Under the pieces are notes generated by a model. It saw only the letters and a list, made by a program, of their open reading frames with translations. It was not told where the DNA came from and searched no databases. This document shows, piece by piece, positions 1 to 64,000 of a stretch of DNA of 64,000 nucleotides. The position numbers and the translations under genes were made by a program. Position 1 is the stretch's first letter. Every line of letters begins with the position of its first letter. The stretch lies in IMG/VR virus record IMGVR_UViG_3300046733_001096, positions 14,947-78,946 of that record. The stretch is one strand, 5' to 3'. The DNA comes from a virus.

Positions 1-691
1 AATGATGATGAATATCTAGGACAAGAGCAACATCTTTTTCTAGTTCTAAGCTATCACTGATACCCCATTTGTTTTCGTCATTTTCGATGGTAATGCAGTT
101 CCTTGCCTCTTGTGAGAGTTGGGGTAGGATGGCTTTGATACCGGCTGGACCTTGTCTGCCGGAGATGTGGACATTGATTTTGAAATCCTGAAATTGCTTA
201 CCATAGCCCATGTACCGTGCGATATCTGCATGATATTCAAACTCCTCTACTGAACGCTGAACAATGTCAGGATTGTCACTTGCAAGAACACAGAATTGTC
301 CAGGATGCATTGACATTCTAACATTGTTCAAACGTGCTTTATCACCGATATTACTTAGCTTAGTTGCAATCATATCTGTGATATAGTTTGTTTTTGTAAG
401 ATGCCCAAAGTTTGCTTCTGTGTAAGCCGGTAGCATATCACTGCCAATACGAAGCATACGTTGTGATAGAGGAAGAGTAGAAACGTAATCAATCAAACGC
501 TCAGTTGCATTCAGATTATGTTCAACAATATCATATACACGGTCTTGTGCTTCTTCTTGGTGTTCACGCATCCACCTGATAGTAGTACCACGATAGTTCA
601 GTGGACCTTCTATCTCTTTGAGCATCTTGGGCTTTAGCGTTCTATCATTATGCATGAATTTACACGCAAAGCCAACTCTTTTAATCGTCAT
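1..691 (-). CDS. uvsE: UV damage repair endonuclease UvsE/UVDE (3' end outside window)
   Basis: Manual translation from ATG at 691: MTIKRVGFACK...RISMHPGQFCVLAS...INVHISG...TIENDE...LVLDIHHH, the UvsE motifs. Not in the ORF track because it runs off the window. Confidence 0.9.
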   Translation of the reverse strand, partial: MTIKRVGFACKFMHNDRTLKPKMLKEIEGPLNYRGTTIRWMREHQEEAQDRVYDIVEHNLNATERLIDYVSTLPLSQRMLRIGSDMLPAYTEANFGHLTKTNYITDMIATKLSNIGDKARLNNVRMSMHPGQFCVLASDNPDIVQRSVEEFEYHADIARYMGYGKQFQDFKINVHISGRQGPAGIKAILPQLSQEARNCITIENDENKWGISDSLELEKDVALVLDIHHH

Positions 692-951
692 AGTGAAGCC
701 TTTTCATCTGTGTGAATAAATCGAATCATAGCTTCAACATACATCATTTCAGCAGGGACTACAACCGTTTTATTTATAGGAGGGTTAAACCAATGGGTGT
801 GATAAGATTGAAATCTTTCATTACGCTTTAACCCTTTTAAAACTTTGCCACGAATAGTCCATTTTCGTTTACCACACTCTTGATTTAATAGTTTTACAAT
901 ACCGTAGAATTGTGCTCGACTTGTAAAACCAAATTCAAATTCATATGTCAT
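688..951 (-). CDS. hypothetical protein
   Basis: 87-aa ORF with upstream sigma70 promoter and ATGA overlap with uvsE. Confidence 0.7.
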   Translation of the reverse strand: MTYEFEFGFTSRAQFYGIVKLLNQECGKRKWTIRGKVLKGLKRNERFQSYHTHWFNPPINKTVVVPAEMMYVEAMIRFIHTDEKASL

Positions 952-977
952 AGTTCACCTTTAAGTTCTATAGAAAT

Positions 978-1006
978 ATTATAAATGATAAATACTTTAA
1001 AGTCAA
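978..1006. promoter_or_regulatory. nested divergent promoters: minus-strand sigma70 TTGACT-N17-TATAAT containing a plus-strand late motif GATAAATAC (987-995)
   Basis: Direct reading of the intergenic sequence between divergent genes. Confidence 0.65.
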
Positions 1007-1030
1007 GAAAAAACTTAAAGGAATTCAAAA

Positions 1031-2326
1031 ATGTCAAACATGAAAAATTGGAAAAACATTGTCCAATCTGCCAATCTAAGAGAATCAGATTCTGAGGACG
1101 TAAATTATACAGATCATGAAGTTTCTATGGCAAAATCTCAATTGTTGAGTAGTGTAAAAAGTTCAACACGAATTGCTAAACACCTGTCAGACAAATCTGA
1201 AGATGAAGGTATTCCAGGATGGGTAGCAAGTAAATTAACAGTAGCAGAAGATTATTTACAAGCAGTTGCAGACTACATGGATGGCGAAGAATTACAAGAA
1301 GGCTATAAAGTTATGCCTCCAATGGATCCTAAGTATGTAGAGCGTAAAGGACTAGAAGGTCCATTCACTACACTAAGCGGTAAAGTAGTTTATTATGATC
1401 CAAAGGAAGGTTCATACTACGATCCTGATACTGATATGTATATATCATATGACGAATTCCAAGACTATGATAAAGATTATTCCGGTATGAAGAATGATAA
1501 TAACGAAGTTGAAGAAGGTAATGAATTTAGTGGCGCACTAGCAAATGCTAAAAAATCTGGCAAAAAAGAATTTAACGTTGGTGGAAAAACATACAAAGTA
1601 AAAGAAGTAGTTGAGGCAGAGGCAGAAAATGATACAAAATATGGTATTGTACGCTACCCAGATACAGCAATCTCATATATCAAAAATGATGGCAATGGCT
1701 GGGAACACATCTTTGATAAGTCATACGGCTTTGAAGGTCCTGTAGATAAAGAAGATTTACAGTACGCAAAGAAGATTGCAAAAGAAAAGATTCCATCACG
1801 TATGTTTGAAGCAACAGACACATGTGAATGCGGATGTAACTGTGGTAAAGACGTATGTGAATCATGCGGCAAGAAACATAGTGTAAAAGAAGATACAGTT
1901 AAGTATGAAGACCACGAGGATGACCGTGTAATACTAACAGTAGAAAAAGACAAACTACTATACAATGGTAACCCAATTCAGAATTATGACTGGAACTCAT
2001 CAGCAAAGCATATTATTTCTGATAAGTTTTATGGTCGTGCTAAATCATGGAAAGAAGTACATCAGTATCTAGTAAGATTTTTAGACAACCCAAAGGGTTT
2101 GCAATCTGCTGTTCGTCAAGTATTCAATACAAATGACGAAGGTATCCAAGTAAATGAAACTGTAATGTTTTCAGAAGCACAGTTCGATGAAGCGGCAGGC
2201 GAAAAAGATGCTTGCTATCGTAAAGTAAAATCACGTTACAAAGTATGGCCTTCAGCGTATGCATCGGGTGCATTAGTTAAGTGTCGCAAAGTTGGTGCCG
2301 CCAATTGGGGAAATTCAAAGAAATGA
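1031..2326 (+). CDS. modular putative head-internal protein
   Basis: Acidic multi-domain ORF punctuated by xxE motifs (LRES, LQEG, VEEG, VNET); basic C-terminal KDACYRKVK...WPSAYASG domain; late motif upstream. Confidence 0.6.
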   Translation: MSNMKNWKNIVQSANLRESDSEDVNYTDHEVSMAKSQLLSSVKSSTRIAKHLSDKSEDEGIPGWVASKLTVAEDYLQAVADYMDGEELQEGYKVMPPMDPKYVERKGLEGPFTTLSGKVVYYDPKEGSYYDPDTDMYISYDEFQDYDKDYSGMKNDNNEVEEGNEFSGALANAKKSGKKEFNVGGKTYKVKEVVEAEAENDTKYGIVRYPDTAISYIKNDGNGWEHIFDKSYGFEGPVDKEDLQYAKKIAKEKIPSRMFEATDTCECGCNCGKDVCESCGKKHSVKEDTVKYEDHEDDRVILTVEKDKLLYNGNPIQNYDWNSSAKHIISDKFYGRAKSWKEVHQYLVRFLDNPKGLQSAVRQVFNTNDEGIQVNETVMFSEAQFDEAAGEKDACYRKVKSRYKVWPSAYASGALVKCRKVGAANWGNSKK

Positions 2327-2736
2327 AGATCCGTGAAATCATTATAGAGTCTAAAGAGATTCGTACTCAAAAGCGTGACAATGGATTTACCATTGATTTG
2401 TATGATAACGGCAAGCATGTTGGACAATATACACATGCACGTGAAGATGATATTGTTCGCAATCAAGCAGAGATTTTTCCTGAGTATCGCAACAAAGGTT
2501 ACGGCACAATGCTATTACTTGCCGCAATAAAAACAGCAAACGATTTAGGTTTAGATTTTGAAGAAGATACACAAAGCCTAACACCTGCAATGAGTAGAAT
2601 ATATGACGAACTAGATGATAGTGGAATGATTTATGGCGGCCGTGGTGCATGGGCTATTAGTCCAAGTGGCGAAGTTGAACTTGAAGATTTTTTAACCGAA
2701 GACTTACGTGCTTGGTTTGGCAAAGGTAAAAAGTAA
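2323..2736 (+). CDS. GNAT-like acetyltransferase, putative packaged protein
   Basis: Start MKIREIIIE at 2323 (ATGA overlap); acetyl-CoA motif PEYRNKGYG. Confidence 0.7.
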   Translation: MKIREIIIESKEIRTQKRDNGFTIDLYDNGKHVGQYTHAREDDIVRNQAEIFPEYRNKGYGTMLLLAAIKTANDLGLDFEEDTQSLTPAMSRIYDELDDSGMIYGGRGAWAISPSGEVELEDFLTEDLRAWFGKGKK

Positions 2737-3122
2737 TGCTTATTAAAGAAATTATCACTGAAGCAAGAGCTACACTTTACCACGCTACATACAAACCGTT
2801 CCTAGAAAGTATTATGAAGAACGGGCTTGGTGGTAGTGGTGCTCAAACACAATGGGAAGATAGTAAGCCTGGTTATGTATACCTTGCTAAAGATCCTGAA
2901 GTTGCTCGTAGTCATGCTGAAGCAAACGAAGAAGTGCCAGACGAATACATTGACGACATTGTTGTGTTGAGTATTGATACTAGTCAACTTGACCAGAACA
3001 ATCTAGAAGATGATCCAAATGTGATGGATGACGACAGTACATTAGCATACAAAGGCGTTATCCCTACAAGTGCTTTTGTTATCAATGAAGACTTACGTGC
3101 ATGGTTTGGCAAAGGCAAAAAA
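2698..3122 (+). repeat. 36-bp direct repeat (2698-2733 and 3087-3122) encoding EDLRAWFGKGKK
   Basis: 33/36 identical; the three differences are all at third codon positions. Confidence 0.9.
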
Positions 3123-3365
3123 GGCGGTGCTGGCGGAGGTGGCTGGGATCGTTACAATACCAAAGGCGAACGTATTGGAAAATGTGGTGATGCAAAGGAT
3201 GGCGAAGGTAAGCCCAAGTGTTTATCTAAATCACGTGCTGCATCTCTGCGTGCAAGCGGTGGTAAGAAAGCAATTGCTAATGCAGTGAAACGTAAAAAAG
3301 CAAATGACCCAAATCCTGACCGTCGAGGAAAAGCAAAGAATGTGAATTCACATCCAAAAAAGTAG
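2736..3365 (+). CDS. ADP-ribosyltransferase-like (Tpt1/ART fold) domain fused to a basic domain
   Basis: LYHAT...SIMKNGL...VYLA...VVLSID pattern; basic Gly/Lys-rich C-terminal half. Confidence 0.55.
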   Translation: MLIKEIITEARATLYHATYKPFLESIMKNGLGGSGAQTQWEDSKPGYVYLAKDPEVARSHAEANEEVPDEYIDDIVVLSIDTSQLDQNNLEDDPNVMDDDSTLAYKGVIPTSAFVINEDLRAWFGKGKKGGAGGGGWDRYNTKGERIGKCGDAKDGEGKPKCLSKSRAASLRASGGKKAIANAVKRKKANDPNPDRRGKAKNVNSHPKK

Positions 3366-3377
3366 AGTAATTATTAA

Positions 3378-3575
3378 ATGGCAATACAAATACCAACCAA
3401 TGACCATGCAGTAACATACTGCCAGAACTGCGGGGCAGGCTCGCATTGTGGTAATAGCAAGTATACACAATTTAAAGATTATGAATGCGATGGTGGTGAA
3501 ATAAGAGAAGTAATTACATGTGGCCATTGTAATTGTAAGAAATGCAAAGGCAACTATATACAAAAAAAGGTATAG
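3378..3575 (+). CDS. small Cys-rich putative zinc-binding protein
   Basis: CQNC..HC...CGHCNCKKC. Confidence 0.6.
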   Translation: MAIQIPTNDHAVTYCQNCGAGSHCGNSKYTQFKDYECDGGEIREVITCGHCNCKKCKGNYIQKKV

Positions 3576-3711
3576 AACTATGTATGATTCAAAGTTTGTA
3601 AATGATTATGTTTTTTATTTAAAATTACACGAACAATTACGAATGTCAACTAATGACAGAAATAAATTTTGGTCAAAATATATGAAGGATAAAGAAAATG
3701 AAAATAAATGA
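3520..3711 (+). CDS. hypothetical protein (true start probably about 3580)
   Basis: ORF fills the gap in the operon. Confidence 0.4.
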   Translation: MAIVIVRNAKATIYKKRYRTMYDSKFVNDYVFYLKLHEQLRMSTNDRNKFWSKYMKDKENENK

Positions 3712-4096
3712 TATTTTGAATGAGCAATCAAGTGACATTATTGAAGAAATTACACTTGAAGAGACACAAGATTTTCATGAAGAATTTGGATATCTTGGCT
3801 ATAGTGAAGATGATAGTGATTTATTTGAAGCAGAATATCAAGGGCGCACGGTTAAACTAAACAAACCTATGCGTGGCGATGTTAAAAAGTTTAAAGTATA
3901 TGTAAAGAATGACAAAGGAAATGTAATCAAAGTCAACTTTGGCCACGGCGGCACAAGTGCTAAGTCTAAAGGTGAAAAGACTATGAAAATTCGTAAGTCA
4001 AATCCTAAAGCACGTAAGAGTTTCCGTGCAAGACATAATTGTGATAATCCAGGACCAAAAACCAAAGCACGTTATTGGTCTTGTCGTAAATGGTAA
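3698..4096 (+). CDS. putative head-internal protein (acidic leader, basic domain)
   Basis: MKINDILNE leader; LFEAEYQGR...RKSFRARHNC...ARYWSC basic domain. Confidence 0.6.
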   Translation: MKINDILNEQSSDIIEEITLEETQDFHEEFGYLGYSEDDSDLFEAEYQGRTVKLNKPMRGDVKKFKVYVKNDKGNVIKVNFGHGGTSAKSKGEKTMKIRKSNPKARKSFRARHNCDNPGPKTKARYWSCRKW

Positions 4097-4125
4097 ATGG
4101 TAAATGGTAATATACGGAGATAAAA

Positions 4126-4980
4126 ATGAATGATTATCAACATCCAAATTTAGATAGAAACCTAATGGGAGTTCAAAATGCAATGGAATACAACGTTGCA
4201 GGTGAACCTGCTCTAAGAGTAATTGGAAATAATTTTGGTTGGGGTATTCACCTAGCCGATGGAAATATCGATGGCGTAAGTCACATTGAAAAGTTTGGCA
4301 TGAATATTGATGTTGACAATGATAAAGAAACTATCTGGGACGGTGGTGGAATTTACACATACATCGAAACAGCCGAAACACTCACTGTAACAAGTGATAG
4401 TATAAACGATGCTCCAGCAGGTTCAGGTGCTCGTACTGTAGAAATACAAGGCATGAACCAATCAGGCGAAGTTGTTATTGAAACAGTAGACGTAGGTGCT
4501 ACAACAATTGGAGCATTTAAACGTGTGTTTCGTGTTAAGGCAGTATCAGTAGGCGCAAGCGGTGTTAACGAAGGTACTATCAGTATTACTAGTGATGATA
4601 CTTCAACAGTATTAGCAATCATTGGTGTAGACGGTACAGGCGCAAATGCCGCAGGACGTGGACAAACATTTATGGCACAATATACAATTCCAGCAGGCAA
4701 AACAGGATACATTACACAATGGACTGTTGGTGCTGGTAAACAAAACACAGATGCTATTGCAATGCTTATGACACGTGATCCAGATGCATCAGGCAACGGC
4801 GCTTGGAATGCACGTGATATCATTACAGTGAGTGCAACAACGTATGCAAAGAACTATAACGTTCCTATCAAAGTAAACGCAGAAGATGATATTGAAATTC
4901 GTGCTTATAGTAGTGTAAACAATTCACTAGTAAGTAGTTCATTTTGTGTGATACTAATTGACATTCCAGAAATAGAATGA
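4126..4980 (+). CDS. putative virion structural protein (beta-rich)
   Basis: 284-aa Gly/Thr/Val-rich ORF with SD (GGAG). Confidence 0.5.
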   Translation: MNDYQHPNLDRNLMGVQNAMEYNVAGEPALRVIGNNFGWGIHLADGNIDGVSHIEKFGMNIDVDNDKETIWDGGGIYTYIETAETLTVTSDSINDAPAGSGARTVEIQGMNQSGEVVIETVDVGATTIGAFKRVFRVKAVSVGASGVNEGTISITSDDTSTVLAIIGVDGTGANAAGRGQTFMAQYTIPAGKTGYITQWTVGAGKQNTDAIAMLMTRDPDASGNGAWNARDIITVSATTYAKNYNVPIKVNAEDDIEIRAYSSVNNSLVSSSFCVILIDIPEIE

Positions 4981-4984
4981 CACT

Positions 4985-5509
4985 ATGTTTTCATTTGATA
5001 TCGAAAATATAACCAAAGGTATAGGTATAGTGAGTGCATCATTAGCAATGCTAGGCGGTGGCTATACATTTTGGGATAAAGTGTCTAACAAAGATATTCT
5101 TACTTGGGAACCTGAATATTTTGTGATATCTGATGCGCCAGTCAATGGCGAATTTAAAGTAATTGTTGCTAGAGAAAAGCATAGAGATGATTGCACAGTT
5201 AAAAACTTTACATTAGAAGTACGAGATGTAGACTACATAGTACATCCTGCAAAACCAAGTGTAACAAAATTCTCTGGCCCGGCAAGTGATAAAGTTGATA
5301 AGTTTGGATTTTCTTTTGTAATAGAAGGTAATCATTTAGAGCATATTACAATAGGCAATGCAACGTTGTTGGCACAAATACATTATCTATGTCCTGAAGG
5401 AGATGTTTTTATACATTATCCAGACCATGATAATTTAAGATTTGAAATTGAAGAATTTGATAATAGTATAGAGGATCCTAGAAAAGCAAAACATCATATG
5501 GGTCACTGA
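4985..5509 (+). CDS. hypothetical protein with N-terminal membrane anchor
   Basis: Hydrophobic GIGIVSASLAMLGGGYTFW segment. Confidence 0.6.
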   Translation: MFSFDIENITKGIGIVSASLAMLGGGYTFWDKVSNKDILTWEPEYFVISDAPVNGEFKVIVAREKHRDDCTVKNFTLEVRDVDYIVHPAKPSVTKFSGPASDKVDKFGFSFVIEGNHLEHITIGNATLLAQIHYLCPEGDVFIHYPDHDNLRFEIEEFDNSIEDPRKAKHHMGH

Positions 5510-5532
5510 TAAGATAATAGAGGGGAAATAAT

Positions 5533-5712
5533 ATGTGGATTTTATTATGGATAGCATTAGTGCCCAATACACAAAAAATGGAAACATATCATATTGGCAC
5601 ATTCGCTACTAAAAGCGAATGTGCGGAGGCATTTAAACCTGCAATTGTATTAGTATCAGATAAAAATCAGACACTAGATTGTATTTGGATAGATCCTAGT
5701 ATTAAACCATAA
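5533..5712 (+). CDS. small hypothetical exported protein (59 aa)
   Basis: Manual translation MWILLWIALV...ECAEAF...LDCIWIDPSIKP; SD GAGGGG. Confidence 0.6.
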   Translation: MWILLWIALVPNTQKMETYHIGTFATKSECAEAFKPAIVLVSDKNQTLDCIWIDPSIKP

Positions 5713-5717
5713 GAGAA

Positions 5718-6542
5718 CTAAAGACCCATTGCTTTTTGTGTATTTACACCAACAATGCCATCTGCAACTAAACCATTTTCACGTTGCCAGTCCATAACTG
5801 TGCGTTCTGTTCCTGAACCAAAGATACCATCAGCACTTTCTCCCAATACTTTTTGCATTGCTGCAACATCACTACCTCGATCACCTTTACGCAATGTACG
5901 TTTCTTAGGAGTATAATGTCCTCCCAAAACTTCTAGTGCATGTTCCCAGTGCTTTGTTCTGTCTTCTAACCCAATCGTGCCGCCATTAATTCGTTTGGTC
6001 ATTGTCACAATATCTTGATTATCACAGTAACGATTAATTCTATTTGTATCCCAGAACCAACATGCACTTGCTAACGCACCAATAGGTGTACGAACAAAGT
6101 CAGTTGCATCTTCTGCGCTCATATCTTCTGCTTTACCGAATTGTGTATAATTATGCCGTCCAGTAAGTTGAAGAATACCGCCACCTCTAAATCGCCAGCC
6201 ATCACCACTATTGGTGTCACCATTATCCATTCTATTTGCGTAAATTACATTTGCAATTTTTTCTGGCTGCCTATGATAATCATCTGCATTTCTACCTGCA
6301 CGTTCAAAATATTTTGGAAAAATAGAGTTTAATGCTTTAGAACTATAGTTTAGATTTTCAGTTAACACCGTATATCCAGCACTTTCATGGCCAGTCTGTG
6401 CAATAAAACCTGCTACTCTGTTTTCAGTATCAATATCCCATCTGGGCAATACTCGCTCCATTGCATCAAACCATTCGCCTGCATCAATGCGTGGTAACAA
6501 TTCTGCAACATGTTCTACTTTAAAATCAAATTTAAATCCCAT
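5718..6542 (-). CDS. endolysin, glycoside hydrolase family 19 with C-terminal peptidoglycan-binding domain
   Basis: FIAQTGHES, ENLNYS, FRGGGILQLTGRHNY, TKRINGG; PG-binding LRKGDRG..DGIFG..DGIVG. Confidence 0.9.
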   Translation of the reverse strand: MGFKFDFKVEHVAELLPRIDAGEWFDAMERVLPRWDIDTENRVAGFIAQTGHESAGYTVLTENLNYSSKALNSIFPKYFERAGRNADDYHRQPEKIANVIYANRMDNGDTNSGDGWRFRGGGILQLTGRHNYTQFGKAEDMSAEDATDFVRTPIGALASACWFWDTNRINRYCDNQDIVTMTKRINGGTIGLEDRTKHWEHALEVLGGHYTPKKRTLRKGDRGSDVAAMQKVLGESADGIFGSGTERTVMDWQRENGLVADGIVGVNTQKAMGL

Positions 6543-6543
6543 G

Positions 6544-6969
6544 TTATATCTCCTTCAATATAATAGATTTATTTTCTATTAAAATTTCTCTGTTGTGTAA
6601 ATGTTCTTTTTCAACATCATCTTTGGACTGACCGTGATAACGAACAGCCAAGTTTTTTTCAATCATTATATCAGTAAATAGTTTATCATCAATACTAAAA
6701 TCCCCAAGTATGCGACCAAACTTCCCAGTTTTATCTTTGGTAGTCATTATGATCTGTGATGATCCTACTGGCATTAGTTCTTTTACAAATTCTTTTGCTA
6801 ATATACCAAACTGTTTTTCTACCAAATCCCTGGTGCGAGTTTCTGGAGTATCAATCCCCATAATCCGAATACGTTCTTTATGTAACCATACTCCAAATCC
6901 TAAGTCAATATCTACGTCAACTGTATCCCCATCAACTACTCTGAGTATTTTGCACCTATATTTATACAT
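6544..6969 (-). CDS. thermonuclease (SNase) family protein
   Basis: RVVDGDTVD, RIMGIDTPE, GKFGRILG. Confidence 0.9.
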   Translation of the reverse strand: MYKYRCKILRVVDGDTVDVDIDLGFGVWLHKERIRIMGIDTPETRTRDLVEKQFGILAKEFVKELMPVGSSQIIMTTKDKTGKFGRILGDFSIDDKLFTDIMIEKNLAVRYHGQSKDDVEKEHLHNREILIENKSIILKEI

Positions 6970-7269
6970 TTACCAAAACTTCAGTGATTTTGTTGCTTTC
7001 TTGGCAGCATTATATGCAGCATCAGCAGATTTTTCAATCGCACCGGTAGTTGCTTTTTTCGCTGTTTTTGCAACTGCGGTGGCTTGCTTCTTAGCATCCT
7101 TGACACCTGCATCTGCTGCTGCTTTCGCTGCTGCTGCTGCTTCTACTGCTAATTGCTCATTTTTTTGTGCTGCTTTAGTTGCTGCCGCTGCTGCTTCTGC
7201 TGCCGCTTTTTCAGCAGCCTTAATTGCAGCATTCATTTTTTTATCCCAATCTTTTGGCATTTGTGACAT
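6970..7269 (-). CDS. Ala/Lys-rich helical protein
   Basis: AAxKAA repeats ending KKATKSLKFW; resembles the helical arm of the 7861-9618 protein. Confidence 0.65.
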   Translation of the reverse strand: MSQMPKDWDKKMNAAIKAAEKAAAEAAAAATKAAQKNEQLAVEAAAAAKAAADAGVKDAKKQATAVAKTAKKATTGAIEKSADAAYNAAKKATKSLKFW

Positions 7270-7270
7270 T

Positions 7271-7855
7271 TTATTTCTCCTTAGTTTCTTTAATTTTAAA
7301 ATTCATACTAATAACAATTCGTTTATCATTGGTATGGTTCTTTGTAACAAAGTGACTTATTGTACTATCAAACATTACAAATTTGTTTGGCTCCGCTTTA
7401 ATAGTTGTTTGTTCAGTTATATACGGATTTTGTTTGTATTGAAATACCAAGTCTCCACTTCTTGGAGGAACTTGTACATAATATGCTGCACTAACGTGTG
7501 CGCCTTCTGCATAATTTTCTTCTGATTCATGAGTATGTAAATTAGTAGATTCATTCTTGCCATGCACCACTGACCAAAAAGCAGTGTTTGGGTCTTCTGT
7601 ACTACTAGTATTCCAACATAATTCAATTTCTGTGCCAAATGCATCAAACCATTCTTTTTCTAAACTTGATGCAATCCTTTGTACCTGAGCGTTAAACTCA
7701 ATCCTAACATCTTCCTTTCGTATATGGTCATCATCTTCTGCCATGAAGTTATTATTATAATAACTATTCATTATCATAGCAGAAAGTCCTAGTAGGTCTT
7801 CATTAAGAAATCCTACTAGGTACTCTTGCTTGAAAAGTGTAATCTTTTCAGTCAT
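7271..7855 (-). CDS. putative 2OG-Fe(II) oxygenase (cupin/DSBH)
   Basis: LHTH...SAAYYV...GDLVF...FDSTISHFV...RIVISMN. Confidence 0.7.
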   Translation of the reverse strand: MTEKITLFKQEYLVGFLNEDLLGLSAMIMNSYYNNNFMAEDDDHIRKEDVRIEFNAQVQRIASSLEKEWFDAFGTEIELCWNTSSTEDPNTAFWSVVHGKNESTNLHTHESEENYAEGAHVSAAYYVQVPPRSGDLVFQYKQNPYITEQTTIKAEPNKFVMFDSTISHFVTKNHTNDKRIVISMNFKIKETKEK

Positions 7856-7860
7856 ATATA

Positions 7861-9618
7861 TTATCTAGTGCCGTTTGGTAGTAGAGAATAGTCAACCTGA
7901 TAGAAACCATTTTCATGTAATGTAACTGCATTGGCATACTTTGTTTCAAGTAATTCTTGTGCCATTACACCTTTTTGTTCTACACTATCACCAACATAGT
8001 TATAAGTATAAACACTAAGACCATCAACTGTGTTGACTAGTTTTACATTTTCTTTAAGACGGGTATCACTGAATAATTTCTTAAATGATTTACCTACAGA
8101 TTTTGCTGCATCCTTGGCTGCTTTCGCTGCGGCATTTGCTGCATCTTCTGCGGCTTTTGCTGCGGCATTTGCTGCATCAGTGATTGCCTTCGATGCATCA
8201 TTGATTGCATTATTACAAGTATTGATAGCATCATTACAACCTTTAATTGCTGTATTCGCACCATTCAGCATATTTTGTGCGCTGAATGTTTTTTCTGTCC
8301 AGTTAGCAACATCATTTGCTGCATTTGTTATTGCCTTGCCTGCATCCTCAATAGCCTGACCTGTATCGTCTACCGCTTTTTGTGCACCTTTATAAGTTTG
8401 TTCCGCTTGTTTCGCCACATCGTTTGCAACTTTTTCAGCATCTTTGGCTGCTTTAATTGCTTCATCTTGTGCCTTATCAATTCCATCAGTTACGTGATCC
8501 ATTGCATCTTCAATTGTTCCGCCAGCATCAAGGATTGCTTGTGCCCCATCTACTAGTGGACCAATATCAACGTCAACGTCAACATCAATATCTAATCCAA
8601 CAAGTAATGCAGCCTTGCCATCAATACCGAAACTGATTGTGTCATCCTCATATGTAGCGTGTGCAGAACCTTGTGCCCCAACTTGTGCACCAACACTCAC
8701 TTCAGTACTACCTGATACTTCAGCACCGCCCAAATGTGCTGATCCACTTGCTTCTGCACCTACACTTGCACCTGCAATAGCACCTGCTTCTACTGATGCA
8801 CCATGTTCACCAATACTTGCACTTGCTCCCGCTTCCGCATATGCTTCAGCATGTACATTTGCTTCGCCGTCTGCGCCCGCATCTACTGAAATATCGCCTA
8901 ATGGTGTATCTAGGCCTACACTTGCATCTACTGATCCACTTGCTCCTGCTTCTGCACGTGCACTGGCGCCAACTGATGCAGCGGCAGTTGCATCACTACC
9001 ATCCCAGCCTCCACTTGCATTAGCGTGTGCTTCTGCTTCTGCACTTGCATGTGCTTCTGCTTCACCTTCTGCACCAGCGTGTGCTGTTCCTAATGGACCT
9101 AAGTCTTGCTCTGCATGCGCTTCACCACTTGTGCTTGCACTTGCTTCTGCACTTGCATGTGCTTCTGCGCCTGCTGCAAAAGAACTACCATCTGATTGAA
9201 ATCCTGCACTTGCGCCTGCCTCTGCACTAGCACTTGCTTGCGCACTACCGCTTGCGCCAGCCTGATCGTTTCCCACTGATCCACCAGTTTCAACTGATGC
9301 ACCTGCAGCAACACTAACAGTATATTGTGGTTTTGAAACTTTTACAACATTCGCTTGTGCATTAGCAACAGCGGCAGCAGCAGCATTATAATCTGCCTCT
9401 GCTTGTTTTTCCGCTGCCTCTGCGGCAGCATGATCTGCCTCTGCTTTATCATGTGCTGCTTGTGCATCACGTTGTTGTTGTTCTGCATTTGCTTTTTTGG
9501 CTTCTGCATCTGCTTTGTCTTTTTGTGCTTGTGCCTTATCTGCCTGTGCTTGTTGCTTCTTTTTTTGTTCTTGGGCTTTTTGTTGTTCTGCCCGTTTCTT
9601 GTCGTCCTCTGCGCTCAT
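7861..9618 (-). CDS. coiled-coil plus Gly/Ala beta-rich protein with C-terminal peptidase S74 autocleaving chaperone
   Basis: C-terminal SDTRLKENV...YTYNY...GVMAQEL...VDYS; central alternating GxAxA strands. Confidence 0.75.
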   Translation of the reverse strand: MSAEDDKKRAEQQKAQEQKKKQQAQADKAQAQKDKADAEAKKANAEQQQRDAQAAHDKAEADHAAAEAAEKQAEADYNAAAAAVANAQANVVKVSKPQYTVSVAAGASVETGGSVGNDQAGASGSAQASASAEAGASAGFQSDGSSFAAGAEAHASAEASASTSGEAHAEQDLGPLGTAHAGAEGEAEAHASAEAEAHANASGGWDGSDATAAASVGASARAEAGASGSVDASVGLDTPLGDISVDAGADGEANVHAEAYAEAGASASIGEHGASVEAGAIAGASVGAEASGSAHLGGAEVSGSTEVSVGAQVGAQGSAHATYEDDTISFGIDGKAALLVGLDIDVDVDVDIGPLVDGAQAILDAGGTIEDAMDHVTDGIDKAQDEAIKAAKDAEKVANDVAKQAEQTYKGAQKAVDDTGQAIEDAGKAITNAANDVANWTEKTFSAQNMLNGANTAIKGCNDAINTCNNAINDASKAITDAANAAAKAAEDAANAAAKAAKDAAKSVGKSFKKLFSDTRLKENVKLVNTVDGLSVYTYNYVGDSVEQKGVMAQELLETKYANAVTLHENGFYQVDYSLLPNGTR

Positions 9619-9657
9619 ATTATTATTCCTTTGCTTTTTTTTATTTTAAGATTAATC

Positions 9658-9789
9658 TTATTTGTATTTTCCATCAATGTCATAATATGCGGAATTATAT
9701 ATTGCCCAAGATATACTATTATGTATTTTGTGTTCTTGTTTTCTTAACTTTTTATACCATTGTGAGTAAAGTATAACACGTTTTTTCAT
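9658..9789 (-). CDS. small hypothetical protein (43 aa)
   Basis: Manual translation MKKRVILYSQWYKKLRKQEHKIHNSISWAIYNSAYYDIDGKYK. Confidence 0.45.
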   Translation of the reverse strand: MKKRVILYSQWYKKLRKQEHKIHNSISWAIYNSAYYDIDGKYK

Positions 9790-9805
9790 TATTGTCAACA
9801 ATTTT

Positions 9806-10780
9806 TTACTTTTTCCATTCACCTAATAAACTTCCATCTTTTAAATGTTGCAATCTATCATTCCACTTTACTTCTTCGCCTTGTTTGATAATATTATCAA
9901 TATTTTCAATGTAAGAATCCATAAAGTGATCCGGTAATTCTTTGCCTATTTCATAAAATGAAAAACTTTCTCTTGCTGCAAATAACCAAAAACTATTTAC
10001 ACCAAAATTTAAACTATCGGGCTCTTCAAGGTAACAATACTTCCCATCTTCTAATAGTTTTATTAGTTCGCCTGTATGTGCATATCTATGCATATGTGTG
10101 CCTGCTGGGGGGACTAGAGAAACAACATCTGTTTCATTTACTACACGTGTAAGTTTAATCTTACCGCGCATTTTGCGAATACCCTGTGATGATGTAACTT
10201 TAGGTTGTCCAAAATTGATACATTCCGCTACATTGTAACCTGAGTAGTCTAAATACCAACTAACAATTAATGCTTCTGCTGCGCCTAAACTATGACCGGT
10301 TACATATGTTGTCCATGTTTTATCCAATCGTGAAATTAGATCATCTGCAATCATTTCTGCAGTTTTATGAAATCCTTTATGCAGTTCTATACCAAGTCTA
10401 AAACTTTTACTACGTAAGAAATTTATGTCTTGCATAGCATTATGTGAATTGCACGTGCCACGAATAGAAATGTATTGTTTTTTATTCATTTCATCAAGTA
10501 ATACTATATACTTAATATCATTGATTTCATTTATATACAGTTCATATCCATCATATAAGTTTCTTATAATATCATTATCTTTTTTATATGAGGCTCTAGC
10601 AAAATTAGCAAACCATTTTATATTTTCCCAATCAACTTCGTGTGATTTTGTAAAATTTTGTTTGAATTTACTCTCAAGTGAATAACGTTTAATCATCCAC
10701 TTACGAACTCTTTTTGCAATTTTAGATATTATCCATCCTTGCACGATCCATCTAATCATATATGACATTATAAAACTCAT
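9806..10780 (-). CDS. lipase class 3 family protein
   Basis: ISIRGT, HKGF, VTGHSLGAA, FGQP, RVVNETDVV, catalytic-type DH; late motif TATAAATAC upstream. Confidence 0.9.
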   Translation of the reverse strand: MSFIMSYMIRWIVQGWIISKIAKRVRKWMIKRYSLESKFKQNFTKSHEVDWENIKWFANFARASYKKDNDIIRNLYDGYELYINEINDIKYIVLLDEMNKKQYISIRGTCNSHNAMQDINFLRSKSFRLGIELHKGFHKTAEMIADDLISRLDKTWTTYVTGHSLGAAEALIVSWYLDYSGYNVAECINFGQPKVTSSQGIRKMRGKIKLTRVVNETDVVSLVPPAGTHMHRYAHTGELIKLLEDGKYCYLEEPDSLNFGVNSFWLFAARESFSFYEIGKELPDHFMDSYIENIDNIIKQGEEVKWNDRLQHLKDGSLLGEWKK

Positions 10781-10814
10781 TATAGTACTCCTACACTGAG
10801 TGTATTTATAACAT

Positions 10815-12221
10815 TTAGTATTTCATATTATCGTCAATAGGTTTAGTTTCAGTTGAGGATTGTACCATTGTAAAAAGTGTTCTAACACCAAAACCCACTG
10901 CACCAGATGGAGTAATATCATTGCCACTTTCAGTCCATGCCATACCAGCAATATCCAAGTGTGCCCAATTACGATGGTTATCTACAAAACGGTATAAAAA
11001 CTCTGCTGCTGTGGTTGAACCTCCGCCCTTACCACCAATGTTTTTCATATCTGCAATCTTTGAGTCAATCATTTTATTCCAGTTTTTGCCCATTGGCATT
11101 CTCCAGAACCCTTCTCCTGCCAACTCGCCATGCTCAATAATAGTGTTACCGAACTCTGTAGAATTTGTAAATAGACCTGCCATTTCGTGTCCTAAAGATA
11201 CAAGTATTGCACCTGTTAATGTCGCAAGATCAATAATGCGGTTTGGATCATATTCTGATTGTACGTAAGTTAAAATATCTGCCAGAACCAAACGTCCTTC
11301 TGCATCAGTATTCAAATTTTCTACAGTTTGACCACTCAATGAAGTAACAATATCACCAGGCTTAATTGCATTACCATCAGGCATATTTTCAACAAGTCCG
11401 ACAATACCAACCACATTAGTTTGTACATTTTGTTCAGCGATTGCATGCATTGCTCCTACAACTGCAGCACTGCCTCCCATATCGAATTTCATATCGCCCA
11501 TACCTGCACTTGGTTTAATAGAAATACCACCTGTATCAAATGTGACGCCTTTGCCCACTAGAGCAATAGGTTGTTCATCTGATCCTGCATTCCATTCCAT
11601 TACTACTACATACGAATCTTTACGTGAACCTTGCCCGACACTCAGTAGCAAATCAAACCCCATTGTTTCTAATTGTGATTGGTGAAACACTCTAACATTA
11701 ATACCCAATGGTGTTAGCACTTGATTTATACGTTGTGCATAGGTTGCGGGATATAAAACATTACCTGGTTCAGATACAAGGTCACGTGCAAATGTAATAC
11801 TGTTGTGAATTGATACCTCACGAACCGCATCGATATGAACTGCCAACGTGTCATTATCTTTCTTAGATTTATATTTCTCAAAATTATATAATGCTAATTG
11901 CGATCCTTCAAAAATAGATTCATTAAAATCATTATTGATTTCAAAGTAAAGATTATCAACATTGCCTTTATACTGCTTTGCTAGTTTGCCACCAAAGTTA
12001 CGCCATTCATTATGGGTATGAGCATTTGTTTTTATTACAGTAATAGAATCAACATTAATTTTAGATGGGAATGATATTGTGACTTCTCCAGTATCTTTTG
12101 TTGCCAGAGATTTTAGTCCACACACGCTAGATACTGCGCCACCTGATTTTTTATCAAGTGCTTTATATTCCTTGGAATCATATAATACTACAATTGCGGA
12201 GTTGGGTTCATAGGAACTCAT
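10815..12221 (-). CDS. pepA: leucyl aminopeptidase (M17)
   Basis: LVGKGVTFDTGGISIK, MKFDMGG, NTDAEGRL, DLATLTGA, HLDIAG. Confidence 0.95.
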   Translation of the reverse strand: MSSYEPNSAIVVLYDSKEYKALDKKSGGAVSSVCGLKSLATKDTGEVTISFPSKINVDSITVIKTNAHTHNEWRNFGGKLAKQYKGNVDNLYFEINNDFNESIFEGSQLALYNFEKYKSKKDNDTLAVHIDAVREVSIHNSITFARDLVSEPGNVLYPATYAQRINQVLTPLGINVRVFHQSQLETMGFDLLLSVGQGSRKDSYVVVMEWNAGSDEQPIALVGKGVTFDTGGISIKPSAGMGDMKFDMGGSAAVVGAMHAIAEQNVQTNVVGIVGLVENMPDGNAIKPGDIVTSLSGQTVENLNTDAEGRLVLADILTYVQSEYDPNRIIDLATLTGAILVSLGHEMAGLFTNSTEFGNTIIEHGELAGEGFWRMPMGKNWNKMIDSKIADMKNIGGKGGGSTTAAEFLYRFVDNHRNWAHLDIAGMAWTESGNDITPSGAVGFGVRTLFTMVQSSTETKPIDDNMKY

Positions 12222-12661
12222 TATTTAAATCCTCTTTCTTTCATTAATTCATTATGTTTTTCTATGTATTCATCTTTAAATTTTGGATGTTGTGCATAAT
12301 AATTTGCACCTTTACCACCAGTATGTGCAAGTCTCACACTGCCTGGAAAACCATCAACATCATTTTTATGTCTAGGGATAAAATGAATATGAGGCCACAT
12401 AACTGTTTGTCCTGCTGCTTCGCCCATATTCATACCAAAGTGGTAAGCATCAATTTCACCTTTACTTCTAAGTTTATCTCCATACTCTACTGTTGCTTCT
12501 AATGTAAGTGTGATAAACTTTATATTATTTTGTTTAGGAATAAACAGTAAATGACCATCACACACTGGCCATTTGTCTTCATATATTGCATAGTAATATT
12601 CATTTTGAAGTTGTAGATGTTCTGATTGTTCAAACGGAGTGTCTTCAAATTTTTCAATCAT
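12221..12661 (-). CDS. HIT family hydrolase
   Basis: GHLLFIPK, AAGQTVMWPHIHFIPR; start taken at MIEKF, overlapping the upstream stop. Confidence 0.85.
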   Translation of the reverse strand: MIEKFEDTPFEQSEHLQLQNEYYYAIYEDKWPVCDGHLLFIPKQNNIKFITLTLEATVEYGDKLRSKGEIDAYHFGMNMGEAAGQTVMWPHIHFIPRHKNDVDGFPGSVRLAHTGGKGANYYAQHPKFKDEYIEKHNELMKERGFK

Positions 12662-13370
12662 GCCAAGCATCCAATATTGGCAATAAATGTGAAACAACTG
12701 TTGCTGATTTTTTTGAACTTTCATCCACAAATGTATCAAAATCTGTATGCGAATCATTGCCTGCAAGATCGCTTAATACTCTGACAACCATGAATGGCAC
12801 ATTACATTGACAACATACTTGTGCCAATGCAGCGCCTTCCATTTCTATAGCATCAGCATTAAATTGTATATGAAACATTTCTCTTGTCTGCGCACAACTA
12901 AGATATGTGTCACCTGTGATTATTGTTCCAAATTTTACATCTTTGCCCAAATGAGATTGTAAATAGTTTTGCATTTCGCTACTCATTTCAAATGAGATTG
13001 GATCAGTTGTATCCTCTAGTGATGGAAAACTTCCTGGTAAACTGGAGTATACTTCTCCGTTTACGATAGCACCATAATCGTGTTGAATAAGTTTGTTAGC
13101 AATTATAACATCGCCGATATTTAAGTTTGGATTTAATCCACCGGCAACCCCACTGAATACAATACCCAAACATCCAAAGTGTGAAATTAATATTGTTGTT
13201 GTGACTGCAGCATTTACTTTTCCAATACCACACTCCGCAGCAATAACATCGATCCCATTAATCTTACCAATTTGAAATTTCTTTTTCATAACTGTTTTAG
13301 TTATTGGGGCATCATCCCATTTAATTTTTGAATACTCTTCTGGAATAGCGGAAATCATTCCGACTGTCAT
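12654..13370 (-). CDS. mtnN: 5'-methylthioadenosine/S-adenosylhomocysteine nucleosidase
   Basis: GIGKVNAA, SGVAGG, QHD, TGD, IEMEGAALAQ, RVLSDLAG. Confidence 0.92.
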   Translation of the reverse strand: MTVGMISAIPEEYSKIKWDDAPITKTVMKKKFQIGKINGIDVIAAECGIGKVNAAVTTTILISHFGCLGIVFSGVAGGLNPNLNIGDVIIANKLIQHDYGAIVNGEVYSSLPGSFPSLEDTTDPISFEMSSEMQNYLQSHLGKDVKFGTIITGDTYLSCAQTREMFHIQFNADAIEMEGAALAQVCCQCNVPFMVVRVLSDLAGNDSHTDFDTFVDESSKKSATVVSHLLPILDAWHD

Positions 13371-13373
13371 TAA

Positions 13374-14108
13374 TTAATCCTCTTCAACATTATATTCTAG
13401 CATATAACTTATTGCCAGATGTCCTTGTATACTTCTATCTATGTTTTTATTATATACTATTACATCAGAAATGTCAACATCTATATTACTTACCAACTTG
13501 TCTAAATTAAATGGATTTTCTTCTGGTTTAATATAAGTATTATATTCATCTAAGTGCGATTTATAATTATATTTCTCTAATAAAAATGCAGTAGTTTTAT
13601 CTTGTGGTGATCCAGGAATCGTATGAAAGTCGCCAGCAATAATAGTAGGCCTATCTTTATATAGATTTAATAAAAACTCAATATCAGACTTTCTATCTAA
13701 ATCATTGATAAGTGTTGAATTAACATCACTAGTATCTTGTGGATAACAAGGCAAAAACGTAATAATATTTACACCGTCAAGTTGCGCTCTTAATGCAGTG
13801 CACCCTTGAGACTTATGATTTTCACCAATTTTTACCACCTTTTCATAAGATGGTAATGTAATACTTTTCATCTTTGAAAATAGATGACCTGAATGATTTT
13901 TCCCCATTGCAACACATAAATTACCTACACCAGGTGTAGATTCCAAAAAGAACAATCTGCAACCTATTATGGATTCTATCTCTTTTTTTGCTTCCATTGG
14001 TACACGTTGTAGTAGGAATACATCTACATCTTTGGCTGCATTGCGTAAATATTCTATTCCCCACTGCATGCCATCCATATTATATTGTAATACTCTAATA
14101 TTAGGCAT
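13374..14108 (-). CDS. endonuclease/exonuclease/phosphatase family protein
   Basis: VLQYN, DVFLLQ, IIAGDFH, LDK, GHLAI; somewhat divergent. Confidence 0.65.
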   Translation of the reverse strand: MPNIRVLQYNMDGMQWGIEYLRNAAKDVDVFLLQRVPMEAKKEIESIIGCRLFFLESTPGVGNLCVAMGKNHSGHLFSKMKSITLPSYEKVVKIGENHKSQGCTALRAQLDGVNIITFLPCYPQDTSDVNSTLINDLDRKSDIEFLLNLYKDRPTIIAGDFHTIPGSPQDKTTAFLLEKYNYKSHLDEYNTYIKPEENPFNLDKLVSNIDVDISDVIVYNKNIDRSIQGHLAISYMLEYNVEED

Positions 14109-14112
14109 TAAA

Positions 14113-14427
14113 TTATTCCGCAGGCTCTATACTAGTTGAAAGAGAGAATCCATTATTTCTAGCAGCACGGGTTGTTTCTTCTACTTTTTGTTCTGCTATT
14201 TCCATATAATACATTCCAACAATTGCGCTACCTTCTTGATGAATTTTACCTGCTAGATCAGATGATGTTTCCATGGTATGACCAAATAGTTTCATTAATA
14301 CTTCAATCACAAAATCAAATGGAGTAGTATCATCGTTATGCATGACCACATAAAATCTTTTGGGCGAATCTAATCCCAAATCTATTTCATCAAGACTTGA
14401 TGTTAATGTTCTTTCATCTGCTATCAT
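14113..14427 (-). CDS. clpS: Clp protease adaptor ClpS
   Basis: YVVMHNDDTTPFDFVIEVL...IHQEGSAIVG.Y..EIAEQK; start placed after the terminator and late motif. Confidence 0.9.
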   Translation of the reverse strand: MIADERTLTSSLDEIDLGLDSPKRFYVVMHNDDTTPFDFVIEVLMKLFGHTMETSSDLAGKIHQEGSAIVGMYYMEIAEQKVEETTRAARNNGFSLSTSIEPAE

Positions 14428-14463
14428 AATTTTTTGTCCGTATTTTTGTGCTGTATATTTATC

Positions 14464-14494
14464 AAAAAAGAGAGGGATATTACTATCCCTCTCC
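14464..14494 (-). terminator. intrinsic terminator after hsp20
   Basis: GAGAGGGAT-AGTAAT-ATCCCTCTC followed by a T run. Confidence 0.8.
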
Positions 14495-14513
14495 TGATAT
14501 AATATCACAATTA

Positions 14514-14930
14514 TTATCTAATTGCAATAGTTTTAGGTTGTTTTTCTTCAGGAACTTTTCGTTCAAGAGATACAAATAATAATCCATCTTCCATAGTTGC
14601 ATCAATTACTTCAACATAATCAGCAAGTTTCCATTCTCTGGTGAATGCACGATTTGCAATTCCACGATGGATGTATTCACGGCCCTCTTGATCAATTTCA
14701 GGTTTTGAACCGGAAATAGTTAGTAGACCTTCTTTAACCGTGATTTCAATATCACCACGACTAAAACCTGCTAGTGCTAATGTAATTTGATATTTGTCTT
14801 CATCAATAGACTCTACATTATATGGTGGATAACCAGTGTTATCCAAACGATTGAAATCATTTAGTAGTCTATCAAAACCCAATACTGAGCGATGAAAATC
14901 TGGTAAGTTTAATGTTGTTACTCTTGTCAT
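14514..14930 (-). CDS. small heat-shock protein (Hsp20/IbpA type)
   Basis: GFDRL, YPPYNV, LALAGF, YIHRGIANRAF, DGLL; start MTRVTT with SD AGGAG. Confidence 0.92.
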   Translation of the reverse strand: MTRVTTLNLPDFHRSVLGFDRLLNDFNRLDNTGYPPYNVESIDEDKYQITLALAGFSRGDIEITVKEGLLTISGSKPEIDQEGREYIHRGIANRAFTREWKLADYVEVIDATMEDGLLFVSLERKVPEEKQPKTIAIR

Positions 14931-14982
14931 TTTGTTTCTCCTTTTAATAAGCAAGAATATAGAATCCCAATAGGCGATTCCA
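14931..14982 (-). promoter_or_regulatory. ROSE-like RNA thermometer in the hsp20 leader
   Basis: Hairpin GAAUCGCC-UAUU-GGGAUUC, then UUCUUGCUU able to pair with AAGGAGAA (SD) with a bulged G. Confidence 0.7.
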
Positions 14983-14997
14983 GTTAAACAGATGTTA

Positions 14998-15534
14998 CTA
15001 CTCTTTAGTAACACCTGAAAGTTTTTGTAGGCGGCGGATGAAACCTTCATCATCACGTTCACCTTCAAAAACAAATGTGTTTGACTTTTTGTTGTTTCGC
15101 AACTTAGTATACATTTCGCCTGCTTTGCCAGGACTTAATGTACCTACGTCAAACATTTCGTCACCAGATTTATCATAGACTTTTGCGCCCTTATTATCTT
15201 TAATAAGTACACCGTCTTGATTATAACTTGCACCAAGTTCAATCATCTGTTGACGAAACTTTTCGTCTGTTCCCTCTGGAGCAATAACGAAAAGTGAATC
15301 TTCTGCCACATGTACTTCTTCTGGAGTGCCTTGATTTTCAATCCAATAGCCGTCCACAAAAAAGAAGCCATAACCTAACTTACGAATAGTTGCCGCAAGT
15401 TGCTTGTTACGCCTTACATTCTCTTCACGGTCATACTCGCCACGAAATGCTGTTAAAAGAGCAATAGGTCTATCTGACTTTGCGTGTTGCCAAATACGTG
15501 ATAACGATGCCTCTTGTACATGTGTCTGTGTCAT
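14998..15534 (-). CDS. conserved phage hypothetical protein
   Basis: EASLSRIWQH...LTAFRG...NKQL...GY...GYWIE...EDSLFV...YNQDGVL. Confidence 0.65.
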   Translation of the reverse strand: MTQTHVQEASLSRIWQHAKSDRPIALLTAFRGEYDREENVRRNKQLAATIRKLGYGFFFVDGYWIENQGTPEEVHVAEDSLFVIAPEGTDEKFRQQMIELGASYNQDGVLIKDNKGAKVYDKSGDEMFDVGTLSPGKAGEMYTKLRNNKKSNTFVFEGERDDEGFIRRLQKLSGVTKE

Positions 15535-15582
15535 TTTATCTCCCAGTAATTAATATAATGTATTTATTTAATAATGTCAATA

Positions 15583-15819
15583 CTATACACCAATTTTTTC
15601 TGAAAAAAGTTTAATTTCTTTTGCAGGACCAATATTACAAGGTAAATCACCATGTTCATCAATGTAATGCTGTATTACTGCTTTATACCATAATTGGCTA
15701 TTATGATGTGCTTGTTTGTTGAATTTAGCAATGCCACCTGAAGAACCATCCATGGTAAGTAACGCTCTGGATGATTCTTTCTGCAATGTTCTTAAATCTA
15801 GTGTATCTAAATCTATCAT
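15583..15819 (-). CDS. hypothetical protein
   Basis: 78-aa ORF coupled to the bS21 gene by an ATGA overlap. Confidence 0.65.
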   Translation of the reverse strand: MIDLDTLDLRTLQKESSRALLTMDGSSGGIAKFNKQAHHNSQLWYKAVIQHYIDEHGDLPCNIGPAKEIKLFSEKIGV

Positions 15820-16070
15820 ATATTATCTTGTTGGCGTTTCATTTTTTGCCAACGCTTGCGTCCTGCATCTTTTGCTTTACGTTTGATTTCACTTGGCTTT
15901 ACGAATTCTTTTCTAGTTCTAATTTCTTGTACTAGTCCCTCTTCGGTGCATTTCTTTTTAAATCTACGAAATGCCTTTTCAAAGTTTCCATTTTTTACTT
16001 CTACTGTCATGCCAGACTTCGCATATCTGTCAGCGTCATTTCCTTTTACATAGTGATTATTTTTAGTCAT
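15816..16070 (-). CDS. rpsU: ribosomal protein bS21
   Basis: VEVKNGNFEKAFRRFKKKC..EGLVQEIR.RKEFVKPSEIKRK. Confidence 0.9.
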   Translation of the reverse strand: MTKNNHYVKGNDADRYAKSGMTVEVKNGNFEKAFRRFKKKCTEEGLVQEIRTRKEFVKPSEIKRKAKDAGRKRWQKMKRQQDNI

Positions 16071-16587
16071 TTTTTTGTATTAAACCTGTAATTCTATTGC
16101 CATTTAATTTTAATGGCTGTTCATATTTCCAGTTGGCCAGACTGTTAGAAATCATTTCTATAAAATATGCCAGTACATCTTGCGACTTGGCATTTTCACG
16201 GCCTTTCATTTGTATTGTTATTTTAACTTTAGAACCATTATCAATAAACTTTTGTGCTTGGCGCATCTTTATTTGCAAGTCATGGATACCAATGCCGGGT
16301 CTAAATTTAACTTCTTTAACTTCAATAGCATTAGCCCTAGCAGATTTTGCTTGTGCCTTTTGTCGCTTTTTAAGTTCGTAGTTATATTTATTAACACTTA
16401 CAACACGTGCCACTGGAGGGTTTGCATCTGGAACAATAAGAACCAAGTCAAGGTTTTCATTTATTGCAATGTGTTGGGCATCAGCATTTGACATTACGCC
16501 AAGTGCCTCGCCATTATTTCCAATGATGCGTAACTCGCTACTAGTAATATGCTCATTGATTATTAATGTGGATTTGTTTTTATCCAT
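16063..16587 (-). CDS. infC: translation initiation factor IF-3
   Basis: INEHI...LRII...GVM...LDLV...PPVAR...KEVKFRPGIGIHD...KVKITIQMKGRE. Confidence 0.92.
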   Translation of the reverse strand: MDKNKSTLIINEHITSSELRIIGNNGEALGVMSNADAQHIAINENLDLVLIVPDANPPVARVVSVNKYNYELKKRQKAQAKSARANAIEVKEVKFRPGIGIHDLQIKMRQAQKFIDNGSKVKITIQMKGRENAKSQDVLAYFIEMISNSLANWKYEQPLKLNGNRITGLIQKND

Positions 16588-17844
16588 TTATAATTTTTGT
16601 TTAACCTTCGCTTGTTCATCGAATACCAATATTGGTTCTTCATTTCCTAAAATAAATTCATCTGTAATATGTACAGAACGTAGTCCTTGATTTGCCAATT
16701 TTGGCAATTTGAATTGTATTTGTAAAAGTGATTTTTCAATTACACTTCTCAATCCTCGAGCGCCCGTTTCATCTGTTGTTGCTTTTCTCGCAATCTGGTT
16801 TAGCGCCGAATCTGAAATGATTAATTCTACACCATCAAGTTTAAACAATTTTTCAAACTGTGCAACAATACTATTTTTAGGCTCAGTTAATACTTGTACT
16901 AACTGATTTTCAGTGAGAGCATCAAGGCCAACAATAATTGGAAATCTTCCCATAAATTCTGGGATGACTCCATATTTTATTACATCCTGTGCTTCTACTT
17001 GCTCACGGATATTTATCTTATTTGTCGATTTATCATACACAACAGCACCAAAACCAATACCTGCATTGGATGTTATTCTACGTTCAATAACTTTATCAAT
17101 GCCAACAAATGCGCCACCAACTACAAATAGAATTTTACTTGTATCAACTTCAATCATATCAGTGCCTGGGTGCTTACGTCCGCCCCCAGGCGGAACACGA
17201 ACAACTGAGCCTTCTACAATTTTAAGTAGTGCTTGTTGAACACCTTCGCCACTAACATCTTTTGTGATTGAAATATTTTCGCCTTTTTTCGCTTTCTTAT
17301 CAATTTCATCAATATATATAATACCACACTCGGCTTTTTTAACATCAAAATCTGCTGCCATAAGCAATTTCTGTACTACATTTTCTACATCGTCGCCAAC
17401 ATATCCACTTTCAGTAAGTGATGTTGCATCAATTTGTGCAAATGGCACATCTAAAAATTTTGCAACTGTTTTAGCAAGTAATGTTTTACCAGTACCAGAT
17501 GGTCCCATAACCATTACATTGGATTTATCCAATTCAACGCCATCAGAATCATCAGCGTTTATACGTTTGTAATGATTATATACTGCCACACTAAGGACTT
17601 CTTTAGCTTCGTCTTGTCCAATAATGTGCGCATCTAAGAATTCTTTAATATCTTCCGGTCCAGGAAGAGAACTCATATCCGTTTCGCTTGTAGTGGCAAA
17701 CTTTTCTTTTGAGTCATGTATGATTTCATAGCATAAGTCAACACACTCATTGCAAATAAACTGATTTGGTCCAGCAATGAGTGTTTTAACTATATCCTTT
17801 TCTTTGTTACAAAATGAACAAGTATAATCTTTAGTATCAGTCAA
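16588..17844 (-). CDS. clpX: ATP-dependent Clp protease ATP-binding subunit ClpX
   Basis: CSFC/CNEC zinc finger, GPSGTGKT, GYVG, IDEIDK, RKH, IGF loop, GARGLR; TTG start. Confidence 0.97.
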   Translation of the reverse strand: MTDTKDYTCSFCNKEKDIVKTLIAGPNQFICNECVDLCYEIIHDSKEKFATTSETDMSSLPGPEDIKEFLDAHIIGQDEAKEVLSVAVYNHYKRINADDSDGVELDKSNVMVMGPSGTGKTLLAKTVAKFLDVPFAQIDATSLTESGYVGDDVENVVQKLLMAADFDVKKAECGIIYIDEIDKKAKKGENISITKDVSGEGVQQALLKIVEGSVVRVPPGGGRKHPGTDMIEVDTSKILFVVGGAFVGIDKVIERRITSNAGIGFGAVVYDKSTNKINIREQVEAQDVIKYGVIPEFMGRFPIIVGLDALTENQLVQVLTEPKNSIVAQFEKLFKLDGVELIISDSALNQIARKATTDETGARGLRSVIEKSLLQIQFKLPKLANQGLRSVHITDEFILGNEEPILVFDEQAKVKQKL

Positions 17845-17856
17845 ATATCACCTATA

Positions 17857-19227
17857 TTATTTCTTGTCTAACCAGCCTTGACGCTGTACTAGACTTGTGT
17901 TTCGGTTTCTAGTTTTGTCTTCTTCAGTTAGTTCGTTATCCTTTTCTTCCATACTAGTATCGTCTAAATTAGTATGAATGTCAAGTTCTTTTTTGTCTTT
18001 TTTTGAAAATAGTGCATCGAAGATTTCTTCTTGGCCGCCTCTGCTTATATGACGATTTTGAAAACTATAGTTTGCAGAAATTAGTAACAATACTGCTAAT
18101 GGATCAAACACAAAAATGAATACAATAATTAGCCAACGAACTGCATCATCTATTGTATTTCTTTCTGTATTACCATAAACTAGTTCTGCAATATATTTAA
18201 TTGGTCCAATTTCTGCTTCTAACATACGCACTTCAGTTTCTAATTCAAATTTAGTAACTAGTAATTCAGATATGCCAATTTCAGATACTTTGACTGTTTC
18301 TAATAATTCTGTAATTTTTTTAGTATTATCTATTTCTGCAACACGTTCTAATTGTTTGCGCAGCCTTGTAATAGTTTCTTGTGATTTTTGGACATCACGG
18401 TCGGCAATAGAACGCAGACGTTTTATTTCAATTCTTGCTTGTTCTATAGCTGACGTATCAATACTTGTACGGATATCTTCTACAATACTAACTAAACGTT
18501 GCTTTTCTGATTGTTGTATTGAACGAAATTCATCAACTTTATTTGCAGTGCGAGGACCATAATTGCCATCCGTCTTAACACCAACTAATGCTTGCAATTT
18601 TTTAATTTCATCATTTACAACAAATGATTGTAGATTTTCAAGTGTGATATCTATTTTTTTAATTTGTGTTAAGTATGATTCGACTTGGTCTTCTGATCCA
18701 GTTTGTTGGTCTAAGATAATAGCAAGTTGTTCATCGATTGCAGGTTGAACTCTTGCGTATGCTTGGTCCATACGTTGTTGTTCAGTATCAATCTGCGTTT
18801 GAATTTCATCTGTATTATTTGTATTCTGAGTTTCAAGTTTTTCAATCTTAATTTCTGAACGTGTAATAGTATCTTCATAACGAACTATATCATTATCTAT
18901 ACGTTCTACACGTGCCTGCGATTGTAAACTTTCACTTGCCTGTTCTAAGTGCGCACGTGACAAAAAGCCAAAAATGCCCATCGAAGTGATGAACATTAAT
19001 ACAACTACTGCAAATGTAAGATAAGATTTTAATAGAAACGGCGCACGTTTCCAATTACGGTAGACCCAAGATGCAGCAACTAACTTGCCTATTTCTAAAG
19101 ATCCAGCCATGATAGCAACTGGTATTGCTGATGCGGCAAAAATTGCCATAAGTCCGGCAACTGAAAACCATGCTGCAACCGCGGCTATAGTTAAGGCTAC
19201 TACGAATACCAAAAGTGGGAAAAACAT
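17857..19227 (-). CDS. membrane-anchored coiled-coil protein with internal PG-binding-like motif
   Basis: Three N-terminal TM segments, long coiled coil, LQALVGVKTDGNYGPRT, C-terminal TM VFDPLA. Confidence 0.7.
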   Translation of the reverse strand: MFFPLLVFVVALTIAAVAAWFSVAGLMAIFAASAIPVAIMAGSLEIGKLVAASWVYRNWKRAPFLLKSYLTFAVVVLMFITSMGIFGFLSRAHLEQASESLQSQARVERIDNDIVRYEDTITRSEIKIEKLETQNTNNTDEIQTQIDTEQQRMDQAYARVQPAIDEQLAIILDQQTGSEDQVESYLTQIKKIDITLENLQSFVVNDEIKKLQALVGVKTDGNYGPRTANKVDEFRSIQQSEKQRLVSIVEDIRTSIDTSAIEQARIEIKRLRSIADRDVQKSQETITRLRKQLERVAEIDNTKKITELLETVKVSEIGISELLVTKFELETEVRMLEAEIGPIKYIAELVYGNTERNTIDDAVRWLIIVFIFVFDPLAVLLLISANYSFQNRHISRGGQEEIFDALFSKKDKKELDIHTNLDDTSMEEKDNELTEEDKTRNRNTSLVQRQGWLDKK

Positions 19228-19297
19228 TTTACTCTCCTAAGGATAATTACAGCCCTCTTCATCTGTATTTATCATTTTGGAGAGTAAGATTCATATA

Positions 19298-19801
19298 TTA
19301 CATATCTACATTTAAGTATACAGTAGTGCCCTTTTTAAACCACTGTTGTGTGTATAAACGAACTGTTTGTCCACCAATATCAACAGTTACCATGTTGTCG
19401 CCACGTACTTGTGATACTTTATTAGTATATGTTGTGCGACATTGACGTTCTTGACGATATCCTACAATAACAGTTTCTTGTTTACCTTTTTTATTAACTT
19501 TATCAGCACCAATAATGGCACCTAAAACAGTCATTGCATCTTTGCCACTACCGTTACCAAGTTGATTACCGATTGCACCGCCGATAATTGCACCAACTAG
19601 GGCATCACCAGAACTTGCTTGTCCAGTTCGGCGTGTCTCATAAATTGGAACATCTACATTATTACAAGTTTGAATTGGAACTTCACGGACAACATCACGA
19701 TATGTTTCTTTCATTCCTATTACAGTTCCCCGAACCTGTTCAGAATATGAAGCAGTTGCAGTTACTAGAAGTGCAACAGTTAGTGCCATAATATTTTTCA
19801 T
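19298..19801 (-). CDS. glycine-zipper 2TM domain exported protein
   Basis: Signal peptide; GAIIGGAIGNQLGNGSGKDAMTVLGAIIG. Confidence 0.85.
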   Translation of the reverse strand: MKNIMALTVALLVTATASYSEQVRGTVIGMKETYRDVVREVPIQTCNNVDVPIYETRRTGQASSGDALVGAIIGGAIGNQLGNGSGKDAMTVLGAIIGADKVNKKGKQETVIVGYRQERQCRTTYTNKVSQVRGDNMVTVDIGGQTVRLYTQQWFKKGTTVYLNVDM

Positions 19802-20053
19802 TGGTTAAGTCCTTTTATAATATTTTCAAGTTTTTCTACTCGTTCTTCAAGTAGAATAATTTTTCTTTCTAGTAGTTGAGTTTCCTTCATTAATTAATCC
19901 TTTTTAAGTTATATTCATTAATGCCCCATCGACAAGGCGATCCGTGTTTTCTTTTTGTATTAGCAAGAGCACCGGTGATGTCATTGGCATATTCATATCC
20001 TAAAAACAAATCATCTGCCCAAACTTTCCAAGTATATTGTATAGTAAACACTA

Positions 20054-20443
20054 TTAACTACCTGTTACAAGTTCAAGTGTACCATCTTCACCAAACTCAA
20101 AATCTTCGATATAAGAATGATGTGTGCCACTTTGTTTGATACATGATTCAGCAGCAGCCCATAATGCCTTGATTGAGCCATTTACTGCAAGAGAACTAAC
20201 TTGCATCATTGTGTTGTTAGTGCCATTACGCAAATCTGCGTTAATTTCTTCAACAGTCGCATCAGGACGAACAAACTCATAAGTTACTTTACGAACTTTA
20301 TTAGAGAACAATTCAAACTCAGGACCCTTTGTACCGAATTCATACATACTCCAAACAGTTGTCATACCAAGTTCTTCTTGCATTGCAAAGAAATGATCCA
20401 TTGCGATAGTGAATTCATCGATTTGTGTTTGTGAATTTGTCAT
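20054..20443 (-). CDS. hypothetical early protein
   Basis: Directly downstream of a GANTC-type promoter. Confidence 0.7.
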   Translation of the reverse strand: MTNSQTQIDEFTIAMDHFFAMQEELGMTTVWSMYEFGTKGPEFELFSNKVRKVTYEFVRPDATVEEINADLRNGTNNTMMQVSSLAVNGSIKALWAAAESCIKQSGTHHSYIEDFEFGEDGTLELVTGS

Positions 20444-20473
20444 TTTTAGTCCTTCTCTCTAACTTATACACTC

Positions 20474-20502
20474 TTTATATAGTGATTCGTTTAAGATGTC
20501 AA
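20474..20502 (-). promoter_or_regulatory. sigma70 promoter with embedded CGAATCA
   Basis: TTGACA-tcttaaaCGAATCActa-TATAAA, 17-nt spacer. Confidence 0.8.
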
Positions 20503-20527
20503 GTACTAATTAAGGTAATCATGCTTT

Positions 20528-20866
20528 TTAATCATATTGATCTAACAAATTTGTTTTATCTTCTGTGTATCCTTTAGAAGGATTAACATCATCTGCTCCA
20601 GGTAATGGTTCTTTCTGGTCTACAATTACTTCCCATTGCTCAGACCATTTCGCATTGATATCATATAACCGCTGTGTGAATAGTGGATCGGTATCTGCTA
20701 TAATTGCATCAGCAGGACATTCCGGTTCACAAACGCCACAATCAATGCATTCATCTGGATTGATTACTAACATTTCTTCACCTTCATAAAAGCAATCTAC
20801 TGGACAGACTTCTACACAATCAGTATACTTACATTTAATGCAATCCTGAGTTACTACATAGGTCAT
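20528..20866 (-). CDS. fdxA: 7Fe ferredoxin FdxA
   Basis: [26 protein letters not shown]...[12 protein letters not shown]. Confidence 0.95.
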
Positions 20867-21062
20867 CGTGGTTCTCCGTTAATTATATCGTCTATCTAAT
20901 TTGAAATTGCTATTATAGTCTATAGTAAATGAAAAAGTAGTTATTGTCAAGTACTTTTATCAAGTATCCATAATTTACTACAATAATAACATGCTGTCCA
21001 TGGTTTACTATATCATCATCCGTATATTGATTATGTAATTATGGTATCTCTCTTGTTGTAGA

Positions 21063-21755
21063 CTATCCATGTTTTTTACTTTGAACTTTCATTTTTCTTG
21101 TTTGCCATGGCACTGTATCTTCAAACATATTCACAACTTCGTCACCTTGATATGCTTCGATAAGTTTCCACCAAGGCACAATTAACAAGTGTGATTTGAG
21201 AATCATACGTTCATTTTCTGTATCATTTACAATACCATGATAGCGATTTACATTTAAAAAGTTAGGATTAAAATATTCATGTGTTTCTAATTTTTCACCG
21301 ACACTATGCGTTCCGTCTTCTTGTTCCAAATGTTCATAAAAACTTATTTCTGTTTTGCCGCGCAATGGGGTATTGAATGCACTTAGTGCTCTAAAGTGAT
21401 GTGCAGTATGCGGCTCTAAATTACCGCCAGGAGGCATCCAAATAAATGTAAAACGCATACAGTGTTTAATTTCATCCCAATTCAATGTTACACCGCAGTT
21501 ATTTGCAATGTTTGTAATCCTTTGAAATATTTCATTCCAAATTTGAATGTTACAGTCATAGCAGACATTGTAAATTTTTTGCTTGGTGCTATCCATTCCT
21601 ACCGTACCGTGATCGCCAAATTTGTCTTTAATTTTTTGGTCAAAGAAGTTATTGAGTTCGTCTTGATCTGCTAAAAATCCATCATAACCTTTGGTTTCAG
21701 CAAACCTATCCTCATATCTATATCTTAGTTCGTTCACTTTATTCCTCCATAACAA
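21063..21755 (-). CDS. DSBH/cupin oxygenase-like protein (HxA motif)
   Basis: MPPGGNLEPHTAH...NTPL...HGIVN..ERMIL; true start probably GTG near 21737. Confidence 0.6.
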   Translation of the reverse strand: MLWRNKVNELRYRYEDRFAETKGYDGFLADQDELNNFFDQKIKDKFGDHGTVGMDSTKQKIYNVCYDCNIQIWNEIFQRITNIANNCGVTLNWDEIKHCMRFTFIWMPPGGNLEPHTAHHFRALSAFNTPLRGKTEISFYEHLEQEDGTHSVGEKLETHEYFNPNFLNVNRYHGIVNDTENERMILKSHLLIVPWWKLIEAYQGDEVVNMFEDTVPWQTRKMKVQSKKHG

Positions 21756-22597
21756 TGTTCATAATCAAAACTTAATCTATACAAATAACGATCACCTTCT
21801 ACTGCATTACGTTTATGAATACTATGAAACTGATCCATAAAAATAAAATCGCCAGGCTGCCAATCGTCATGGTGCCAAATATATTTGTCTTGGAAAATAT
21901 GTGCCATTAGTTTGTCAATAATAAGTTCTTTATCCAACTTCTCTTCTGGTTTGTCTCTTAACCACATCTCTCTAATATAATGAAATGTAAAATATAATCC
22001 TTCGTCCCCATCGTATGGATGCGTATATACCAAAGGCTTTGTTACGCCATATTTAAAATCTCTTGTGGCACCTTGAAACATTTTAAGTTCTTTATCGTCT
22101 TTGTCTAAGTCATAGAATGTTCCATTTTCAAATTTAAATGTACAATCTATTTGCTTATAGAAATTTTTATCTTCATCACATAAATCTTTGTATGCTTGTC
22201 TTGTGTCACAAAAACTAGTTACACTATTTTCGCCTGGTCTGACACAGTAAAGAGCCACACAGCATTCTTTACCACTTTTCCTGCCATTGCCATTACTATG
22301 CCAGTCTAATTCTTTGTCTGCAAAGATACCAATCTTGTCGCCATCTTTGCGTTCGTTTGTTACTCTAAACAAACCAGGATAATCTGGGTGCATAAAAAAT
22401 TGATTTGGTTTAAGTACATTGCCAATTAATTCACATACTCTTAGTATACCAGATTCATCTAGATTTTGATTTCTAACGAGTACTACATTATCTTTTACAA
22501 TGTTTTTACCCCAATCTCTAATTTCTGAGTCACTCATTGTGTTAAAGTCTACGTTATATTGCACAGCATCCATTTGCATTAATTCTCTTCTCCTCAA
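21734..22597 (-). CDS. TauD/TfdA family dioxygenase
   Basis: VVLVRNQ, WHSN, TSFCD...AY, PLV.THP, W.PGD..MD...IHKR. Confidence 0.85.
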   Translation of the reverse strand: MRRRELMQMDAVQYNVDFNTMSDSEIRDWGKNIVKDNVVLVRNQNLDESGILRVCELIGNVLKPNQFFMHPDYPGLFRVTNERKDGDKIGIFADKELDWHSNGNGRKSGKECCVALYCVRPGENSVTSFCDTRQAYKDLCDEDKNFYKQIDCTFKFENGTFYDLDKDDKELKMFQGATRDFKYGVTKPLVYTHPYDGDEGLYFTFHYIREMWLRDKPEEKLDKELIIDKLMAHIFQDKYIWHHDDWQPGDFIFMDQFHSIHKRNAVEGDRYLYRLSFDYEHCYGGIK

Positions 22598-22602
22598 TTT
22601 AT

Positions 22603-23097
22603 TTATGATAATATTATACTAACTGCATTTTCTACTGTGATATACTCTGTAGTGGATATATTAGGATACTTTTGTAATATGCGTTCAGTTCCTACATATC
22701 CAAAATGAGTATATTTTAAATTTAAAGGTGTGTCTAGATTAATCAAATCATTGTGCAATACACGTAATGATTTTTTTTGTATTTGATATTCTAGTAAATG
22801 TTCGTAGTTTTTTAATATAGTTTCATCTTCTGCTACATTACTACCAACATTAATTATTGTTTTGTTAGTATCTTTAAATGCATGGAACAAATCTAATAAC
22901 ATATAAGTTTGTCCAAACCCATCATGTGCATTGTTTATAAAAACATCAACGTCATTGCATTGTTTAATAATACGTTTTCTGTCAATACGGTTATTAATGT
23001 CGTAGCTAGTACTTTTACTAAATCCAATAAAGTTTACAACTGATTCAGATATAGCTTTTCCTATACCCGATGTATGTCCTGTTATTGCGTATTTCAT
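22603..23097 (-). CDS. short-chain dehydrogenase/reductase (minimal)
   Basis: AITGHTSGIG, DVFINNA, IINVGS, YxxxK (YQIQK). Confidence 0.8.
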   Translation of the reverse strand: MKYAITGHTSGIGKAISESVVNFIGFSKSTSYDINNRIDRKRIIKQCNDVDVFINNAHDGFGQTYMLLDLFHAFKDTNKTIINVGSNVAEDETILKNYEHLLEYQIQKKSLRVLHNDLINLDTPLNLKYTHFGYVGTERILQKYPNISTTEYITVENAVSIILS

Positions 23098-23672
23098 CTA
23101 TCACCTAATATTGTAACTACTAAATGTAATCTTTCATCCGTACTACCGTTAAATGCAGTATGAGGAACAACTGTATTTGTCCAATACCATTGATTTTGCT
23201 TTAGATGTTTACTTTCGTTTTCGATTACCATATAACACCCGTCTTGTGTTTTTATTGGATAATGTAATCTTGGAGTGTTATCGTTATGCCATGTTAAACA
23301 AGTCTTTGGTCTAGAATTCATTATTCGTATTCTACCAACTTTGTATTTTTTAGTTATACTATTGTATACATCTTCGAACAATGAATCTTTAAATCCTGTA
23401 CAAAGTACTTCAAAACTATCATCTTTCAAAGGAACTTCTCTACGAGGTACTATAATTTTTCCGTGTTCAGTTGTGTAAGAGTTGTCCCAATCTAAAAATA
23501 AACTTCCTCTTCCTGTTAGGCAATTTGACGGATCGTCTTTGGTTGCATTTAAACAAATTTGATCTTTGTCATTTTTATACCACCAAATCTTTTTTTCGTT
23601 GAGTAGTTTTAAAAACTCTGTATGCAAATCATATACAGGAAGATCGTTAAGTTCGACAAAATTCATTTGCAT
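23094..23672 (-). CDS. aspartyl/asparaginyl beta-hydroxylase-like 2OG-Fe(II) oxygenase
   Basis: RIRIM..WHND..RLHYPI...PHTAFN...RLHLV. Confidence 0.75.
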   Translation of the reverse strand: MQMNFVELNDLPVYDLHTEFLKLLNEKKIWWYKNDKDQICLNATKDDPSNCLTGRGSLFLDWDNSYTTEHGKIIVPRREVPLKDDSFEVLCTGFKDSLFEDVYNSITKKYKVGRIRIMNSRPKTCLTWHNDNTPRLHYPIKTQDGCYMVIENESKHLKQNQWYWTNTVVPHTAFNGSTDERLHLVVTILGDR

Positions 23673-24403
23673 TAGTTCTTTTCTCCTACTAGTATTTTAT
23701 TTGGAGTTTCACGGTCACTGTTAACATAATCTCTCCAAAGTGTTGCGTTTTCAAGTTCTTGTTCATATTCTTCTTGTGTATATTTGCCAATACTAAAGTT
23801 ACCATCTAAGTCCCAAACGTCTGCTACAAAATGCCATCTATCAGTATTACTTCTATTTAAAACATTGTGGTATGGATGTACATATGCAAGATAACTATTT
23901 CCCTCTTCAAGTATGTAACTTTCGTTCCCATGAATAAAATCAGTGCCTGCATCTGTTATAATAGGAATATGGAATCTATAAAAGTTACCATCAGTATGCT
24001 TTTTAATTTCTCCACTTGGATGAATATATGATAGTCTTGCTCTTCTAGGATTCATATTTTTTTCATGTAGAAAATCTAAGATTTCTTTAAAATATCCAGT
24101 ACATGCACTTGTTTCTATACTATAGTCTAACATGTGATAAATTTTATGTTGCCTAGCATAGTCTAAATTAAAATATACTTTCGGATCAGGATCTGTCATA
24201 TCTTGTTCATCATATCGCGGATATTGTATTTCTACATTAAAATTGAATCCGCTTTGCAAAGAACCGTCTTGACTAGATAATGCAATACCATGTAATCCAC
24301 CATCTCTTTGTTCGTTAACATTGTTATACTCTAATATACGATACAGTTCAGACTTTAATCTATCTTTGTTAAACTTCCAATCATTTTTTACCACATGAGT
24401 CAA
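23672..24403 (-). CDS. aspartyl/asparaginyl beta-hydroxylase-like 2OG-Fe(II) oxygenase
   Basis: RARLS..IKKHTD..RFHIPI...HNVLN...RWHFV.D. Confidence 0.75.
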   Translation of the reverse strand: MTHVVKNDWKFNKDRLKSELYRILEYNNVNEQRDGGLHGIALSSQDGSLQSGFNFNVEIQYPRYDEQDMTDPDPKVYFNLDYARQHKIYHMLDYSIETSACTGYFKEILDFLHEKNMNPRRARLSYIHPSGEIKKHTDGNFYRFHIPIITDAGTDFIHGNESYILEEGNSYLAYVHPYHNVLNRSNTDRWHFVADVWDLDGNFSIGKYTQEEYEQELENATLWRDYVNSDRETPNKILVGEKN

Positions 24404-25059
24404 ATCAGCAACCTTTCTTTGTTTGGTAAATTATCATAATCCACTCCAAATATTAAAACGATTCTAGTGTTATCGCTACTGTTTGTTACTCTATGTAACC
24501 AACCTGTATTAACAAAATAGCTTTTACCTCTTTGCATATCCAAACTAATTTCTTCGGTTTTTGTTTTCCATTGGAACAAACTTCCGGCTGTATTAACAGG
24601 TATTTGTACTCTACACAACACACTTGTATCAGTATCTATATGATAGTTTAGTTCATTGCCTCCATGCATAACACTTATACGTGCTCTATAGGGTGCGTTA
24701 AATTTATCTTTAAGGTATTGTTGTATAGCAGTTGTTTTTAAATCATCTCTCCAACTGTTATAATTTTTTTCATCAATTTCACTGTCCGCATTGTTATCTA
24801 GTTGCTGCAATAGTATTTGACTGTATGTTTCACTAGCAGTAAATGCACTTTTAACATCACAATGTTGTGATATCTGATAATTGTCACCGCCCAAATCATT
24901 ACCTGTGTAGTTATTGGCAATTTCCAATATCTCATCTAACACTGATTCGGGAACGTTATCTGTTACTTGTCCGTGAGTTTGCATCTGATGCCTACGTGGT
25001 CCATTTTTACCACTTACTCTGCTTCTTCTTGTATCGTGTATAAGGCAATTATCGGTCAT
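24400..25059 (-). CDS. aspartyl/asparaginyl beta-hydroxylase-like 2OG-Fe(II) oxygenase
   Basis: RARIS..YHID..RVQIPV...NTGWLHRVTN..RIVLI. Confidence 0.75.
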   Translation of the reverse strand: MTDNCLIHDTRRSRVSGKNGPRRHQMQTHGQVTDNVPESVLDEILEIANNYTGNDLGGDNYQISQHCDVKSAFTASETYSQILLQQLDNNADSEIDEKNYNSWRDDLKTTAIQQYLKDKFNAPYRARISVMHGGNELNYHIDTDTSVLCRVQIPVNTAGSLFQWKTKTEEISLDMQRGKSYFVNTGWLHRVTNSSDNTRIVLIFGVDYDNLPNKERLLI

Positions 25060-25639
25060 AATTTTCCTTCCATTTTTGAATACTTATACTTTTTAAAGGC
25101 AGGCTATAATTATTAGAACAAATAACTTGCCAACTTGCAGGATCATCGTCCTGTGGATAAGTTTGATACAGTCCTTCTAAGACTTTCCATTCATTTTGTT
25201 TCTTATATTTATTGTTTAGTTTTTCGGCTAACAATGCCAACGTTCCTCGTCTACGTTGAAACTCCACACTGAAAAATAATCTGGTAATATTATTTTGTTT
25301 TGCCCATTCTAATTGTGGATCTAACATTAGTGTTGCTGGTGTTTCAGTATCTCTTTCATAATTCATATTTTTACGTCTGTATTGTGGATTGTAATATGTT
25401 CTAGTTAGTAATCTTGCACAACCTTCTGGAAACATATGAGTTTGTACACAACTCATAGCAATCATTTCATCATTATCTTCTACTAGGAAAGTCCATAGTG
25501 GATATTTTTTATATCGGTTTGGTATGCTCCATGCTAGATTTGGATTGAACCAATCTTTATTTCTATCATTATTTGCATAAAATTTCTTACAGTAATGTAA
25601 GAATTCCAACTCATAATTTTCTAATGTAAGTATTTTCAT
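25049..25639 (-). CDS. putative GNAT-fold acyltransferase
   Basis: IAMSCV...ARLLTRTYYNPQYRR...QLEWAK...LFFS. Confidence 0.5.
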   Translation of the reverse strand: MKILTLENYELEFLHYCKKFYANNDRNKDWFNPNLAWSIPNRYKKYPLWTFLVEDNDEMIAMSCVQTHMFPEGCARLLTRTYYNPQYRRKNMNYERDTETPATLMLDPQLEWAKQNNITRLFFSVEFQRRRGTLALLAEKLNNKYKKQNEWKVLEGLYQTYPQDDDPASWQVICSNNYSLPLKSISIQKWKENYDR

Positions 25640-26295
25640 TTTTTAACAAACGCAGGATCAAGCCATTCGTTTAATGTATCAGGTCTAGAAACTACTACAA
25701 TATAATCTGCGTTGGCTTTAAGTTTGCTATATGCGTCAGTCAACTGGCCTTTCCATGGAGCACCTACGCAGAGTGTAATCTTTTCTTGTGGATCAGGATC
25801 AATACTGTGAGCATGACTTCCATCTAATACGTAACTATCATAGTTTCCTGGCATGTAAACTTTGTTTAGTTTTTTATCTAAAAAATATAGTTTATTAATA
25901 GCACCATTTAGCACTAGTCTATATTTGTCCTGCAATGTACCAATTTCTTCTTTTGTACTGTCTAAATGTGTATGTAATCCTGTATTAGGAGCAGTTCGTA
26001 GAATTGTAACTCTACCCGGAGGCTCCATCCATGGAAATATTTTTTCTTCTAATACATGTTGCATAACAGGACATTGATTGCCGGCTGACGTATAATTAAA
26101 TTCACCGTTTGTAGTATTATGATTGGGGTCCCTACCACCTAGTCTACCACCACCGTTCCATATTGCAATCATTCTGCAACCTCTGAATTCATTGTAGTGG
26201 TGCACATCATCAGAAAGTGCAAGCACTTCATCAAGCATTGCTTGTTTCTCTTCTTTAGTTACACCTATGTCAACTGCACCAAACGTAAATTTCAT
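25636..26295 (-). CDS. DSBH oxygenase-like protein
   Basis: RVTIL...HTHLD...KYRLVL...DGSHAHSI...KITLC. Confidence 0.6.
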   Translation of the reverse strand: MKFTFGAVDIGVTKEEKQAMLDEVLALSDDVHHYNEFRGCRMIAIWNGGGRLGGRDPNHNTTNGEFNYTSAGNQCPVMQHVLEEKIFPWMEPPGRVTILRTAPNTGLHTHLDSTKEEIGTLQDKYRLVLNGAINKLYFLDKKLNKVYMPGNYDSYVLDGSHAHSIDPDPQEKITLCVGAPWKGQLTDAYSKLKANADYIVVVSRPDTLNEWLDPAFVKK

Positions 26296-26303
26296 GTTGC
26301 CTC

Positions 26304-27026
26304 TTAATTAGTTTTGATTAATTTAATAAACCATTTAGTTGGATCAAACTGCCACCATTCTTGTCCAATAGCCCAACTGCCTGCCCGTCTGTGATGATTT
26401 TTGTGCCAACCTTCACCTGCTGTTAAGATATTTGCTATCCAACTATTATTAGGTTGAGCACCTCTGTGTCCTAGTATATTAAGTATTCCATATCCATGAA
26501 ATGCTAGTACAACCGGTATTGCATATCCAAATATCATAAACAATGGATCAATTGCTGTAAACAATATAATAATGGCAATATTTAAATAAAAGTAATATTT
26601 GTGGAACCATCTTAGGATTTTGTCTTGTAATAAACGTTTAATGAATTTGCGTTTAATTTTAAAACCATATCCCCATGTGTTTACATATACTGCCCACATA
26701 CCTTTGACACTGTGACTGTGTGGGTCTAGTTCTGTATCACTATGAGCATGATGTTGTCTGTGTGTAGCAGCCCAAGTCATTGCAGGACCAGCACCAGCAA
26801 ACATACCTAATATATTTACTGCCCACGGATACCATTTGCCTGTTTTAAAACTATTGTGCGAATAGTATCGGTGATAACCACCACTAATTGCTACAATTGC
26901 GATAATATACCACCAAAATAAAGATATAGAAAACATCCACAATTCACCATATAAAAATGCTGGAATCAACATTACGTGACAAAATGTATGATTTATAAGT
27001 AATTTTGTTGTATTTTCCATATACAC
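26304..27026 (-). CDS. membrane fatty-acid desaturase (Delta9-like)
   Basis: Three His boxes HRYYSH, HRQHH, HKNHH; DPHS; GEGWH. Confidence 0.9.
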   Translation of the reverse strand: MYMENTTKLLINHTFCHVMLIPAFLYGELWMFSISLFWWYIIAIVAISGGYHRYYSHNSFKTGKWYPWAVNILGMFAGAGPAMTWAATHRQHHAHSDTELDPHSHSVKGMWAVYVNTWGYGFKIKRKFIKRLLQDKILRWFHKYYFYLNIAIIILFTAIDPLFMIFGYAIPVVLAFHGYGILNILGHRGAQPNNSWIANILTAGEGWHKNHHRRAGSWAIGQEWWQFDPTKWFIKLIKTN

Positions 27027-27029
27027 TTC

Positions 27030-27401
27030 CTAATAATTCATTTGTGATTCAGTTGAGTTGTATTCTGCCTCTGTTATAGTCTCGATGTCACTTATTACTA
27101 AATATTCATCAAATGATTGCAATAACATTGTTAGATCATAATGCATAGCAGATGCGTGATTCTCATATCGGTAGTAATTGGTCTGGACAACCCTACAACC
27201 GTCATCTATTCTGGTAGTTTTTCTATTATCACTAGTTTCAAGCTCTTCTTCATCAGCTAGCCGATCTAACAGTTTAGTGAACTTAGGTAAACCAATTTTT
27301 TCTTCAAACCACACCAGGTATTGGTCATGTGTTTTTCCATCGGGGTAATCTATTGTAACTGTAAATTTATATGCCATTTTTGTTTTCCTTTTGTTCATCA
27401 T
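27030..27401 (-). CDS. hypothetical protein (start probably MAYKF)
   Basis: Operonic ORF. Confidence 0.6.
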   Translation of the reverse strand: MMNKRKTKMAYKFTVTIDYPDGKTHDQYLVWFEEKIGLPKFTKLLDRLADEEELETSDNRKTTRIDDGCRVVQTNYYRYENHASAMHYDLTMLLQSFDEYLVISDIETITEAEYNSTESQMNY

Positions 27402-27816
27402 GCCATTTACTATATCTGTCTACTGCAAGCATAAGTGTATTATGTGTATCATCAAACCAATCTTGAACACGATAGTCTATATTAATTGGTGGTTGAAATA
27501 TTTGATTAGTATCATCATATATGCTTTCTTTGATGGTGTCCATCCATACTACGAAATCTGCATTAAATGCTTTTCTATTTTCATCCAATGGACAGATAAA
27601 GTCTGCAACAACAGTTTTTCCGGCAAGTTCAATTCCATCTGCTAAATGACGCATACGTTCTGCTTGTCGTATACGTCCTTGTATACTAAAGTCCCAATCA
27701 TCATACATTGTTCGCACATTATCTGCATTTAGCCATACTCCATTAATTAGTTTTGAAAAGGGTTCGGCCAACGTCGATTTGCCACTTCCTGGTAATCCAC
27801 AAATTAATATTTTCAT
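27367..27816 (-). CDS. adenylylsulfate kinase-like P-loop kinase
   Basis: GLPGSGKST, NAD.VR, DFS..GR.RQA.RM, ADFICP. Confidence 0.75.
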   Translation of the reverse strand: MKILICGLPGSGKSTLAEPFSKLINGVWLNADNVRTMYDDWDFSIQGRIRQAERMRHLADGIELAGKTVVADFICPLDENRKAFNADFVVWMDTIKESIYDDTNQIFQPPINIDYRVQDWFDDTHNTLMLAVDRYSKWHDEQKENKNGI

Positions 27817-27831
27817 ATGTTATTATATCCA

Positions 27832-27878
27832 AAAAAGTAAAATGGTCTGAACATTGTTCTGAACATTGTTCAGACCAT
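27832..27878 (-). terminator. terminator with 12-bp stem and internal tandem duplication
   Basis: ATGGTCTGAACA...TGTTCAGACCAT followed by a T-rich tail. Confidence 0.7.
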
Positions 27879-27884
27879 CATTTA

Positions 27885-28235
27885 TTATTTTCCTTTGTTT
27901 ACGAAATTGTAAAATTGTTGCGCTGCTTCAAGAATTTGTTCTGTTCCTGGAACTTCTGGCATTTCTACCTTTGTCACAACTTCATCGTGCTCTTTTCGAA
28001 CAGATGTTTCAAACATGCCATATTTTGCATAATAGTCTTGCCACATTTGTGATTGTGCCATTTCTAATACTTGAGTACGAATTTCATAACCATTTTTATT
28101 AAAAGTTACTTTAGGAAGTGAAGGAGGTGTCATTTTCTGAAATGCTTCTGTAAATGCCTCTGGTTTCATTCCTGTGTTTTTGTATAAATCGCTGAATTTT
28201 TCAGCCATTTCTGTCATTTGTTTAATATCGAACAT
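27885..28235 (-). CDS. conserved phage hypothetical protein
   Basis: NGYEIRTQVLEMA...P.TEQILEAA..FYNFV; CA-rich leader. Confidence 0.7.
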   Translation of the reverse strand: MFDIKQMTEMAEKFSDLYKNTGMKPEAFTEAFQKMTPPSLPKVTFNKNGYEIRTQVLEMAQSQMWQDYYAKYGMFETSVRKEHDEVVTKVEMPEVPGTEQILEAAQQFYNFVNKGK

Positions 28236-28269
28236 ATTGTTTTCCTTTGTGTTTATGTGTGTGTGTAGT

Positions 28270-28535
28270 GTAACTATTCTGTTGCTAGGTCAGTTACCAA
28301 CCCCCACGTGCTTAAATTAAGCCGCTAATGCCATTTCTGGCGCATAATTTGCGTTTGCAATTATAAAGTTTGTTCGCGGTAACGGCGCTTACATCCCGGT
28401 AACTCCATTCATCTATCTTGTCAGTCGATCCTAGTTCAGCCCCATCAAAAGCACACTTATCTAAATGTGTTTATGGTGGAGCTGCGCGGTACTGCCCCGC
28501 GGTCCTGTCCAATCATCAAATCACTTCAACGTTAC
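28270..28535 (-). ncRNA. ssrA: circularly permuted two-piece tmRNA, alphaproteobacterial type; tag ANANYAPEMALAA at 28358-28317
   Basis: Acceptor piece comes first (T arm CGCGG-GGCAGTA-CCGCG, CAGCTCCACCA ending 28474), then a hairpin spacer, then GGGGCTG at 28443 forming the acceptor stem with G3-U70; tag frame ends LAA-stop. Ends approximate. Confidence 0.93.
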
Positions 28536-28541
28536 ATTCTA

Positions 28542-28570
28542 TTTATAACATATTTTAATAGCGTTGTCAA
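28542..28570 (-). promoter_or_regulatory. tmRNA promoter TTGACA-N17-TATAAA, whose -10 also reads as late TATAAATA
   Basis: Direct sequence. Confidence 0.75.
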
Positions 28571-28573
28571 TAG

Positions 28574-28602
28574 AAAAGGCAGTGCGTCGATTCACTGCCT
28601 TC
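28574..28602 (-). terminator. intrinsic terminator
   Basis: AAGGCAGTG...CACTGCCTT followed by Ts. Confidence 0.7.
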
Positions 28603-28607
28603 CACTA

Positions 28608-29579
28608 TTAAAGTCCGTTAGGTACAATGATATAATGAATCATCAGTACTAGTGCCACAGAAGCACCAAGTCCTACCATCATTTTACCAAAGTCTTTTGC
28701 TACTAGCGGAAACACACTCTTTGTTTTCTTCTTGCCAAAGTATGTAGCCATAGCCAACTCACGTCCTGCTAATAAGCCAACAAACACCCAAGTTGTACTC
28801 ATTGGAATGTCGTTTAGTTCTTTAAAGAAGTACAAGCACAACCAATAGAACAAGTCAATCAGCGTTGCACTGCGCACATAACGTGTGTTATGTTTCTCTA
28901 ATACAATCTGTTGTATCTTACCGCCACGTTCTCTAAACATAAAGAACAAGCCTACTACAAACACTGCACTGATAAACACCATTAAGTCAACTGGAATAAC
29001 TCTTGGTAAGAACACTGCAATATTGGCAATGTCGTGTGATAACCAAGTCCACCACAAGCCGCCTGTTGCTACCCATTGTGCAATACGCCAGTAGTTCTTG
29101 TTGCTTTCGCTAACTGGCTTTGTTTCATCGTACCATTTGCCAAAATATTTGTGTATTGTAAACCATACTACATATGCAAAGCCTGCTGCAACACCATAGC
29201 CCATGATTGATTTCATCAGCATCTTCTCAAGCACAAAGGTACTTGCGAACACAGACAACACTAGAAATGATGTTGATACTGGCACACCCATTCTAGTTAG
29301 TGCAACTAGAATAAGAGGTGCTGCTGCATGATACCATTGCACTTCTTGCCAGGGTATCTTGTTTAGTCTTCCGTAACTGATGTCTCCACCATTTACACTC
29401 CAGCCATACCATAGTGTGGCTAATAGGACAGCGGATGCTGCGATCCATAATGTTTTGTAGTTAAATCTCTCATTGTTTGATGCCATCCATGTACCGAGAG
29501 TTTGTACTGAATCATTTGCTATTACTGCATAGGCAGCAAGTAGGAACCCTGTCAGGCTCCATAAAGTGAGTGCGTCCAT
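28608..29579 (-). CDS. polytopic membrane protein, PiT-like phosphate/anion permease
   Basis: Duplicated signatures ANDSVQTLGT / HDIANI and PVSTS / PMSTT; many TM helices. Confidence 0.6.
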   Translation of the reverse strand: MDALTLWSLTGFLLAAYAVIANDSVQTLGTWMASNNERFNYKTLWIAASAVLLATLWYGWSVNGGDISYGRLNKIPWQEVQWYHAAAPLILVALTRMGVPVSTSFLVLSVFASTFVLEKMLMKSIMGYGVAAGFAYVVWFTIHKYFGKWYDETKPVSESNKNYWRIAQWVATGGLWWTWLSHDIANIAVFLPRVIPVDLMVFISAVFVVGLFFMFRERGGKIQQIVLEKHNTRYVRSATLIDLFYWLCLYFFKELNDIPMSTTWVFVGLLAGRELAMATYFGKKKTKSVFPLVAKDFGKMMVGLGASVALVLMIHYIIVPNGL

Positions 29580-29678
29580 ATTATTTCTCCTCTGCTTGAT
29601 GGCTTTACCCCATCGCTCACGTTAAAGATAGGCTCGACGTTGCCTACACATTATTTATAACATATTATAATGGTAATT

Positions 29679-30257
29679 TCAAGTGTTAAATTTATTCTTA
29701 ATAATTTCAACCACTCTGTCAGATAGAACTATCTCATAATGATTTCTATCTACTTCTGCATATTCTATATCGTCACGGCAAGTCATACTTTTACGTGTGA
29801 CAATACCATCATTCTTACCTGATATCCATGGTACATCGCCAACTGTTGTGACTACCTGAAGCCAATTACACGAAATATCAATATTACGACTGCCTCTGAT
29901 AAATCTACTATGTGTTGTAATGTCACTAAACATTTCATAGCCTGAAAAGAACTTCATAGAAGCACCCCACACAGCAATCTCACTGCCATTAAAAGGTGTT
30001 GCCAAACTAACAACATTCTTTATTGTATCAAATTCACTTTGTAAATAAGTTGCATATACACCGCCAAGACTATGTGCTATTACAAAAAATTCATCGTCTA
30101 TATTATTTAAAGTTTCCATCATTATAGCAAGATTATCAATTGCTGCAGTATATTTACTATAATTCAAATATATAGGATCTTTACAATTCAACGATTTCTG
30201 AATGAAGGCAAAACTTCGTTCACTTGCAGTTGCACCATGTATATACACTATTCTCAT
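29679..30257 (-). CDS. alpha/beta hydrolase
   Basis: YIHG, AHSLGG, LATPFNGS, NDGIV, NHYE. Confidence 0.85.
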   Translation of the reverse strand: MRIVYIHGATASERSFAFIQKSLNCKDPIYLNYSKYTAAIDNLAIMMETLNNIDDEFFVIAHSLGGVYATYLQSEFDTIKNVVSLATPFNGSEIAVWGASMKFFSGYEMFSDITTHSRFIRGSRNIDISCNWLQVVTTVGDVPWISGKNDGIVTRKSMTCRDDIEYAEVDRNHYEIVLSDRVVEIIKNKFNT

Positions 30258-30261
30258 TCAT

Positions 30262-30957
30262 TCAAGTCCTGATAATGTTATGCTTGCGATCCATAAACAT
30301 CTTTGCTGTTTCAACTGCTACTGCTGCATCCCTGCAATACGCATCTGCGCCAATTGCTTTTCCAAATTCTTCATTCAATGGAGCACCTCCTACTAATATA
30401 GTATAATCATCACGCATACCCTTTTCAGTCATTACATCAATAACAACCTTCATATATGGCATCGTTGTTGTAAGTAACGCACTCATACCTAATATATCTG
30501 GATTATGTTCTTCAATTGCATCAAGGTAAGCCTGTACATCATTATTAATACCAATGTCATATACATCAAACCCAGCACCTTCCATCATCATGCCAACTAG
30601 ATTTTTGCCAATGTCATGTATGTCACCTTTAACTGTACCGATAACCATAGTTCCAACTTGTGGTGCACCAGTCTCAGCAAGAAGCGGTTTGAGAATAGAC
30701 ATTCCACCTTTCATTGCATTTGCTGCTAGTAATACTTCTGGAACAAATAATATACCATCACGGAAGTCTATGCCCACAATAGTCATTCCAGCAACTAATG
30801 ATTCTGTCAATACACGATATGGTTCCCAACCACGTTCTAAAAGAATATTAGTACCGTCTTCGACTTCCTCTTTGAGTCCATCGTAGAGATCATCCCCCAT
30901 TTGAATTACAAGTTCATCATCAGATAACTCTGACAATATAATATCATCATCTTCCAT
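30262..30957 (-). CDS. stand-alone cobalamin-binding (corrinoid) protein, MetH B12-domain type
   Basis: GMTIVG.DFRDGILFVPEVL, TVKGDIHDIGKNLV, MSALLTTTM, VGGAP. Confidence 0.93.
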   Translation of the reverse strand: MEDDDIILSELSDDELVIQMGDDLYDGLKEEVEDGTNILLERGWEPYRVLTESLVAGMTIVGIDFRDGILFVPEVLLAANAMKGGMSILKPLLAETGAPQVGTMVIGTVKGDIHDIGKNLVGMMMEGAGFDVYDIGINNDVQAYLDAIEEHNPDILGMSALLTTTMPYMKVVIDVMTEKGMRDDYTILVGGAPLNEEFGKAIGADAYCRDAAVAVETAKMFMDRKHNIIRT

Positions 30958-31003
30958 TTCTGTTCCTCACTTATATAGATTATTATATCTATTTATAAGC
31001 AAT

Positions 31004-31037
31004 AAAAAAAGGGGACTGTTATAAACAATCCCCTTTT
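31004..31037 (-). terminator. intrinsic terminator after the porin gene
   Basis: AAGGGGATTGTT...AACAGTCCCC followed by T7. Confidence 0.75.
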
Positions 31038-31058
31038 ATAATTTATAACTTTATTATA

Positions 31059-31832
31059 TTAGAATGCAAAACTTAGTGTAACTGATGGTGTTACTGTTTC
31101 ATCATCTACATTATAGTTAACATCTGTTTCTACAACAACATCAGAAAAACCAAACTCATGTCCTACACCGACGTTTTCTAGTAAATCGTCTTCATCACCA
31201 TTGATATATGTTGTTAGACCATATGTACTAACAGTAGAATCTAATTCATATGCGAATGTATCTGTTTCATATGATACAGTCGTACCAAGTGCAACACCTG
31301 TAACTTCTACAGTATCAACCCGTGCACCCCAAGTATATTCTTCAGATGTGCGATTATAATCCATAGATGCAGTTACATCTGCAACTACCAAATCAACATT
31401 ATATGCAAGTTGTACATTTGACACTTCGGTAACATCAGTTGTGATATCAGTGAAACCAACTGCTACAGCGGCTGGGCCGTATGATAATGCCAATGATTCA
31501 TCAATAGTTGGTTCTGCGATTGATGAAAAGTCGGATGTTGCTTCTACAAAAATACCGTCTTGGTCACCAAATGTTACGGTTGCATCTGCAACTTCTGTGC
31601 CAACATGCCATTTATCTAGTTCGATTGTGTCACCGTCAACTGATTCAAAATCTAGTCCAAGAGTTGCTACGCCTTCGCCCGCATCAACATCAATACCGAT
31701 TGTGGTTGTTGCTTCATACTTATCAGTTGTTTCATTTTCAGCAACTTTCATTTCTACAGAAGCACCAAGATCAGCAGAAAATGAAGTTGTAGCCATTAAA
31801 ATAGTAGCTACTGTTGTTAGTAATAGTTTCAT
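31059..31832 (-). CDS. outer-membrane porin-like beta-barrel protein
   Basis: Signal peptide, alternating beta strands, C-terminal LSFAF. Confidence 0.75.
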   Translation of the reverse strand: MKLLLTTVATILMATTSFSADLGASVEMKVAENETTDKYEATTTIGIDVDAGEGVATLGLDFESVDGDTIELDKWHVGTEVADATVTFGDQDGIFVEATSDFSSIAEPTIDESLALSYGPAAVAVGFTDITTDVTEVSNVQLAYNVDLVVADVTASMDYNRTSEEYTWGARVDTVEVTGVALGTTVSYETDTFAYELDSTVSTYGLTTYINGDEDDLLENVGVGHEFGFSDVVVETDVNYNVDDETVTPSVTLSFAF

Positions 31833-31979
31833 TATTATATTTCCTTTTAAACAAAAAATATGAGCAGGTATTAACTGCTCATACTACTCTACTTATACTA
31901 ATATAATACATTTTTGCTTAATTATCAAGAGGGTATGAAACTAATACTGACGATTGTGTTATTTATATCACACCTTAAA

Positions 31980-32231
31980 TTATGCTTTTGTTTTTTTCTT
32001 TGCCTTGGGTTTTGCCTTAGATTTAGTTTTGGTGGCTATCTTTTTTGGTTTAGTAGTTGATATGATTTTTTTATCATACCAACCCCACCGTTTTAATAAT
32101 GGTTCAACCGCGTGTTTAACCTGCGAATCGTTCCAATTATATAACTTTTTGACATCATTAAAAAGTTTATCTTTATCATCATAGATATCTATCATATTAA
32201 TAATGTTTTTATCTATGTCTATCCAATTCAT
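31980..32231 (-). CDS. hypothetical protein with basic tail
   Basis: Lys-rich C-terminus. Confidence 0.6.
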   Translation of the reverse strand: MNWIDIDKNIINMIDIYDDKDKLFNDVKKLYNWNDSQVKHAVEPLLKRWGWYDKKIISTTKPKKIATKTKSKAKPKAKKKTKA

Positions 32232-32383
32232 TCAGATTTCCAGATAGTCCAGATGCCATAAGCAATCGCTGCATACGCAATTAAATCAACTGGTACAATA
32301 AGCATTGCGATCCCAGTTGCAACCAATGCAGCACCGTCGAGTGTTGTACGTTCTTTTAGTCTATTTTTAATCCAATTAATCAT
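32228..32383 (-). CDS. small 2-TM membrane protein (holin-like size and topology)
   Basis: Manual translation MINWIKNRLKERTTLDGAALVATGIAMLIVPVDLIAYAAIAYGIWTIWKSE. Confidence 0.65.
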   Translation of the reverse strand: MINWIKNRLKERTTLDGAALVATGIAMLIVPVDLIAYAAIAYGIWTIWKSE

Positions 32384-33305
32384 TTTTTTTCTCCTCTAAT
32401 AATTTATTATAAAATAGTTCTTCATCTGGACAATTATTATGTTCAATTTGAATAGTTGTATGTACTATTTTATAATTATCGATTAACAGTTTCTTGGTAT
32501 TATATATTGTATCATCACATTCGCCATCATCCAATATATTAATGTGCATAGCGGCTGAAATTTGCCCGCTTGCTAATTCCCATATATGTATATGGTGAAC
32601 ATTATTAACATGATCCACATTTGTCATAATGTCTTTTACTATAACATCAATGTCGATATGTTCTGGTTTTCCAGTCATTAGTATTCTAATACAATCTTTT
32701 AATAATTCCCATCCACTTTTTAATATTAAACTGGCAAGGACTACACTTATAATAGGATCAATATAATACCAATCAGTAAAGTATATAACAATACCACCAA
32801 TTATAGCACCGACACTGCCTAAAATATCAAGTAAGATATGAAGTATCACCCCACGCATATTGATATTGTGTCCATCATGATGATGATGCACTACTTTAAA
32901 TAATATCAAATTAACGATTAGTCCAGTGATTGCGATTGGCAACATCCAATATATATCAACCATTTCAGGATTTAATATTCTATATATTGCTTCATATATT
33001 ATATACGCAAATAGTCCTATCCACATTAACGCATTTAAAAATGCAGCAATAACTTCCGCTCTCATAAATCCATATGAGTATGTTTCAGTTGGTGGTTTGC
33101 GACCTATCCAAAATCCAAATACTGCGATAATCATTGCCAATGCGTCAGTTGAAAGATGTAATGCATCACTTAGTAATGCAAGTGAATTACTTATATGAGC
33201 ACCAAATAATTCAATGACAACAAACATTACTAAAATTAAAATGCTTATTTTTAGTGCACGTTCTTCTTTGCCTGCTTTTCTGATATGATACTGATTATGT
33301 TTCAT
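32376..33305 (-). CDS. cation diffusion facilitator (CzcD/ZitB-like) transporter
   Basis: SLALLSDALH, YSYG..RAE, HHHHDGH, HILLD, HHIHIW, HTTIQIE. Confidence 0.92.
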   Translation of the reverse strand: MKHNQYHIRKAGKEERALKISILILVMFVVIELFGAHISNSLALLSDALHLSTDALAMIIAVFGFWIGRKPPTETYSYGFMRAEVIAAFLNALMWIGLFAYIIYEAIYRILNPEMVDIYWMLPIAITGLIVNLILFKVVHHHHDGHNINMRGVILHILLDILGSVGAIIGGIVIYFTDWYYIDPIISVVLASLILKSGWELLKDCIRILMTGKPEHIDIDVIVKDIMTNVDHVNNVHHIHIWELASGQISAAMHINILDDGECDDTIYNTKKLLIDNYKIVHTTIQIEHNNCPDEELFYNKLLEEKKND

Positions 33306-34218
33306 TAGTTTTTTTCTTTATATTATATAGTTCTCTGATACCATTTTCAATACTGATAGATGGGCTCCATCCAAGAAGTTTACTTGCTTTAAATATGTCA
33401 GCAAGTGTTTCACTCGCATATCCTTTGGGTTTCTCTTGATATTCTATTTCTAGATTAGGAAAAAACTCTCGCAATATTTCAACTACTTGATTTACAGAAA
33501 CGTTTTCTCCTGTCCCCACATTAAAAATTTCACTCTTTACTTTAGATTCCATACTTGCAATACATGCACGTGCTACATCACTAACGTGTATGTAATCTCT
33601 TCTATATTCACCATCACCGTGGACTGTCAATGGTGTATTTTCATTAGCCATGCGATAAAATCTACTAATCATTAATCCATTGGTATCATCCGATGGCTGT
33701 TCATCGCCATATACTGTGAAAAAACGCAATACATTATAATTTAGTCCAAAAACGTTTTTATATTGTTTACACAATTGCTCACCAAATAACTTAGTCATTG
33801 CATAATAATTTAATGGATCAGGTTTATGAAATGGTTTATGAGGTATGGGATTATTTCCATATATACTTGATGAACTTGAAAACACAAATTTACGAATTCC
33901 CACCGCGTGTGATGCAGTCAACATATTACGTGTTCCAGTAACATTTATATCAAAATATAAGTCCGGATCAATAAAACTATCTGGTATTCGTGTCTTTGCT
34001 GCCAGATGAATAACAAAATCTTTGCCAGCAGTTGCCATTATGCACTTGGCGGCACTTTGTATGTCGCCCTTAATATACTTTACCATTTTAAAATCATTGG
34101 GCTTTTCAGCAATGTCCAAAACAGTTACTTCATAACCTTTTCTTAATAATTGCCTGACAACTTCTCTGCCCACAAAACCAGCGCCGCCAGTTACAAGAAC
34201 TTTACCTTTTGCTAACAT
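33295..34218 (-). CDS. NAD-dependent epimerase/dehydratase
   Basis: VTGGAGFVG, HLAA, SSSSIYG, YAMTK, RDYIHVSD. Confidence 0.92.
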   Translation of the reverse strand: MLAKGKVLVTGGAGFVGREVVRQLLRKGYEVTVLDIAEKPNDFKMVKYIKGDIQSAAKCIMATAGKDFVIHLAAKTRIPDSFIDPDLYFDINVTGTRNMLTASHAVGIRKFVFSSSSSIYGNNPIPHKPFHKPDPLNYYAMTKLFGEQLCKQYKNVFGLNYNVLRFFTVYGDEQPSDDTNGLMISRFYRMANENTPLTVHGDGEYRRDYIHVSDVARACIASMESKVKSEIFNVGTGENVSVNQVVEILREFFPNLEIEYQEKPKGYASETLADIFKASKLLGWSPSISIENGIRELYNIKKKTNET

Positions 34219-34400
34219 ATGAATTCTTTCTTAATTTCTTGATTCAACATATTTAGTCTATTAACGTTTGTATCATTATAACAGAATAATAACCAAATAG
34301 CAAGCATTATTTAACTTGACGGAGTGTCACAGTTGCACTACACGCATACCGAGTCTTCGCAAAATGCAGTTGTTTTTAGTGTTTTTTAGTGTTATATTAC

Positions 34401-34490
34401 TATAAATAAAAGTGTAAGATAAGCGACCTCAGCTTATAAAAAATGAGTGGCACTGGGAAAGACTAGGGTATTGCTTCCCTCAAGCATCAA
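34401..34490 (+). promoter_or_regulatory. late promoter TATAAATA followed by a putative structured 5' leader
   Basis: TATAAATA at 34401-34408; possible stems AAGCGA/TTGCTT, CTCA/TGAG, CTGG/CTAG. Confidence 0.45.
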
Positions 34491-34508
34491 ACAATTTGGA
34501 GAAACTGA

Positions 34509-34703
34509 ATGACACTAAACCTATTTAGTGCCCTAGCAAATCTTTTTGGAGGATTTCCTAATAGGGCAACAAAACGCTCAGACTTAATGACTTGGGCAAA
34601 AACAGAGTATGCACGTGATTGGGAATTTGCTTACCAATACATGCTTGATAACAGTGGCAAAGCGCCATCACACAGACACACACAAGGAATAACACATGAT
34701 TAA
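34509..34703 (+). CDS. small hypothetical protein
   Basis: SD GGAG; DLMTWAKTEY..DW.FAY motif. Confidence 0.7.
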   Translation: MTLNLFSALANLFGGFPNRATKRSDLMTWAKTEYARDWEFAYQYMLDNSGKAPSHRHTQGITHD

Positions 34704-34932
34704 TAAACTAGTAATAGCATACAAAAATTTTAGAACCGAAATGGATTATAGAAAGAAAGTTCGTACAACAATCAAAGAACTGTCTGCACTTTCAAACTAT
34801 GAACTAAATGATATCGGAATTTCACGTGGTGAAATATATAATATTGCAATCACATCATATAATAAACCAGAACGTCTAGTAGTTGAAGATATTGAAATAA
34901 CAGTAAATGAAAATCTAAGAGGGGCAGTATAA
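34696..34932 (+). CDS. DUF1127 (YjiS-like) small protein
   Basis: RTTIKELSALSNYELNDIGISRGEI. Confidence 0.88.
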   Translation: MINKLVIAYKNFRTEMDYRKKVRTTIKELSALSNYELNDIGISRGEIYNIAITSYNKPERLVVEDIEITVNENLRGAV

Positions 34933-35108
34933 TGACTACATTAGTAATGGAATATACGGTAAATCCTTTTTGGAATGCTCTTAAAGTATTTGGTCGTGGC
35001 ACATGGAACTTCTTAGAGTCAGTGGGATATGCAAGAGCCGCTGCTGAACTACATCGTCAAGGCTTCTACAAAGAAGCTAAAGACTTGATGTTAATGGACA
35101 GGAGTTGA
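34932..35108 (+). CDS. small protein (58 aa)
   Basis: Manual translation ...[26 protein letters not shown]; TAATG coupling. Confidence 0.75.
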
Positions 35109-35112
35109 TACA

Positions 35113-35337
35113 ATGACAGGTGATATAGCAACTATGGGCGCAATGATTGGCGCCGGACTAGCAACATTAGGAATGGGTGGTGCTGCAATCGCAGTAGGAA
35201 TTATTGTCGGTAGTGTATTTAAAGTTATGCCTAAAAAGCCTGACAACGGAACAATGTTTATTGGTGTTGCATTTGCAGAAGCATTAGGTATCTTTGCATT
35301 CTTAGTAGCACTACTACTAATGTTTGCAGTTGTATAA
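35113..35337 (+). CDS. atpE: F0F1 ATP synthase subunit c homolog with altered loop
   Basis: IGAGLA..GMGGAA..VG and [27 protein letters not shown]. Confidence 0.9.
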
Positions 35338-35558
35338 TGGTTGGTGAACAACATATGGAAATATCAGCACAAGTAGTGCAGAAGTTAGGTTTCTATATGT
35401 TTGTGATAATGACTTCACTACTAATAATATGCATAGGATTTGGTTTCTATGCAGTAATTGATAAGTTCAAAGAACCAAATTGGAAAGAGGCATGCCTTGA
35501 AAAGGGTGGAGTACCAGTTCAACTAGATAAATCAATGTTTGATTGTAAAGGAATATAA
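35337..35558 (+). CDS. small membrane protein
   Basis: One TM helix, C-terminal CLEKGG...DC. Confidence 0.65.
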   Translation: MVGEQHMEISAQVVQKLGFYMFVIMTSLLIICIGFGFYAVIDKFKEPNWKEACLEKGGVPVQLDKSMFDCKGI

Positions 35559-35559
35559 T

Positions 35560-35694
35560 ATGTTAAAAAGATTTGTAAAAGCAATGGAATACCGTTCATA
35601 CTGTATGGCAATTCGTGAATTACGCAACAAAGGCTTATATAAAGAAGCACAACGTGTCAGTGAATATAAGCACAATATGTATCCTACTACTTAG
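35560..35694 (+). CDS. small protein (44 aa)
   Basis: Manual translation MLKRFVKAMEYRSYCMAIRELRNKGLYKEAQRVSEYKHNMYPTT. Confidence 0.65.
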   Translation: MLKRFVKAMEYRSYCMAIRELRNKGLYKEAQRVSEYKHNMYPTT

Positions 35695-35708
35695 TAGTAT
35701 GATCGAAG

Positions 35709-35960
35709 TTAATTAGGACCAGCAATGAAATGTAGTTTGAGCATTATGCCTTCTACATCTGCTGGTTCAAGATAAGGTATAACATCATCTCCGGTATGTA
35801 TACCAGGTAGTTGAACAAAATTATTATCCTTGAACACTGCAATTTCATAAAGTTTTTTGCCTGGTTCTTGAATCACACTCAAATCATAATTACCAAAAGA
35901 CCGTTTGGCTTGAAAGTGTTGCGGTCGTATTTCATTAAATTGTAAATCACAAAAATTCAT
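35709..35960 (-). CDS. hypothetical protein
   Basis: YDLSVI...LYEIAV...DDVIPYL. Confidence 0.65.
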   Translation of the reverse strand: MNFCDLQFNEIRPQHFQAKRSFGNYDLSVIQEPGKKLYEIAVFKDNNFVQLPGIHTGDDVIPYLEPADVEGIMLKLHFIAGPN

Positions 35961-36168
35961 CTAACGTATCCTCAAATTTTTCTTCTATTAATTTAATATG
36001 CTTGCATTTTTTAAATGCCGGGCAATCACAAGTAAACCCCTTATCAGTCATTTTAATTGTATATATATTACCCTTGCTGCCTGATACATACCATTCAGTA
36101 TCAACTGCCCAATGACCCTTAGTATTAATCAGGTCACTGGGAAATATACGTGGTCCATACTTTGCCAT
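35947..36168 (-). CDS. SWIM zinc-finger protein
   Basis: GSKGNIY...CDCPAF..CKHI. Confidence 0.8.
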   Translation of the reverse strand: MAKYGPRIFPSDLINTKGHWAVDTEWYVSGSKGNIYTIKMTDKGFTCDCPAFKKCKHIKLIEEKFEDTLDEFL

Positions 36169-36509
36169 TATATAGTTTCAAATCCAAAGTTTGCTACAAC
36201 TGAACGATTGCCATCAGCATCTTCAATAATATTTCCAACTGAAATACTAGACATTTTTCCAAACCGCTCAATACGATCTTCTGGTCCAATATTTCCTACT
36301 TCAAAAACATGATCAAGGCTGTCAGCAATAATGTTTGCAACATGAGTATAACATTCATCAAATTTCATAGCAGCCTCTTTAAAATTTCCAAATGTGGCAT
36401 CTGCATATGCAGTTGCTTTTTCGTGACAATTCCAGCCCTCTTTATTAACTAGTTCTACTAGTTTTTCATCTAATTGAATTTGATAAACTTTGAAAACTTG
36501 AACTGACAT
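36168..36509 (-). CDS. hypothetical early protein
   Basis: LDHVFE..N...SSISVGNII; GANTC promoter upstream. Confidence 0.7.
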   Translation of the reverse strand: MSVQVFKVYQIQLDEKLVELVNKEGWNCHEKATAYADATFGNFKEAAMKFDECYTHVANIIADSLDHVFEVGNIGPEDRIERFGKMSSISVGNIIEDADGNRSVVANFGFETI

Positions 36510-36540
36510 ATGAGATTTCCTTGTTGCTATCTATACATTC

Positions 36541-36569
36541 TTTATAGACTGATTCGTTTGAATTGTCAA
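36541..36569 (-). promoter_or_regulatory. sigma70 promoter with embedded CGAATCA
   Basis: TTGACA-attcaaaCGAATCAgtc-TATAAA. Confidence 0.8.
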
Positions 36570-36592
36570 GTATTATTTCACACTTTTAAATA

Positions 36593-36778
36593 TTAAGCCT
36601 CGTCAATTAGAGTAAAATATTCCTCTTCATCTTTGCTCAAGTAAATCGCATCAAAAAGATTTTCTGGCACAACGCCTAGACCAACTGCACGACGAGTTTG
36701 ACAATAGTGTGCATAATCTTCACACTCTTTAATTTCTGGTAGATATGGGTGTGATGAAACGATGATTTCTTGTGTCAT
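36593..36778 (-). CDS. hypothetical early protein
   Basis: Own promoter at 36810-36838. Confidence 0.65.
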   Translation of the reverse strand: MTQEIIVSSHPYLPEIKECEDYAHYCQTRRAVGLGVVPENLFDAIYLSKDEEEYFTLIDEA

Positions 36779-36809
36779 GTGATTCTCTTTCTTGTTAACT
36801 TATACATAC

Positions 36810-36838
36810 TTTATATCAGTCGTATGTTAGGTTGTCAA
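36810..36838 (-). promoter_or_regulatory. sigma70 promoter of the same family, lacking GANTC
   Basis: TTGACA-acctaacatacgactga-TATAAA-gtatGTATAAGTT. Confidence 0.75.
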
Positions 36839-37086
36839 GCAAAAAGTGGTTGCATTGTTTCGAAAACTTTGTTGTAAGCATTAACTTCTGCTTCATAGTA
36901 TTCATAAAAATCTGAGTCGTCAGTAAAATGTGCATGGTCACAATTATAACTGGCACAATGTTCATCCCATACACGATTCATTGCTTCCATGCCTTCAAGC
37001 AAATCGCCACGACCATAAGAAGTCATTACTGTTTTAGCATCTTCAAAGGTAGTATCAAACTTATAAAAACTAGGGATTCTAAACAT
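36835..37086 (-). CDS. hypothetical early protein
   Basis: SD GGAG; GANTC promoter upstream. Confidence 0.7.
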   Translation of the reverse strand: MFRIPSFYKFDTTFEDAKTVMTSYGRGDLLEGMEAMNRVWDEHCASYNCDHAHFTDDSDFYEYYEAEVNAYNKVFETMQPLFA

Positions 37087-37119
37087 ATTACATTCTCCGT
37101 TTTCTCAACTTATACATTC

Positions 37120-37148
37120 TTTATAAAGTGATTCGGTTAGAATGTCAA
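37120..37148 (-). promoter_or_regulatory. sigma70 promoter with embedded CGAATCA
   Basis: TTGACA-ttctaacCGAATCActt-TATAAA. Confidence 0.8.
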
Positions 37149-37155
37149 GTAAAAA

Positions 37156-37980
37156 CTAAGAAAAAATATTGTTTATATTGCCTTCAAATATAAAATGTCC
37201 AGTGTGGTCTAATTTTACCAAAGGATCAAGCCATATCTTACCATCAAGATTTTGCCATCGTCTACAAAACGCATAGTCTTCTGATAGATATCTTTTTGTA
37301 TCAGGTTCTAGATATGTATCAAAGAATAAGTATGTCCATTTTGCAAACTCTGGATCCATATTCAAATCATTATTAAAATAAAGATCGGGATATTCTTCAA
37401 TCATTTTTATAATTACTTCACGCTTAATTAGCATGAAACCAGTTGCCGCATCTTTTAACTCTGTAAGACCATCTGTCATTTGTATTTGTGGTTCATCGCC
37501 GTCTAGATTATATCTAAAATTAAGTGCATAGTTTGAACCAACTGAATTTAATAAGTTTGCATCAATTGATGTATTATTTACAACATTATGTTTTATATTA
37601 TTCCAGTTCAAATCTTTTTTAGGATATGCACCAACAATAATATCTTTATCATGTTGTAGCATATGTAAGATATCAAGTGCATCAAAATTTATATCTGCAT
37701 CAATAAACATCATATGTGTTGCTTCTGGATTAGCCATGAAATATGCTACCATATGACATCTAGCACGTGATACTAAACTTTCGTTTGCACTAGTAGTCAG
37801 GGAGTATGGTATTTCATGTTTTGTGAACATCATATGTGCACGTGTCCATGATCTAAAAAACGGTTCTGTTACCTGTCCTCCATAGCAAGGAGTACAGTAA
37901 TGAACATGTGTTTTTCTTATGAAATCTAAATCAATTTCTTTTCTAAATTGCAGGCAATGTTCTAATGCGCTATTGTTCAA
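37156..37980 (-). CDS. GT-A fold glycosyltransferase-like protein
   Basis: TPCYGG, NESLVSRAR, MFIDADI, GAYPKK, TGFMLIKR, LSEDYAFC. Confidence 0.8.
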   Translation of the reverse strand: MNNSALEHCLQFRKEIDLDFIRKTHVHYCTPCYGGQVTEPFFRSWTRAHMMFTKHEIPYSLTTSANESLVSRARCHMVAYFMANPEATHMMFIDADINFDALDILHMLQHDKDIIVGAYPKKDLNWNNIKHNVVNNTSIDANLLNSVGSNYALNFRYNLDGDEPQIQMTDGLTELKDAATGFMLIKREVIIKMIEEYPDLYFNNDLNMDPEFAKWTYLFFDTYLEPDTKRYLSEDYAFCRRWQNLDGKIWLDPLVKLDHTGHFIFEGNINNIFS

Positions 37981-38040
37981 TTTTTATCCGCTTCATCAAT
38001 TTATAGTTATATTATATTATACACGATTCTAAAGTATTTG

Positions 38041-38718
38041 TCAACTTCTTTGATCTTTAATCCAGTTCTTGGCCTGTGGCATAGATGGGGACTTAACTAA
38101 AAATTTATCAATTGCTCTATCAACTTCTAAGAAATTTGATTTACGTTCTGGATCTTCTAGGCCACCAGAGTTATCAACAATATGAAAATTTCCTGCGCCG
38201 AATAACTGCTGAAACTTCATAAGATTCTGCTGTACTGCTTGCCACATCTTAGTCACTTGTTGTCTTGGTAAACTTCTAGGACGATTTTCATTGCGCTCTT
38301 GTGCGACATCTTCACTTGTATTAACAAATAACATCATTGTTTCATAGCCAAGTTCTTTTAATTGTTCATTTGCTTTTTGAACTTTTGCTACATCTTTGCC
38401 AGTGCCATCAATAATAAGTCCTAGACGGCCTTCGATATGCAATTGTTGTTTATTCTTTGTAATCTGTTTTGCACGATTACGAATTTCTTGTCCTTCATCA
38501 GAATAGATATCATCTGGAGTCAATTCTTTTCCTGCTTTATCCATCATATATTCATAAATGTCATCTGAATTTACTGTTCTGAGACCAGTTCCTTTGAGCA
38601 TCTTATTAGCAACAAAACTTTTGCCACTGCCAGGGCCGCCTGCCAGAAATACGGCTTTGAAAATATGAGGATCATTCACACCCTCTTCAATTGATTGTAG
38701 GATTTCATTGACACGCAT
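38041..38718 (-). CDS. zeta-toxin-like P-loop kinase, putative packaged protein
   Basis: MRVNEIL..IEEG leader; AGGPGSGKS, VNSD, IIDGTG, RN..R. Confidence 0.75.
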   Translation of the reverse strand: MRVNEILQSIEEGVNDPHIFKAVFLAGGPGSGKSFVANKMLKGTGLRTVNSDDIYEYMMDKAGKELTPDDIYSDEGQEIRNRAKQITKNKQQLHIEGRLGLIIDGTGKDVAKVQKANEQLKELGYETMMLFVNTSEDVAQERNENRPRSLPRQQVTKMWQAVQQNLMKFQQLFGAGNFHIVDNSGGLEDPERKSNFLEVDRAIDKFLVKSPSMPQAKNWIKDQRS

Positions 38719-38750
38719 TTATACTTACTCCAATAATTTGTTACAGGTAT

Positions 38751-40847
38751 TTATCTAGGATTCAAAACTGTTTGTGATTTTATTGATTCCCACGATGTGA
38801 TACTATTTGCTATTTTAGGAGAAACATTATTAATAATTCTAGTATGGCGTGGTTTTATACTATTAGTAAATAGAATACGCTTTTCTTCTTCTTTAACCGC
38901 ATTAAAATCTGCGCCCGGCGATTCATATGTTAGTTCATTTCTCACACTATATAAGTCACGTAAGATTTTCTTATATCCAGAAAGTTCTTCAATTATTATC
39001 ATTGCTTGTTTTTTTTGTCCAGTTTGGAATATAACTGAATCTGATTCAGTATATAATCTAATATCACTAATTGTATTTCTAATTAATGTCTGTTGTTCAG
39101 TTACATCTTTTCCTATAGTGGGTCTCCACTGTGATTTAAATGTTTTAGCGAGAACTGACACTAGTGGTAATTTATTTCCTTTGTTGTCAGTAGTTATATG
39201 ATTGCCCGCGGTATCTATAATATCTGCATCTGATGCAGCAGATGCAATTTGTGGATTGGATGCAACACCTCTTAGGTCTGGTGTAACAATATTAGGCGCG
39301 GACCCACCTTGTGAAATACCAGCAATATCTTGGATACTAGGCGGTGAATCTAACTCAGGAATAGGCAATTGAGGTGTTTCTCCTCTGGATGCAGCAGAAA
39401 TATTAGATGATGTTGCTGATATTGAATTACTACCAGTTAACGGTTTTTTAACGATACGTTCTGATCCATCAGATGAAGTAATGGTTTCAAATTCTGAACC
39501 TAATCCATTATTACCATTATATAAATCAAATAAGTATGAGTCTATTGGCTGATAGATACTTGCTGCTAAACTGAATGGCGATTGAGGGACTCCTGGCTGT
39601 GAAGATGCATTATCTATTGCACTACCAAGGATTGAGTCAACATCACCGGCAAACGCACGAGGATCTACCGAGGTAGGGATATTAAATCCAGAATTACCTG
39701 TTGGCAACGGAGCATTTAATAGTCCAGCAGCATTTTTTAATGCAGGTGATCCCGTATTCATCAATACTGCTAATTTGCATGGATCCAACATCGCACCAGC
39801 CATTGTCATTGCTGCTAGTTTATCTGCTATCTGTGATGCCATATTTGCAATATTTGCTATTTCTCCAAAGATTTGGTTTGCCACACTTGATACAGCATTC
39901 ATCGCACTTGATGCCATGTTACCTAAATCACCTAGTATGCCTTTAATATTTGGCAATGCCCCTATCACAGAAGCCAATGCTCCATTAACTACGCTAGATA
40001 TATTACTTATTAATAAATTAATATTATCAGATATCGGACCAACTAATCCTGAAATTATATTTGAAATATCACCTGAGATTCCATTAAAGAAATCCATAAC
40101 ACCAGTTTGATTGAGTATATTCAAGAGTGACGATTTTGCGCTATCCAATAGATTAAAGGCACTATCAAAACTACCTGACATTACACCCATTAATTCGTTG
40201 AATAGGCTACAACTATTATCTTGCTCACCAAAAGATTTATTAAGGCTTGACAAGGTGTCAGCATCTTGCAATGTCTGTGGTAAGTCTTGGATCTGTTGTT
40301 CAGTATGTAAATTTAAATTATTAAACATATCAATTGCAACAGTCCCCAACGTTGCACCAAGTAATATTTTATTAAAATCTAATCCAGTTTCCGCTAGTAC
40401 TCCAGTAATAATTGTACTTTTAGCAAGAACGCTACCGCCATTACTGGTATCAGATAACAAATTAAAAGAATCATTTGCACTACTTAATGATGAAACACCT
40501 GGACTTGAATTGTATTCTGTATAGTTTGCAATACCATCTGTAGAAATTATACTGTATGGATTAGTAAAGTTATTATCGGATAGTTCACTTGATATAATAG
40601 ATAATGCTTCCTTTCTATTATATTGCTCTTCAGCCGCGTTTAATTCTGCTAACCGAGAAGGCGACAATTCAATTTTATTTGTTTCATCATAGTATTCTAC
40701 CGGTGTATTAACTGTTTCGCCCAAAGACTCAAATATAATATCGTTTGCAGTAGGGGTATTTGATCCGGTTAGACTACCGCCACCTTTTCTTATAAATTCT
40801 TGATATAGTCTTTCAAATTCTGCTTCACTCATTGACATCTTATTCAC
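38751..40847 (-). CDS. putative virion (baseplate/tail-associated) protein
   Basis: 698 aa Ser/Asn-rich; directly downstream of PAAR. Confidence 0.45.
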   Translation of the reverse strand: MNKMSMSEAEFERLYQEFIRKGGGSLTGSNTPTANDIIFESLGETVNTPVEYYDETNKIELSPSRLAELNAAEEQYNRKEALSIISSELSDNNFTNPYSIISTDGIANYTEYNSSPGVSSLSSANDSFNLLSDTSNGGSVLAKSTIITGVLAETGLDFNKILLGATLGTVAIDMFNNLNLHTEQQIQDLPQTLQDADTLSSLNKSFGEQDNSCSLFNELMGVMSGSFDSAFNLLDSAKSSLLNILNQTGVMDFFNGISGDISNIISGLVGPISDNINLLISNISSVVNGALASVIGALPNIKGILGDLGNMASSAMNAVSSVANQIFGEIANIANMASQIADKLAAMTMAGAMLDPCKLAVLMNTGSPALKNAAGLLNAPLPTGNSGFNIPTSVDPRAFAGDVDSILGSAIDNASSQPGVPQSPFSLAASIYQPIDSYLFDLYNGNNGLGSEFETITSSDGSERIVKKPLTGSNSISATSSNISAASRGETPQLPIPELDSPPSIQDIAGISQGGSAPNIVTPDLRGVASNPQIASAASDADIIDTAGNHITTDNKGNKLPLVSVLAKTFKSQWRPTIGKDVTEQQTLIRNTISDIRLYTESDSVIFQTGQKKQAMIIIEELSGYKKILRDLYSVRNELTYESPGADFNAVKEEEKRILFTNSIKPRHTRIINNVSPKIANSITSWESIKSQTVLNPR

Positions 40848-41149
40848 CCATTAATATATGTTTTGGCTGCACCAGATGCTACTTTAATTCCACACGAATG
40901 AGAGTCATTGACTCTACCAAGTGGTCTACCGTTGACATAAACGTTAGGAGAACCTTGCACTAATGGAGTTACATGTGGAACACAAGACGGTGGTGATCCC
41001 ATGGGTATATGGTGAGGAAAAGTTTTATCCCCTAGCCTATATGCAAGTTTACCTTCAATAATAACATTCTCACTGCCCATACCACACTTCCCAGGAGCAC
41101 AAGGCGCATGGGGCGTTAACATATCTGTTGTTCTTGCAGCCTGTGGCAT
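40844..41149 (-). CDS. PAAR-repeat spike tip protein
   Basis: MPQAAR..D, GSENV.IEG..AYR.GD, GSPNVYVNG.PLGR.ND..SCG. Confidence 0.9.
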   Translation of the reverse strand: MPQAARTTDMLTPHAPCAPGKCGMGSENVIIEGKLAYRLGDKTFPHHIPMGSPPSCVPHVTPLVQGSPNVYVNGRPLGRVNDSHSCGIKVASGAAKTYING

Positions 41150-41460
41150 TATGTAATTAATCCTGGTGTATCTGGCACAACTAATCCGCTTGTTGCGGCT
41201 CTATATGCATCAGTTGTTTCTTTATTTGTTTTTAACACTGCTACTACTTTGTCTGCACTAAATGCCACTTCACCTTCTGCATCACCTGTAATAGTGAAAG
41301 GCTGAAATGCAGCACCTTGTGGTCCAATTGCGATAGTCAGCGGGCGGGCAAGAACAATTGTTTCAGTATTTTCACTTATCAATTTTCCTAATGCCTCTTG
41401 CCCACTCATAAGAGCAATGGTAACAATATCGTTTACTTTGTGTTTCGCTTGTACTAACAT
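41149..41460 (-). CDS. hypothetical protein (possibly Sm-like fold)
   Basis: DIVTIAL.SGQE.LGKL...LARP; C-terminal TSGLVVP. Confidence 0.55.
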   Translation of the reverse strand: MLVQAKHKVNDIVTIALMSGQEALGKLISENTETIVLARPLTIAIGPQGAAFQPFTITGDAEGEVAFSADKVVAVLKTNKETTDAYRAATSGLVVPDTPGLIT

Positions 41461-41511
41461 TTTATCCTCATTCTATTATGTTATATTTATTCTTTTAATT
41501 AACTTATACTA

Positions 41512-41955
41512 TTATATGTCTCTGAATTTCAACGTATCTAAGATAAATTCTTTGGAGAAACGTTTCAAAACATCGAAGTCAGTGAGTGTATCCTCTACAC
41601 GCTCAAGTATTCCACTACTCCTGTTTAATATCCATCCATCCACAACACATATAAGGTAGATATCACCGTATAGTAAATCGTGTATTAATAAAAGTTCAGG
41701 ATCTTTATCTGGGCATGCATGATACACCGTATGGAAACAACCTAAACCGTTTCCACTGTTAGTGTAAAATTCTTCACTGATATATTCCCATACATCAGGC
41801 CAAGTCGAGGGATTATCATAGTTAAATCCGTGACTATGATATTTTAAACTTTTCCACCAATCTACTACTTCTTGTAAGTTAGTTTCTGTGAAATTGTTTT
41901 TAAGTTCAAGTCTTCTCTGACGCCACTCATAAAGAAGTGTCGATTTGTCATTCAT
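41512..41955 (-). CDS. hypothetical protein
   Basis: WR..R...WW...WPDVWE. Confidence 0.65.
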   Translation of the reverse strand: MNDKSTLLYEWRQRRLELKNNFTETNLQEVVDWWKSLKYHSHGFNYDNPSTWPDVWEYISEEFYTNSGNGLGCFHTVYHACPDKDPELLLIHDLLYGDIYLICVVDGWILNRSSGILERVEDTLTDFDVLKRFSKEFILDTLKFRDI

Positions 41956-43962
41956 TTACATTGACCATCTTTTTATTGTATAACTAATCTCAGTTGTATA
42001 AGTTGCATCCTGTACAAAGTGTATTATTAATTCATCATTTTCAACTTTAACATCAAATGTAATGTTAGAAAATTCTAACTCAGGTGCTACTGGTGGAGCA
42101 GGAACAGCAGGTGGTGTAGGATATAATGGATTAGGATACATTTCTGCTATATTATCAGCATTAAGATCCTGCCATAATTCTGTACTTTCATCTGTTAACT
42201 TAACTTGATTTACACCGTGTGGATAACCATTAATTACTTTCATAGTTCCTGTACGTAAGAATAAATTTCCTTCTACTGTACTTTCTTGCTTTAATGAATA
42301 ATCAATAAAGAAAGTACTACATAATTCATAATGATATTTTAAGAATGCATCTTCAGTTATTTCAAATGTTTTCTTAAATAAACTAGAACGTTTGCCGCTA
42401 TGGTGGGAATGTGATGATAGGTGTTGATCTGCGAATATTTGATTATATGTATTCTCAGTCAATACTTCTAAATTTTTGCGGGACCTTGCATAAAATGGCG
42501 CAGTAAATTCTGGGATTTCAATAAAACCAACATTTGTAGTATCAGCATAGTCAACATCTGATGGACTACCAACTAATGACTTTGTATAATAATATGCTCT
42601 ATGTGTATTACTATAATCATATAGAGTATAATCATTTGAACCTGGTTGATCTTTTTCTTTAATATAAATTGTAGCAAGTCCAACTTCGGATGTTTCCGGT
42701 TCTGCGTATACTAACTGATAGTCTAATGTATTTAGAACTGCGATTGCCTCAGTTCTATAAGTTGGTAAAGTAGTATCATCATATCTATAATAGTTATTAA
42801 TTTCTTCTATTGTCATCGAAGACAAATCAGAACCAAGCGGAACAGTTGCAACTCTAGGAGATAGTAAATCAAACTCTGATAACACAAGTGATAACCCATT
42901 CTGTATATCTCTGCTATAATCTATATAGTAATCACCATTTACAAGTTGTGATCCATCACTTCGTAGTGATGGCGTTGAAAGTGGAGTTATATCCAAGTCC
43001 TGTGTTTCAATATCAGTTGTGTGAAATTGAAAATCTTGATCACCTGTTCCCAGATGTTGCCATTCTCCTGCATCACTTCTATGCCAATAAGTAACTCTGT
43101 CCGGTCCAGTAATAACTGCAACATCACCATTTGCGCCGAGACCAGAATCTGGCTGAGACGGCGTTGTTGTGTAGTCTATGCTTGCGTTTAATGGATGATA
43201 ATCAAGAATGTGATCTATGACCTCTGGTACCCATTCAGTATTATCCCACTTGAATAATCCAAAATTTGATTTATTCATATAAGTTGAATTATCATTGGGA
43301 GCAATATCCTGTGACGGCATCGCATCATTGTGTTTCATATATAAGGAAGTTACAGTTACATCTCTTACAGAATCGTATGTTACAGATGTTATAGTGCCTT
43401 GTGTATAATCTTCAACACCAATAACTTCTAATACTTCGCCATCTCCATTTAATGGACCAAGTGCAAGCGATGTAAACTGTACATTAACATCATTTGATGC
43501 GGCGCCCATAGTTCTATATTCAGTGTTGCCAATCTTTTTTATAATATATGTTTTTCCAGGATCAATTTCAGAAGATGGTATTCTGTTATTATCATATTTG
43601 TATTCTTTTAGATATACAGTTTCGCCAACTGTAAAATTCACATTGCCTTTCCATTCTACATTTTGTAAATAAAAATGCATTGCTTCAATTAAAGAATCAA
43701 CGTCTTGAATATTTCTTATTACTAAATCTTCATCAATTTTTAAACCAGGTTCAGGATTATCATCACTATCTAACCAAGTTTGTATAACTGCATGAGCATT
43801 TGCAAATGCATCAAATTGAACTTCATCAATTGCATCATCTATGCCAACGAACAATTGGTTAGTATCTGTGGTGAAACCCATTTCACCTGTTTCTAATGTA
43901 TCAACGCCTATTTCCTCACGGAGGCCGCGTCTTAGTAGAATTTTTACGTTTGTTATTGCCAT
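41956..43962 (-). CDS. virion structural / tail-fibre-like protein
   Basis: N-terminal KILLRRG...LETGEMGFTTDTNQLFVG; late motif upstream. Confidence 0.65.
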   Translation of the reverse strand: MAITNVKILLRRGLREEIGVDTLETGEMGFTTDTNQLFVGIDDAIDEVQFDAFANAHAVIQTWLDSDDNPEPGLKIDEDLVIRNIQDVDSLIEAMHFYLQNVEWKGNVNFTVGETVYLKEYKYDNNRIPSSEIDPGKTYIIKKIGNTEYRTMGAASNDVNVQFTSLALGPLNGDGEVLEVIGVEDYTQGTITSVTYDSVRDVTVTSLYMKHNDAMPSQDIAPNDNSTYMNKSNFGLFKWDNTEWVPEVIDHILDYHPLNASIDYTTTPSQPDSGLGANGDVAVITGPDRVTYWHRSDAGEWQHLGTGDQDFQFHTTDIETQDLDITPLSTPSLRSDGSQLVNGDYYIDYSRDIQNGLSLVLSEFDLLSPRVATVPLGSDLSSMTIEEINNYYRYDDTTLPTYRTEAIAVLNTLDYQLVYAEPETSEVGLATIYIKEKDQPGSNDYTLYDYSNTHRAYYYTKSLVGSPSDVDYADTTNVGFIEIPEFTAPFYARSRKNLEVLTENTYNQIFADQHLSSHSHHSGKRSSLFKKTFEITEDAFLKYHYELCSTFFIDYSLKQESTVEGNLFLRTGTMKVINGYPHGVNQVKLTDESTELWQDLNADNIAEMYPNPLYPTPPAVPAPPVAPELEFSNITFDVKVENDELIIHFVQDATYTTEISYTIKRWSM

Positions 43963-43979
43963 TTCGTGTAACTCCTAGA

Positions 43980-44669
43980 TTACATGTATTTATCAAAATA
44001 CTCTTGAACCTTAGTAGCCCATAACAATGAATACTTGTCAAATTCTTCACCTTCTACAACAAACTCTTGATAATTCCCAAGATTATCTGCCTCAGCATCC
44101 CACCCAATCATCATAATAACAATAGTGCGGATATCAGTGCCATATAATTCATTATGTGCTGCTGCATATGCTGCGCCTTGCAAGAAGTAATCATCAATCC
44201 AAGCACGTTTTTTAGGCTTACGAGTTGTTTTGAAATCAATAATTGCTTGTTGTCCTTTATACACGCCAATACAATCTGCAGTTCCAGCATACAATCCTGG
44301 ATAGTATAATGGCACTTCAGTTCCCCATACTTCACTGATCTTACTAAGTCCATCTTTGATAACAATATCTGATAATTCTTTAGCCATCTGATGTATAAGG
44401 TTTGATCCACTTGGTCTATCTTCTTCAAGAATAAACTTTTCTAAGTGTAGGTGTACTTGTGTGCCAATGCCAGTAGCAAGGTTCATAATACGATTGGCTT
44501 CTTCATTTCCGACACGTTTTCGCCATTCATGTAACGCAGTTTTATCCGCAAGTGCACTCAAAACTGTCGTGACACTTGGCAAGGGCTTACCCTCAGGTGT
44601 TTGATAATGACGGGACCCGTCAAGATTGACACGTGATAGGGGAGCATAGGTATAAGTTTCTTTTAACAT
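43980..44669 (-). CDS. Cas4-like PD-(D/E)XK exonuclease
   Basis: PSVTTVL, W..RVG, GT..H, AGTADC, IIDFKT, Q..AYA. Confidence 0.85.
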   Translation of the reverse strand: MLKETYTYAPLSRVNLDGSRHYQTPEGKPLPSVTTVLSALADKTALHEWRKRVGNEEANRIMNLATGIGTQVHLHLEKFILEEDRPSGSNLIHQMAKELSDIVIKDGLSKISEVWGTEVPLYYPGLYAGTADCIGVYKGQQAIIDFKTTRKPKKRAWIDDYFLQGAAYAAAHNELYGTDIRTIVIMMIGWDAEADNLGNYQEFVVEGEEFDKYSLLWATKVQEYFDKYM

Positions 44670-44675
44670 AGTCTT

Positions 44676-44704
44676 ATTATACTATACTTTCATACAAATT
44701 ACAA
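44676..44704 (-). promoter_or_regulatory. sigma70 promoter, 6 nt from -10 to ATG (leaderless)
   Basis: TTGTAA-N17-TATAAT-aagact-ATG. Confidence 0.65.
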
Positions 44705-44736
44705 GTCTTTATTTACTATAACACTCCGTTTTCAAG

Positions 44737-44766
44737 AAAAAAGCGTAAGAGAAAACCCTTACGCTT
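44737..44766 (-). terminator. intrinsic terminator
   Basis: AAGCGTAAG...CTTACGCTT followed by Ts. Confidence 0.75.
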
Positions 44767-44792
44767 CAATATATTATAATTTTTTAAATTAA

Positions 44793-45275
44793 TTACAAAT
44801 GTTTTTTTAATTCTTCAATCATAGTTACTTTTGTATGTCTACGATCTAGTTGAACGCCTAGATTTTCATCTGCCCATACATCTATTTCCTTCTTAGTCAT
44901 AGATGTAAAATCAGGAGTAGTTTTTTCTTTTTTATCATTTTTAGTTTCTACTACTATACTTGGTGCGGCCATGTCTACTGTAATTGGAGCAACTGTTTCA
45001 ACTACTGCATCTTTTACTTTTTCTTCAACTGCAACTTGAATTTGTTCTTTTTCAAGTTTTTCCGCTACAGATGCTGCCTGTGACTCTGCAATTAGTGCAG
45101 CATTTTCTCTTGCTGCTTTATTTGCAAGTGTCTCTCTGCGTCTTTCTGCGACTTCTGGAGATAACGTTTTCAAAACTTCTTCAGTTGTATTATTCTCAAT
45201 AGATTTAAGTAAATCCTTCATTTCTTTTTTAGAAACTATTTTCGGTTCTTTACCGCCTTTAATAATAAGTGGCAT
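44793..45275 (-). CDS. hypothetical protein with C-terminal HeH/Rho-N-like motif
   Basis: SMTKKEI..WA...GVQLDRR.TK..MIEEL. Confidence 0.55.
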   Translation of the reverse strand: MPLIIKGGKEPKIVSKKEMKDLLKSIENNTTEEVLKTLSPEVAERRRETLANKAARENAALIAESQAASVAEKLEKEQIQVAVEEKVKDAVVETVAPITVDMAAPSIVVETKNDKKEKTTPDFTSMTKKEIDVWADENLGVQLDRRHTKVTMIEELKKHL

Positions 45276-45595
45276 TATTTGATTCTCCTTGATGTTGCTT
45301 TAGTAGCGAGTTTTTTTACAGTATCTCTAGAATCATCATCGTTATTTGATGTGGGGACAAACTCTAGATCAATACTATTTAAACTTGCATTACTAACATA
45401 TTTACTATTTGATAACATATCAATTAAACTTTCAGCAGTCATTGAATGACCTAAATCATTTAATTCACGCACCATTATATCAGTTCCAATGGTATTAATA
45501 TCATTCGCTTTTAAGCGAACAAGATATACATTTATATCATTAATAAGTTGTGACTTATAATTTTCATTTTCGCTTAAAAGTGTTGAAATTTTCAT
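45275..45595 (-). CDS. hypothetical protein (putative head-associated)
   Basis: MKISTLLSE leader. Confidence 0.6.
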   Translation of the reverse strand: MKISTLLSENENYKSQLINDINVYLVRLKANDINTIGTDIMVRELNDLGHSMTAESLIDMLSNSKYVSNASLNSIDLEFVPTSNNDDDSRDTVKKLATKATSRRIK

Positions 45596-45599
45596 ATTA

Positions 45600-46754
45600 T
45601 TATCTCTTTGCTCTGCCTAGAGGTTCATCATCAGGTCCAGATGCTGCCTCATCACCACCTGCAAAATCTACTTCGACATCATCTTCAAAATCATCTTGCA
45701 TATCACCGCCGATTACATCACCAGCAGACATATCATCTGATGGTTTTTCGCCATTTAAAACCAAAACTGCATCATTTACAGCATCTTTTGTTGAACGTGC
45801 TTGTCCAAGTAATCCTGCTACTGCATCGTTCACTGCGTCTTTAAATGCTGCTGCACTGTCTGCACCGTGTGAATATGCCATTTCGTCCGTAAGTGGACCA
45901 AGTTGATCGTTTTGTAGTTTACCTAATTTTTCAATCATATCCTGTAGTTCATCTACCATACCACGTGCCGCCATCAGAACTTCTGCTTCTGCTGCATCAC
46001 TTTCAAGCAACGTATTAAGTTGTGCAAGTAGGCCTTCTTCTAATTTTTCTCTTTTCATTGTATATTCCTTTGGCTCTTCATATGAATTTTCATATTTTGT
46101 AGCATTATTTTCATATGATGGCACATCGCCTTCATTTGCTTTTTCTGCTTTAGCTGCATGTACTGCTTTACGCTGTGCGTCAGACTTATATTTGCCTTCA
46201 GTTGCTACTTTTTCTTCAATGACTTCGTAATCGCCGCCTGATGATGCAGATTTCATTACTGCGGCGTCTTGTGCTTCTTTACGGGTTTTATATGTTTTAT
46301 CTGATACGCCATATCCACGTGTTTTGTCACGGATTTTAAAGCCCTCTGATACTGATTCATTCTTTAAGAATGCTGGCTTATCATCTTTGGTGCCCATCTT
46401 GCCATCTTTGCCGGCATCCATTGGCATCTTATCTGATTTGGCTTTCTTCTTAGCCGGCGCTTTGCCTTTTTTCTTTGCATCTTGATATGCTTTTAAACCT
46501 GCTGGTAATTCACCTTCTGCAACGTGTGCTTTTAGTAGTGATTTGATTGTTTCAATCATAAGCATGTTTTCGACATATGCACGATCCTGATGGTCTGCTG
46601 TCATTTCACGCTTTTGTGCTTCTAATTGTGCTTTCGCTTCTCTTAGTGATTCAAGATCACCATCTACTTCATAACCAAAGTTGCTTTTCATATACTCATT
46701 CATTTTTGAAGAGATAGCAACTGGGTTAGAGTTGTAAAAAATTGTTTTTCTCAT
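45600..46754 (-). CDS. putative prohead core/scaffold-like protein
   Basis: Acidic helical protein with many xxE motifs; EPLGRAKR terminus; late motif upstream. Confidence 0.5.
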   Translation of the reverse strand: MRKTIFYNSNPVAISSKMNEYMKSNFGYEVDGDLESLREAKAQLEAQKREMTADHQDRAYVENMLMIETIKSLLKAHVAEGELPAGLKAYQDAKKKGKAPAKKKAKSDKMPMDAGKDGKMGTKDDKPAFLKNESVSEGFKIRDKTRGYGVSDKTYKTRKEAQDAAVMKSASSGGDYEVIEEKVATEGKYKSDAQRKAVHAAKAEKANEGDVPSYENNATKYENSYEEPKEYTMKREKLEEGLLAQLNTLLESDAAEAEVLMAARGMVDELQDMIEKLGKLQNDQLGPLTDEMAYSHGADSAAAFKDAVNDAVAGLLGQARSTKDAVNDAVLVLNGEKPSDDMSAGDVIGGDMQDDFEDDVEVDFAGGDEAASGPDDEPLGRAKR

Positions 46755-46816
46755 GGTATTTGCCCCAATACATTAAGTTATATTATGTATTTATCTTTTT
46801 AGTTTCATTTTCTAAT

Positions 46817-47443
46817 TTACTTAATTGACTCATATATAGATTTAATACTACGTTTAGCACTTCCTGCTTCTGATTTTGCTCTAGTAAATCTAGCCTCAGC
46901 AATATCCATTTTACTAATATCTTTACGCTTTTTTGCTTTTGCATATGTATCTTTATATTGAATTGCATCAAAATAGAACTGCTCAAATATAGCATTAGCT
47001 GCCATTATTTTTGTTAACTCCGGTGAGTTTATTTTTTTACCAGAATTCATATGTTTCGTAATAACATATGCAGTCTCATATAAACAAATGTTCTCAAATA
47101 ATGTATCGTTTGAACGATGGTCTCTGATATCATAAAACCCGTCATCTGTTTTTTCAACACTAAACATTCCTACTTTTACACCGTTTAGTGTCTTCGTAGA
47201 CTCATTCATTGTTGTTGCAACCTTTTTACTAACATTTGCACTTGCATTATTAAATGCACTCATAATGTTTTCCATTGCTTTGATATCCGCAGTTTTGACA
47301 CCGTGTGATACATCAATATGCCCAGAATCTTCCATTACTTGTTTTTCATGGGCGACTTGTTCTTTTAATGCAGTTTTGTCACCGTTAAGTGCCTTCATTA
47401 AATTAGACATTGCATTCACATCTTGTTTACTAGGTGCTGTCAT
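46817..47443 (-). CDS. hypothetical protein
   Basis: ORF in the late operon. Confidence 0.65.
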   Translation of the reverse strand: MTAPSKQDVNAMSNLMKALNGDKTALKEQVAHEKQVMEDSGHIDVSHGVKTADIKAMENIMSAFNNASANVSKKVATTMNESTKTLNGVKVGMFSVEKTDDGFYDIRDHRSNDTLFENICLYETAYVITKHMNSGKKINSPELTKIMAANAIFEQFYFDAIQYKDTYAKAKKRKDISKMDIAEARFTRAKSEAGSAKRSIKSIYESIK

Positions 47444-47454
47444 TTTGTCCTCCG

Positions 47455-47649
47455 TTAGTTGACTCTATATCCACGTAGTGTTGGTACTAACACGCCCTTA
47501 TGTACTAATTTATCAGCAATAATTACTGAGCGGTCACTTAATTGAGATTCATTAACGTATTCATTTTCTGAAAAAAACTGGTTTAATAAATCACTTTCTT
47601 CTTCGGTGATCATAACATAAATGCCACCTAAAACTTCTTGTAATTTCAT
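47455..47649 (-). CDS. hypothetical protein
   Basis: MKLQEVL..ITEEE..LL...A..LV.KGVL. Confidence 0.65.
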   Translation of the reverse strand: MKLQEVLGGIYVMITEEESDLLNQFFSENEYVNESQLSDRSVIIADKLVHKGVLVPTLRGYRVN

Positions 47650-47661
47650 TTTAAACTCCTT

Positions 47662-48213
47662 TTATTTATTGAGTTTATTTAATAGACTTCTAAACTGTTG
47701 TGCTGTTTTTGGATCATTGGCAAGTGCACTAACAGACTTAGCTTGCTGTGACATTGCAAAACGCTGAACAGGTGTTAATACTTTGCCTTGTTCGGCTCTA
47801 TCTAGTGCTTTCGCTGCTTGTTGGCCGCTAATGCCGCCCAAAGCTTTCTTGCCCAATCGTTGCATTGCTTGTGCTTTCTTTGACATTGTAGAAGGATCAG
47901 CATCTGCATCTGGCTGTTGTTGTGCTTGAGCCTGCTGCACGCCCTTCATTTCACCTGGTGTTAATGAAGTACGAGTTCCTTGTGATCCTGTCGAATAGGC
48001 TTCATCAATACTAAGACCCAGAACCTCTTTAGCGACATCTTCGTTTCTATCACGTAATGCCCTCATTAATTCAACATACTTACCAAAATCAAGAGTTTTC
48101 ATTCGTTTACGGACATCATCATCGCTCGATCCAACTAAATCTGCGATACCAGTCAATCTTGTATTATAAGTTTCAGTGACCATTGCGTTTTCTATACTAT
48201 CTTTTAATCCCAT
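47662..48213 (-). CDS. hypothetical protein
   Basis: Gln/Ala-rich ORF in the late operon. Confidence 0.65.
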   Translation of the reverse strand: MGLKDSIENAMVTETYNTRLTGIADLVGSSDDDVRKRMKTLDFGKYVELMRALRDRNEDVAKEVLGLSIDEAYSTGSQGTRTSLTPGEMKGVQQAQAQQQPDADADPSTMSKKAQAMQRLGKKALGGISGQQAAKALDRAEQGKVLTPVQRFAMSQQAKSVSALANDPKTAQQFRSLLNKLNK

Positions 48214-48220
48214 TATTTCT

Positions 48221-48505
48221 CTACCTATTCAGCATTTTTAAGCGTTTACTTGCTGGATTCATTCGCTTAGTCATTTTTGATTTTCGTGCCATACGAGAAC
48301 CCATTTTTGCTTTAGTTTTTGCTAATGTAAATCGTTTCTTAACATTCACTGGCTTAAAACATGCAGTAGGATTAGCAACTGTCTTACCTTTTAATCTACC
48401 AGATGAACAACGATATTTACGTACTACCTTTTTACCACTACGGGCATAAACAAGTTTTGCTTCATAAAACTCTTCATCAGTTGTTACAATTTCTTCTATA
48501 AGCAT
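48221..48505 (-). CDS. basic putative head-internal protein
   Basis: Acidic leader MLIEEI...EA, then KYRC.SG..KG..V...C...NPASK. Confidence 0.65.
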   Translation of the reverse strand: MLIEEIVTTDEEFYEAKLVYARSGKKVVRKYRCSSGRLKGKTVANPTACFKPVNVKKRFTLAKTKAKMGSRMARKSKMTKRMNPASKRLKMLNR

Positions 48506-48753
48506 TATATCACCTTAAACACAGAAGTCAATAGTGCAATTAGCAATGTACCAAATAATGTTGAACTTGCCCATACAACTATCTTTTTTAACTCTGTAAA
48601 TTGTTCCTTTGTATCTAATGTTTGACGTTCTACTAATGTTTCTAACCGCCTAATTGAATCATCTAATTTCTTAAATCGTTCATGATTAACTGCTACATGA
48701 GTTTCTAAACTCTGCATCTCAAGTGCTGCTAATTGCGGTTCATTTATAGACAT
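48505..48753 (-). CDS. coiled-coil protein with C-terminal TM helix
   Basis: SLETHVAV..ER...RLE; hydrophobic end. Confidence 0.65.
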   Translation of the reverse strand: MSINEPQLAALEMQSLETHVAVNHERFKKLDDSIRRLETLVERQTLDTKEQFTELKKIVVWASSTLFGTLLIALLTSVFKVI

Positions 48754-48816
48754 CGTTCTTCTCCACTAAATGTTATATGTATTTATCATTTTAGTTTAGA
48801 AGAATTATCCACATAT

Positions 48817-48845
48817 AAAAAAAACCCAGTAAAACTGGGTTTTTT
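48817..48845. terminator. bidirectional-type terminator
   Basis: A-run ACCCAG-TAAAA-CTGGGT T-run. Confidence 0.75.
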
Positions 48846-48945
48846 CTTTACATTCACTGCTTAATGGGGTATCTCCACATTCTATTTCATTATGCGAATG
48901 ATTCCAAGACCATACTAGGTAGTGGGCGCTCATTAGAATGTAGAT

Positions 48946-49335
48946 TTATAGTAGTTCTGACATCTCAAATTCCATTGTGATAGGATCAATTGGCACACCA
49001 TCAATATCTACACCGTAGAATATTTCTTTAAGTAATGCGACATTATCGCCACTACGTTGAAATGCTTGCCCATGCTCTACAGCAAATTTAAAAATCATAC
49101 CATTACCAGTTAGTGTCGGTGCTAGACCAGTAAGTGATACTGGAATAGGACTATTCATAATTACAGGTTGGGCCACCAGATTGATTAGATTACAAACATC
49201 ATCAAAATTTTGTTGTGACTGATCTAAGATATCACCGGTTGAGGTGATGTCTAATGTTTTTACATATATTGTATAAAAATTCAAGTTACCTGATAGATTT
49301 TCACTTGAACCTGCAGCACCGTGTATTCTTGCCAT
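48946..49335 (-). CDS. putative virion structural protein
   Basis: MARIHG...NLNFYTI...FAVEH; related to 50707-50958. Confidence 0.55.
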   Translation of the reverse strand: MARIHGAAGSSENLSGNLNFYTIYVKTLDITSTGDILDQSQQNFDDVCNLINLVAQPVIMNSPIPVSLTGLAPTLTGNGMIFKFAVEHGQAFQRSGDNVALLKEIFYGVDIDGVPIDPITMEFEMSELL

Positions 49336-49373
49336 ATTATTTCTCCATATTATATTATATTATATTAGTATTA

Positions 49374-50591
49374 TTAATGTGCAGTGAACCCAGATGGCGG
49401 AGTGTAAACGACATCATTTCCAACGTTAAAATATCCACCGAAACTTATGGCATTAGAGCTTCTGGAACCAGCAAAAATGACTGGCGGCACGCTATTTGTA
49501 GAATAAACCGCCCCTGACCCAGATGCTGGATCACTGGGCCACCAGTTAGCATTATTCTTATTAATCCAAATTTCTCCAGTTGCACTATCATATGCAAATT
49601 GTATTACATCCGATTCTCGAACTGGTGCCCCAAGACCCATGTTAGTTAAGTTACTTGTGCCATTTGTCTTCGTGATTATTCTCCCAGTATCAAGCGTATA
49701 GGCATGCGATCCGTCTTCCATGCCAAAGCCGAACTGTGTTTGATCTGATCCTGCCACTCCTATCATACCTGACGTTGATTCAGCCCATGCCGCTGAATAG
49801 TGCGACCATATAAACTCAAAGTATTTTTTCCCTGCACTAAGAGTGTTACTTGGAACAGCATTAGTTAAATTAGCTCCAGTAGTATCACCTGTAAAAATGA
49901 ATCCGTCCTTATATGTGGTCGGGTTGCTGCCAAACGATAAGGTGGTCTCGTTCATTCGAGAATCTGTAGTAAATGTAATAGGAGTAGTAAAACTCAGTGC
50001 TGCGGTAGTAGTAGTAGATATAACGTGTATTCCATCAGTTGCTTTTGCACGGAATGTAAAGCTTCCAGCATTTAATCCAATTGTACTTGGCGTTAACGTA
50101 AATGTTCCATCATTATTATTTACAATTGTTGCTTGTGCTTGATTGCTTGGACTTGTATCATATGTATATGTTATATCAAATCCTTCTGGATCTGTTGCTG
50201 CAACAGTTAGTGTGTTTGCAGTGCCGTCTGAATTTAATGCTACTGAACTTGGTAATTCTGTTGTCCATGTAGGCGATTCATCTGGGCCTGCCCAAACTTT
50301 AATCCATTCACTGCCATTGTTTATATGTAGTGTGTCAGAATCACTAAGAAATGCTAAATCACCCTCATTTGCTGCAGCCGCATCACGTGCAGCAATACTA
50401 GCATATATTGTGACACCACCGCCAGATGATATGGCGCCGCCACCTGAACCAACTGTATGTCCACCAACAGTTGCACCATCGTGTACTACTAATTGATTTG
50501 TAGTTGTATTCACCGTTACTTCACCTGCTGCACCAGTGAATGATGCGTGTTCTGCAGTTGTCCCACGTCTGAATTTGACTGAGTAAGCCAT
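49374..50591 (-). CDS. tail fibre / receptor-binding protein with Ig-like and SPRY/lectin-like domains
   Basis: VKFRRGTT.EH..FTGA.GE.TV.T...VHDG.T.GG; ATDPEG; GKKYFEF...G.IW..KN...PSGF. Confidence 0.75.
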   Translation of the reverse strand: MAYSVKFRRGTTAEHASFTGAAGEVTVNTTTNQLVVHDGATVGGHTVGSGGGAISSGGGVTIYASIAARDAAAANEGDLAFLSDSDTLHINNGSEWIKVWAGPDESPTWTTELPSSVALNSDGTANTLTVAATDPEGFDITYTYDTSPSNQAQATIVNNNDGTFTLTPSTIGLNAGSFTFRAKATDGIHVISTTTTAALSFTTPITFTTDSRMNETTLSFGSNPTTYKDGFIFTGDTTGANLTNAVPSNTLSAGKKYFEFIWSHYSAAWAESTSGMIGVAGSDQTQFGFGMEDGSHAYTLDTGRIITKTNGTSNLTNMGLGAPVRESDVIQFAYDSATGEIWINKNNANWWPSDPASGSGAVYSTNSVPPVIFAGSRSSNAISFGGYFNVGNDVVYTPPSGFTAH

Positions 50592-50651
50592 ATTATTTTC
50601 TCCCTTATGGTGTATATGAGTATTTATCAATATCTGATGATAATTAAAAAC

Positions 50652-50680
50652 AAAAAAAGACCCAGCATAGCCGGGTCTTT
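50652..50680 (-). terminator. intrinsic terminator
   Basis: AAAGACCCGGC-TAT-GCTGGGTC followed by T7. Confidence 0.8.
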
Positions 50681-50706
50681 ATACTCTAATAGATAGAAGT
50701 TATGTA

Positions 50707-50958
50707 TTAGTAATCAAAGTCTGTTACTGTATAACCTGCACCTAGTTCTGCTTGTAGGTCTGCTGCATTCCATGCGCCGTTGTTTTCAACTGCAACACGT
50801 TCGCCGCCTGCACCTAGAATTACAACTGTTGCTCTCATACCAACTGTTTCAACAACTAGTTTCATGTCTACTGCTGATGTGTGTGCGATTGTGAAATGTA
50901 CTAGTGATCCTGTTAGGAATTGACCTGCATCATATGATTCATGTACTTTTGCTACCAT
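50707..50958 (-). CDS. small putative virion protein
   Basis: Own late motif, SD and terminator. Confidence 0.6.
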   Translation of the reverse strand: MVAKVHESYDAGQFLTGSLVHFTIAHTSAVDMKLVVETVGMRATVVILGAGGERVAVENNGAWNAADLQAELGAGYTVTDFDY

Positions 50959-51037
50959 TTTATTTCTCCATTAAAATTTATTGAGACTTTATCATCTCTA
51001 TACTTTTATTTATCCTTTTTACGCCAACAATTGTATG

Positions 51038-51901
51038 TTACTTTCTTCTAGATTGAAATTTAGTTAGACCAGATTTTGTTGGTCTATCATATGTTGTTTT
51101 TGCAGCACGTTTGCCCAATGCTTCTGCACCTTTAACTAAAGCATACGCTCCACCAATCACAGCGGCGCCTTTAGCAGCACCTTTAACAATAGGGCGATTC
51201 CAAATCTTTTTCTTCTTATCGTTTCTATCATTAACCATATAGTTACCACGCTTTTGAAAAGAAAGTAATGGTTGTGTAAACTCACTACGCATTGCTTTAG
51301 AACGCATATATTGAACACTACGTGTTACCACTAGTGCACGTTGATTTTGATTCAAATTATCCCAATCTCCAACCAATCTACGCATTGATTTCAACATACT
51401 ATCTTGAATATTTAATTGGCGTTGGAATCTAAGTAGCATTTTTTGCTCATATCCTGAATCAGTTTTATTGTTGCCAATATGAGTTAGATATTGCACTAAA
51501 TCTGCTTTTTTGAGTGATAATCTTTTCTTAGCGATTACATCTTTTTCATTACTATTATCTTGGTCTTTGCCCATCAAACGATTTAAAGAAATATATAGAT
51601 CCGTTCCACTTGTTCTAAATGTATCAAAATTTCTAAATGATCCAGTACGTTTGGCATATTCACTTGCCAATGGCGCATAATCATAATCTTTATTGAAAAT
51701 ATTTAATAACATTAAATACATGAATGAAATTTCAGCAGCATCATCTAAATTAACTTCGCTTGCTATCTTTTTATTTCTAAACAAACGGCTTTCAGTTAGT
51801 TCATGTACTAATTGTAAACTGTTGTCATTGTTATCATCAATGTCGTGACCGCCATATATTTTTGCCCATTGACTTGCTGTATACTTTTTATCATCTGCCA
51901 T
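51038..51901 (-). CDS. hypothetical protein (putative virion-associated)
   Basis: ELTESRLFR...YA..T..F..FRTSGTDLY. Confidence 0.6.
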   Translation of the reverse strand: MADDKKYTASQWAKIYGGHDIDDNNDNSLQLVHELTESRLFRNKKIASEVNLDDAAEISFMYLMLLNIFNKDYDYAPLASEYAKRTGSFRNFDTFRTSGTDLYISLNRLMGKDQDNSNEKDVIAKKRLSLKKADLVQYLTHIGNNKTDSGYEQKMLLRFQRQLNIQDSMLKSMRRLVGDWDNLNQNQRALVVTRSVQYMRSKAMRSEFTQPLLSFQKRGNYMVNDRNDKKKKIWNRPIVKGAAKGAAVIGGAYALVKGAEALGKRAAKTTYDRPTKSGLTKFQSRRK

Positions 51902-51904
51902 GCT

Positions 51905-52099
51905 TTATTTCCTTTTATCTAGTATATCCTTCATGACATTTGTTGCTGTATTGGTAAAGCAGCGCGGTGCCACACTATGTATTAATAATGCTGGCACCAA
52001 TAATTGCAATTTTACTGCAGCACTTAGCGCAGTAGCCATATGTTGCAATCCACTTTCATTAACACTTTCTAAATGCTCTTTACATTTTTTACTAAACAT
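51905..52099 (-). CDS. small hypothetical protein
   Basis: EHL..VNES..QHM..AL...LIH..P..F...A. Confidence 0.65.
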   Translation of the reverse strand: MFSKKCKEHLESVNESGLQHMATALSAAVKLQLLVPALLIHSVAPRCFTNTATNVMKDILDKRK

Positions 52100-52103
52100 T
52101 ATT

Positions 52104-54152
52104 TTATCTTTCTTTTGTCATGTTTGCAGCACTAAAACCGCTGCGATTAACTAATTTACTATCACCCTGACCAATAACGTAGCCTTCGCCACCTCGCTGT
52201 CCATTCGTATATGCCTCTACATCTGCATCACTTGCATCTAATTGTGCAATTATATCATTTTTTACTTTCATAATGCCCATTATTACTGTAAATAATGCCT
52301 TCATTCCTTCAGCATTGTTATTTACATGATTGTTCATTCTATCTTTCATCTGTTCAGACATTTTAGCAGTTGCTATCCATTTTGACCAATCACCTGTTAA
52401 GTTATCTAACTTACGTGCTTTTGTCATATTATTGACATATGTATAAAGTGCTTTTTTGAAACTTGATAACTTGTTTGATTTTAAAAAATTATCATCTAAC
52501 AACATATCTATTTTATTGGCACTAGAATTTGCAATGCTTGCTACTTTGTCTAAATCATCTGCTTTTACCCTTGGGCCCTTTGTGAGTGTCACTGGTGGCA
52601 TGATAAGAAGATTACCTGAGTTTAACTCTGATATATCTACTTTACTTTTTGTTCCATCAAGTTCAATCTTAGCATGTAACACTACACCTGATTGACTTTT
52701 TGATATTTGTTTACCAATATCACTATTACTACGAACACGATACGTTACCGTATTTGGTGTGAAAACGAAATACCCATCTTCAACACTTGGTTTTGTAAAA
52801 TATAATAAGTCACCATGCACATAACCTCTAAAGTTTTCTGGCGTTGCTGCTTCATATATATCCCATATATTTGTCATCTGTTTTACAAATGCCTTGCGGT
52901 TAGCATCCGGTGCTTCTTTGCCGCGTCTTAAAAACATTGATGCCATGTCATTTTTACTTGTTACTTTTCCATCATATCCTTTTGCACCAAAGCCACTCTT
53001 GTCTGTTAATACAAATTCACCATTCTCATTGCGACCAAAGATCACCGCAGGCGAACCATCCCATTTAACAGTAACATTTTCAGGAGATTTCTCTAAATTC
53101 TTTAATGTTTCAATCGACTTTGCAACACCTTTTGAACCATGCCAAATAGCAAAGTCTTCAACGTGTTGAATACGTGCATCTGATTCACGTAATGGAGATT
53201 TAGCCTCTTCACTTAACTCAGTTGGAACACCAGCATTTTGTATACTTGGATTATCTTTATAATTTTTAAAAATATCTGCGGCTATATTAGGAGGATAATT
53301 CTTTTTAATTGCAGCGTATAACGTTTCAAAACTATACAAATCATCAACACTATCTAATTTTAGTATCTTTGCCCAGTCTTTAGGACTTTTGAATGGTCCA
53401 TTAATAACTTCATTCTTATTTGCTTTTGTATATCCCAATCCATTTTTCTTTTTAACTGGTCTGCGCACTACACGCACCATGCCATCGGTAGGGGAAAACA
53501 TCCAACGCTCTAGTTCTAGAGGTCTACCATCACTAGTTTTATCATCACTTGCAACAACATCTAACACACCGGCAATAGTTGCTATCATAATATTACGATG
53601 AACGCCTTTGTAATTACTGTGTTTGCCGTCCTTACTCATTGATTTTGAATGAGGCGAATGGTAATAATTCTTCATAAAATCTACATCACCCGGCATAAAG
53701 TCAATTTGTACTTTACCGGTGCGTGGTTTGTCGCCATCTTTTTTGTTTGGATCAAAGCCAACAATATCTACTACGGTCATAAACACACTTGACTTTTTTA
53801 TATCTTGTATTATTGACGAAGCACGTAATCTTTTCTCAAATTCATCACGTTTATCACTATCCAATTGCACTGCAATATCAATGTCACCCGAAAATTCTTT
53901 TTTACCAACACTACCTAGTGCATTTTTCAATAATGGTATGCCTAGTTCTTTTTCTAATTTTTTTAATGTAGGAGCAATTTCAGAATGGTGTATAACGCCA
54001 ACTCCGGGCATTTTCCCACCTTCATTAATTTGTGCATCATCAAGTAAGTTCTTCATACGATTATGTAGACCCACTTGTTTTAAGCGTGGTTTTCTTGGAC
54101 CTCGGAATCGACGTTCAATTCCTTGATTTAAAATTATATCTGATATCTTCAT
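52104..54152 (-). CDS. fusion of a nucleotidyltransferase-like domain and a second conserved phage domain
   Basis: LGSVGKK..SGDIDIAV, VQIDFM; then RIQHVED, KWDGSPA..FG, GDLLY, PNTV.Y, GEGYV, KLVNR..FS. Confidence 0.65.
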   Translation of the reverse strand: MKISDIILNQGIERRFRGPRKPRLKQVGLHNRMKNLLDDAQINEGGKMPGVGVIHHSEIAPTLKKLEKELGIPLLKNALGSVGKKEFSGDIDIAVQLDSDKRDEFEKRLRASSIIQDIKKSSVFMTVVDIVGFDPNKKDGDKPRTGKVQIDFMPGDVDFMKNYYHSPHSKSMSKDGKHSNYKGVHRNIMIATIAGVLDVVASDDKTSDGRPLELERWMFSPTDGMVRVVRRPVKKKNGLGYTKANKNEVINGPFKSPKDWAKILKLDSVDDLYSFETLYAAIKKNYPPNIAADIFKNYKDNPSIQNAGVPTELSEEAKSPLRESDARIQHVEDFAIWHGSKGVAKSIETLKNLEKSPENVTVKWDGSPAVIFGRNENGEFVLTDKSGFGAKGYDGKVTSKNDMASMFLRRGKEAPDANRKAFVKQMTNIWDIYEAATPENFRGYVHGDLLYFTKPSVEDGYFVFTPNTVTYRVRSNSDIGKQISKSQSGVVLHAKIELDGTKSKVDISELNSGNLLIMPPVTLTKGPRVKADDLDKVASIANSSANKIDMLLDDNFLKSNKLSSFKKALYTYVNNMTKARKLDNLTGDWSKWIATAKMSEQMKDRMNNHVNNNAEGMKALFTVIMGIMKVKNDIIAQLDASDADVEAYTNGQRGGEGYVIGQGDSKLVNRSGFSAANMTKER

Positions 54153-54367
54153 TTCTTATCCCCAAATGGATTTTCACCAGTTAGTTGTGGTCTTGCAAAC
54201 CATAACTTAAACCACTCATCCGTTCCAGGTTGTATATTATTCTTTTTCTGATACTCACCTTTTTCTTGGCCAGTATGTGAGATATTCTCCTGATGTTGTG
54301 ATACATCATAAGGCTTATATATACCTGCTAGAACCTTTAGTTGGTGTAACTGTTGTTCAAAATCCAT
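54149..54367 (-). CDS. hypothetical protein
   Basis: LK.LAGI...IQPGTDEWFKLWF..P..TGE. Confidence 0.7.
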   Translation of the reverse strand: MDFEQQLHQLKVLAGIYKPYDVSQHQENISHTGQEKGEYQKKNNIQPGTDEWFKLWFARPQLTGENPFGDKK

Positions 54368-54603
54368 TATTTGTCTACACTATTCATGCCTCGCTTAAAT
54401 TTACGCGGGTCTTTTGTGCGGATACTATTAACTAAACGTTTTTGTAAATCATTTGCAGTATCTTCATCAAAATTATTTTCAATGAATTCCATTAAATGTA
54501 TTGCACCTGCAATAAGGTGTTCGCCCTTTTGTTCAACCAGACGTTTATTATCTTTATCATAAGACATGCTGTTTAGTTCTTCAAATAGACTTTTACGTTT
54601 CAT
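54367..54603 (-). CDS. hypothetical protein
   Basis: SLFEEL...L.KRL.NSIR..DP.KF.RG; late motif upstream. Confidence 0.7.
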   Translation of the reverse strand: MKRKSLFEELNSMSYDKDNKRLVEQKGEHLIAGAIHLMEFIENNFDEDTANDLQKRLVNSIRTKDPRKFKRGMNSVDK

Positions 54604-54628
54604 AACAATTCTCCGTTAAGTGTATTTA

Positions 54629-56050
54629 TCAAGTTTCATCAAAAGCGGAACGACTTTTAGTTTTAAGCATTGCTCTAAGTGAACTTGCAGCCTGTGTCTT
54701 TTCAAATACGGGGGTATCATCATCTTCTGATTTATTTAGAGTTGTTTTCTTTCTAAGTTGATCAACAACACTTGTAGTACTTCCACTATTGCTTGGGGTA
54801 CCAACACCATTACTATCTTGATCTGGATCATCTGAAATGCGTAAACTATCTCTATCAAATAATAAACTTACTTTACTACCTACACCAGAAGATGAACGTG
54901 TTTTCAGTAGTTGTAATTGATATTGACCACGTTCACGCATTGCATTTGATGTAAAGATACCGATAACATTATCCGCTGTTTGAATTTTACTAATACCACC
55001 AGCAATATGAGAATGATCAAATTCAATTTCTTCAACCGCACTACGATTTAACTGCGATGCAGTCACAGTAACAGTCTGAGTTTCCATAGAAAAGTTACGC
55101 ATTTCTTCTGTAACATATTTGTCTTTGGTGAAGGTATCACCTGCAGGTACTTTTTTAGTTGCGGGCATTAACAAATCTAGATAGTCAATACACATACAAT
55201 CAACTGTTTTGCCAGTTTGTATCTGAAGTTCTTTCAAGTAAGACCGTAGATCATTGATTGTTGAACCACTCGGAAGATACTTTATACGTAGCATACCGGA
55301 CTGTTTGCCTTTCGCTTTAACTTGTAGTTCAACATCGTCTAGGTCTTTAAAAATGCGTCTAGTACTGCGGTCCGTCTGCATTGCATACATACGCATACTT
55401 GAAAGTTCCTCGGATAACTCCAATGTGAAGTAGACACAATTCAACCCAGCCTCCGCCCAATTCAGGCTCATATTTTGCATAAAAAGGGATTTACCTGCCC
55501 CGGAGCCGCCTGCAAAAATCGTAATCTCCCCACGATTAATGCCACCATATAACTTATCATCAAGAGATTTCCAACCAGTCGTAATCTGACCATTGTTGTC
55601 TTTCATCCGTTCAAGCACACCTCTAGGATCAGCAAAATAATCTGTTCCTAAACTACGTGCCAGTCCAATTTGAACAGCCTCTTTGATTCTAAGTTCTACT
55701 TCACCGTACTTGCCAGTCTCAAGTAAATCTGTGCTATCGATAATAGCCTTCTCAATAGCCTTGTGACGGCAAAATGTCTCAAACTCATCTACAAACCATT
55801 CTTCATGCTGGGTTATGTTGTCCAACTTCTCAATATCTTGCCCCGTTTCTGCCTTAATAATTGCAGTATCTGGCAGTGTAGAATAATCTTCACTATAATC
55901 AATAAGTTGTTTGACCACAGGACGAACACTGCGGTCGAAATATTCAGGCTTGATAATCCCTCTGATCCTAGTATATAGTTCAGGATTAGTAACCATGAAT
56001 TGAATGAATAGTTTCTGTAAGTCTGGGCTATAATTTTTTACTTCTGACAT
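54629..56050 (-). CDS. replicative DNA helicase (DnaB/gp41-like, SF4)
   Basis: TGW..LD..LYGG, GGSGAGKS, TLELSE, IDYLDL, ASQLNR, KIQTAD, KTR. Confidence 0.93.
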   Translation of the reverse strand: MSEVKNYSPDLQKLFIQFMVTNPELYTRIRGIIKPEYFDRSVRPVVKQLIDYSEDYSTLPDTAIIKAETGQDIEKLDNITQHEEWFVDEFETFCRHKAIEKAIIDSTDLLETGKYGEVELRIKEAVQIGLARSLGTDYFADPRGVLERMKDNNGQITTGWKSLDDKLYGGINRGEITIFAGGSGAGKSLFMQNMSLNWAEAGLNCVYFTLELSEELSSMRMYAMQTDRSTRRIFKDLDDVELQVKAKGKQSGMLRIKYLPSGSTINDLRSYLKELQIQTGKTVDCMCIDYLDLLMPATKKVPAGDTFTKDKYVTEEMRNFSMETQTVTVTASQLNRSAVEEIEFDHSHIAGGISKIQTADNVIGIFTSNAMRERGQYQLQLLKTRSSSGVGSKVSLLFDRDSLRISDDPDQDSNGVGTPSNSGSTTSVVDQLRKKTTLNKSEDDDTPVFEKTQAASSLRAMLKTKSRSAFDET

Positions 56051-56056
56051 TTGTAT

Positions 56057-56085
56057 ATTATATCATTTCTCTGTATAAAGGTCAA
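56057..56085 (-). promoter_or_regulatory. sigma70 promoter, 6 nt from -10 to ATG (leaderless)
   Basis: TTGACC-N17-TATAAT-atacaa-ATG. Confidence 0.7.
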
Positions 56086-56090
56086 CACTT

Positions 56091-56957
56091 TTAATCAAAC
56101 AGTGCTGGATTTAAATTATTTTCTTCTTTTTTACGCAATCGATCACGCTTCCAACCTTCACGCTGCTTTTCTCTTTTGGCAAGTTCTTCAGCAGATGGTG
56201 CTATAGGATCTGGGTCAGGTAATACTTCTACTTCATCAAGTGTTGGTAAGAAAGTATCATATGCGTTTTTATTCATTTCAAACCCAACAAATTTTCTACC
56301 ATATCGCAATGCAGTTCTAGGCGTAGTAAAGCCACCACAAAATGGATCCATTACTATATCACCACGATTACTACTATATAATATAAACTTTTCAATCCAA
56401 TCTTCATTTAGTTGGTTCTTGTTTTTAATTTGTCCAGGTTTATGACTACGCGGCATTGTCTGTACTGTCAATCGGTCATGATAACTATCTTTACTATCAG
56501 TGTAATAAGCATTGGTATTAAATGTACGCTTTTGCTTGCTTGTTTCTGGCTTTGACCAAAACAAAACATGATAGTGACTACTTACAAATTTGTTTTTTGT
56601 TGATACACCAAAACTATATTGTGCAATAATATGATTAATTTCTTTTAAGTCAGTTGAGTGTAATGCATTAAGTATATGATGCAAATTTGTATAACCACTG
56701 ACAATATACATGCTACCGCCCGGTCGTAAAACTCTTGCACATTCTGTGATCCATTGCTTAGAAAAATCACCATATGTTTCTAATGGAACTTCTACATAGC
56801 CAGGAACTACATTGCCTTCATCACGATTATAATGTGTGTCAAGTTTATCACCCTCAATACCATACGGAGGATCAGTAAATATCAAATCTACTGTTCCATC
56901 TTCTATATGTTCACTGATGCCACTAGTGCAATCTTGATTATAAACTGTATGATTCAT
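56091..56957 (-). CDS. DNA N6-adenine/N4-cytosine methyltransferase (beta class)
   Basis: DLIFTDPPY precedes VMDPFCGG..T. Confidence 0.9.
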   Translation of the reverse strand: MNHTVYNQDCTSGISEHIEDGTVDLIFTDPPYGIEGDKLDTHYNRDEGNVVPGYVEVPLETYGDFSKQWITECARVLRPGGSMYIVSGYTNLHHILNALHSTDLKEINHIIAQYSFGVSTKNKFVSSHYHVLFWSKPETSKQKRTFNTNAYYTDSKDSYHDRLTVQTMPRSHKPGQIKNKNQLNEDWIEKFILYSSNRGDIVMDPFCGGFTTPRTALRYGRKFVGFEMNKNAYDTFLPTLDEVEVLPDPDPIAPSAEELAKREKQREGWKRDRLRKKEENNLNPALFD

Positions 56958-57004
56958 TTACTCTCCTTAATATTTGATAATTATACTATAAATCAAATAA
57001 AATA

Positions 57005-57706
57005 TCAAGCATTTTCTATACTTTGTTTCACTGATTCAATTACCGCACGTTGTGCTTTACGTTTTTCATCTTTGTAATTAACTTCAACTAGTTGCGTATT
57101 TGAAATTTCTTCTGGTCGAAAAATAAACTCTAGTGCATCAAATGGAATATGTGCTTCAATACCGTCAGAAACACCAACCAAATACGGTTTTACATCCTCT
57201 GAACTAATAATTGCAATTGCATTTTGCTGACCAAGCATATAAAAATCAGCAGGGTTTTCAATTGTAGTGCCTTTGTTTTCGCCTAAACTATTTTTTAATT
57301 TTACTTTAACTGTCTTTTTTTGATTGTTACGTTTGGTAAACATACCGTCAGTCATATATTTAAATTCGATATCTAAATTTTCTACGATATCTCTATGGTC
57401 CCTACCGATATCATCAACCCAAACTAGTCTCCCATCTGTTGCTGCTTCAACTGTTTGTTCGATTATATCTGCTTTATCAAATCTATCTTTGCGGTCATTC
57501 AGTTGTGATCCTAAACTATATACAACAGAACTATATACTTGTGAATTAATTATTGATTTTAGTTGAGTAGCATACGTAGAAGTTTTCATTAAAGTGTTTC
57601 CTAATATTTCAAAATGTCCCCAATAGTCTTCTGGTTCTACTTGAGTTTCGTCAATGTCATTAAAGATATCCAACAAATCGGCTCTCTGTTTGTTTAACTT
57701 ATACAT
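57005..57706 (-). CDS. putative PD-(D/E)XK restriction-endonuclease-like protein (true start probably downstream of 57706)
   Basis: GRDH...DIEFK motif; adjacent to the methyltransferase. Confidence 0.45.
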   Translation of the reverse strand: MYKLNKQRADLLDIFNDIDETQVEPEDYWGHFEILGNTLMKTSTYATQLKSIINSQVYSSVVYSLGSQLNDRKDRFDKADIIEQTVEAATDGRLVWVDDIGRDHRDIVENLDIEFKYMTDGMFTKRNNQKKTVKVKLKNSLGENKGTTIENPADFYMLGQQNAIAIISSEDVKPYLVGVSDGIEAHIPFDALEFIFRPEEISNTQLVEVNYKDEKRKAQRAVIESVKQSIENA

Positions 57707-57708
57707 TC

Positions 57709-57737
57709 TTTATATAATGATTCGTATTGTTTGTCAA
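57709..57737 (-). promoter_or_regulatory. sigma70 promoter with embedded CGAATCA
   Basis: TTGACA-aacaataCGAATCAtta-TATAAA. Confidence 0.8.
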
Positions 57738-57762
57738 GCAAAAAGAGCGCCGAAGCGCCCTT

Positions 57763-57978
57763 TTATTTTCCTCTACCAAATCTGTTTGCTGGTCTATAAA
57801 AAATCTTTTGATTATGAAATCTTCCTAGCAAATCACGAATTTCTTTCAACTCTTGTGCTAGTTTATCATCATGTTCTTCCATTAAACGTTTTGCCCTTCT
57901 GGAAACTTTTGCACTTAGTGCGTTTTCTATAATTTCTAAATCCCTAACTGATAACTTAAAATTTTCATTTGGTTTCAT
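57763..57978 (-). CDS. hypothetical protein
   Basis: MKPNENFKLSVRDL..IE.AL...LLG..HNQK.FYRP. Confidence 0.7.
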   Translation of the reverse strand: MKPNENFKLSVRDLEIIENALSAKVSRRAKRLMEEHDDKLAQELKEIRDLLGRFHNQKIFYRPANRFGRGK

Positions 57979-58082
57979 AGTCCTAAACTCCACATCCAAA
58001 TCGGTATAACAACTACATGTAATACAACACACAAGACAAGCATTAATATAACTATTTTATAATTGCCTCTGTCGCCGTGCAT
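57975..58082 (-). CDS. small single-TM protein (35 aa)
   Basis: Manual translation MHGDRGNYKIVILMLVLCVVLHVVVIPIWMWSLGL; coupled by TAATG and ATGA overlaps. Confidence 0.6.
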   Translation of the reverse strand: MHGDRGNYKIVILMLVLCVVLHVVVIPIWMWSLGL

Positions 58083-58489
58083 TACGTTCTGTTTCCTCGC
58101 AGAGCAAAATACATGCCGCCTACCCAAAGCAATACGTGAAAGTTGTCATAAAGCACTACATCCCAGAAACTTTCTGGTTCGCCTGTCCATATAACACCTG
58201 TCATAATACTGGCAATAGTAATACCACTGAAACGTGTAATAACATCACCAAACTCTTTTAGTCGTTTTACATAGTCTGATAGGCCGCCGACTAATAATCC
58301 TGCGGCGGCTCCAAGTTCTCCTATTACAACAAACGACCAAACTAATAGTGTAAGTTCTACTGGCGAGTCTTCTATATTGATTGGCCACTTGTTCATTCCT
58401 TGCTGAAAAAATACAACAATAAGTGGAATACGAAGTAGCCAATGAGTCATACAAAACTCTGGAATTTTGTTTACAAAGTTTCTAAACAT
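58082..58489 (-). CDS. DoxX family membrane protein
   Basis: LLRIPL..VF..QG..K, GELGA..GLL.G, TR..G. Confidence 0.75.
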   Translation of the reverse strand: MFRNFVNKIPEFCMTHWLLRIPLIVVFFQQGMNKWPINIEDSPVELTLLVWSFVVIGELGAAAGLLVGGLSDYVKRLKEFGDVITRFSGITIASIMTGVIWTGEPESFWDVVLYDNFHVLLWVGGMYFALRGNRT

Positions 58490-58492
58490 AAC

Positions 58493-58909
58493 TTATAACT
58501 CTGCTAACAATGCCTTTAGTTTTTTCTTTGACTTGCCTTTTACTTTGGCTTTAGATACATCATTGTCTCCGTCACCTACAACAACAATAGCAATCATGCC
58601 CATTGACTTGTGTGGTGAACACTGATATACATAGACTCCTGGTGTATCAAATGTAATTTCAACTTCTTTGTTGAGTTTTGATTTACGTGGTGCTTTCCAA
58701 CCATCTGGGCCCGCAATAAATTCTACATTGTGACCTTTTGATGTTGGTACCCAAGTAATTGTGTCGCCAACTTCGATACGTGTGATATCTTCTGAGTATA
58801 CCATCTTTGCGCCATCATCGCGCTTATTTAACATTTCTACTGTTGTATCTTCTGCATATGCATTAGTAGCAAATAGTGCCACGACTGCTGCAACGATTAA
58901 ATTCTTCAT
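58493..58909 (-). CDS. pseudoazurin (blue copper protein)
   Basis: Signal peptide, VEMLN, GHNV, C.PH..MGM type-1 copper ligands. Confidence 0.92.
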   Translation of the reverse strand: MKNLIVAAVVALFATNAYAEDTTVEMLNKRDDGAKMVYSEDITRIEVGDTITWVPTSKGHNVEFIAGPDGWKAPRKSKLNKEVEITFDTPGVYVYQCSPHKSMGMIAIVVVGDGDNDVSKAKVKGKSKKKLKALLAEL

Positions 58910-59011
58910 TTTTTCTTTCCTTTACATTATAATAATACTTATTAATAATATAGTGTATAATTATCAAAATTCAAGTAAAACACATGCGATAAAATGTAGC
59001 ATTAACATATT

Positions 59012-59698
59012 TTAATATGTTTGAATAATTTTATCAGCAATTCCATGTTTAATTGCTTCTTCCGGTGTTAACCACATATCACTTTCTGGAAGCAAGTTTT
59101 TACGAATATAACTTTCTGTTTTGCCTGTGCATTTTTTATAATGGTCAAGCATACGTTCTGTTGATAATTCAAACTCTTTAACGATTGACATTAGTTCGTG
59201 TTCTTTGCCTTTTGATCCCCAACTATATTGATGTGACATTACACTAGTATTCTGAGTTAGATACCTATGACCTTTTTCACCTGACATCATCAGTAGAACA
59301 CCGCAACTCGCAATCATACCCATTCCATATGTATATACTGGAATTGAACTTTGTTTGATTGTATCAATTAGATGTAGTGCGCTATTTACTGCACCACCGG
59401 GAGAATTAATATAAAGATGAATTACCTCAGGTTTTTGGCCTTCGGGCATCATATTATATTCCATAATCATTTTGACTAATGGCATACAATTTTCTTGATT
59501 AAATTCCTTATCCATGAATAAAACGCCGTTATCGTATAGTATTTCACCTGGCTTTTTTGGTTGTACAGGAGGCTGCGGCATCTGCATTTGAGGTGGCGCC
59601 GGTTGCTCTTTAGGCGATGGAATTACTTTTGTTTCTACTGCTGGTTTCTTCTCTGGTGCCTTTTTAGTTGTTTTCTTTTTGACTGGATTCTTTGCCAT
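59012..59698 (-). CDS. clpP: ClpP-family protease proteolytic subunit
   Basis: LYINSPGG, IASCG (Ser), MSHQ (His), ESD.WL.PEEA (Asp). Confidence 0.88.
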   Translation of the reverse strand: MAKNPVKKKTTKKAPEKKPAVETKVIPSPKEQPAPPQMQMPQPPVQPKKPGEILYDNGVLFMDKEFNQENCMPLVKMIMEYNMMPEGQKPEVIHLYINSPGGAVNSALHLIDTIKQSSIPVYTYGMGMIASCGVLLMMSGEKGHRYLTQNTSVMSHQYSWGSKGKEHELMSIVKEFELSTERMLDHYKKCTGKTESYIRKNLLPESDMWLTPEEAIKHGIADKIIQTY

Positions 59699-59716
59699 GT
59701 ATTTGTATTTCCTATA

Positions 59717-60718
59717 TTATCCTAAACGCATTTTTACGTTAATTTTAGTACTATTACTTATCTTACTATCAATTATACTCTTTAGAGTATATAACTTACC
59801 ATATTTATTCACTGCATCAGCAGCATCTTTTATATCATCTTCCCATCTTGGGAAACTAACACTCCAACCGTTTTCAATAGCCTGTTTAATTAATTTTTCG
59901 CCAGCCTTATCCCTGTCAGGGCTTAATATGATATCACCTTTAAATAAGTTAATATAGTCTATTTGTTCTTTACTTGCCTCATTACTCATTATAGCAACAC
60001 CATCTAATGCTGCTGCATCAAACACTCCTTCTGTTACTATTAAATACTTACGTCTACTCTTAATAACATCAATATTATAGATGAAGTCTTTAGGTGTCTT
60101 CATCATATATTTTGAATCTGCTTTGCCAGTATAGTCTCTGCCAGTATACCCTACTATACGTTCACCTTGATAGTATGGAATTATGACACGCTGCCTGAAT
60201 ACTGGATGTGGGCTCCAGTATATATTACTTAAATGATCATATAGTCCACGATCTATCAAGTATTTAGCACCTAAAATTGCTCTTTTATCGGGTGCATCAA
60301 TTTGTAGCACATCATCTAGTAGCACACTACCTTCAGGGAGTTCACAATCTTTGAATTTAGGTATGACTGTGTTGGACTTTTCACTAGCAAATATCATTGG
60401 TCCTTCTGCTAATTCTTTATCTCTGATTGCTTGTAATTGGATACGTTTAATATCGCTATCTGAGATTCCTAAATTACGCATTAGCAAAATCATTTTTTTA
60501 TTAATGACTCTGCCCAACTTATGTGATGCAGTAAATCCACAATTAAAACAATGATATGAAATACTTTCATCATCGTTGCGAATACCACCACGCAGCCTTG
60601 TATCATTACGTGCTTCGCCGTTATCTATACAACAAGGACAGTTGAAAGATAACCACCCACCGGATGATTGTCGCCTCTTATGCGGCAAATGCGAATATAA
60701 TACTTGCTGTAGATTCAT
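59717..60718 (-). CDS. DNA primase (Zn finger plus TOPRIM)
   Basis: CPCC..HCFNC, RVIIP, GYTGR, VTEGVFDA, PDRDKAG, KDAAD. Confidence 0.9.
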   Translation of the reverse strand: MNLQQVLYSHLPHKRRQSSGGWLSFNCPCCIDNGEARNDTRLRGGIRNDDESISYHCFNCGFTASHKLGRVINKKMILLMRNLGISDSDIKRIQLQAIRDKELAEGPMIFASEKSNTVIPKFKDCELPEGSVLLDDVLQIDAPDKRAILGAKYLIDRGLYDHLSNIYWSPHPVFRQRVIIPYYQGERIVGYTGRDYTGKADSKYMMKTPKDFIYNIDVIKSRRKYLIVTEGVFDAAALDGVAIMSNEASKEQIDYINLFKGDIILSPDRDKAGEKLIKQAIENGWSVSFPRWEDDIKDAADAVNKYGKLYTLKSIIDSKISNSTKINVKMRLG

Positions 60719-60724
60719 AAGTTC

Positions 60725-60753
60725 ATAATAAACTATAATACAATAATTGTCAA
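60725..60753 (-). promoter_or_regulatory. sigma70 promoter, 6 nt from -10 to ATG (leaderless)
   Basis: TTGACA-N17-TATTAT-gaactt-ATG. Confidence 0.65.
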
Positions 60754-60767
60754 GTATTATTTAAAAT

Positions 60768-61703
60768 TTAAATCCACTTTGAAATTCTACGACCGCCCAT
60801 TGGATATACTCCAAATCTAGCACCTTTAATACCAAAGTTATTTCTATCTTTTGAGTATCTTACCATTAATACTGGTTCAAATTCGCCTTCAAGTCTTTCT
60901 TTATTTGCATGAGATGAACCAGTTGCAACAAGTTTATTACCATCAAATTTTGGTTCGCCCTGTAATACCAAATCAACATTTTGCGGTCCTGGGTCACCGC
61001 CCCATCCTATACCATAAATTGCAATGCCTCGTAGTCTACCATCTGTTAGTTTTCTAGCAAATGTTGCGCCTTTAATCATTTGTCCATCAGGTGATATATC
61101 TCTAACTGCCTGTACAAATGAATCTATTTCTTCTTTAATACTTGGTATACGTTTATAAACAACCGCAAGTTCTTTATCTGAAACTCCGCCCCATTGTCCA
61201 AAGTCTTTTGCTTTAGAACCTTTTTTATGTGAAACCCAAGCAACTGCATTGCCACTTGCGTCAACTGCATGAAAATCTGATTTAGGAGTACCTGGAGTAG
61301 AAACAAACTTGGCTACCGATACAGTCCTATTACCAATGACAAGATCAATTTCTGCATTGTCTTGTTTCATCTGTTCTAGCATTTTATTTATTGTTCCAAG
61401 TGCAGCATCTTCATCACGTGTGGAGAACCCTGTGCCTCTGCCACCAAACTCACCAGTTTTTTCTAAACCTGAAAGTCTAACTGTACGCCCATCCTCTAGT
61501 TCAAATGTATCAGGAATAATACCATTTTTAAGATTATCTATAACTTCAGAATTCTTCTTAATCACAACCGATGGCTCGCTTTGCCCGGAAAGAACAAAAG
61601 GCTGACCTTTTTCAATCTTAGAAATCAATGTTTGTAATCTATTAGGATTAGCTTTTAAGTTTCCTTTTACAAGAGGTCCTTCGTGTAGTTCACTATATTT
61701 CAT
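60768..61703 (-). CDS. putative PD-(D/E)XK-type nuclease, putative packaged protein
   Basis: MKYSELHE leader; KTGEFGG; E...PKSDF...VSHK...QWGG. Confidence 0.55.
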   Translation of the reverse strand: MKYSELHEGPLVKGNLKANPNRLQTLISKIEKGQPFVLSGQSEPSVVIKKNSEVIDNLKNGIIPDTFELEDGRTVRLSGLEKTGEFGGRGTGFSTRDEDAALGTINKMLEQMKQDNAEIDLVIGNRTVSVAKFVSTPGTPKSDFHAVDASGNAVAWVSHKKGSKAKDFGQWGGVSDKELAVVYKRIPSIKEEIDSFVQAVRDISPDGQMIKGATFARKLTDGRLRGIAIYGIGWGGDPGPQNVDLVLQGEPKFDGNKLVATGSSHANKERLEGEFEPVLMVRYSKDRNNFGIKGARFGVYPMGGRRISKWI

Positions 61704-61716
61704 TTGTATCTCTCTT

Positions 61717-62541
61717 TTAATTTCTCAACATTACTTTTGATATAGAACCGCTCGTTGCAGTATATGAAATTCTTATCCAATTTACATTAGCATTTACCAT
61801 ATATGCTTGAACACCGGTTTCATTATTGACTATAATATTTTTGTCATAAAATAGATTAGGAGTAAGATCGAACCAATCTGTATCATTCATCGATGGTTGA
61901 ATTGAAAGATCGCCTTGAACATTCACTATTCCTGTCATACCATCAAAATATAATGCGATTGTATGTAGTGATTTAGATTTGATAGTGTTTCCACTTCCAT
62001 CAAATGTAGTAGTTGTAAAGGTTGTGACTTCTTCGCCATTTACAGTTTTAGTAGTAGGAAAAAATGTGGTCGTTTCTTGTGAATCTTCAAATTGTGGATA
62101 AATGTCATCGATTATTTCTATTGTGCCTTTAGCATTGTCATATGTATCAGTGTAAATAATTTGCTCGACACCATTTTCTACAGTATACATTGCAAACTGA
62201 TAGAAGCCTTCTGGTAGCATAATAGTATCAGCAGTAGTAATAACGAGTGATGCCATCCCTTTAGTTGCATTTGTAATGTCCAAATATCTGAATAAAACAT
62301 TCTCACGACTTTCTCTGTCATACATTTTCCAGATAATAGTTTTCCCACTCAAATCAATTGATTTTCTATCAGTGTCTTTTATCTTAAATCTAAGAGTATT
62401 ATCAATACCCTTGTGTAATTTGTGGTGTCCATCATACATTGGCATATTCCCTAGGTAGGTTGTCGCAGCAGATGTGCCAGTTTCATCTAAGCACACTACT
62501 TCTATTTCTCTGTTATACTGCAATACATTAAAGTTAATCAT
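61717..62541 (-). CDS. putative virion structural protein (BppU-like N-terminal domain)
   Basis: KLHKGIDN.L.F...D.K..DL; start MINFN just after a late motif. Confidence 0.55.
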   Translation of the reverse strand: MINFNVLQYNREIEVVCLDETGTSAATTYLGNMPMYDGHHKLHKGIDNTLRFKIKDTDRKSIDLSGKTIIWKMYDRESRENVLFRYLDITNATKGMASLVITTADTIMLPEGFYQFAMYTVENGVEQIIYTDTYDNAKGTIEIIDDIYPQFEDSQETTTFFPTTKTVNGEEVTTFTTTTFDGSGNTIKSKSLHTIALYFDGMTGIVNVQGDLSIQPSMNDTDWFDLTPNLFYDKNIIVNNETGVQAYMVNANVNWIRISYTATSGSISKVMLRN

Positions 62542-62591
62542 ACTTGTATTTATCTTCCAGGACACCTAATTTAAATCATATAAATATAATT

Positions 62592-62978
62592 ATGGATGAT
62601 AAAAAAATAGAATGGATACAGGAAAATTACCCGTTTTTCTCATGTGTTCGTTATGGAAAAAAAGAATTTAACGAATATCTGGGAATTGTTATTAACACTG
62701 ACAATGTAATTACTTCAATGTATAATTGGGAAGCAATACCGACACCAGAATTAAAAAAACAGTTCATTGAACTGGGCGAACAATGGTGGTGGGAATCAAA
62801 TAGACTAATCCCCATCAATCTATTTTTGGGATCTCAAATAGCACCATATAGAAGCTGGATTTTAAATATGAATTCTAAGGATGTACAAATAACGTGGGGA
62901 CCCGAAACGAGTTTAAATAATATTGTACAAAAAAGAATTAAACGGCGGTCAATTCAACTTGTTCGCAAATTAGATTAA
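62592..62978 (+). CDS. conserved phage hypothetical protein
   Basis: YPFFS...EYLGIV.N...WWWESNRLIPINLFL; start after TATAAATA. Confidence 0.75.
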   Translation: MDDKKIEWIQENYPFFSCVRYGKKEFNEYLGIVINTDNVITSMYNWEAIPTPELKKQFIELGEQWWWESNRLIPINLFLGSQIAPYRSWILNMNSKDVQITWGPETSLNNIVQKRIKRRSIQLVRKLD

Positions 62979-63531
62979 GTTGTACCACAATACTCACAGC
63001 ATATGCAATTGCGTGTGCCTTTTTAAAGTAATAACTATTATCTACTGGCTTCGTCCATACATTCGCTTTAATAACATCTATACTTTCATTTAATAGATAT
63101 CTTTTTGCAGGACGGATTATAGCAAGTACTTCTGCCAATTCTATAACACTCTGTGGTTTTAATACTCGCAAAACATCTATATGATTATGTACATGTGCAA
63201 GTTGTTCAACAATTTCAGAGTGTTCTAATAACTCCCACATTGGTTCTTTGTTTGTTAATTCAGATAGATGTGCATCATCACGCACACCATTATATAAACT
63301 ATTATTCAGAAAATCTAATTTGAAGTATCCACGTTCTTCTGCTTCTTTGTATTCAATACTTGCCAGATTGCTTACCGGATCATATGGTATCTCAGATACA
63401 TATACACCACTATTATGTTTTGAATAAATGCTATTCTTTTTAATACTTGCGGGTATATGCTTAATTAAACTGAGAATTTCATCTCTGTCTAAAATATCAA
63501 TATCAATATCTGTTTGATTTTTCATTACCAA
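62938..63531 (-). CDS. truncated DNA polymerase III alpha-like protein (mini-DnaE)
   Basis: DIDID, KHNSGVY, GYFKLDFL, LAIIRP, YYFKKAHA.AYA. Confidence 0.85.
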   Translation of the reverse strand: MVMKNQTDIDIDILDRDEILSLIKHIPASIKKNSIYSKHNSGVYVSEIPYDPVSNLASIEYKEAEERGYFKLDFLNNSLYNGVRDDAHLSELTNKEPMWELLEHSEIVEQLAHVHNHIDVLRVLKPQSVIELAEVLAIIRPAKRYLLNESIDVIKANVWTKPVDNSYYFKKAHAIAYAVSIVVQLNLICEQVELTAV

Positions 63532-63734
63532 ATACCCAATGTTCTTCCATTACCTGCTATTATAGCACAACACGTAATAATATGCAAGACAATCCAGAAG
63601 GTTCTGAACAATAAAGCACGTTTAACATCTGTTTGTGTAATAGGGAGAAATTCAGGCTTATCATCATCAGTGATGCCTATTGGCATACCGACTGTTCTTG
63701 CCCACATTTTTAAAAATCGTCTTTGTCCACTCAT
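63525..63734 (-). CDS. small membrane protein
   Basis: WARTVG...DDDKP...RTFW..LHIITC..II.GN. Confidence 0.65.
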   Translation of the reverse strand: MSGQRRFLKMWARTVGMPIGITDDDKPEFLPITQTDVKRALLFRTFWIVLHIITCCAIIAGNGRTLGIW

Positions 63735-64000
63735 TTCCATACCATTATAAACATAGCAGCATCGTCGTCCAATTCGAAGTATAGGGACCCTCTATGCGCC
63801 ACGTAGGACCCCTCACAGGTATCATTACACCAATCTATTAATTCTGTTAATACTCCTGATCCGGGAACCATTTCATTCGTAAATTTAATATTTTCTTTAG
63901 ATACACTCGTCCACTTTAAAAATTCTTTATTTTCGAAGTCTGAGAAAAACTTCCGACGGTTACGTGCCTTACCTTCAATCTTACGAAGCCTATCGAGTAA
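63731..64000 (-). CDS. hypothetical protein (5' end outside window)
   Basis: Open frame ending ...IDWC...YFELDDDAAMFIMVWK-stop. Confidence 0.65.
   Translation of the reverse strand, partial: LLDRLRKIEGKARNRRKFFSDFENKEFLKWTSVSKENIKFTNEMVPGSGVLTELIDWCNDTCEGSYVAHRGSLYFELDDDAAMFIMVWK

Follow-up and report, generated by a model that had tools for sequence, protein, structure and literature searches.

The DNA analyzed here is a 64,000-nucleotide window of a 79-kb viral contig from a phage genome with a G+C content of 35%. Four exact matches to TTGACA-N7-CGAATCA-N3-TATAAA were found in the window, with 0 mismatches and all on the minus strand, which is the gene strand; 0.07 matches were expected, and 0 of 100 shuffles reached four. 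The first of these class-I promoters (positions 20474 to 20502, with the -35 hexamer TTGACA at 20497 to 20502, the box CGAATCA at 20483 to 20489, and the -10 hexamer TATAAA at 20474 to 20479) has a predicted start at about 20467 and would drive a 129-amino-acid open reading frame (ORF) at 20054 to 20443. The second, at 36541 to 36569 (box at 36550 to 36556, predicted start at about 36534), would drive a 113-amino-acid ORF at 36168 to 36509, and the third, at 37120 to 37148 (box at 37129 to 37135, predicted start at about 37113), an 83-amino-acid ORF (MFRIP...) at 36835 to 37086. The fourth, at 57709 to 57737 (box at 57718 to 57724, predicted start at about 57702), heads a unit containing a methyltransferase gene. 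The sequence gaATGTATA(A/G) directly follows all four, in agreement with the GTATA(A)G element described in an earlier, sequence-only reading of this DNA, and class-I promoters have in common a start-site element, GTATAAGTTAG, at approximately -2 to +9 (for example, at 20459 to 20469 on the minus strand).

The class-I core, TTGACA-17 nt-TATAAA, matches sigma70-type hexamers at 11 of 12 positions and has standard spacing. The final base of its -10 hexamer is A instead of T, and these promoters were missed by a sigma70 scan because that scan demands T at the last -10 position. The four promoters from which the sequence-only reading started are real, but they are not isolated: the cassette occurs throughout a viral clade (see below), and a fifth exact copy lies upstream of the window on the same contig (window coordinates -7414 to -7386). 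On the gene strand of the whole contig, CGAATCA was observed 8 times against about 3 expected; five of these occurrences are the class-I promoters, and the other three lie in coding DNA without promoter features.

Directly upstream of the -35 hexamer of the 57709 promoter is a hairpin followed by a U-run (57738 to 57764, minus strand; -13.9 kcal/mol, z score of -2.2). This hairpin is not listed by a simple scan, and the same arrangement of hairpin, U-run, and promoter is present in many relatives; together with the promoter, it forms a predicted terminator-promoter cassette. Two variant promoters lie nearby on the minus strand. One (38016 to 38044) has the full-consensus core TTGACA-N17-TATAAT, lacks the GTATAAG downstream element, and, as was recognized earlier, carries a shifted GAATC (38025 to 38029, within AGAATCG) located one base further downstream. 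The other, a sibling at 36810 to 36838, has the same -35 hexamer, -10 hexamer, and downstream element. The earlier statement that this sibling lacks GANTC is correct for the spacer; it overlooked an AGAATCA in the leader (GANTC at 36781 to 36785, approximately +19 to +23), between the ribosome-binding site and the ATG. Leader GANTC sites of this kind are present in 32 of 146 class-I leaders; among the 83 gene starts of the contig, 3 have one.

The exact cassette was found at more than 114 viral loci, on more than 100 marine viral contigs, many with several copies. Positional enrichment of GANTC in promoters, which the sequence-only reading had named as a check on its own idea, was found on this contig and in four relatives. 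Among TTGACA-N17-TATAAA sites with the spacer left unspecified, CGAATC occupied the fixed place in 5 of 8 sites on this contig, 10 of 13 in G003, 12 of 19 in G001, 3 of 5 in G004, and 5 of 9 in the more distant 342-kb relative G002; all matches were on the gene strand, and controls gave 0 to 1. The cassette was not found in the cultured relatives Atu_ph07 and Phosso, which infect GcrA-bearing hosts, or in the related marine record G005, which has an alpha-type transfer-messenger RNA (tmRNA).

In 53 flank-distinct promoters, conservation of the box equals that of the -35 and -10 hexamers; the remaining spacer is variable, and positions -29 to -24 carry almost no information. At positions outside the search pattern, 98% of these promoters have A (-16), 75% have C (-15), and 85% have T (-14), and the A at -23 beside the box is also fairly conserved. 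Across the clade, the heptamer is CGAATCA in 91 cases, CGAATCG in 8, and the flipped CGATTCG in 2, all corresponding to YGATTCG. Diverged relatives keep this word in boxes shifted by up to 3 bp or inverted; their GANTC starts at spacer offsets 11 to 16, with only one exception elsewhere in the core promoter, at offset 18. In ten orthologous promoters of the gene for the 83-amino-acid ORF, GAATC is found at four different offsets from the -35 hexamer (11, 13, 14, and 15). A promoter class with a 16-nt spacer retains the same distance between box and -10 hexamer as the 17-nt class. Judged from this pattern of conservation, selection maintains the box throughout a large clade of phages.

Cassettes do recombine, and a promoter-to-promoter junction (36557 to 36828) deletes a gene in relatives; in addition, long identical stretches are common to many copies. 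A box with no function of its own might thus have been carried along as the promoter cassette spread by duplication and inter-promoter recombination. We consider this very improbable, since the spacer around the box diverged freely and the box did not, the box was kept in different registers of orthologous promoters that otherwise differ in sequence, and it is present in distant relatives with another spacer length and -10 hexamer. The box might instead act in cis without a reader, with the spacer tuning polymerase contacts or DNA shape, or with GAATC methylation altering sigma70 or beta-prime contacts or duplex stability; in the latter case, there would be methylation dependence without GcrA. 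The constant distance from box to -10 hexamer in both spacer classes favors this explanation, as does the location of the box, at a point of the spacer opposite sigma region 3 and the beta-prime zipper, and a -10 hexamer without the usual final T makes a compensating element plausible. Known spacer effects, however, are modest and degenerate, whereas seven bases here are as invariant as the hexamers, and a rigid contact with polymerase would be lost when the box shifts by up to 3 bp or is inverted. We regard a purely cis-acting box as decidedly unlikely.

GcrA is an RNA polymerase helper of Alphaproteobacteria that rides on sigma70 and reads adenine methylation. To our knowledge, it has so far been described only at host cell-cycle promoters. 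The template strand of the box reads TGATTCG in all five contig copies. The sequence-only reading had related this word to the GcrA motif, and it is in fact the published top GcrA word at the published position: TGATTCG is the GcrA consensus, with YGAKTCK as its broader form, and sites in the GcrA regulon are "narrowly centered around -20" (PMC4647560). Counted from the -10 hexamer, with the start being predicted, the phage box occupies -22 to -16 and its GAATC -21 to -17. At the promoter PcsM, GAATC lies at -22 to -18 and is bound in the spacer by a monomeric domain of GcrA, whose other domain grips sigma region 2 (PMC9976885). The boxed phage promoters combine three features of GcrA promoters, namely, sigma70-type hexamers, YGAKTCG/K flanks, and a position near -20, which is one of the two places expected for GcrA sites, the other being +2 to +30. 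No published account of GcrA-type boxes in phage promoters was found in the literature, and a GcrA-motif scan of cultured alphaproteobacterial phages gave no positional signal (PMC9437464).

With their perfect -35 hexamer, 17-nt spacing, and near-consensus -10 hexamer, these promoters may not need an activator, which counts against a role for GcrA, and some look-elsewhere discount applies because the match was spotted by a reader seeking resemblances. GcrA is not known to require conserved bases beside its site, such as those at -23, -15, and -14, and this too counts against it. The same flanking bases (A at -23, C at -15, and T at -14) would fit a site for another sequence-specific protein, either a phage-encoded or virion-delivered regulator or another host protein, with coincidental or convergent identity to the GcrA word; one example would be a repressor that occupies the spacer of early promoters to shut them off. 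The central base of the box is always A and never C, so that GAATC alone is used and the box is narrower than the degeneracy of GcrA, which also accepts K = G. Consistent with another protein, the cassette is lineage specific, being missing from G005, Atu_ph07, and Phosso, whose hosts are probably or certainly GcrA bearing, and the phage encodes many small early proteins with no assigned function. On the other hand, a random 7-mer would be TGATTCG in either orientation with a probability of only about 1/8,000, and the box also lies at the GcrA position. It has no dyad symmetry or second half-site, its shifts of up to 3 bp and its inversion with the heptamer kept suit a tethered monomer better than a fixed operator, and promoters that fire on entry can use only host or injected proteins. 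Taken together, these observations make a different binding protein unlikely in our judgment.

Two genes, for tmRNA and AtpE, provide clues to the host. A permuted two-piece tmRNA of the alphaproteobacterial type (28267 to 28574, minus strand; alpha_tmRNA model, 128.9 bits; tag peptide ANANYAPEMALAA) has its own, box-less promoter at 28542 to 28570. The alpha_tmRNA model matched four of five related records, and among 14 control genomes it matched only Caulobacter. An ATP synthase c-subunit-like gene (AtpE; 35113 to 35337, plus strand) is 53 to 65% identical to its best 80 cellular relatives, nearly all of which are named Rhodobacterales-type organisms, with a few unclassified Alphaproteobacteria or Pseudomonadota metagenome-assembled genomes (MAGs). 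Judging from these two genes, the phage host is most likely an alphaproteobacterium and probably belongs to the Rhodobacterales. GcrA is encoded in all five genomes checked among these Rhodobacterales-like candidate hosts. One GcrA, that of a Dinoroseobacter MAG, was compared with the Caulobacter protein: its DNA-binding domain matches at 39 of 45 positions, and the recognition stretch is identical. The tandem of GcrA and a GANTC methyltransferase is reported to be conserved in nearly all Alphaproteobacteria, and nearly all of the marine alphaproteobacterial MAGs examined in PMC8919816 show methylation at GANTC or GAWTC.

Downstream of the boxed 57709 promoter, the gene at 56091 to 56957 (minus strand) encodes a 288-amino-acid beta-class N6/N4 DNA methyltransferase (PF01555, 112.7 bits) with a beta-class fold and the DPPY motif. 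Its closest solved structure is CcrM (6pbd), to which residues 4 to 230 align with CcrM residues 15 to 248 in a HMMER alignment that includes DPPY (E value of 5e-20). The phage protein, compared with the 366 residues of the CcrM chain, lacks most of the C-terminal extension and differs in the loop after DPPY, and its homologues carry no specificity names. Two close relatives have it at 97 to 98% identity, and three others lack it. Its absence from a boxed relative that is 92% complete counts against the GcrA reading. This CcrM-related methyltransferase behind a boxed promoter is a weak supporting signal for reading by GcrA, as is the mild depletion of GANTC on the contig (observed/expected ratio of 0.73). 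A phage gcrA, which the sequence-only reading had suggested looking for, did not turn up; no homologue was found in the 79-kb contig or in the 92%-complete relative.

The in silico evidence partly supports the sequence-only reading, which had early transcription tuned by adenine methylation. On balance, we consider it somewhat probable that the boxed promoters are sigma70-type promoters of an uncultured marine jumbo phage through which early expression is activated by GcrA and methylation in an alphaproteobacterial host. The boxed promoters are presumed to be early, and metatranscriptome (RNA) contigs were taken as indicating presence only; transcript starts are not visible in them. Methylation of the sites, binding and activation by GcrA, the early timing, and the identity of the host are all things that we infer. 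The adenines of the box GAATC would be N6-methylated by a host enzyme of the CcrM type; in this lineage, the phage beta-class methyltransferase may do so instead. GcrA, riding on the sigma70 holoenzyme while bound to sigma domain 2, would dock its small monomeric DNA-binding domain onto the methylated spacer box and stabilize both the bound polymerase and the forming open complex, as is seen at PcsM of Caulobacter. The result would be stronger early phage transcription in GcrA-containing cells, on DNA carrying the methyl mark. Going further, the boxes might constitute an epigenetic timer, in which only fully methylated, newly injected genomes are efficiently read by GcrA-polymerase and replication that outruns methylation silences early promoters without a repressor. 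The phage methyltransferase, or host CcrM late in infection, would restore the mark before packaging, and the boxes would also confine productive early expression to GcrA-positive (S-phase) host cells. We regard such a timer as quite unlikely.

Adenine methylation by Dam, in or beside the promoter, is known to set promoter activity in Mu mom, P1 cre, and IS10 pIN, where expression is tied to the replication or methylation state of the DNA. Those systems involve GATC and Dam in enterobacteria, with effects that are direct or mediated by OxyR/SeqA-type proteins, and they are single promoters, whereas the phage boxes are found genome-wide in a presumed early promoter class. T4 middle promoters are another phage promoter class marked by an extra conserved element upstream of the -10 hexamer, with a sigma70-associated factor as its reader. 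In T4 this element, the MotA box, takes the place of the -35 hexamer, and its readers are the phage proteins MotA/AsiA; the promoters described here keep a perfect -35 hexamer, have their box within the spacer, and would be read by a host protein. A close parallel is with the GcrA/CcrM sigma70 promoters of Caulobacter crescentus, such as PcsM, which likewise have one spacer GANTC centered near -20 (Haakonsen 2015, PMC4647560; Wu 2018, PMC5887438; Wu 2023, PMC9976885). The extended word TGATTCG (YGAKTCG) is common to both, as is a single copy without a dyad, as expected for a reader that acts as a monomer while tethered to sigma domain 2. Unlike the Caulobacter host promoters, the boxed promoters are located on a phage genome and have near-consensus, AT-rich hexamers, and their box varies far less than the sites of the host regulon, with GAATC only.

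A host cell-cycle master-regulator site on phage DNA has a precedent in the CtrA-box phage promoters of "lytic deferment" (Mascolo et al. 2022; PMC9437464), which couple infection to host cell state, as we propose here. CtrA is a classical dimeric response regulator, whereas GcrA is a methylation-reading sigma cofactor, and the CtrA box TTAA-N7-TTAA was not enriched (3 observed versus 2.06 expected), with none at class-I promoters. PMC9437464 cites phiCbK-like Caulobacter phages that encode a gcrA homologue and some Sinorhizobium phages that encode ccrM analogues. In those phages the trans factor is on the phage, whereas here the cis sites are; as in the Sinorhizobium phages with ccrM analogues, a phage beta-class adenine methyltransferase is also present here, with only a distant match to CcrM.

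The best GcrA word, located about 20 bases upstream of the predicted start in the strongest host-type promoters of this phage and many relatives, suggests that these phages switch on their first genes through the host cell-cycle epigenetic system. If so, this would be the first virus, as far as our literature search shows, to use the GcrA/CcrM module in cis, and a widespread marine jumbo phage clade would carry the best site of GcrA in its main promoter class. The cassette would offer a compact, strong, and natural GcrA-dependent promoter for mechanistic work, as well as a sequence signature by which uncultured phages could be assigned to alphaproteobacterial hosts. For the abundant marine Alphaproteobacteria, infection would then be tied to the cell cycle and methylation state of the host.

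The class-I promoter, TTGACA-N7-CGAATCA-N3-TATAAA, occurs exactly at the four places named in the sequence-only reading (20474, 36541, 37120, and 57709), against 0.07 copies expected. All four copies lie on the minus strand, which carries nearly all genes in the window, and a fifth exact match is found 7.4 kb outside the window, on its upstream side, in the same IMG/VR record, a 78,946-bp contig rated 31% complete by CheckV. In each copy, the spacer is 17 nt and the -10 hexamer ends in A, giving an 11/12 match to the sigma70 consensus; these promoters were not listed by the sigma70 scan because it demands a T at the end of the -10 hexamer. Downstream of each cassette come gaatGTATAAG, a brief A-rich leader containing a ribosome-binding site, and a small open reading frame (ORF). 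The 57709 cassette is immediately preceded by a hairpin and U-run, an arrangement also seen in many relatives. Outside promoters, CGAATCA occurs three times on the gene strand of this contig (about 3 expected), with no depletion. Class-I promoters across the clade have in common a start-site element comprising a G at -6 and GTATAAGTTAG spanning -2 to +9 (20459 to 20469, 36526 to 36536, 37105 to 37115, and 57694 to 57704, minus strand), which could serve either as a 5' leader signal or as a discriminator together with the initial transcribed sequence.

Judging from sequence comparison, the box CGAATCA in the spacer appears to be kept by selection, as five lines of evidence give the expected pattern. 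An exact-pattern scan of IMG/VR found the cassette at at least 114 loci, many with two to four copies. When five large related records were searched with TTGACA-N17-TATAAA only, leaving the spacer free, CGAATC stood at the same fixed place in 10/13, 12/19, 3/5, and 5/9 sites of four records and in 0/6 sites of the fifth; every one of these sites lay on the gene strand, and control searches with the reversed pattern yielded 0 to 1. For the window's own contig the figure was 5/8. Among 53 promoters with unrelated flanks, the positions that the search left unfixed were also constrained (A at -16 in 98%, C at -15 in 75%, T at -14 in 85%, and A at -23 in 75%), and positions -29 to -24 were nearly without information. 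A second class, TTGACA-N6-CGAATCA-tgc-TATATT, was seen in a relative of 342 kb that is 92% complete; its spacer measures 16 nt, but the box lies at an unchanged distance from the -10 hexamer. This class has both a box and an extended -10 element (CGAATCAtgcTATATT), and a rule of either box or extended -10 was therefore dropped. A requirement of weak -10 hexamers for the box was likewise unsupported; boxed promoters also occur with TATATT, TACATT, and TATAGT.

In diverged relatives retrieved through the downstream element alone, GANTC is confined to two zones, one in the spacer at offsets 11 to 16, counted from the -35 hexamer's first base (with one exception at offset 18), and the other at about +17 to +21. 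In the spacer, the heptamer reads CGAATCA at 91 sites and CGAATCG at 8, with a few variants seen once each, and three flipped sites read CGATTCG (twice) and AGATTCG (once). The heptamers are thus kept through shifts and flips, and therefore the flanks that define YGATTCG travel with the site. The promoter of one gene (product beginning MFRIP) was compared across ten distinct contigs; GAATC lies at offset 14 in six of them and in the window's own copy, at 13 in one, at 15 in two, and at 11 in one, with spacers that are otherwise diverged. These data contradict the explanation that the box hitchhikes on a mobile cassette, because the sequence around the box has diverged and the box is retained in different registers. 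Recombination between cassettes does nevertheless occur: in contigs from two RNA studies and in one viral locus (L015), the 36541 promoter is joined to the 36810 promoter with loss of the intervening 61-amino-acid gene (junction at 36557 to 36828), and promoter cassettes appear to be recombination points at which small early genes are added or removed.

The template strand of class-I promoters reads TGATTCG, as had been claimed, which is the published consensus of GcrA, the alphaproteobacterial sigma70 cofactor that reads CcrM-methylated GANTC. With the -10 hexamer numbered -12 to -7, GAATC lies at -21 to -17; in the complex of GcrA with the Caulobacter promoter PcsM solved by Wu et al., methylated GAATC lies at -22 to -18 (PMC9976885). 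There, a monomeric GcrA DNA-binding domain sits on the spacer and is joined by a flexible linker to a C-terminal domain that holds sigma70 region 2 (PMC9976885). A tethered monomer would be the kind of reader that tolerates the small shifts and inversions found among relatives. A purely cis effect of the box is a rival explanation that fits the constant distance between box and -10 hexamer but does not fit the box shifts. A different box-binding protein is conceivable, but it would have to share the word and the position of GcrA by coincidence, and a box without dyad that can be moved and inverted argues against it. We favor, as somewhat the more probable mechanism, that host GcrA would act on methylated boxes in the phage promoters. 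Several observations temper the GcrA reading: class-I promoters look strong without help, GAATC is the sole form in the boxes, and the bases beside the box are conserved beyond the known GcrA requirement.

Neither Pfam HMM searches of six records (the window's contig and five relatives, of which one is 92% complete) nor a tblastn search of the contig found a phage gcrA. A beta-class methyltransferase of 288 amino acids (56091 to 56957, minus strand) is encoded in the unit that the 57709 promoter heads; it matches PF01555, is 97 to 98% identical in two close relatives, and has CcrM as its best solved relative (E = 5e-20, over residues 4 to 230 only); its homologues include no specificity names. 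Neither this gene nor any other PF01555 gene is present in the near-complete boxed relative, and therefore, if methylation matters, the host enzyme must suffice in at least some lineages. On the contig, GANTC as a whole (observed/expected ratio, 0.73) and each of its four variants are mildly underrepresented; GAATC, at 0.58, falls at the 5th percentile of pentamers. This depletion resembles that of methylating Alphaproteobacteria but is weaker.

Several features point to an alphaproteobacterial host. The window contains a permuted two-piece tmRNA of the Alphaproteobacteria type (28267 to 28574, minus strand; tag ANANYAPEMALAA) that scores 128.9 bits on the Rfam family alpha_tmRNA, which was also found in four of the five related records and, among 14 control genomes, in Caulobacter only. 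Its promoter (28542 to 28570, minus strand) lacks a box and has an extended -10 element (TTGACA-N17, ending in tgt-TATAAA), and a second Rfam match, tmRNA_permuted, begins at 28535, exactly the start predicted from that promoter. A BLAST search with the tmRNA against 401 alphaproteobacterial genomes yielded weak, partial matches only, with no taxon names, and left the host assignment as it was. Inside a minus-strand region lies a small island of plus-strand genes (34509 to 35694), among them one that resembles the ATP synthase c-subunit gene (AtpE-like; 35113 to 35337, plus strand). Among the best 80 cellular relatives listed, retrieved by shared 8-residue words, almost all are Rhodobacterales-type (53 to 65% identity), including Roseovarius, Pseudosulfitobacter, and Paracoccaceae, with a few unclassified Alphaproteobacteria or Pseudomonadota MAGs; these matches point to a Rhodobacterales-type host in a supportive rather than decisive way. 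GcrA is encoded in 5/5 genomes of such AtpE-matching organisms, and the first 45 residues of the GcrA from a Dinoroseobacter MAG are identical at 39/45 positions to the crystallized Caulobacter domain, including the stretch GGVTRNAVIGKVHRLGL. Almost all Alphaproteobacteria are described as retaining the GcrA/CcrM pair, and Agrobacterium GcrA is also methylation sensitive (PMC13687562). Nearly all marine alphaproteobacterial MAGs studied, Rhodobacteraceae and SAR11 among them, show methylation at GANTC or GAWTC (PMC8919816), and GAATC would thus be a substrate either way. TTGAC-N7-9-CGAATC occurred 12 times in five Rhodobacterales genomes versus 6 in the control, numbers too small to read.

Other promoters depart from the class-I arrangement. 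At 38016, a 12/12 consensus promoter just downstream of a gene for a 225-amino-acid Zeta-toxin/AAA_33-type P-loop kinase-like protein (38041 to 38718, minus strand), GAATC lies one base further downstream, in agreement with the shift reported for it. The 36810 sibling was said to lack the site; this holds for its spacer, which has no GANTC, but its leader carries AGAATCA at about +19 to +23 (GANTC at 36781 to 36785, minus strand). The leader context gaGAATCAc-ATG, at about +17 to +23, occurs in 32/146 class-I leaders versus 3/83 gene starts of the contig, with examples in related loci L118, L120, and L128. This leader GANTC lies inside the published +2 to +30 GcrA window and may simply be a shared ribosome-binding-site context; as a stand-in for a missing spacer box it was unsupported (11/40 promoters without a spacer site, 21/106 with one). 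A second set of sigma70-like promoters on the minus strand is box-less (9770 to 9798, 15552 to 15580, 29654 to 29682, 56057 to 56085, and 60725 to 60753); several have TG at -15/-14 (extended -10), and that at 29654 ends tgtTATAAA. The T4 late-promoter word TATAAATA stands just upstream of some minus-strand genes (10803 to 10810, 30990 to 30997, and 31960 to 31967, minus strand); its count is not enriched (9 versus 11 expected), yet 7/9 copies are on the gene strand.

The viral DNA has a G+C content of 34 to 39%, and the cultured relatives are distant. The DnaB-like helicase shows 52% identity to its counterpart in Pseudomonas jumbo phage PA5oct and 49% identity to the helicases of Agrobacterium phage Atu_ph07 and Sinorhizobium phage Phosso; for ClpX, identity to the Phosso protein is 55%. 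Megablast with 3 kb gave no DNA-level match among cultured phages, blastn with one 52-nt promoter gave short chance matches only, and these searches found the cassette in no isolated phage with a known host. Promoter patterns in Atu_ph07, Phosso, and PA5oct were at about chance level; boxes are absent from the rhizobial jumbo phages Atu_ph07 and Phosso and, despite an alpha-type tmRNA, from one related record. The stretch is present in seawater metagenomes of many studies, and marine metatranscriptome contigs contain relatives of the presumed early region, showing presence but neither starts nor levels. An oxygenase/desaturase gene cluster (21453 to 26660) is barely covered in four RNA data sets in which the flanking early and tmRNA regions are covered, which is a hint only, as contig cover cannot rank expression.

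Overall, GcrA-dependent host promoters are the closest known systems, and all of their sequence features that we tested are present here. The CtrA-box promoters carried by phages of Alphaproteobacteria come next, with a similar logic but a different regulator; CtrA boxes are not enriched here. A GcrA-matrix scan of cultured alphaproteobacterial phages by Mascolo et al. gave no positional signal, and therefore the present case is either new or limited to the uncultured clade described here.

Follow-up and report, generated by a model that had tools for sequence, protein, structure and literature searches.

A mobile phage cassette combining a membrane fatty-acid desaturase, a GNAT-fold protein and 2-oxoglutarate oxygenases

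An uncultured marine phage, probably infecting an alphaproteobacterium, carries one copy of a mobile enzyme cassette (genes g3 to g11) in the window, the stretch of 64,000 nucleotides of a 79-kb contig that was analysed here. The cassette core consists of a desaturase (g3), a GNAT-fold protein (g5), a PF05118 hydroxylase (g6) and a TauD-family oxygenase (g10), which lie together and adjacent in 12 of 14 informative non-redundant IMG/VR loci and occur also in Pelagibacter phage Mosig and on Bdellovibrionota chromosomes (contigs up to 398 kb). The recurrence of this core as a unit in phages and predatory bacteria is what is new here; the literature searched yielded no description of the cassette as a unit. 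As to its function, we tentatively favour remodelling of an envelope lipid that bears fatty-acyl chains in the infected cell, a reading that we regard as possible rather than probable.

The eleven-gene run proposed in the initial annotation is real: 11 co-directional ORFs on the minus strand at 21063-27816, separated by gaps of at most 8 nt or overlapping by 1-35 nt and translationally coupled throughout, form a single transcription unit. The unit and its borders contain the following features, from upstream to downstream:

27841..27879, minus strand: intrinsic-terminator hairpin followed by a U-rich tract, ending the upstream unit just before g1
27367..27816, minus strand: g1, short APS-kinase-like P-loop kinase, 149 aa, leading the operon
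27030..27401, minus strand: g2, acidic protein with no family assigned, 123 aa, outside the conserved set
26304..27026, minus strand: g3, SCD1-type membrane fatty-acid desaturase, cassette core, likely ATG start 27020
25636..26295, minus strand: g4, PF05118-like DSBH oxygenase, H110-L-D112...H163, assigned by motif and structure
25049..25639, minus strand: g5, cassette core, GNAT fold, from a Pfam-less and predominantly viral family, assigned by structure
24400..25059, minus strand: g6, PF05118 (AspH/LpxO/OlsC family) hydroxylase, H140-I-D142...H189...R199, cassette core, PF05118 34 bits
23672..24403, minus strand: g7, PF05118 hydroxylase paralogue (H-T-D), accessory, PF05118 39.6 bits
23094..23672, minus strand: g8, PF05118 hydroxylase paralogue (H-N-D), accessory, PF05118 37.4 bits
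22603..23097, minus strand: g9, minimal short-chain dehydrogenase/reductase (SDR), 164 aa, accessory, assigned by SDR motifs
21734..22597, minus strand: g10, TauD/TfdA-family oxygenase with invariant W-H-S-N, cassette core, likely start 22579
21063..21737, minus strand: g11, DSBH 2OG-oxygenase-fold protein, H110-x-A, H167, R177, frequent accessory, likely start 21737
20922..20950, minus strand: sigma-70-like promoter TTGACA-17-TACTAT, a consensus match only, in the 196-nt gap
20528..20866, minus strand: ferredoxin, Fer4 and DUF3470 (Pfam), 196 nt downstream of the operon

Upstream, the operon is bordered by a strong terminator hairpin (RNA fold -21.6 kcal/mol, z -5.4, equalled by 0 of 200 shuffles), and downstream by the promoter, which, judged by its consensus match, probably drives the ferredoxin gene separately. 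This ferredoxin gene, correctly placed just downstream by the first reading, encodes a possible electron donor to the desaturase and is found near the cassette in none of the 14 loci. Contigs from RNA libraries of two studies match g1, g2, g3, g9 and g10 with 0-8 differences, a weak hint of operon expression but no proof of it, because RNA libraries can hold DNA. Hydrophobic segments are confined to g3, the sole membrane protein of the operon. As had been stated, no scaffold synthase is visible in the window; in addition, a Pfam search of the operon found no acyl carrier protein, acyl-activating enzyme, OlsB-type (PF13444) or PlsC-type acyltransferase, and the operon has no space for a precursor-peptide gene.

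The idea that all eleven genes belong together did not survive comparison with relatives. The kinase g1 matches PF01583 (APS_kinase; 34.4 bits versus a cut-off of 21.1) and phrog_10255 (8.8e-32) and scores below the NCBIfam equivalog cut-offs. It lies near the cassette in only 1 of 14 loci, and its homologues (40-48% identity) come from Xylella, Stenotrophomonas and Ralstonia phages, the Xylella and Ralstonia phages being unrelated and not known as cassette carriers. The protein g2, without a match in Pfam, PHROG or NCBIfam, is near the cassette in none of the 14 loci. For the remaining genes, the earlier view that they belong together and are not scattered auxiliaries is borne out. The core gene set is conserved, with the desaturase among its most constant partners (12/14 loci, usually directly adjoining g5 and g6, each likewise in 12/14), whereas gene order is shuffled and g4 (7/14), g7 (4/14), g8 (7/14), g9 (4/14) and g11 (8/14) are gained or lost. 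All cassette genes have homologues, and every one is under purifying selection, dN/dS being 0.065-0.14 in comparison with the closest relative and 0.04-0.42 across all pairs. This phage encodes a PA5oct-like helicase (52.7% identity), whereas many cassette-bearing relatives have T4-like flanks instead; the block therefore moves between phage backgrounds.

These data bear on the proposal that the genes are independent auxiliaries of a hypervariable region, without a common substrate and serving in 2-oxoglutarate draining, DNA/RNA repair or membrane fluidity. Cyanomyophages do carry many scattered 2OG oxygenases with proposed roles in 2OG modulation and repair (PMC3037559), the content and order of the accessory genes vary, and the TauD homologue is present in 2 of 14 loci that lack the cassette and by itself in P-HM2, which also counts against the lipid reading. 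However, the four core families remain neighbours in various phage backgrounds and in bacterial chromosomes, with identities of 27-40%, the operon is translationally coupled, and the invariant H-x-N of the TauD clade argues for a specific chemistry. We thus consider independence improbable.

The desaturase points towards lipid. g3 matches FA_desaturase (PF00487, 49.9 bits versus a cut-off of 29.7) and the acyl-CoA desaturase of PDB 4zyo (E 4e-8, His boxes aligned), its nine His and N183 are invariant in 16 homologues, and its dN/dS is 0.07. We lean towards a lipid substrate because g3 holds all nine His of the SCD1-type site, because cyanophage desaturases have been shown to act as delta-9 lipid desaturases (PMC5776448), and because the characterised PF05118-type relatives from bacteria, LpxO, OlsC and OlsD, 2-hydroxylate the acyl chains carried by lipid A and ornithine lipid (PMC12971839). 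From this gene content we infer a shared substrate, for which an aminolipid or N-acyl amino acid, or lipid A, would be candidates, and the following steps. The desaturase would introduce a double bond into an acyl chain at the membrane with electrons from a ferredoxin; the LpxO/OlsC-type enzymes would place hydroxyl groups on the head group or on acyl chains; an amide-linked acyl group may be made or edited by the GNAT-fold protein; the TfdA/ScoE-like enzyme may oxidise a carboxylate-bearing head group; and the SDR would oxidise or reduce the resulting hydroxyl or keto group. Against the lipid reading stands the lack, within the operon, of the acyl carrier, activating enzyme and acyltransferases searched for above.

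The hydroxylases retain intact catalytic motifs. The initial annotation correctly counted six DSBH-type (Fe(II)/2OG-type) oxygenases (g4, g6, g7, g8, g10 and g11), and its desaturase, GNAT, SDR, APS-kinase-like, TauD and DSBH calls stand, but its three Asp-hydroxylase-like proteins become four, because g4 is also PF05118-like. Whereas g6, g7 and g8 score 34-40 bits against a PF05118 cut-off of 22.6, g4 aligns in register with the g6 family by hhalign (E 1e-3, probability 21%), and its Atlas model superposes on bacterial PF05118 clusters with TM 0.70-0.74. Motif residues of both g4 and g6 are invariant in homologues, and g7 shares 27-30% identity with g6 and g8 in the C-terminal half. None of the four has a membrane segment, which speaks against the lipid reading, as LpxO is an inner-membrane enzyme according to the title of Gibbons 2008 (cited in PMC12971839). 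The SDR g9 retains TGxxxGxG, NNA, S and YxxxK; TGxxxG, NN(A), IN.GS and YxxxK are invariant across 8 homologues including Bdellovibrionota, and the homologue in locus L041 has a weak PF00106 match.

The surroundings of the cassette differ between its carriers. In T4-like relatives and Mosig it adjoins tail-fibre genes, radical SAM enzymes (B12 and SPASM types), a carbamoyltransferase, a sugar-type (DegT) aminotransferase and methyltransferases, a setting that would suit glycan or protein tailoring rather than lipid. The cassette could accordingly be part of a larger island that tailors a surface structure with sugars, be it the LPS O-chain, a capsule or a glycosylated fibre, the more so as LPS-type genes abound in the pelagimyophage host-recognition cluster (PMC7029224). 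Yet all of those sugar-type genes are absent from the 79-kb contig, and the cassette therefore works without them. Moreover, we know of no sugar substrate for a membrane acyl desaturase (PF00487), which we count against sugar tailoring. The Bdellovibrionota island, which opens with an ABC transporter, holds a PF04116 fatty-acid hydroxylase (OlsE superfamily) and another PF05118 gene, and GT1 and GT2 glycosyltransferases are absent up to 160 kb from it on its 398-kb contig. Both the two hydroxylase genes and this absence strengthen the lean towards lipid; the absence also counts against sugar tailoring, which we judge rather unlikely.

An alternative that we judge unlikely, while taking it seriously, is that the targets of the soluble enzymes are proteins of the virion or tail fibre, or a small peptide, which would undergo hydroxylation at Asp, Asn, Pro or Lys and N-acetylation, with the desaturase as an unrelated passenger. 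The protein g5 lacks a Pfam match, and its AF2 model (pLDDT 91) adopts a GNAT fold: among the matches listed of 59 from Foldseek, all are acetyltransferases, and all VIA matches are GNATs (Z 9-11). The closest structures, Naa80, Ard1 and RimI, are protein N-acetyltransferases, which fits protein modification and counts against lipid, but Z differences among the GNAT matches are below 1. The likeness is at the fold level only and g5 lacks the usual Q/RxxGxG/A motif, a further point against the lipid reading; in a family of 381 representatives, only 1 of 59 members scanned matches PF00583, weakly. AspH, the PF05118 archetype, is likewise a protein hydroxylase (PMC10915816), g11 is nearest to AlkB-type enzymes and prolyl hydroxylases, and the cassette abuts tail-fibre and radical SAM/SPASM genes in Mosig and T4-like relatives. 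However, a passenger desaturase would hardly be so near-constant a partner beside g5 and g6, no fibre genes lie near the cassette in this window, the copy on Bdellovibrionota chromosomes lies outside any phage fibre context, and a precursor peptide has no place in the operon.

In the two remaining oxygenases, both His and the Arg that binds 2OG are retained, whereas the Asp/Glu ligand is missing. g10 matches TauD (PF02668, 104.6 bits versus a cut-off of 27; dN/dS 0.04-0.07) and, as a profile against PDB, TfdA (8e-20) and ScoE (1.4e-17), with N96 aligned to the iron-binding Asp of both; the Asn of its H-x-N is also present in the Mosig and Bdellovibrionota homologues. In the literature searched, we found no description of an Fe/2OG enzyme with H-x-N. 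In g11 (AF2 pLDDT 88, DSBH 2OG-oxygenase fold), H110, H167 and R177 are invariant, while the +2 position is Ala or Asn across relatives. Its VIA matches are led by ALKBH6 (Z 12.8) and AlkB (12.5), neighbours that count against a lipid substrate. Human AspH, with two His only, and the halogenases SyrB2 and CytC3 are similarly carboxylate-less (PMC10915816), but g10 carries a conserved Asn in place of their Gly or Ala.

Such active sites raise the possibility of a diffusible small molecule (a fatty amide, isonitrile-type or halogenated) made from a fatty acid and an amino acid, with g10 and g11 performing non-hydroxylation chemistry. TfdA and ScoE, closest to g10, both oxidise an X-CH2-COOH group, g11 has the H-x-A of Fe/2OG halogenases and matches HalB, CurA Hal and WelO5 at Z 10-10.6, and the Bdellovibrionota island begins with a transporter. 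We nevertheless find this route hard to credit: an activating enzyme and carrier protein are absent, half of the g11 family has Asn at +2, and g10 falls far under the NCBIfam ScoE cut-off (47.6 versus 400 bits). Moreover, AspH hydroxylates using two His ligands only (PMC10915816), so that a missing carboxylate does not imply halogenation. Envelope-lipid remodelling also gains from g10, since its nearest solved relatives include ScoE (amino fatty acid) and AtsK (alkyl sulfates).

One of the closest known systems belongs to Pelagibacter phage Mosig EXVC030M (MT647606), whose genes Mosig_00072 to Mosig_00081 form a cluster within the host-recognition/hypervariable region of pelagimyophages (PMC7029224). 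Running in one direction there are counterparts of the desaturase g3 (35% identity) and of the TauD g10, the latter keeping H-x-N (34%), together with PF05118 hydroxylases and a distant relative of g5 (hhalign 70.6%) that carries an acetyltransferase annotation. In Mosig, aminotransferase-like, FMN reductase, peroxiredoxin and methylase genes are added, the genome is T4-like, and tail-fibre and radical SAM genes adjoin the cluster, whereas the copy in the window comes with four PF05118-like genes, g11 and the SDR, and its phage encodes a PA5oct-like helicase. The cyanophage delta-9 desaturases (vFAD; Roitman et al. 2018, PMC5776448) are, like g3, short membrane desaturases of viral origin and delta-9 type, with a nearby ferredoxin gene as possible electron donor; however, they are described as single auxiliary genes, with no mention of oxygenase, hydroxylase or "neighbo..." in the paper's text, whereas g3 anchors a conserved multi-enzyme cassette. 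Ornithine-lipid and lipid A tailoring (PMC12971839) brings the same families, Fe/2OG enzymes (OlsC, OlsD, LpxO) and a membrane di-iron enzyme (OlsE), to one lipid, and the bacterial island even has a PF04116 gene. Sequence similarity does not go beyond the family level. The cassette lacks synthase genes for OlsB, OlsA and OlsF, its hydroxylases are soluble proteins, and its di-iron member is a desaturase of SCD type where OlsE is a hydroxylase. Marine T4-like cyanophages also carry multiple, tandem 2OG-Fe(II) oxygenases in variable regions, P-HM1 and P-HM2 having Asn beta-hydroxylase and TauD genes (Sullivan et al. 2010, PMC3037559); there they are treated as scattered and tied to 2OG or nitrogen status, and the P-HM2 TauD, at 25% identity, stands apart from any such cassette.

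The eleven-gene operon is real, conserved in its core and perhaps expressed, and it has two interesting metal sites. Its genes, g1 to g11, are ORFs that abut or overlap on the minus strand from window position 21063 to 27816, and the make-up proposed in the initial annotation, i.e., six DSBH-type oxygenases, a desaturase, a GNAT-like protein, a short-chain dehydrogenase/reductase (SDR) and a kinase, is borne out by Pfam, motifs and structure models. The only non-enzyme of the operon is g2 (123 aa), for which no relatives were found. RNA folding places a hairpin (-21.6 kcal/mol, z -5.4) and a U-tract 25 nt before g1, and at the other end g11 is separated from the ferredoxin gene by a 196-nt gap that contains a TTGACA-17-TACTAT site. 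Because the ORFs abut, the hairpin precedes g1 and a gap with a promoter-like site follows g11, g1 to g11 look like a single transcription unit and the ferredoxin gene like a separate one. Consensus promoter and terminator scans remain at chance level, and folding singles out just the hairpin that precedes g1; the late-promoter TATAAATA box has 9 matches in the window vs 11 expected, none of them at the operon start. The operon start and the features next to it are as follows.

Window 27367-27816, minus strand: g1, APS-kinase-like kinase (Pfam/PHROG family matches)
Window 28267-28574, minus strand: permuted alphaproteobacterial-type tmRNA with tag peptide ANANYAPEMALAA (RF01849, 128.9 bits)
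Window 28608-29579, minus strand: 323-aa polytopic membrane protein directly upstream of the tmRNA (no Pfam match at 0.01)

The window covers 64 kb of the 78.9-kb virus record, with a G+C content of about 35% and nearly all genes on the minus strand. Weak virion-protein matches together with ClpX-like and DnaB-like genes argue that it derives from a large phage; its helicase shares 52.7% identity with the helicases of PA5oct-type jumbo phages, and megablast of the whole window against cultured phage records gave no match. The type of the phage-encoded tmRNA, which lies upstream of the operon at a distance of about 450 nt, suggests that the host is an alphaproteobacterium. Of the words sampled from the window, 74-100% are present in each of at least 17 seawater or marine metagenome runs. 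In two metatranscriptome libraries from different studies, contigs match g1, g2, g3, g9, g10 and the ferredoxin gene with 0-8 differences, a weak hint that the operon may be transcribed, since such contigs show neither strand nor level and RNA libraries may contain DNA. For g4 to g8, RNA-library contigs are absent, a gap that is not evidence of silence. Separately, one viral metagenome run contains a single contig over g9 and g8 (window 22658-23516) that differs at 55 of 859 positions, at a depth of 39 vs 8 for the identical flanking contigs of the same run (~5x); this part of the cassette, our name for g3 to g11, seems to occur also in a related variant of higher abundance.

All six oxygenases, g4, g6, g7, g8, g10 and g11, have the DSBH fold (g4 and g11 by model, the others by Pfam) and keep both His residues of the iron site. 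The distant paralogues g6, g7 and g8 match PF05118 at 34.0, 39.6 and 37.4 bits, respectively (gathering threshold 22.6). No Pfam match is found for g4; it keeps H-L-D...H, its alignment to the g6 family is in register, and bacterial PF05118 clusters resemble its Atlas model at TM 0.70-0.74, so that the AspH/LpxO type numbers four genes and not the three Asp-hydroxylase-like genes first counted. These four have the iron triad H-x-D/E...H (g4 HLD..H, g6 HID..H, g7 HTD, g8 HND). None of them contains a hydrophobic segment, as LpxO/OlsC-type membrane anchoring requires, and for this reason we assign them to the same Pfam family only and not to the LpxO/OlsC orthologues. An invariant 2OG-binding Arg follows the distal His in the g4 (R204), g6 (R199), g10 (R268) and g11 (R177) families, R268 of g10 being aligned to the corresponding Arg of TfdA and ScoE. 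The triad carboxylate is missing from g10, with an invariant H-S-N, and from g11, with H-T-A.

Window 21734-22579, minus strand: g10, with Asn site W93-H94-S95-N96 (alignment to the TfdA/ScoE Asp)

Over its full length (residues 11-275) g10 matches PF02668 at 104.6 bits (threshold 27), and its profile finds TfdA (8e-20), ScoE (1.4e-17) and TauD (1.7e-12) in the PDB. The Asn of its WHSN motif stands, in the alignment, where TfdA (WHSD) and ScoE (WHAD) have their iron-binding Asp, is invariant in 18 phage sequences of the family that are 31-93% identical to g10, and is also kept in the homologues of Pelagibacter phage Mosig EXVC030M (hereafter Mosig) and Bdellovibrionota at 27-35% identity. The literature searched yielded no published description of such an H-x-N TauD clade. 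An assignment of g10 as a ScoE-type isonitrile synthase was rejected (NF049937, 47.6 bits vs a cut-off of 400). The g11 model (pLDDT 88) is closest to ALKBH6 (Z 12.8) and AlkB (Z 12.5), above the halogenases HalB, CurA Hal and WelO5 (Z 10-10.6), and other family members have H-V-N where g11 has H-T-A. In AspH two His ligands suffice for hydroxylation, and carboxylate-less sites, of the form H-x-A/G, also occur in halogenases (PMC10915816), so the motif alone does not reveal the chemistry of either enzyme. Strong purifying selection on g10 and g11 (dN/dS 0.04-0.11) argues that neither is decaying.

The desaturase g3, the only operon protein with hydrophobic segments, has nine invariant His and the three boxes HRYYSH, HRQHH and HKNHH, scores 49.9 bits against PF00487 (threshold 29.7) and matches 4zyo at E 4e-8; His boxes, hydrophobic segments and Pfam together predict a membrane fatty-acid desaturase of the SCD1/delta-9 type. 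Its profile score does not qualify g1 as the APS kinase CysC (TIGR00455, 26.3 vs a cut-off of 138.7, with the match confined to residues 3-85), which leaves a short APS-kinase-like protein of the P-loop kinase kind. Homologues 40-48% identical to g1 occur in Xylella, Stenotrophomonas and Xanthomonas siphophages and in Ralstonia jumbo phages; g1 is a widespread phage kinase, independent of the cassette. The 164-aa g9 has no Pfam match itself, and its homologue in a Bdellovibrionota island (L041, see below) matches PF00106 at 6.7e-6; TGxxxGxG, NNAG and the catalytic Ser-Tyr-Lys, invariant in 8 homologues, identify g9 as an SDR. The g5 model (pLDDT 91) adopts a predicted GNAT fold, and the Foldseek and VIA matches listed are all GNATs (Z 9-11). 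The acyl-CoA pyrophosphate-binding motif Q/RxxGxG/A is absent from g5, the corresponding stretch being P-x-Y-R-R with no Gly. There is no Pfam match for g5, and in its family, which numbers 381 representatives, PF00583 matches weakly in 1 of 59 members scanned; tblastn against cultured phage records found nothing, no g5-family match in a 5.8-billion protein set has a name or a Pfam domain, and an Atlas search returned only viral 'hypothetical' clusters. The family profiles of g4, g5, g6 and g11 have no significant match among PDB sequences.

An IMG/VR scan with g10 as query gave 35 loci at 52-92% identity. The counts below are for the 14 of them that are non-redundant and have 4 kb or more to either side of the g10 homologue.

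Occurrence of operon genes beside g10 homologues (14 loci)
g3 desaturase: 12/14
g5: 12/14
g6: 12/14
g11: 8/14
g4: 7/14
g8: 7/14
g9: 4/14
g7: 4/14
g1 kinase: 1/14
g2: 0/14
ferredoxin: 0/14

The synteny on which the initial annotation made its operon depend thus stands for g3, g5 and g6, each of which accompanies g10 in 12 of the 14 loci, and fails for g1, g2 and the ferredoxin gene as well as for gene order. Locus L003 has g9 and g8 ahead of g3, and L014 has g4 after g11. In the closest copy, L002, six genes are 89-97% identical and g8 only ~50%, g7 and g9 are missing, and the flanks differ from those of the window. The cassette is conserved and mobile. That its members are unlinked auxiliary genes, for which one might cite the shuffled order and the lone TauD gene of P-HM2 with no cassette around it, is highly improbable given the recurring partners of g10. 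DNA hypermodification, suggested by a P-loop kinase and an AlkB-like fold, was rejected: conservation of the cassette does not extend to the kinase, and the core (g3, g5, g6 and g10) includes a membrane desaturase. In many relatives the surroundings are T4-like, with a VWA/AAA pair, a 5'-3' exonuclease and fibre-like genes; several radical SAM enzymes, a nitroreductase and methyltransferases are encoded there too. The window's contig has none of these. In two loci (L012 8497-11627 and L011 6087-9219) three TauD-family paralogues, 29-67% identical to g10, lie in tandem; duplication, and not exchange alone, seems to enlarge the set of oxygenases.

In a scan of bacterial genomes the g10 clade was found in Bdellovibrionota MAGs only, with desaturase, g5-like and g9-like genes a few kb from the g10 homologue. 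One of these loci, L038 in a Bdellovibrionales MAG (JANPLN010000030.1, 151.8 kb), encodes a TauD homologue 65% identical to g10. The genes around it, with two nitroreductases and a c15-like gene, resemble those of a phage, and as 151.8 kb is a typical length for a T4-like phage genome, the contig is possibly a phage binned in error. Another, the L041/L047 island, occupies ~20 kb (G001:C1, about 194.5-217.3 kb) of a 398-kb Bdellovibrionota contig and is bordered by nadA, recR and dnaX. Besides the cassette core it contains two radical SAM genes, a carbamoyltransferase, an ABC transporter, a PF04116 fatty-acid hydroxylase and another PF05118 gene. About 10 island proteins have no family match, and Pfam and NCBIfam leave most island genes unnamed.

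We lean, tentatively, towards a fatty-acyl envelope lipid as the substrate of the cassette. This lean arises because an acyl-chain desaturase, of a type shown to be active in cyanophages (PMC5776448), is the partner found most constantly, because characterised LpxO-type bacterial enzymes hydroxylate lipid-bound acyl chains (PMC12971839), because a di-iron hydroxylase of the OlsE superfamily (PF04116) is also present in the bacterial island, because the nearest solved relatives of g10 include enzymes for amphiphilic carboxylates, and because the cassette of the window phage has no sugar or fibre genes nearby. Against it, the PF05118-like hydroxylases are soluble, the operon has no acyl carrier or activating enzyme, and the structural neighbours of g5 and g11 modify proteins and nucleic acids. 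Modification of a protein or peptide, which such neighbours would bring to mind, is nevertheless unlikely, and a diffusible small molecule as the product of the cassette very unlikely. As for a RiPP-type cluster, which would have a precursor-peptide gene, the annotated ORFs leave no intergenic room inside the operon, with g2 as the only non-enzyme. Also against a lipid, the T4-like versions sit beside tail fibres, among sugar-/peptide-type tailoring genes, an arrangement that glycan tailoring could explain; we regard this as distinctly unlikely, and no GT1/GT2 glycosyltransferase lies within 160 kb of the L041 island.

A bolder form of the lipid reading, to which we give only a slender chance, is a self-contained pathway common to ocean phages and predatory bacteria that would make or edit a new unsaturated, hydroxylated N-acyl amino-acid-type lipid. 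The 2-His-1-Asn enzymes of the g10 clade and the g11-type H-x-A/N enzymes would then perform non-hydroxylation chemistry on the head group, for example oxidative cleavage/decarboxylation of X-CH2-COOH, as in TfdA/ScoE, or halogenation. Pfam matches to OlsB-type (PF13444), OlsA-type and OlsF proteins are absent from the 11 operon proteins, and the PF13444 gene of the Bdellovibrionota genome lies on a different contig from the island.

Dozens of contigs from uncultured marine phages, some of them related to phages that infect SAR11, carry the cassette. If host envelope lipids are indeed rewritten during infection, this would be an unrecognised route for abundant ocean phages to alter cell surfaces and membranes, perhaps also affecting phosphorus economy or superinfection. 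The conserved H-x-N TauD clade in turn offers enzymologists a clean target for asking what influence the set of iron ligands has on Fe/2OG chemistry. Viral desaturases (PMC5776448), phage 2OG oxygenases (PMC3037559) and the pelagimyophage hypervariable region (PMC7029224) are already published; the literature searched contained no treatment of the gene set as a unit. The closest cultured counterpart is the Mosig cluster, the single genes of which are annotated in its record: adjoining the Mosig tail fibres, it likewise comprises a PF05118 gene, a desaturase, a TauD with H-x-N and an acetyltransferase remotely homologous to g5. With this related cluster, the cultured pair Mosig / HTCC1062 makes the question directly testable.

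What the first reader, a model, noticed from the sequence alone, without database searches (positions are those of the whole stretch)
35113..35337. Lone ATP synthase c subunit that keeps the proton-binding Glu but has lost the R(N/Q)P coupling loop
Both helices are Rhodobacteraceae-like, including FAEALGIF. The polar loop that normally carries the conserved Arg-(Gln/Asn)-Pro contacting F1 gamma/epsilon reads [13 protein letters not shown]. By my recollection of host sequences it is about five residues shorter. No other atp gene is in the window. If it entered host c-rings it could uncouple or jam ATP synthase, or cause a proton leak for lysis timing or superinfection exclusion: a possible dominant-negative mimic rather than a metabolic helper.
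Basis: partly seen in the sequence, partly recalled or inferred. Interest (0 to 1): 0.8.

Follow-up and report, generated by a model that had tools for sequence, protein, structure and literature searches.

The report
Phage rotor subunit lacking F1 dock
An uncultured marine phage carries a captured copy of the ATP-synthase rotor protein (subunit c) whose membrane helices and proton-binding glutamate are almost unchanged. Its F1-facing cap is rewritten and shortened, and it always travels as a removable two-gene unit with a phage-only one-helix membrane protein, so it probably tampers with the host's energy machine rather than supplying a spare part.

Summary
Window 35113-35337 (+) encodes a 74-aa F-type c subunit (Pfam E 8e-13) in a large phage record, and no other atp gene was found. 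Its closest cellular relatives are Rhodobacterales AtpE (65% identity or less).

- All 80 best cellular matches keep R41-N42-P43. None of 81 viral copies does.
- The window's loop reads K41-K42-P43-D44, followed by a 5-residue deletion. Pro is kept, so "lost RNP" is slightly overstated for this copy. Basal viral forms read A-M-P-H-R.
- The membrane part, including the Glu, matches the host's almost residue for residue. dN/dS is 0.04 in helix 2.
- The gene overlaps by one base (TAATG) a 73-aa single-pass orphan protein. The two are linked in 78/78 and 74/74 loci.
- Near-isogenic phages lack exactly this ~490-bp pair.
- It appears in contigs from four metatranscriptome studies.

My best reading (confidence 0.4, inferred) is a late-expressed accessory module that makes proton-carrying but F1-uncoupled Fo rotors. 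The rivals are a still-coupled alternative rotor, an Fo-independent ring or channel, and a rotor jam.

This scan has reported the same family on at least five other genomes. I found no paper describing it.

The parts
34401..34408 (+). TATAAATA, a T4-type late-promoter-like motif 101 nt upstream of the first ORF of the plus-strand operon
   Evidence: there are 9 matches in the window, which is not more than chance overall. Six of them lie in short intergenic gaps directly upstream of co-oriented genes, this one included. Only 18 of 48 distinct related loci have the motif within 1 kb upstream. Late expression is therefore an inference.
34509..34703 (+). 64-aa ORF, first gene of the small-protein operon (no family)
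   Evidence: Conserved upstream in several related loci.
34696..34932 (+). 78-aa DUF1127 protein
   Evidence: PF06568, E 2.9e-10. Present upstream of the c gene in nearly all related loci.
34932..35108 (+). 58-aa small protein with the motif G-Y/R-A/S-R-A-A-A-E-L...G..KEAK (family A4)
   Evidence: Alignment A4. 502 viral stretches encode relatives. 71 of the 80 best lack the c gene, so this gene belongs to an older cassette.
35113..35337 (+). 74-aa F-type ATP synthase c subunit homologue. Helix 1 is residues 2-38, the loop is 39-44 (M-P-K-K-P-D) and helix 2 is 45-72. E56 is encoded at 35278-35280.
   Evidence: Pfam. Best PDB match is 5DN6, Paracoccus c12, E 1e-14. AF2 model has pLDDT 81.6. Alignments A1 and A2. 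Column table.
35221..35253 (+). Rewritten and shortened cytoplasmic cap (residues 37-47, [11 protein letters not shown]), replacing the host's invariant G-A-L-R-N-P-x-A-A-x-x-Q-T-A
   Evidence: the host cap columns are about 100% conserved in 72 distinct cellular sequences. The viral residue sets are disjoint from the host's at positions 30, 34, 37, 38, 41, 42 and 44-46.
35337..35558 (+). 73-aa partner. It has one long helix (3-44, TM core pLDDT 90-95) and a small C-terminal Cys-containing domain. Its start overlaps the c gene's stop codon (TAATG).
   Evidence: It lies directly downstream of c in 78/78 loci that have downstream DNA. c lies upstream in 74/74 partner-anchored loci that have upstream DNA. 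It is an orphan: only 8 hits among 1.84 billion representatives.
35560..35694 (+). 44-aa paralogue of the 58-aa protein (R-E-L-R-N-K-G-L-Y-K-E-A), last gene of the operon
   Evidence: In phages without the c-plus-partner pair it directly abuts the 58-aa gene.
35065..35556 (+). Roughly 490-bp presence/absence segment: the 3' end of the 58-aa gene, the c gene and the partner gene
   Evidence: BLASTN: loci L245 and L247 match the window at 91% (33902-35064) and 95% (35557-36500), with only about 36 nt in place of 35065-35556. One RNA-library contig in X3 joins 35064 to 35580 (table 5).

Best explanation
Shown:
- The gene is a real, long-maintained, phage-borne descendant of a Rhodobacterales atpE.
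- It keeps the membrane-embedded hairpin, the helix-1 Gly packing motif and the proton-binding Glu almost residue for residue.
- The host's invariant F1-facing cap (G38...R41-N42-P43...A51) has been replaced in every viral copy. In this lineage it is also shortened by five residues.
- It occurs only together with a phage-specific single-pass membrane protein.
- The pair is a discrete accessory insertion in an older small-protein (DUF1127) operon. That operon carries a late-promoter-like motif.

Inferred mechanism: late in infection the two proteins insert into the host inner membrane. The viral c subunit assembles into rings, alone or mixed with host c, and these rings still engage host subunit a and carry protons. 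They dock F1 gamma/epsilon poorly or not at all. The result would be Fo rotors uncoupled from ATP synthesis, that is, a phage-controlled dissipation or re-tuning of proton-motive force. Possible uses are lysis timing, exclusion of superinfecting phages, or faster respiration.

The partner has one conserved helix face, so I infer that it packs against the viral c subunit to assemble, stabilise or gate it.
For: - Homology and fold.
- Clean dichotomy: 0 of 81 viral copies carry R-(N/Q)-P, against 80 of 80 best cellular matches.
- Divergence is confined to the cytoplasmic third. From F49 to A72, 24 of 26 positions share the host's majority residue, and A-F-A-E-A-L-G-I-F is invariant in both sets.
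- Purifying selection: dN/dS is 0.15 in helix 1, 0.16 in the loop and 0.04 in helix 2, with dS about 1. GC3 is 0.23, so the gene is fully ameliorated to phage composition.
- A single viral clan: SH-aLRT 90, or 74 with the loop columns removed. Full-length rewritten loops are basal and the short loop is derived.
- No phage-encoded a, b, alpha/beta, gamma or epsilon, so any Fo activity must use host parts.
- Reciprocal linkage with the partner. Its invariant residues G18, F22, M25, L28, C32, G36 and V40 lie on one helix face.
- Accessory indel among near-isogenic phages.
- Contigs from metatranscriptome libraries of four studies cover the operon and bridge the c and partner genes.
- Loss of the rotor-F1 connection is known to give Fo-mediated proton leaks. 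In yeast a 25% depletion of epsilon uncoupled mitochondria fully (PMC3952849).
- From my own recollection, E. coli c R41K/H and Q42E are uncoupled (Fillingame laboratory, 1990s). I did not retrieve these papers here.
Against: - There is no experiment, and no structural or interaction evidence that the viral subunit enters host rings or fails to bind F1.
- The window's loop keeps K-K-P-D at positions 41-44. KQPE is listed among natural loop motifs (10.1101/2024.02.27.582367), so residual F1 contact cannot be excluded.
- A proton leak would cost a phage that needs ATP for DNA packaging.
- The host is unknown. Its assignment to Rhodobacterales rests on this gene alone.
- The loop itself is under purifying selection, so it has a function of its own and is not merely degraded.
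- Expression evidence comes from assembled contigs, which cannot exclude carry-over DNA.
Confidence: 0.4

Rival explanations
1. It is a still-coupled alternative rotor and a true auxiliary metabolic gene. The viral c subunit builds or joins rings that keep driving F1, but with altered stoichiometry or geometry, tuning the H+/ATP ratio to the infected cell's proton-motive force.
For: - K41-K42-P43-D44 sits at the canonical loop positions in this lineage, and Lys-containing loop motifs exist in nature (10.1101/2024.02.27.582367).
- Helix-1 Gly-to-Ala changes occur only in viral copies: G27A in 41% of them, including this window, and G29A/S in 22%. Such changes can alter ring size (PMC5376962).
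- The Glu and helix 2 are perfectly kept.
- The loop is under purifying selection.
Against: - The host cap of about 14 residues is about 100% conserved in 72 distinct cellular sequences and is replaced wholesale in every viral copy.
- Basal viral forms read A41-M42, with no basic residue at position 41.
- The hairpin is five residues shorter on the F1 side.
- An obligate extra partner is not expected for a spare part.
Confidence: 0.2
2. Its role is independent of Fo. The viral c subunit and its partner form their own ring or channel, for example a leak pore or ion channel comparable to the proposed mitochondrial c-ring leak channel, or a holin-like device. Host subunit a is not involved.
For: - The pair is self-contained, mobile and always linked.
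- Both are small membrane proteins in an operon with a late-promoter-like motif.
- The shortened cap with Lys residues would sit flush with the membrane surface.
Against: - Near-identity of the whole of helix 2 and of the carboxylate site to the host sequence, despite dS of about 1, is hard to explain unless host Fo partners (subunit a, host c) are still engaged.
- No recognisable endolysin or lysis gene lies within about 3 kb.
Confidence: 0.2
3. It is a rotor jam or inhibitor. The viral c subunit carries the partner into host rings, where the partner's helix or C-terminal domain collides with the stator. This would block both ATP synthesis and ATP hydrolysis.
For: - The partner is obligate and has one conserved helix face.
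- Dominant-negative c subunits are known in E. coli. This is my recollection and was not retrieved here.
Against: - The simplest jam is loss of the carboxylate, yet E56 and its surroundings are invariant in all 41 distinct viral sequences.
- One subclade has lost the partner's C-terminal domain.
Confidence: 0.12
4. It is a neutral passenger or a decaying captured gene with no function.
For: It is accessory: closely related phages do without it.
Against: dN/dS is 0.13 with saturated synonymous sites. It is intact in 81 contigs, codon composition is ameliorated, linkage is conserved, and it is present in RNA-library contigs.
Confidence: 0.02

Closest known systems
AtpE (F-type ATP synthase subunit c) of Rhodobacterales/Paracoccaceae; solved example Paracoccus denitrificans c12, PDB 5DN6
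   Same: Same fold and family: PF00137, with 5DN6 the best PDB match at E 1e-14. The membrane helices, the Gly motif and the ion-binding Glu are nearly identical. Best cellular identity is 65%.
   Different: - The host-invariant cap G38-A51, including R41-N42, is replaced and is 5 residues shorter.
- The gene is not in an atp operon.
- It is encoded by a phage at 41% GC (GC3 0.23).
- It is always followed by an orphan single-pass protein.
E. coli subunit c polar-loop mutants (R41, Q42, P43), which are uncoupled (my own recollection; papers not retrieved)
   Same: The same loop positions are altered while the helices and the carboxylate stay intact. The expected phenotype is loss of F1-Fo coupling.
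   Different: - These viral forms are natural, selected variants kept by phages.
- They also carry a deletion and changes throughout the cap.
- Their phenotype is untested.
Cyanophage auxiliary metabolic genes that copy a single subunit of a host energy complex (psbA/D1, PTOX, plastocyanin)
   Same: A host-derived single membrane subunit is carried by T4-like marine phages and is presumed to insert into host machinery. A related phage carries an alternative oxidase at the same cassette.
   Different: Those genes keep the residues that define their function and are read as spare parts. Here the part that couples to the rest of the enzyme has been specifically rewritten.
Fo-mediated proton leak after loss of central-stalk subunits in yeast (PMC3952849)
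   Same: It is a functional analogue. Rotor rings disconnected from F1 dissipate membrane potential, and a minority of uncoupled complexes is enough.
   Different: There the cause is depletion of a stalk subunit. Here it would be a modified rotor subunit supplied in trans.
N-type ATPase c subunit (Burkholderia pseudomallei c17, PMC5376962)
   Same: A second, divergent c subunit coexisting with the housekeeping one, with Gly/Ala motif changes linked to ring size.
   Different: The N-type subunit keeps the conserved RQPD loop and sits in a full operon with its own a, b and F1-like genes.

Membership tests
F-type ATP synthase subunit c (PF00137 / AtpE) | Sequence match to the family model above the curated cut-off | tested here: met
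   48.8 bits against a cut-off of 24, covering model positions 1-60 of 60.
F-type ATP synthase subunit c (PF00137 / AtpE) | Hairpin of two transmembrane helices | tested here: met
   AF2 model: helices 2-38 and 45-72, mean pLDDT 81.6.
F-type ATP synthase subunit c (PF00137 / AtpE) | Ion-binding carboxylate in the middle of helix 2 | tested here: met
   E56 aligns with host E61 and is invariant in 41 viral and 72 cellular distinct sequences.
F-type ATP synthase subunit c (PF00137 / AtpE) | Gly-rich packing motif in helix 1 | tested here: met
   G13, G15, G20, G22, G23, G29 and G33 are kept. The window has A27 where all 72 cellular sequences have G.
F-type ATP synthase subunit c (PF00137 / AtpE) | Conserved polar loop R-(Q/N)-P that contacts F1 gamma/epsilon | tested here: not met
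   The window reads K-K-P, followed by a 5-residue deletion. Basal viral forms read A-M-P. No viral copy has Arg41 or Asn/Gln42.
F-type ATP synthase subunit c (PF00137 / AtpE) | Encoded with the other Fo genes (atpB, atpF) | tested here: not met
   No a, b, alpha/beta, gamma or epsilon in the record or in a complete 221-kb relative. The cellular comparator L086 has atpI-B-E-F'-F.
F-type ATP synthase subunit c (PF00137 / AtpE) | Supports coupled ATP synthesis (complements atpE) | not testable with these tools
   Needs genetics or biochemistry.
Phage auxiliary metabolic gene (host-derived spare part) | Host-derived gene on a bona fide phage genome | tested here: met
   - The record is an IMG/VR virus record.
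- The window carries tape-measure-like and virion proteins, a DnaB-like helicase and a primase.
- Relatives carry the T4 Gp23 capsid protein.
- The viral copies form one clan nested beside Rhodobacterales AtpE.
Phage auxiliary metabolic gene (host-derived spare part) | Keeps all the function-defining residues of the host enzyme | tested here: not met
   The F1-facing cap is replaced in every copy.
Holin / lysis-cassette membrane protein | Small membrane protein adjacent to an endolysin or spanin genes | tested here: not met
   Neighbours within about 3 kb are DUF1127, small orphan proteins, an epimerase and a CDF transporter. No lysis family was detected.
Dominant-negative (poison) subunit of host Fo | Co-assembles with host c and impairs the complex | not testable with these tools
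   Only indirect evidence: the ring-forming surfaces are near-identical to the host's.

The most novel reading that the evidence does not exclude
Marine T4-like phages of roseobacter-type hosts carry a mobile two-gene 'uncoupler cartridge'. It consists of a host-mimicking rotor subunit that slips into, or replaces, the host c-ring and still shuttles protons past host subunit a but cannot grip F1, plus a dedicated single-helix partner that assembles or gates it. Together they would turn the host ATP synthase into a phage-timed proton valve. This would be a previously undescribed takeover mechanism aimed at the membrane rotor itself.
Probability: 0.35. Interest if true: 0.9.

Novelty: new variant of a known kind. 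Interest (0 to 1): 0.72.

Why it matters
Phage auxiliary genes for energy metabolism are usually read as spare parts that keep host machinery running. Here a subunit has been edited at exactly the surface that couples proton flow to ATP synthesis, while everything needed to sit in the rotor and bind protons is preserved. It is also paired with a dedicated partner and is gained and lost as a unit.

If the inferred mechanism holds, it would be the first viral factor known to target the Fo rotor. It would give a natural tool for separating proton conduction from F1 coupling, and a testable link between phage infection, membrane potential and lysis or superinfection control in abundant marine bacteria.

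Databases currently label these genes as ordinary "F0F1 ATP synthase subunit C". Viral and metatranscriptomic surveys may therefore be miscounting them as host energy metabolism.

Tried and rejected
- **Complex prediction.** Three copies of c plus the partner, both given as alignments, scored 0.00, and the tool returned no verdict. This is not evidence for or against binding.
- **The look-up of encoding contigs.** Genomic context came from the search for related loci instead.
- **Partner against cellular Fo small subunits.** hhalign against AtpI-like, b and b' from L086 gave probabilities of 4% or less. Pfam found nothing. The ESM Atlas gave only viral "hypothetical protein" clusters below 0.9. 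A profile search of 1.84 billion representatives returned 8 hits, all within the same family apart from one marginal hit. The partner is absent from 5 of the closest cellular genomes with this query.
- **Cultured phages.** PHROGs has no family for the c gene. tblastn against 50,697 deposited phage genomes found no match.
- **Literature.** Searches found no description of a phage-encoded c subunit. The single K02110 hit concerns eukaryotic phototrophs. One search was a malformed query.
- **Independent host marker.** The window's CDF transporter was searched in 301 Alphaproteobacteria. Identity was 39% or less and no names were given, so it was uninformative. One search was a wrong handle.
- **RNA coverage.** The four RNA runs were chosen with this stretch, and only contigs were laid. 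Depth, and the uncovered flanks at 32.7-34.4 kb and 37.3-39.5 kb, cannot be used to rank expression.
- **Late promoter.** TATAAATA is not enriched in the window overall (9 matches against 11 expected). It lies within 1 kb upstream of c in only 18 of 48 distinct loci.
- **Host contamination or chimera.** Rejected. GC3 is 0.23, the flanks are phage genes, and 81 viral contigs carry the gene.

Full report
**What is there**

Window 35113-35337 (+) is an ORF of 74 codons with an AGGAG ribosome-binding site 9 nt upstream. The product matches Pfam ATP-synt_C end to end (E 8.3e-13, 48.8 bits, cut-off 24). Its best match among solved structures is the Paracoccus denitrificans c12 subunit (5DN6, E 1e-14). 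AlphaFold2, run with 41 viral homologues, gives the expected hairpin: helix 2-38, loop 39-44 (M-P-K-K-P-D) and helix 45-72, with mean pLDDT 81.6.

The window is bases 14947-78946 of a 78.9-kb IMG/VR virus record that CheckV rates 31% complete. GC is 33-39%. The record carries tape-measure-like and virion proteins, a DnaB-like helicase and a primase. Larger relatives that carry the same gene include a 221-kb genome rated 100% complete, and they encode the T4 Gp23 capsid protein.

None of the families for subunits a, b, alpha/beta, gamma or epsilon is found in the record or in four larger relatives. The c gene stands alone.

**The loop**

Against Rhodobacterales AtpE (78 aa) the protein has a five-residue gap and no R-N-P.

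A scan of one genome for each of 185,579 prokaryote species found 443 relatives. The best 80 are all Rhodobacterales/Paracoccaceae, share at most 65% identity, and all carry RNP. A cellular example, L086, sits in a normal atpI-atpB-atpE-atpF'-atpF operon. A scan of IMG/VR found 81 viral copies, and none has R-(N/Q)-P.

The column-by-column comparison covers 41 distinct viral and 72 distinct cellular sequences.
- The host cap G38-A39-L40-R41-N42-P43-x-A45-A46-x-x-Q49-T50-A51 is essentially invariant in cells and replaced in all viral copies.
- From F49 to A72 (window numbering), 24 of 26 positions share the same majority residue.
- The block A-F-A-E-A-L-G-I-F around the proton-binding Glu (E56, equivalent to host E61) is invariant in both sets.

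HMMER aligns the window's K41-K42-P43-D44 exactly on host R41-N42-P43-S44 and puts the deletion directly after it. A preprint lists RQPD, RQPE, KQPE and RNPS as natural loop motifs (10.1101/2024.02.27.582367). The Pro and a basic residue therefore survive at the canonical positions in this copy.

Two observations argue that this is not simply a conservative variant.
- The hairpin is five residues shorter between the loop and the Glu. This must pull the turn towards the membrane. The model has only 11 helical residues between the start of helix 2 and E56, against about 16-17 in the host.
- On a tree built without the loop columns, the viral forms with full-length loops (A-M-P-H-R-S, A-V-P-S-K-S) are basal. 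The short M-P-K-K form is nested and derived. Arg41 and Asn42 were therefore lost first, and the Lys residues appeared later.

**Is it a working gene?**

The 47 distinct viral coding sequences give pooled Nei-Gojobori dN/dS values of 0.15 for helix 1, 0.16 for the loop and 0.04 for helix 2. The overall value is 0.13, with synonymous sites near saturation (dS about 1.07). The loop is also constrained within the short-loop clade (pN 0.155 against pS 0.758). GC3 is 0.23, so the codon composition is fully phage-like.

The viral sequences form one side of a branch against all cellular ones. SH-aLRT support is 90, or 74 when the loop columns are left out. This is compatible with a single old capture. 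The nearest cellular sequences are Paracoccaceae such as Alexandriicola, Thioclava and uncultured marine lineages.

Contigs assembled from metatranscriptome libraries of four different studies cover 34408-35827. One contig with no mismatches spans 35283-35607 and bridges the c and partner genes. Another spans 34945-35404. This is consistent with transcription. Contigs cannot prove it, because carry-over DNA is possible and the runs were chosen with this very stretch.

**The partner and the module**

The c gene's stop codon overlaps the start of the next gene (TAATG at 35335-35339). That gene encodes a 73-aa protein with one long helix (3-44, TM core pLDDT 90-95) and a small, low-confidence C-terminal domain that holds two Cys residues.

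- A homologue lies within -3 to +5 nt of the c gene in all 78 viral loci that have downstream DNA.
- Searching with the partner finds 75 viral loci. All 74 with upstream DNA carry the c gene.
- Its invariant residues (G18, F22, M25, L28, C32, G36, F37, V40, C53) fall on one face of the helix. This is the usual signature of a helix-helix interface.
- One subclade has lost the C-terminal domain (49-aa forms), so the N-terminal segment and the helix are the core.
- The family is an orphan: 60 clusters among 5.8 billion proteins, 8 hits among 1.84 billion representatives, and no Pfam family.

Upstream lie a 64-aa ORF, a DUF1127 protein and a 58-aa protein. Downstream lies a 44-aa paralogue of the 58-aa protein.

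Searching with the 58-aa family shows that this cassette is much more widespread than the c gene. There are 502 viral stretches, and 71 of the best 80 lack c and its partner. In those loci the 58-aa and 44-aa genes abut directly.

Two such loci (L245, L247) match the window at 91% and 95% nucleotide identity on either side. They have about 36 nt in place of window 35065-35556. One RNA-library contig joins 35064 to 35580. The c gene and its partner are therefore a discrete accessory segment of about 490 bp, present or absent among near-isogenic phages.

A T4-type late-promoter motif, TATAAATA, lies 101 nt upstream of the operon. Six of the nine copies in the window sit in intergenic gaps upstream of co-oriented genes. 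Related loci do not consistently show the motif.

**Interpretation**

The pattern is strict conservation of everything buried in the membrane, the carboxylate included. It comes with wholesale replacement of the surface that contacts the gamma/epsilon foot of F1 in the intact enzyme. This says the protein is still selected to form rings and to take up and release protons. It is no longer selected to couple to F1.

The phage encodes no subunit a, and helix 2 has stayed almost identical to the host's over a long time. The most economical reading is that the protein works with host Fo components.

Retention of the Glu argues against a simple dead-subunit jam. The obligate partner and the accessory status argue against a plain spare part.

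I therefore favour rotors that carry protons but are uncoupled from F1, giving a phage-controlled drain or re-tuning of proton-motive force late in infection (confidence 0.4). Work in yeast shows that disconnecting the rotor from F1 produces Fo-mediated leaks, and that a partial defect is enough (PMC3952849).

The rivals, with their probabilities and tests, are listed separately:
- a still-coupled rotor of altered stoichiometry (viral-only G27A and G29A/S changes; the Gly-to-Ala effect on ring size is described in PMC5376962);
- an Fo-independent ring or channel;
- a partner-mediated jam.

**Novelty and earlier work**

This scan had already reported the same gene family on at least five other genomes, with the same general conclusion. 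It had also noted the six-gene operon on this genome.

I re-derived the main claims independently here: the loop dichotomy, the linkage with the partner, and the insertion into a DUF1127 cassette. New in this report:
- the exact indel boundaries against near-isogenic phages;
- the order of loop evolution;
- region-wise selection values;
- the K-K-P-D caveat;
- the viral-only Gly-to-Ala changes;
- the metatranscriptome contigs.

I found no paper describing a phage-encoded c subunit. No deposited phage genome has a match and PHROGs has no family for it. Public pipelines annotate these genes as ordinary subunit c. One sits in a MAG labelled Saprospirales, presumably a mis-binned phage contig.

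The host is not established. Its assignment to Rhodobacterales rests on the affinity of this gene alone.

Noticed in passing
L248:1788-2375 (+); also L306: Two related phages have the DUF1127 / 58-aa / 44-aa cassette without c and its partner. They carry an alternative oxidase (PF01786, E 7.5e-78) right after the 44-aa gene. The edge of this cassette seems to be a landing site for different bioenergetic cargo.
   Followed up: partly
window 32376-33305 (-): A phage-encoded cation diffusion facilitator (PF01545 Cation_efflux plus the ZT_dimer domain) with a His-rich loop. A metal-efflux transporter is an unusual auxiliary gene.
   Followed up: partly
window 30262-30957 (-) and 33295-34218 (-): A two-domain B12-binding protein (PF02607 + PF02310) and an NAD-dependent epimerase/dehydratase lie just upstream of the operon on the opposite strand.
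   Followed up: no
window 38041-38718 (-): A 225-aa protein matching Zeta_toxin / AAA_33 P-loop kinase families (E about 3e-14).
   Followed up: no
window 16588-17844 (-) and 21734-22597 (-): A ClpX-like AAA+ protein with the C4 zinc finger, and a TauD/TfdA-family dioxygenase. Both are further host-like genes on the phage.
   Followed up: no
window 34932-35108 (+) and 35560-35694 (+): The 58-aa and 44-aa proteins that flank the c-plus-partner pair are paralogues (shared E-L-x-R-x-G-x-Y-K-E-A). In phages without the insertion they are adjacent. In many relatives the 58-aa homologue has a hydrophobic N-terminal stretch, so it may also be membrane-associated.
   Followed up: partly
window 10803-10810, 28540-28547, 29652-29659, 30990-30997, 31960-31967 (all -) and 34401-34408 (+): TATAAATA motifs in short intergenic gaps directly upstream of co-oriented genes. 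This suggests a T4-like late-promoter system in this phage, although the total count is not above chance.
   Followed up: partly
protein P0221 (cluster of P0157): A 289-aa protein sits in the 90%-identity cluster of the short (55-aa) form of the partner. It may be a fusion or a miscalled ORF on a 2.1-kb contig.
   Followed up: no
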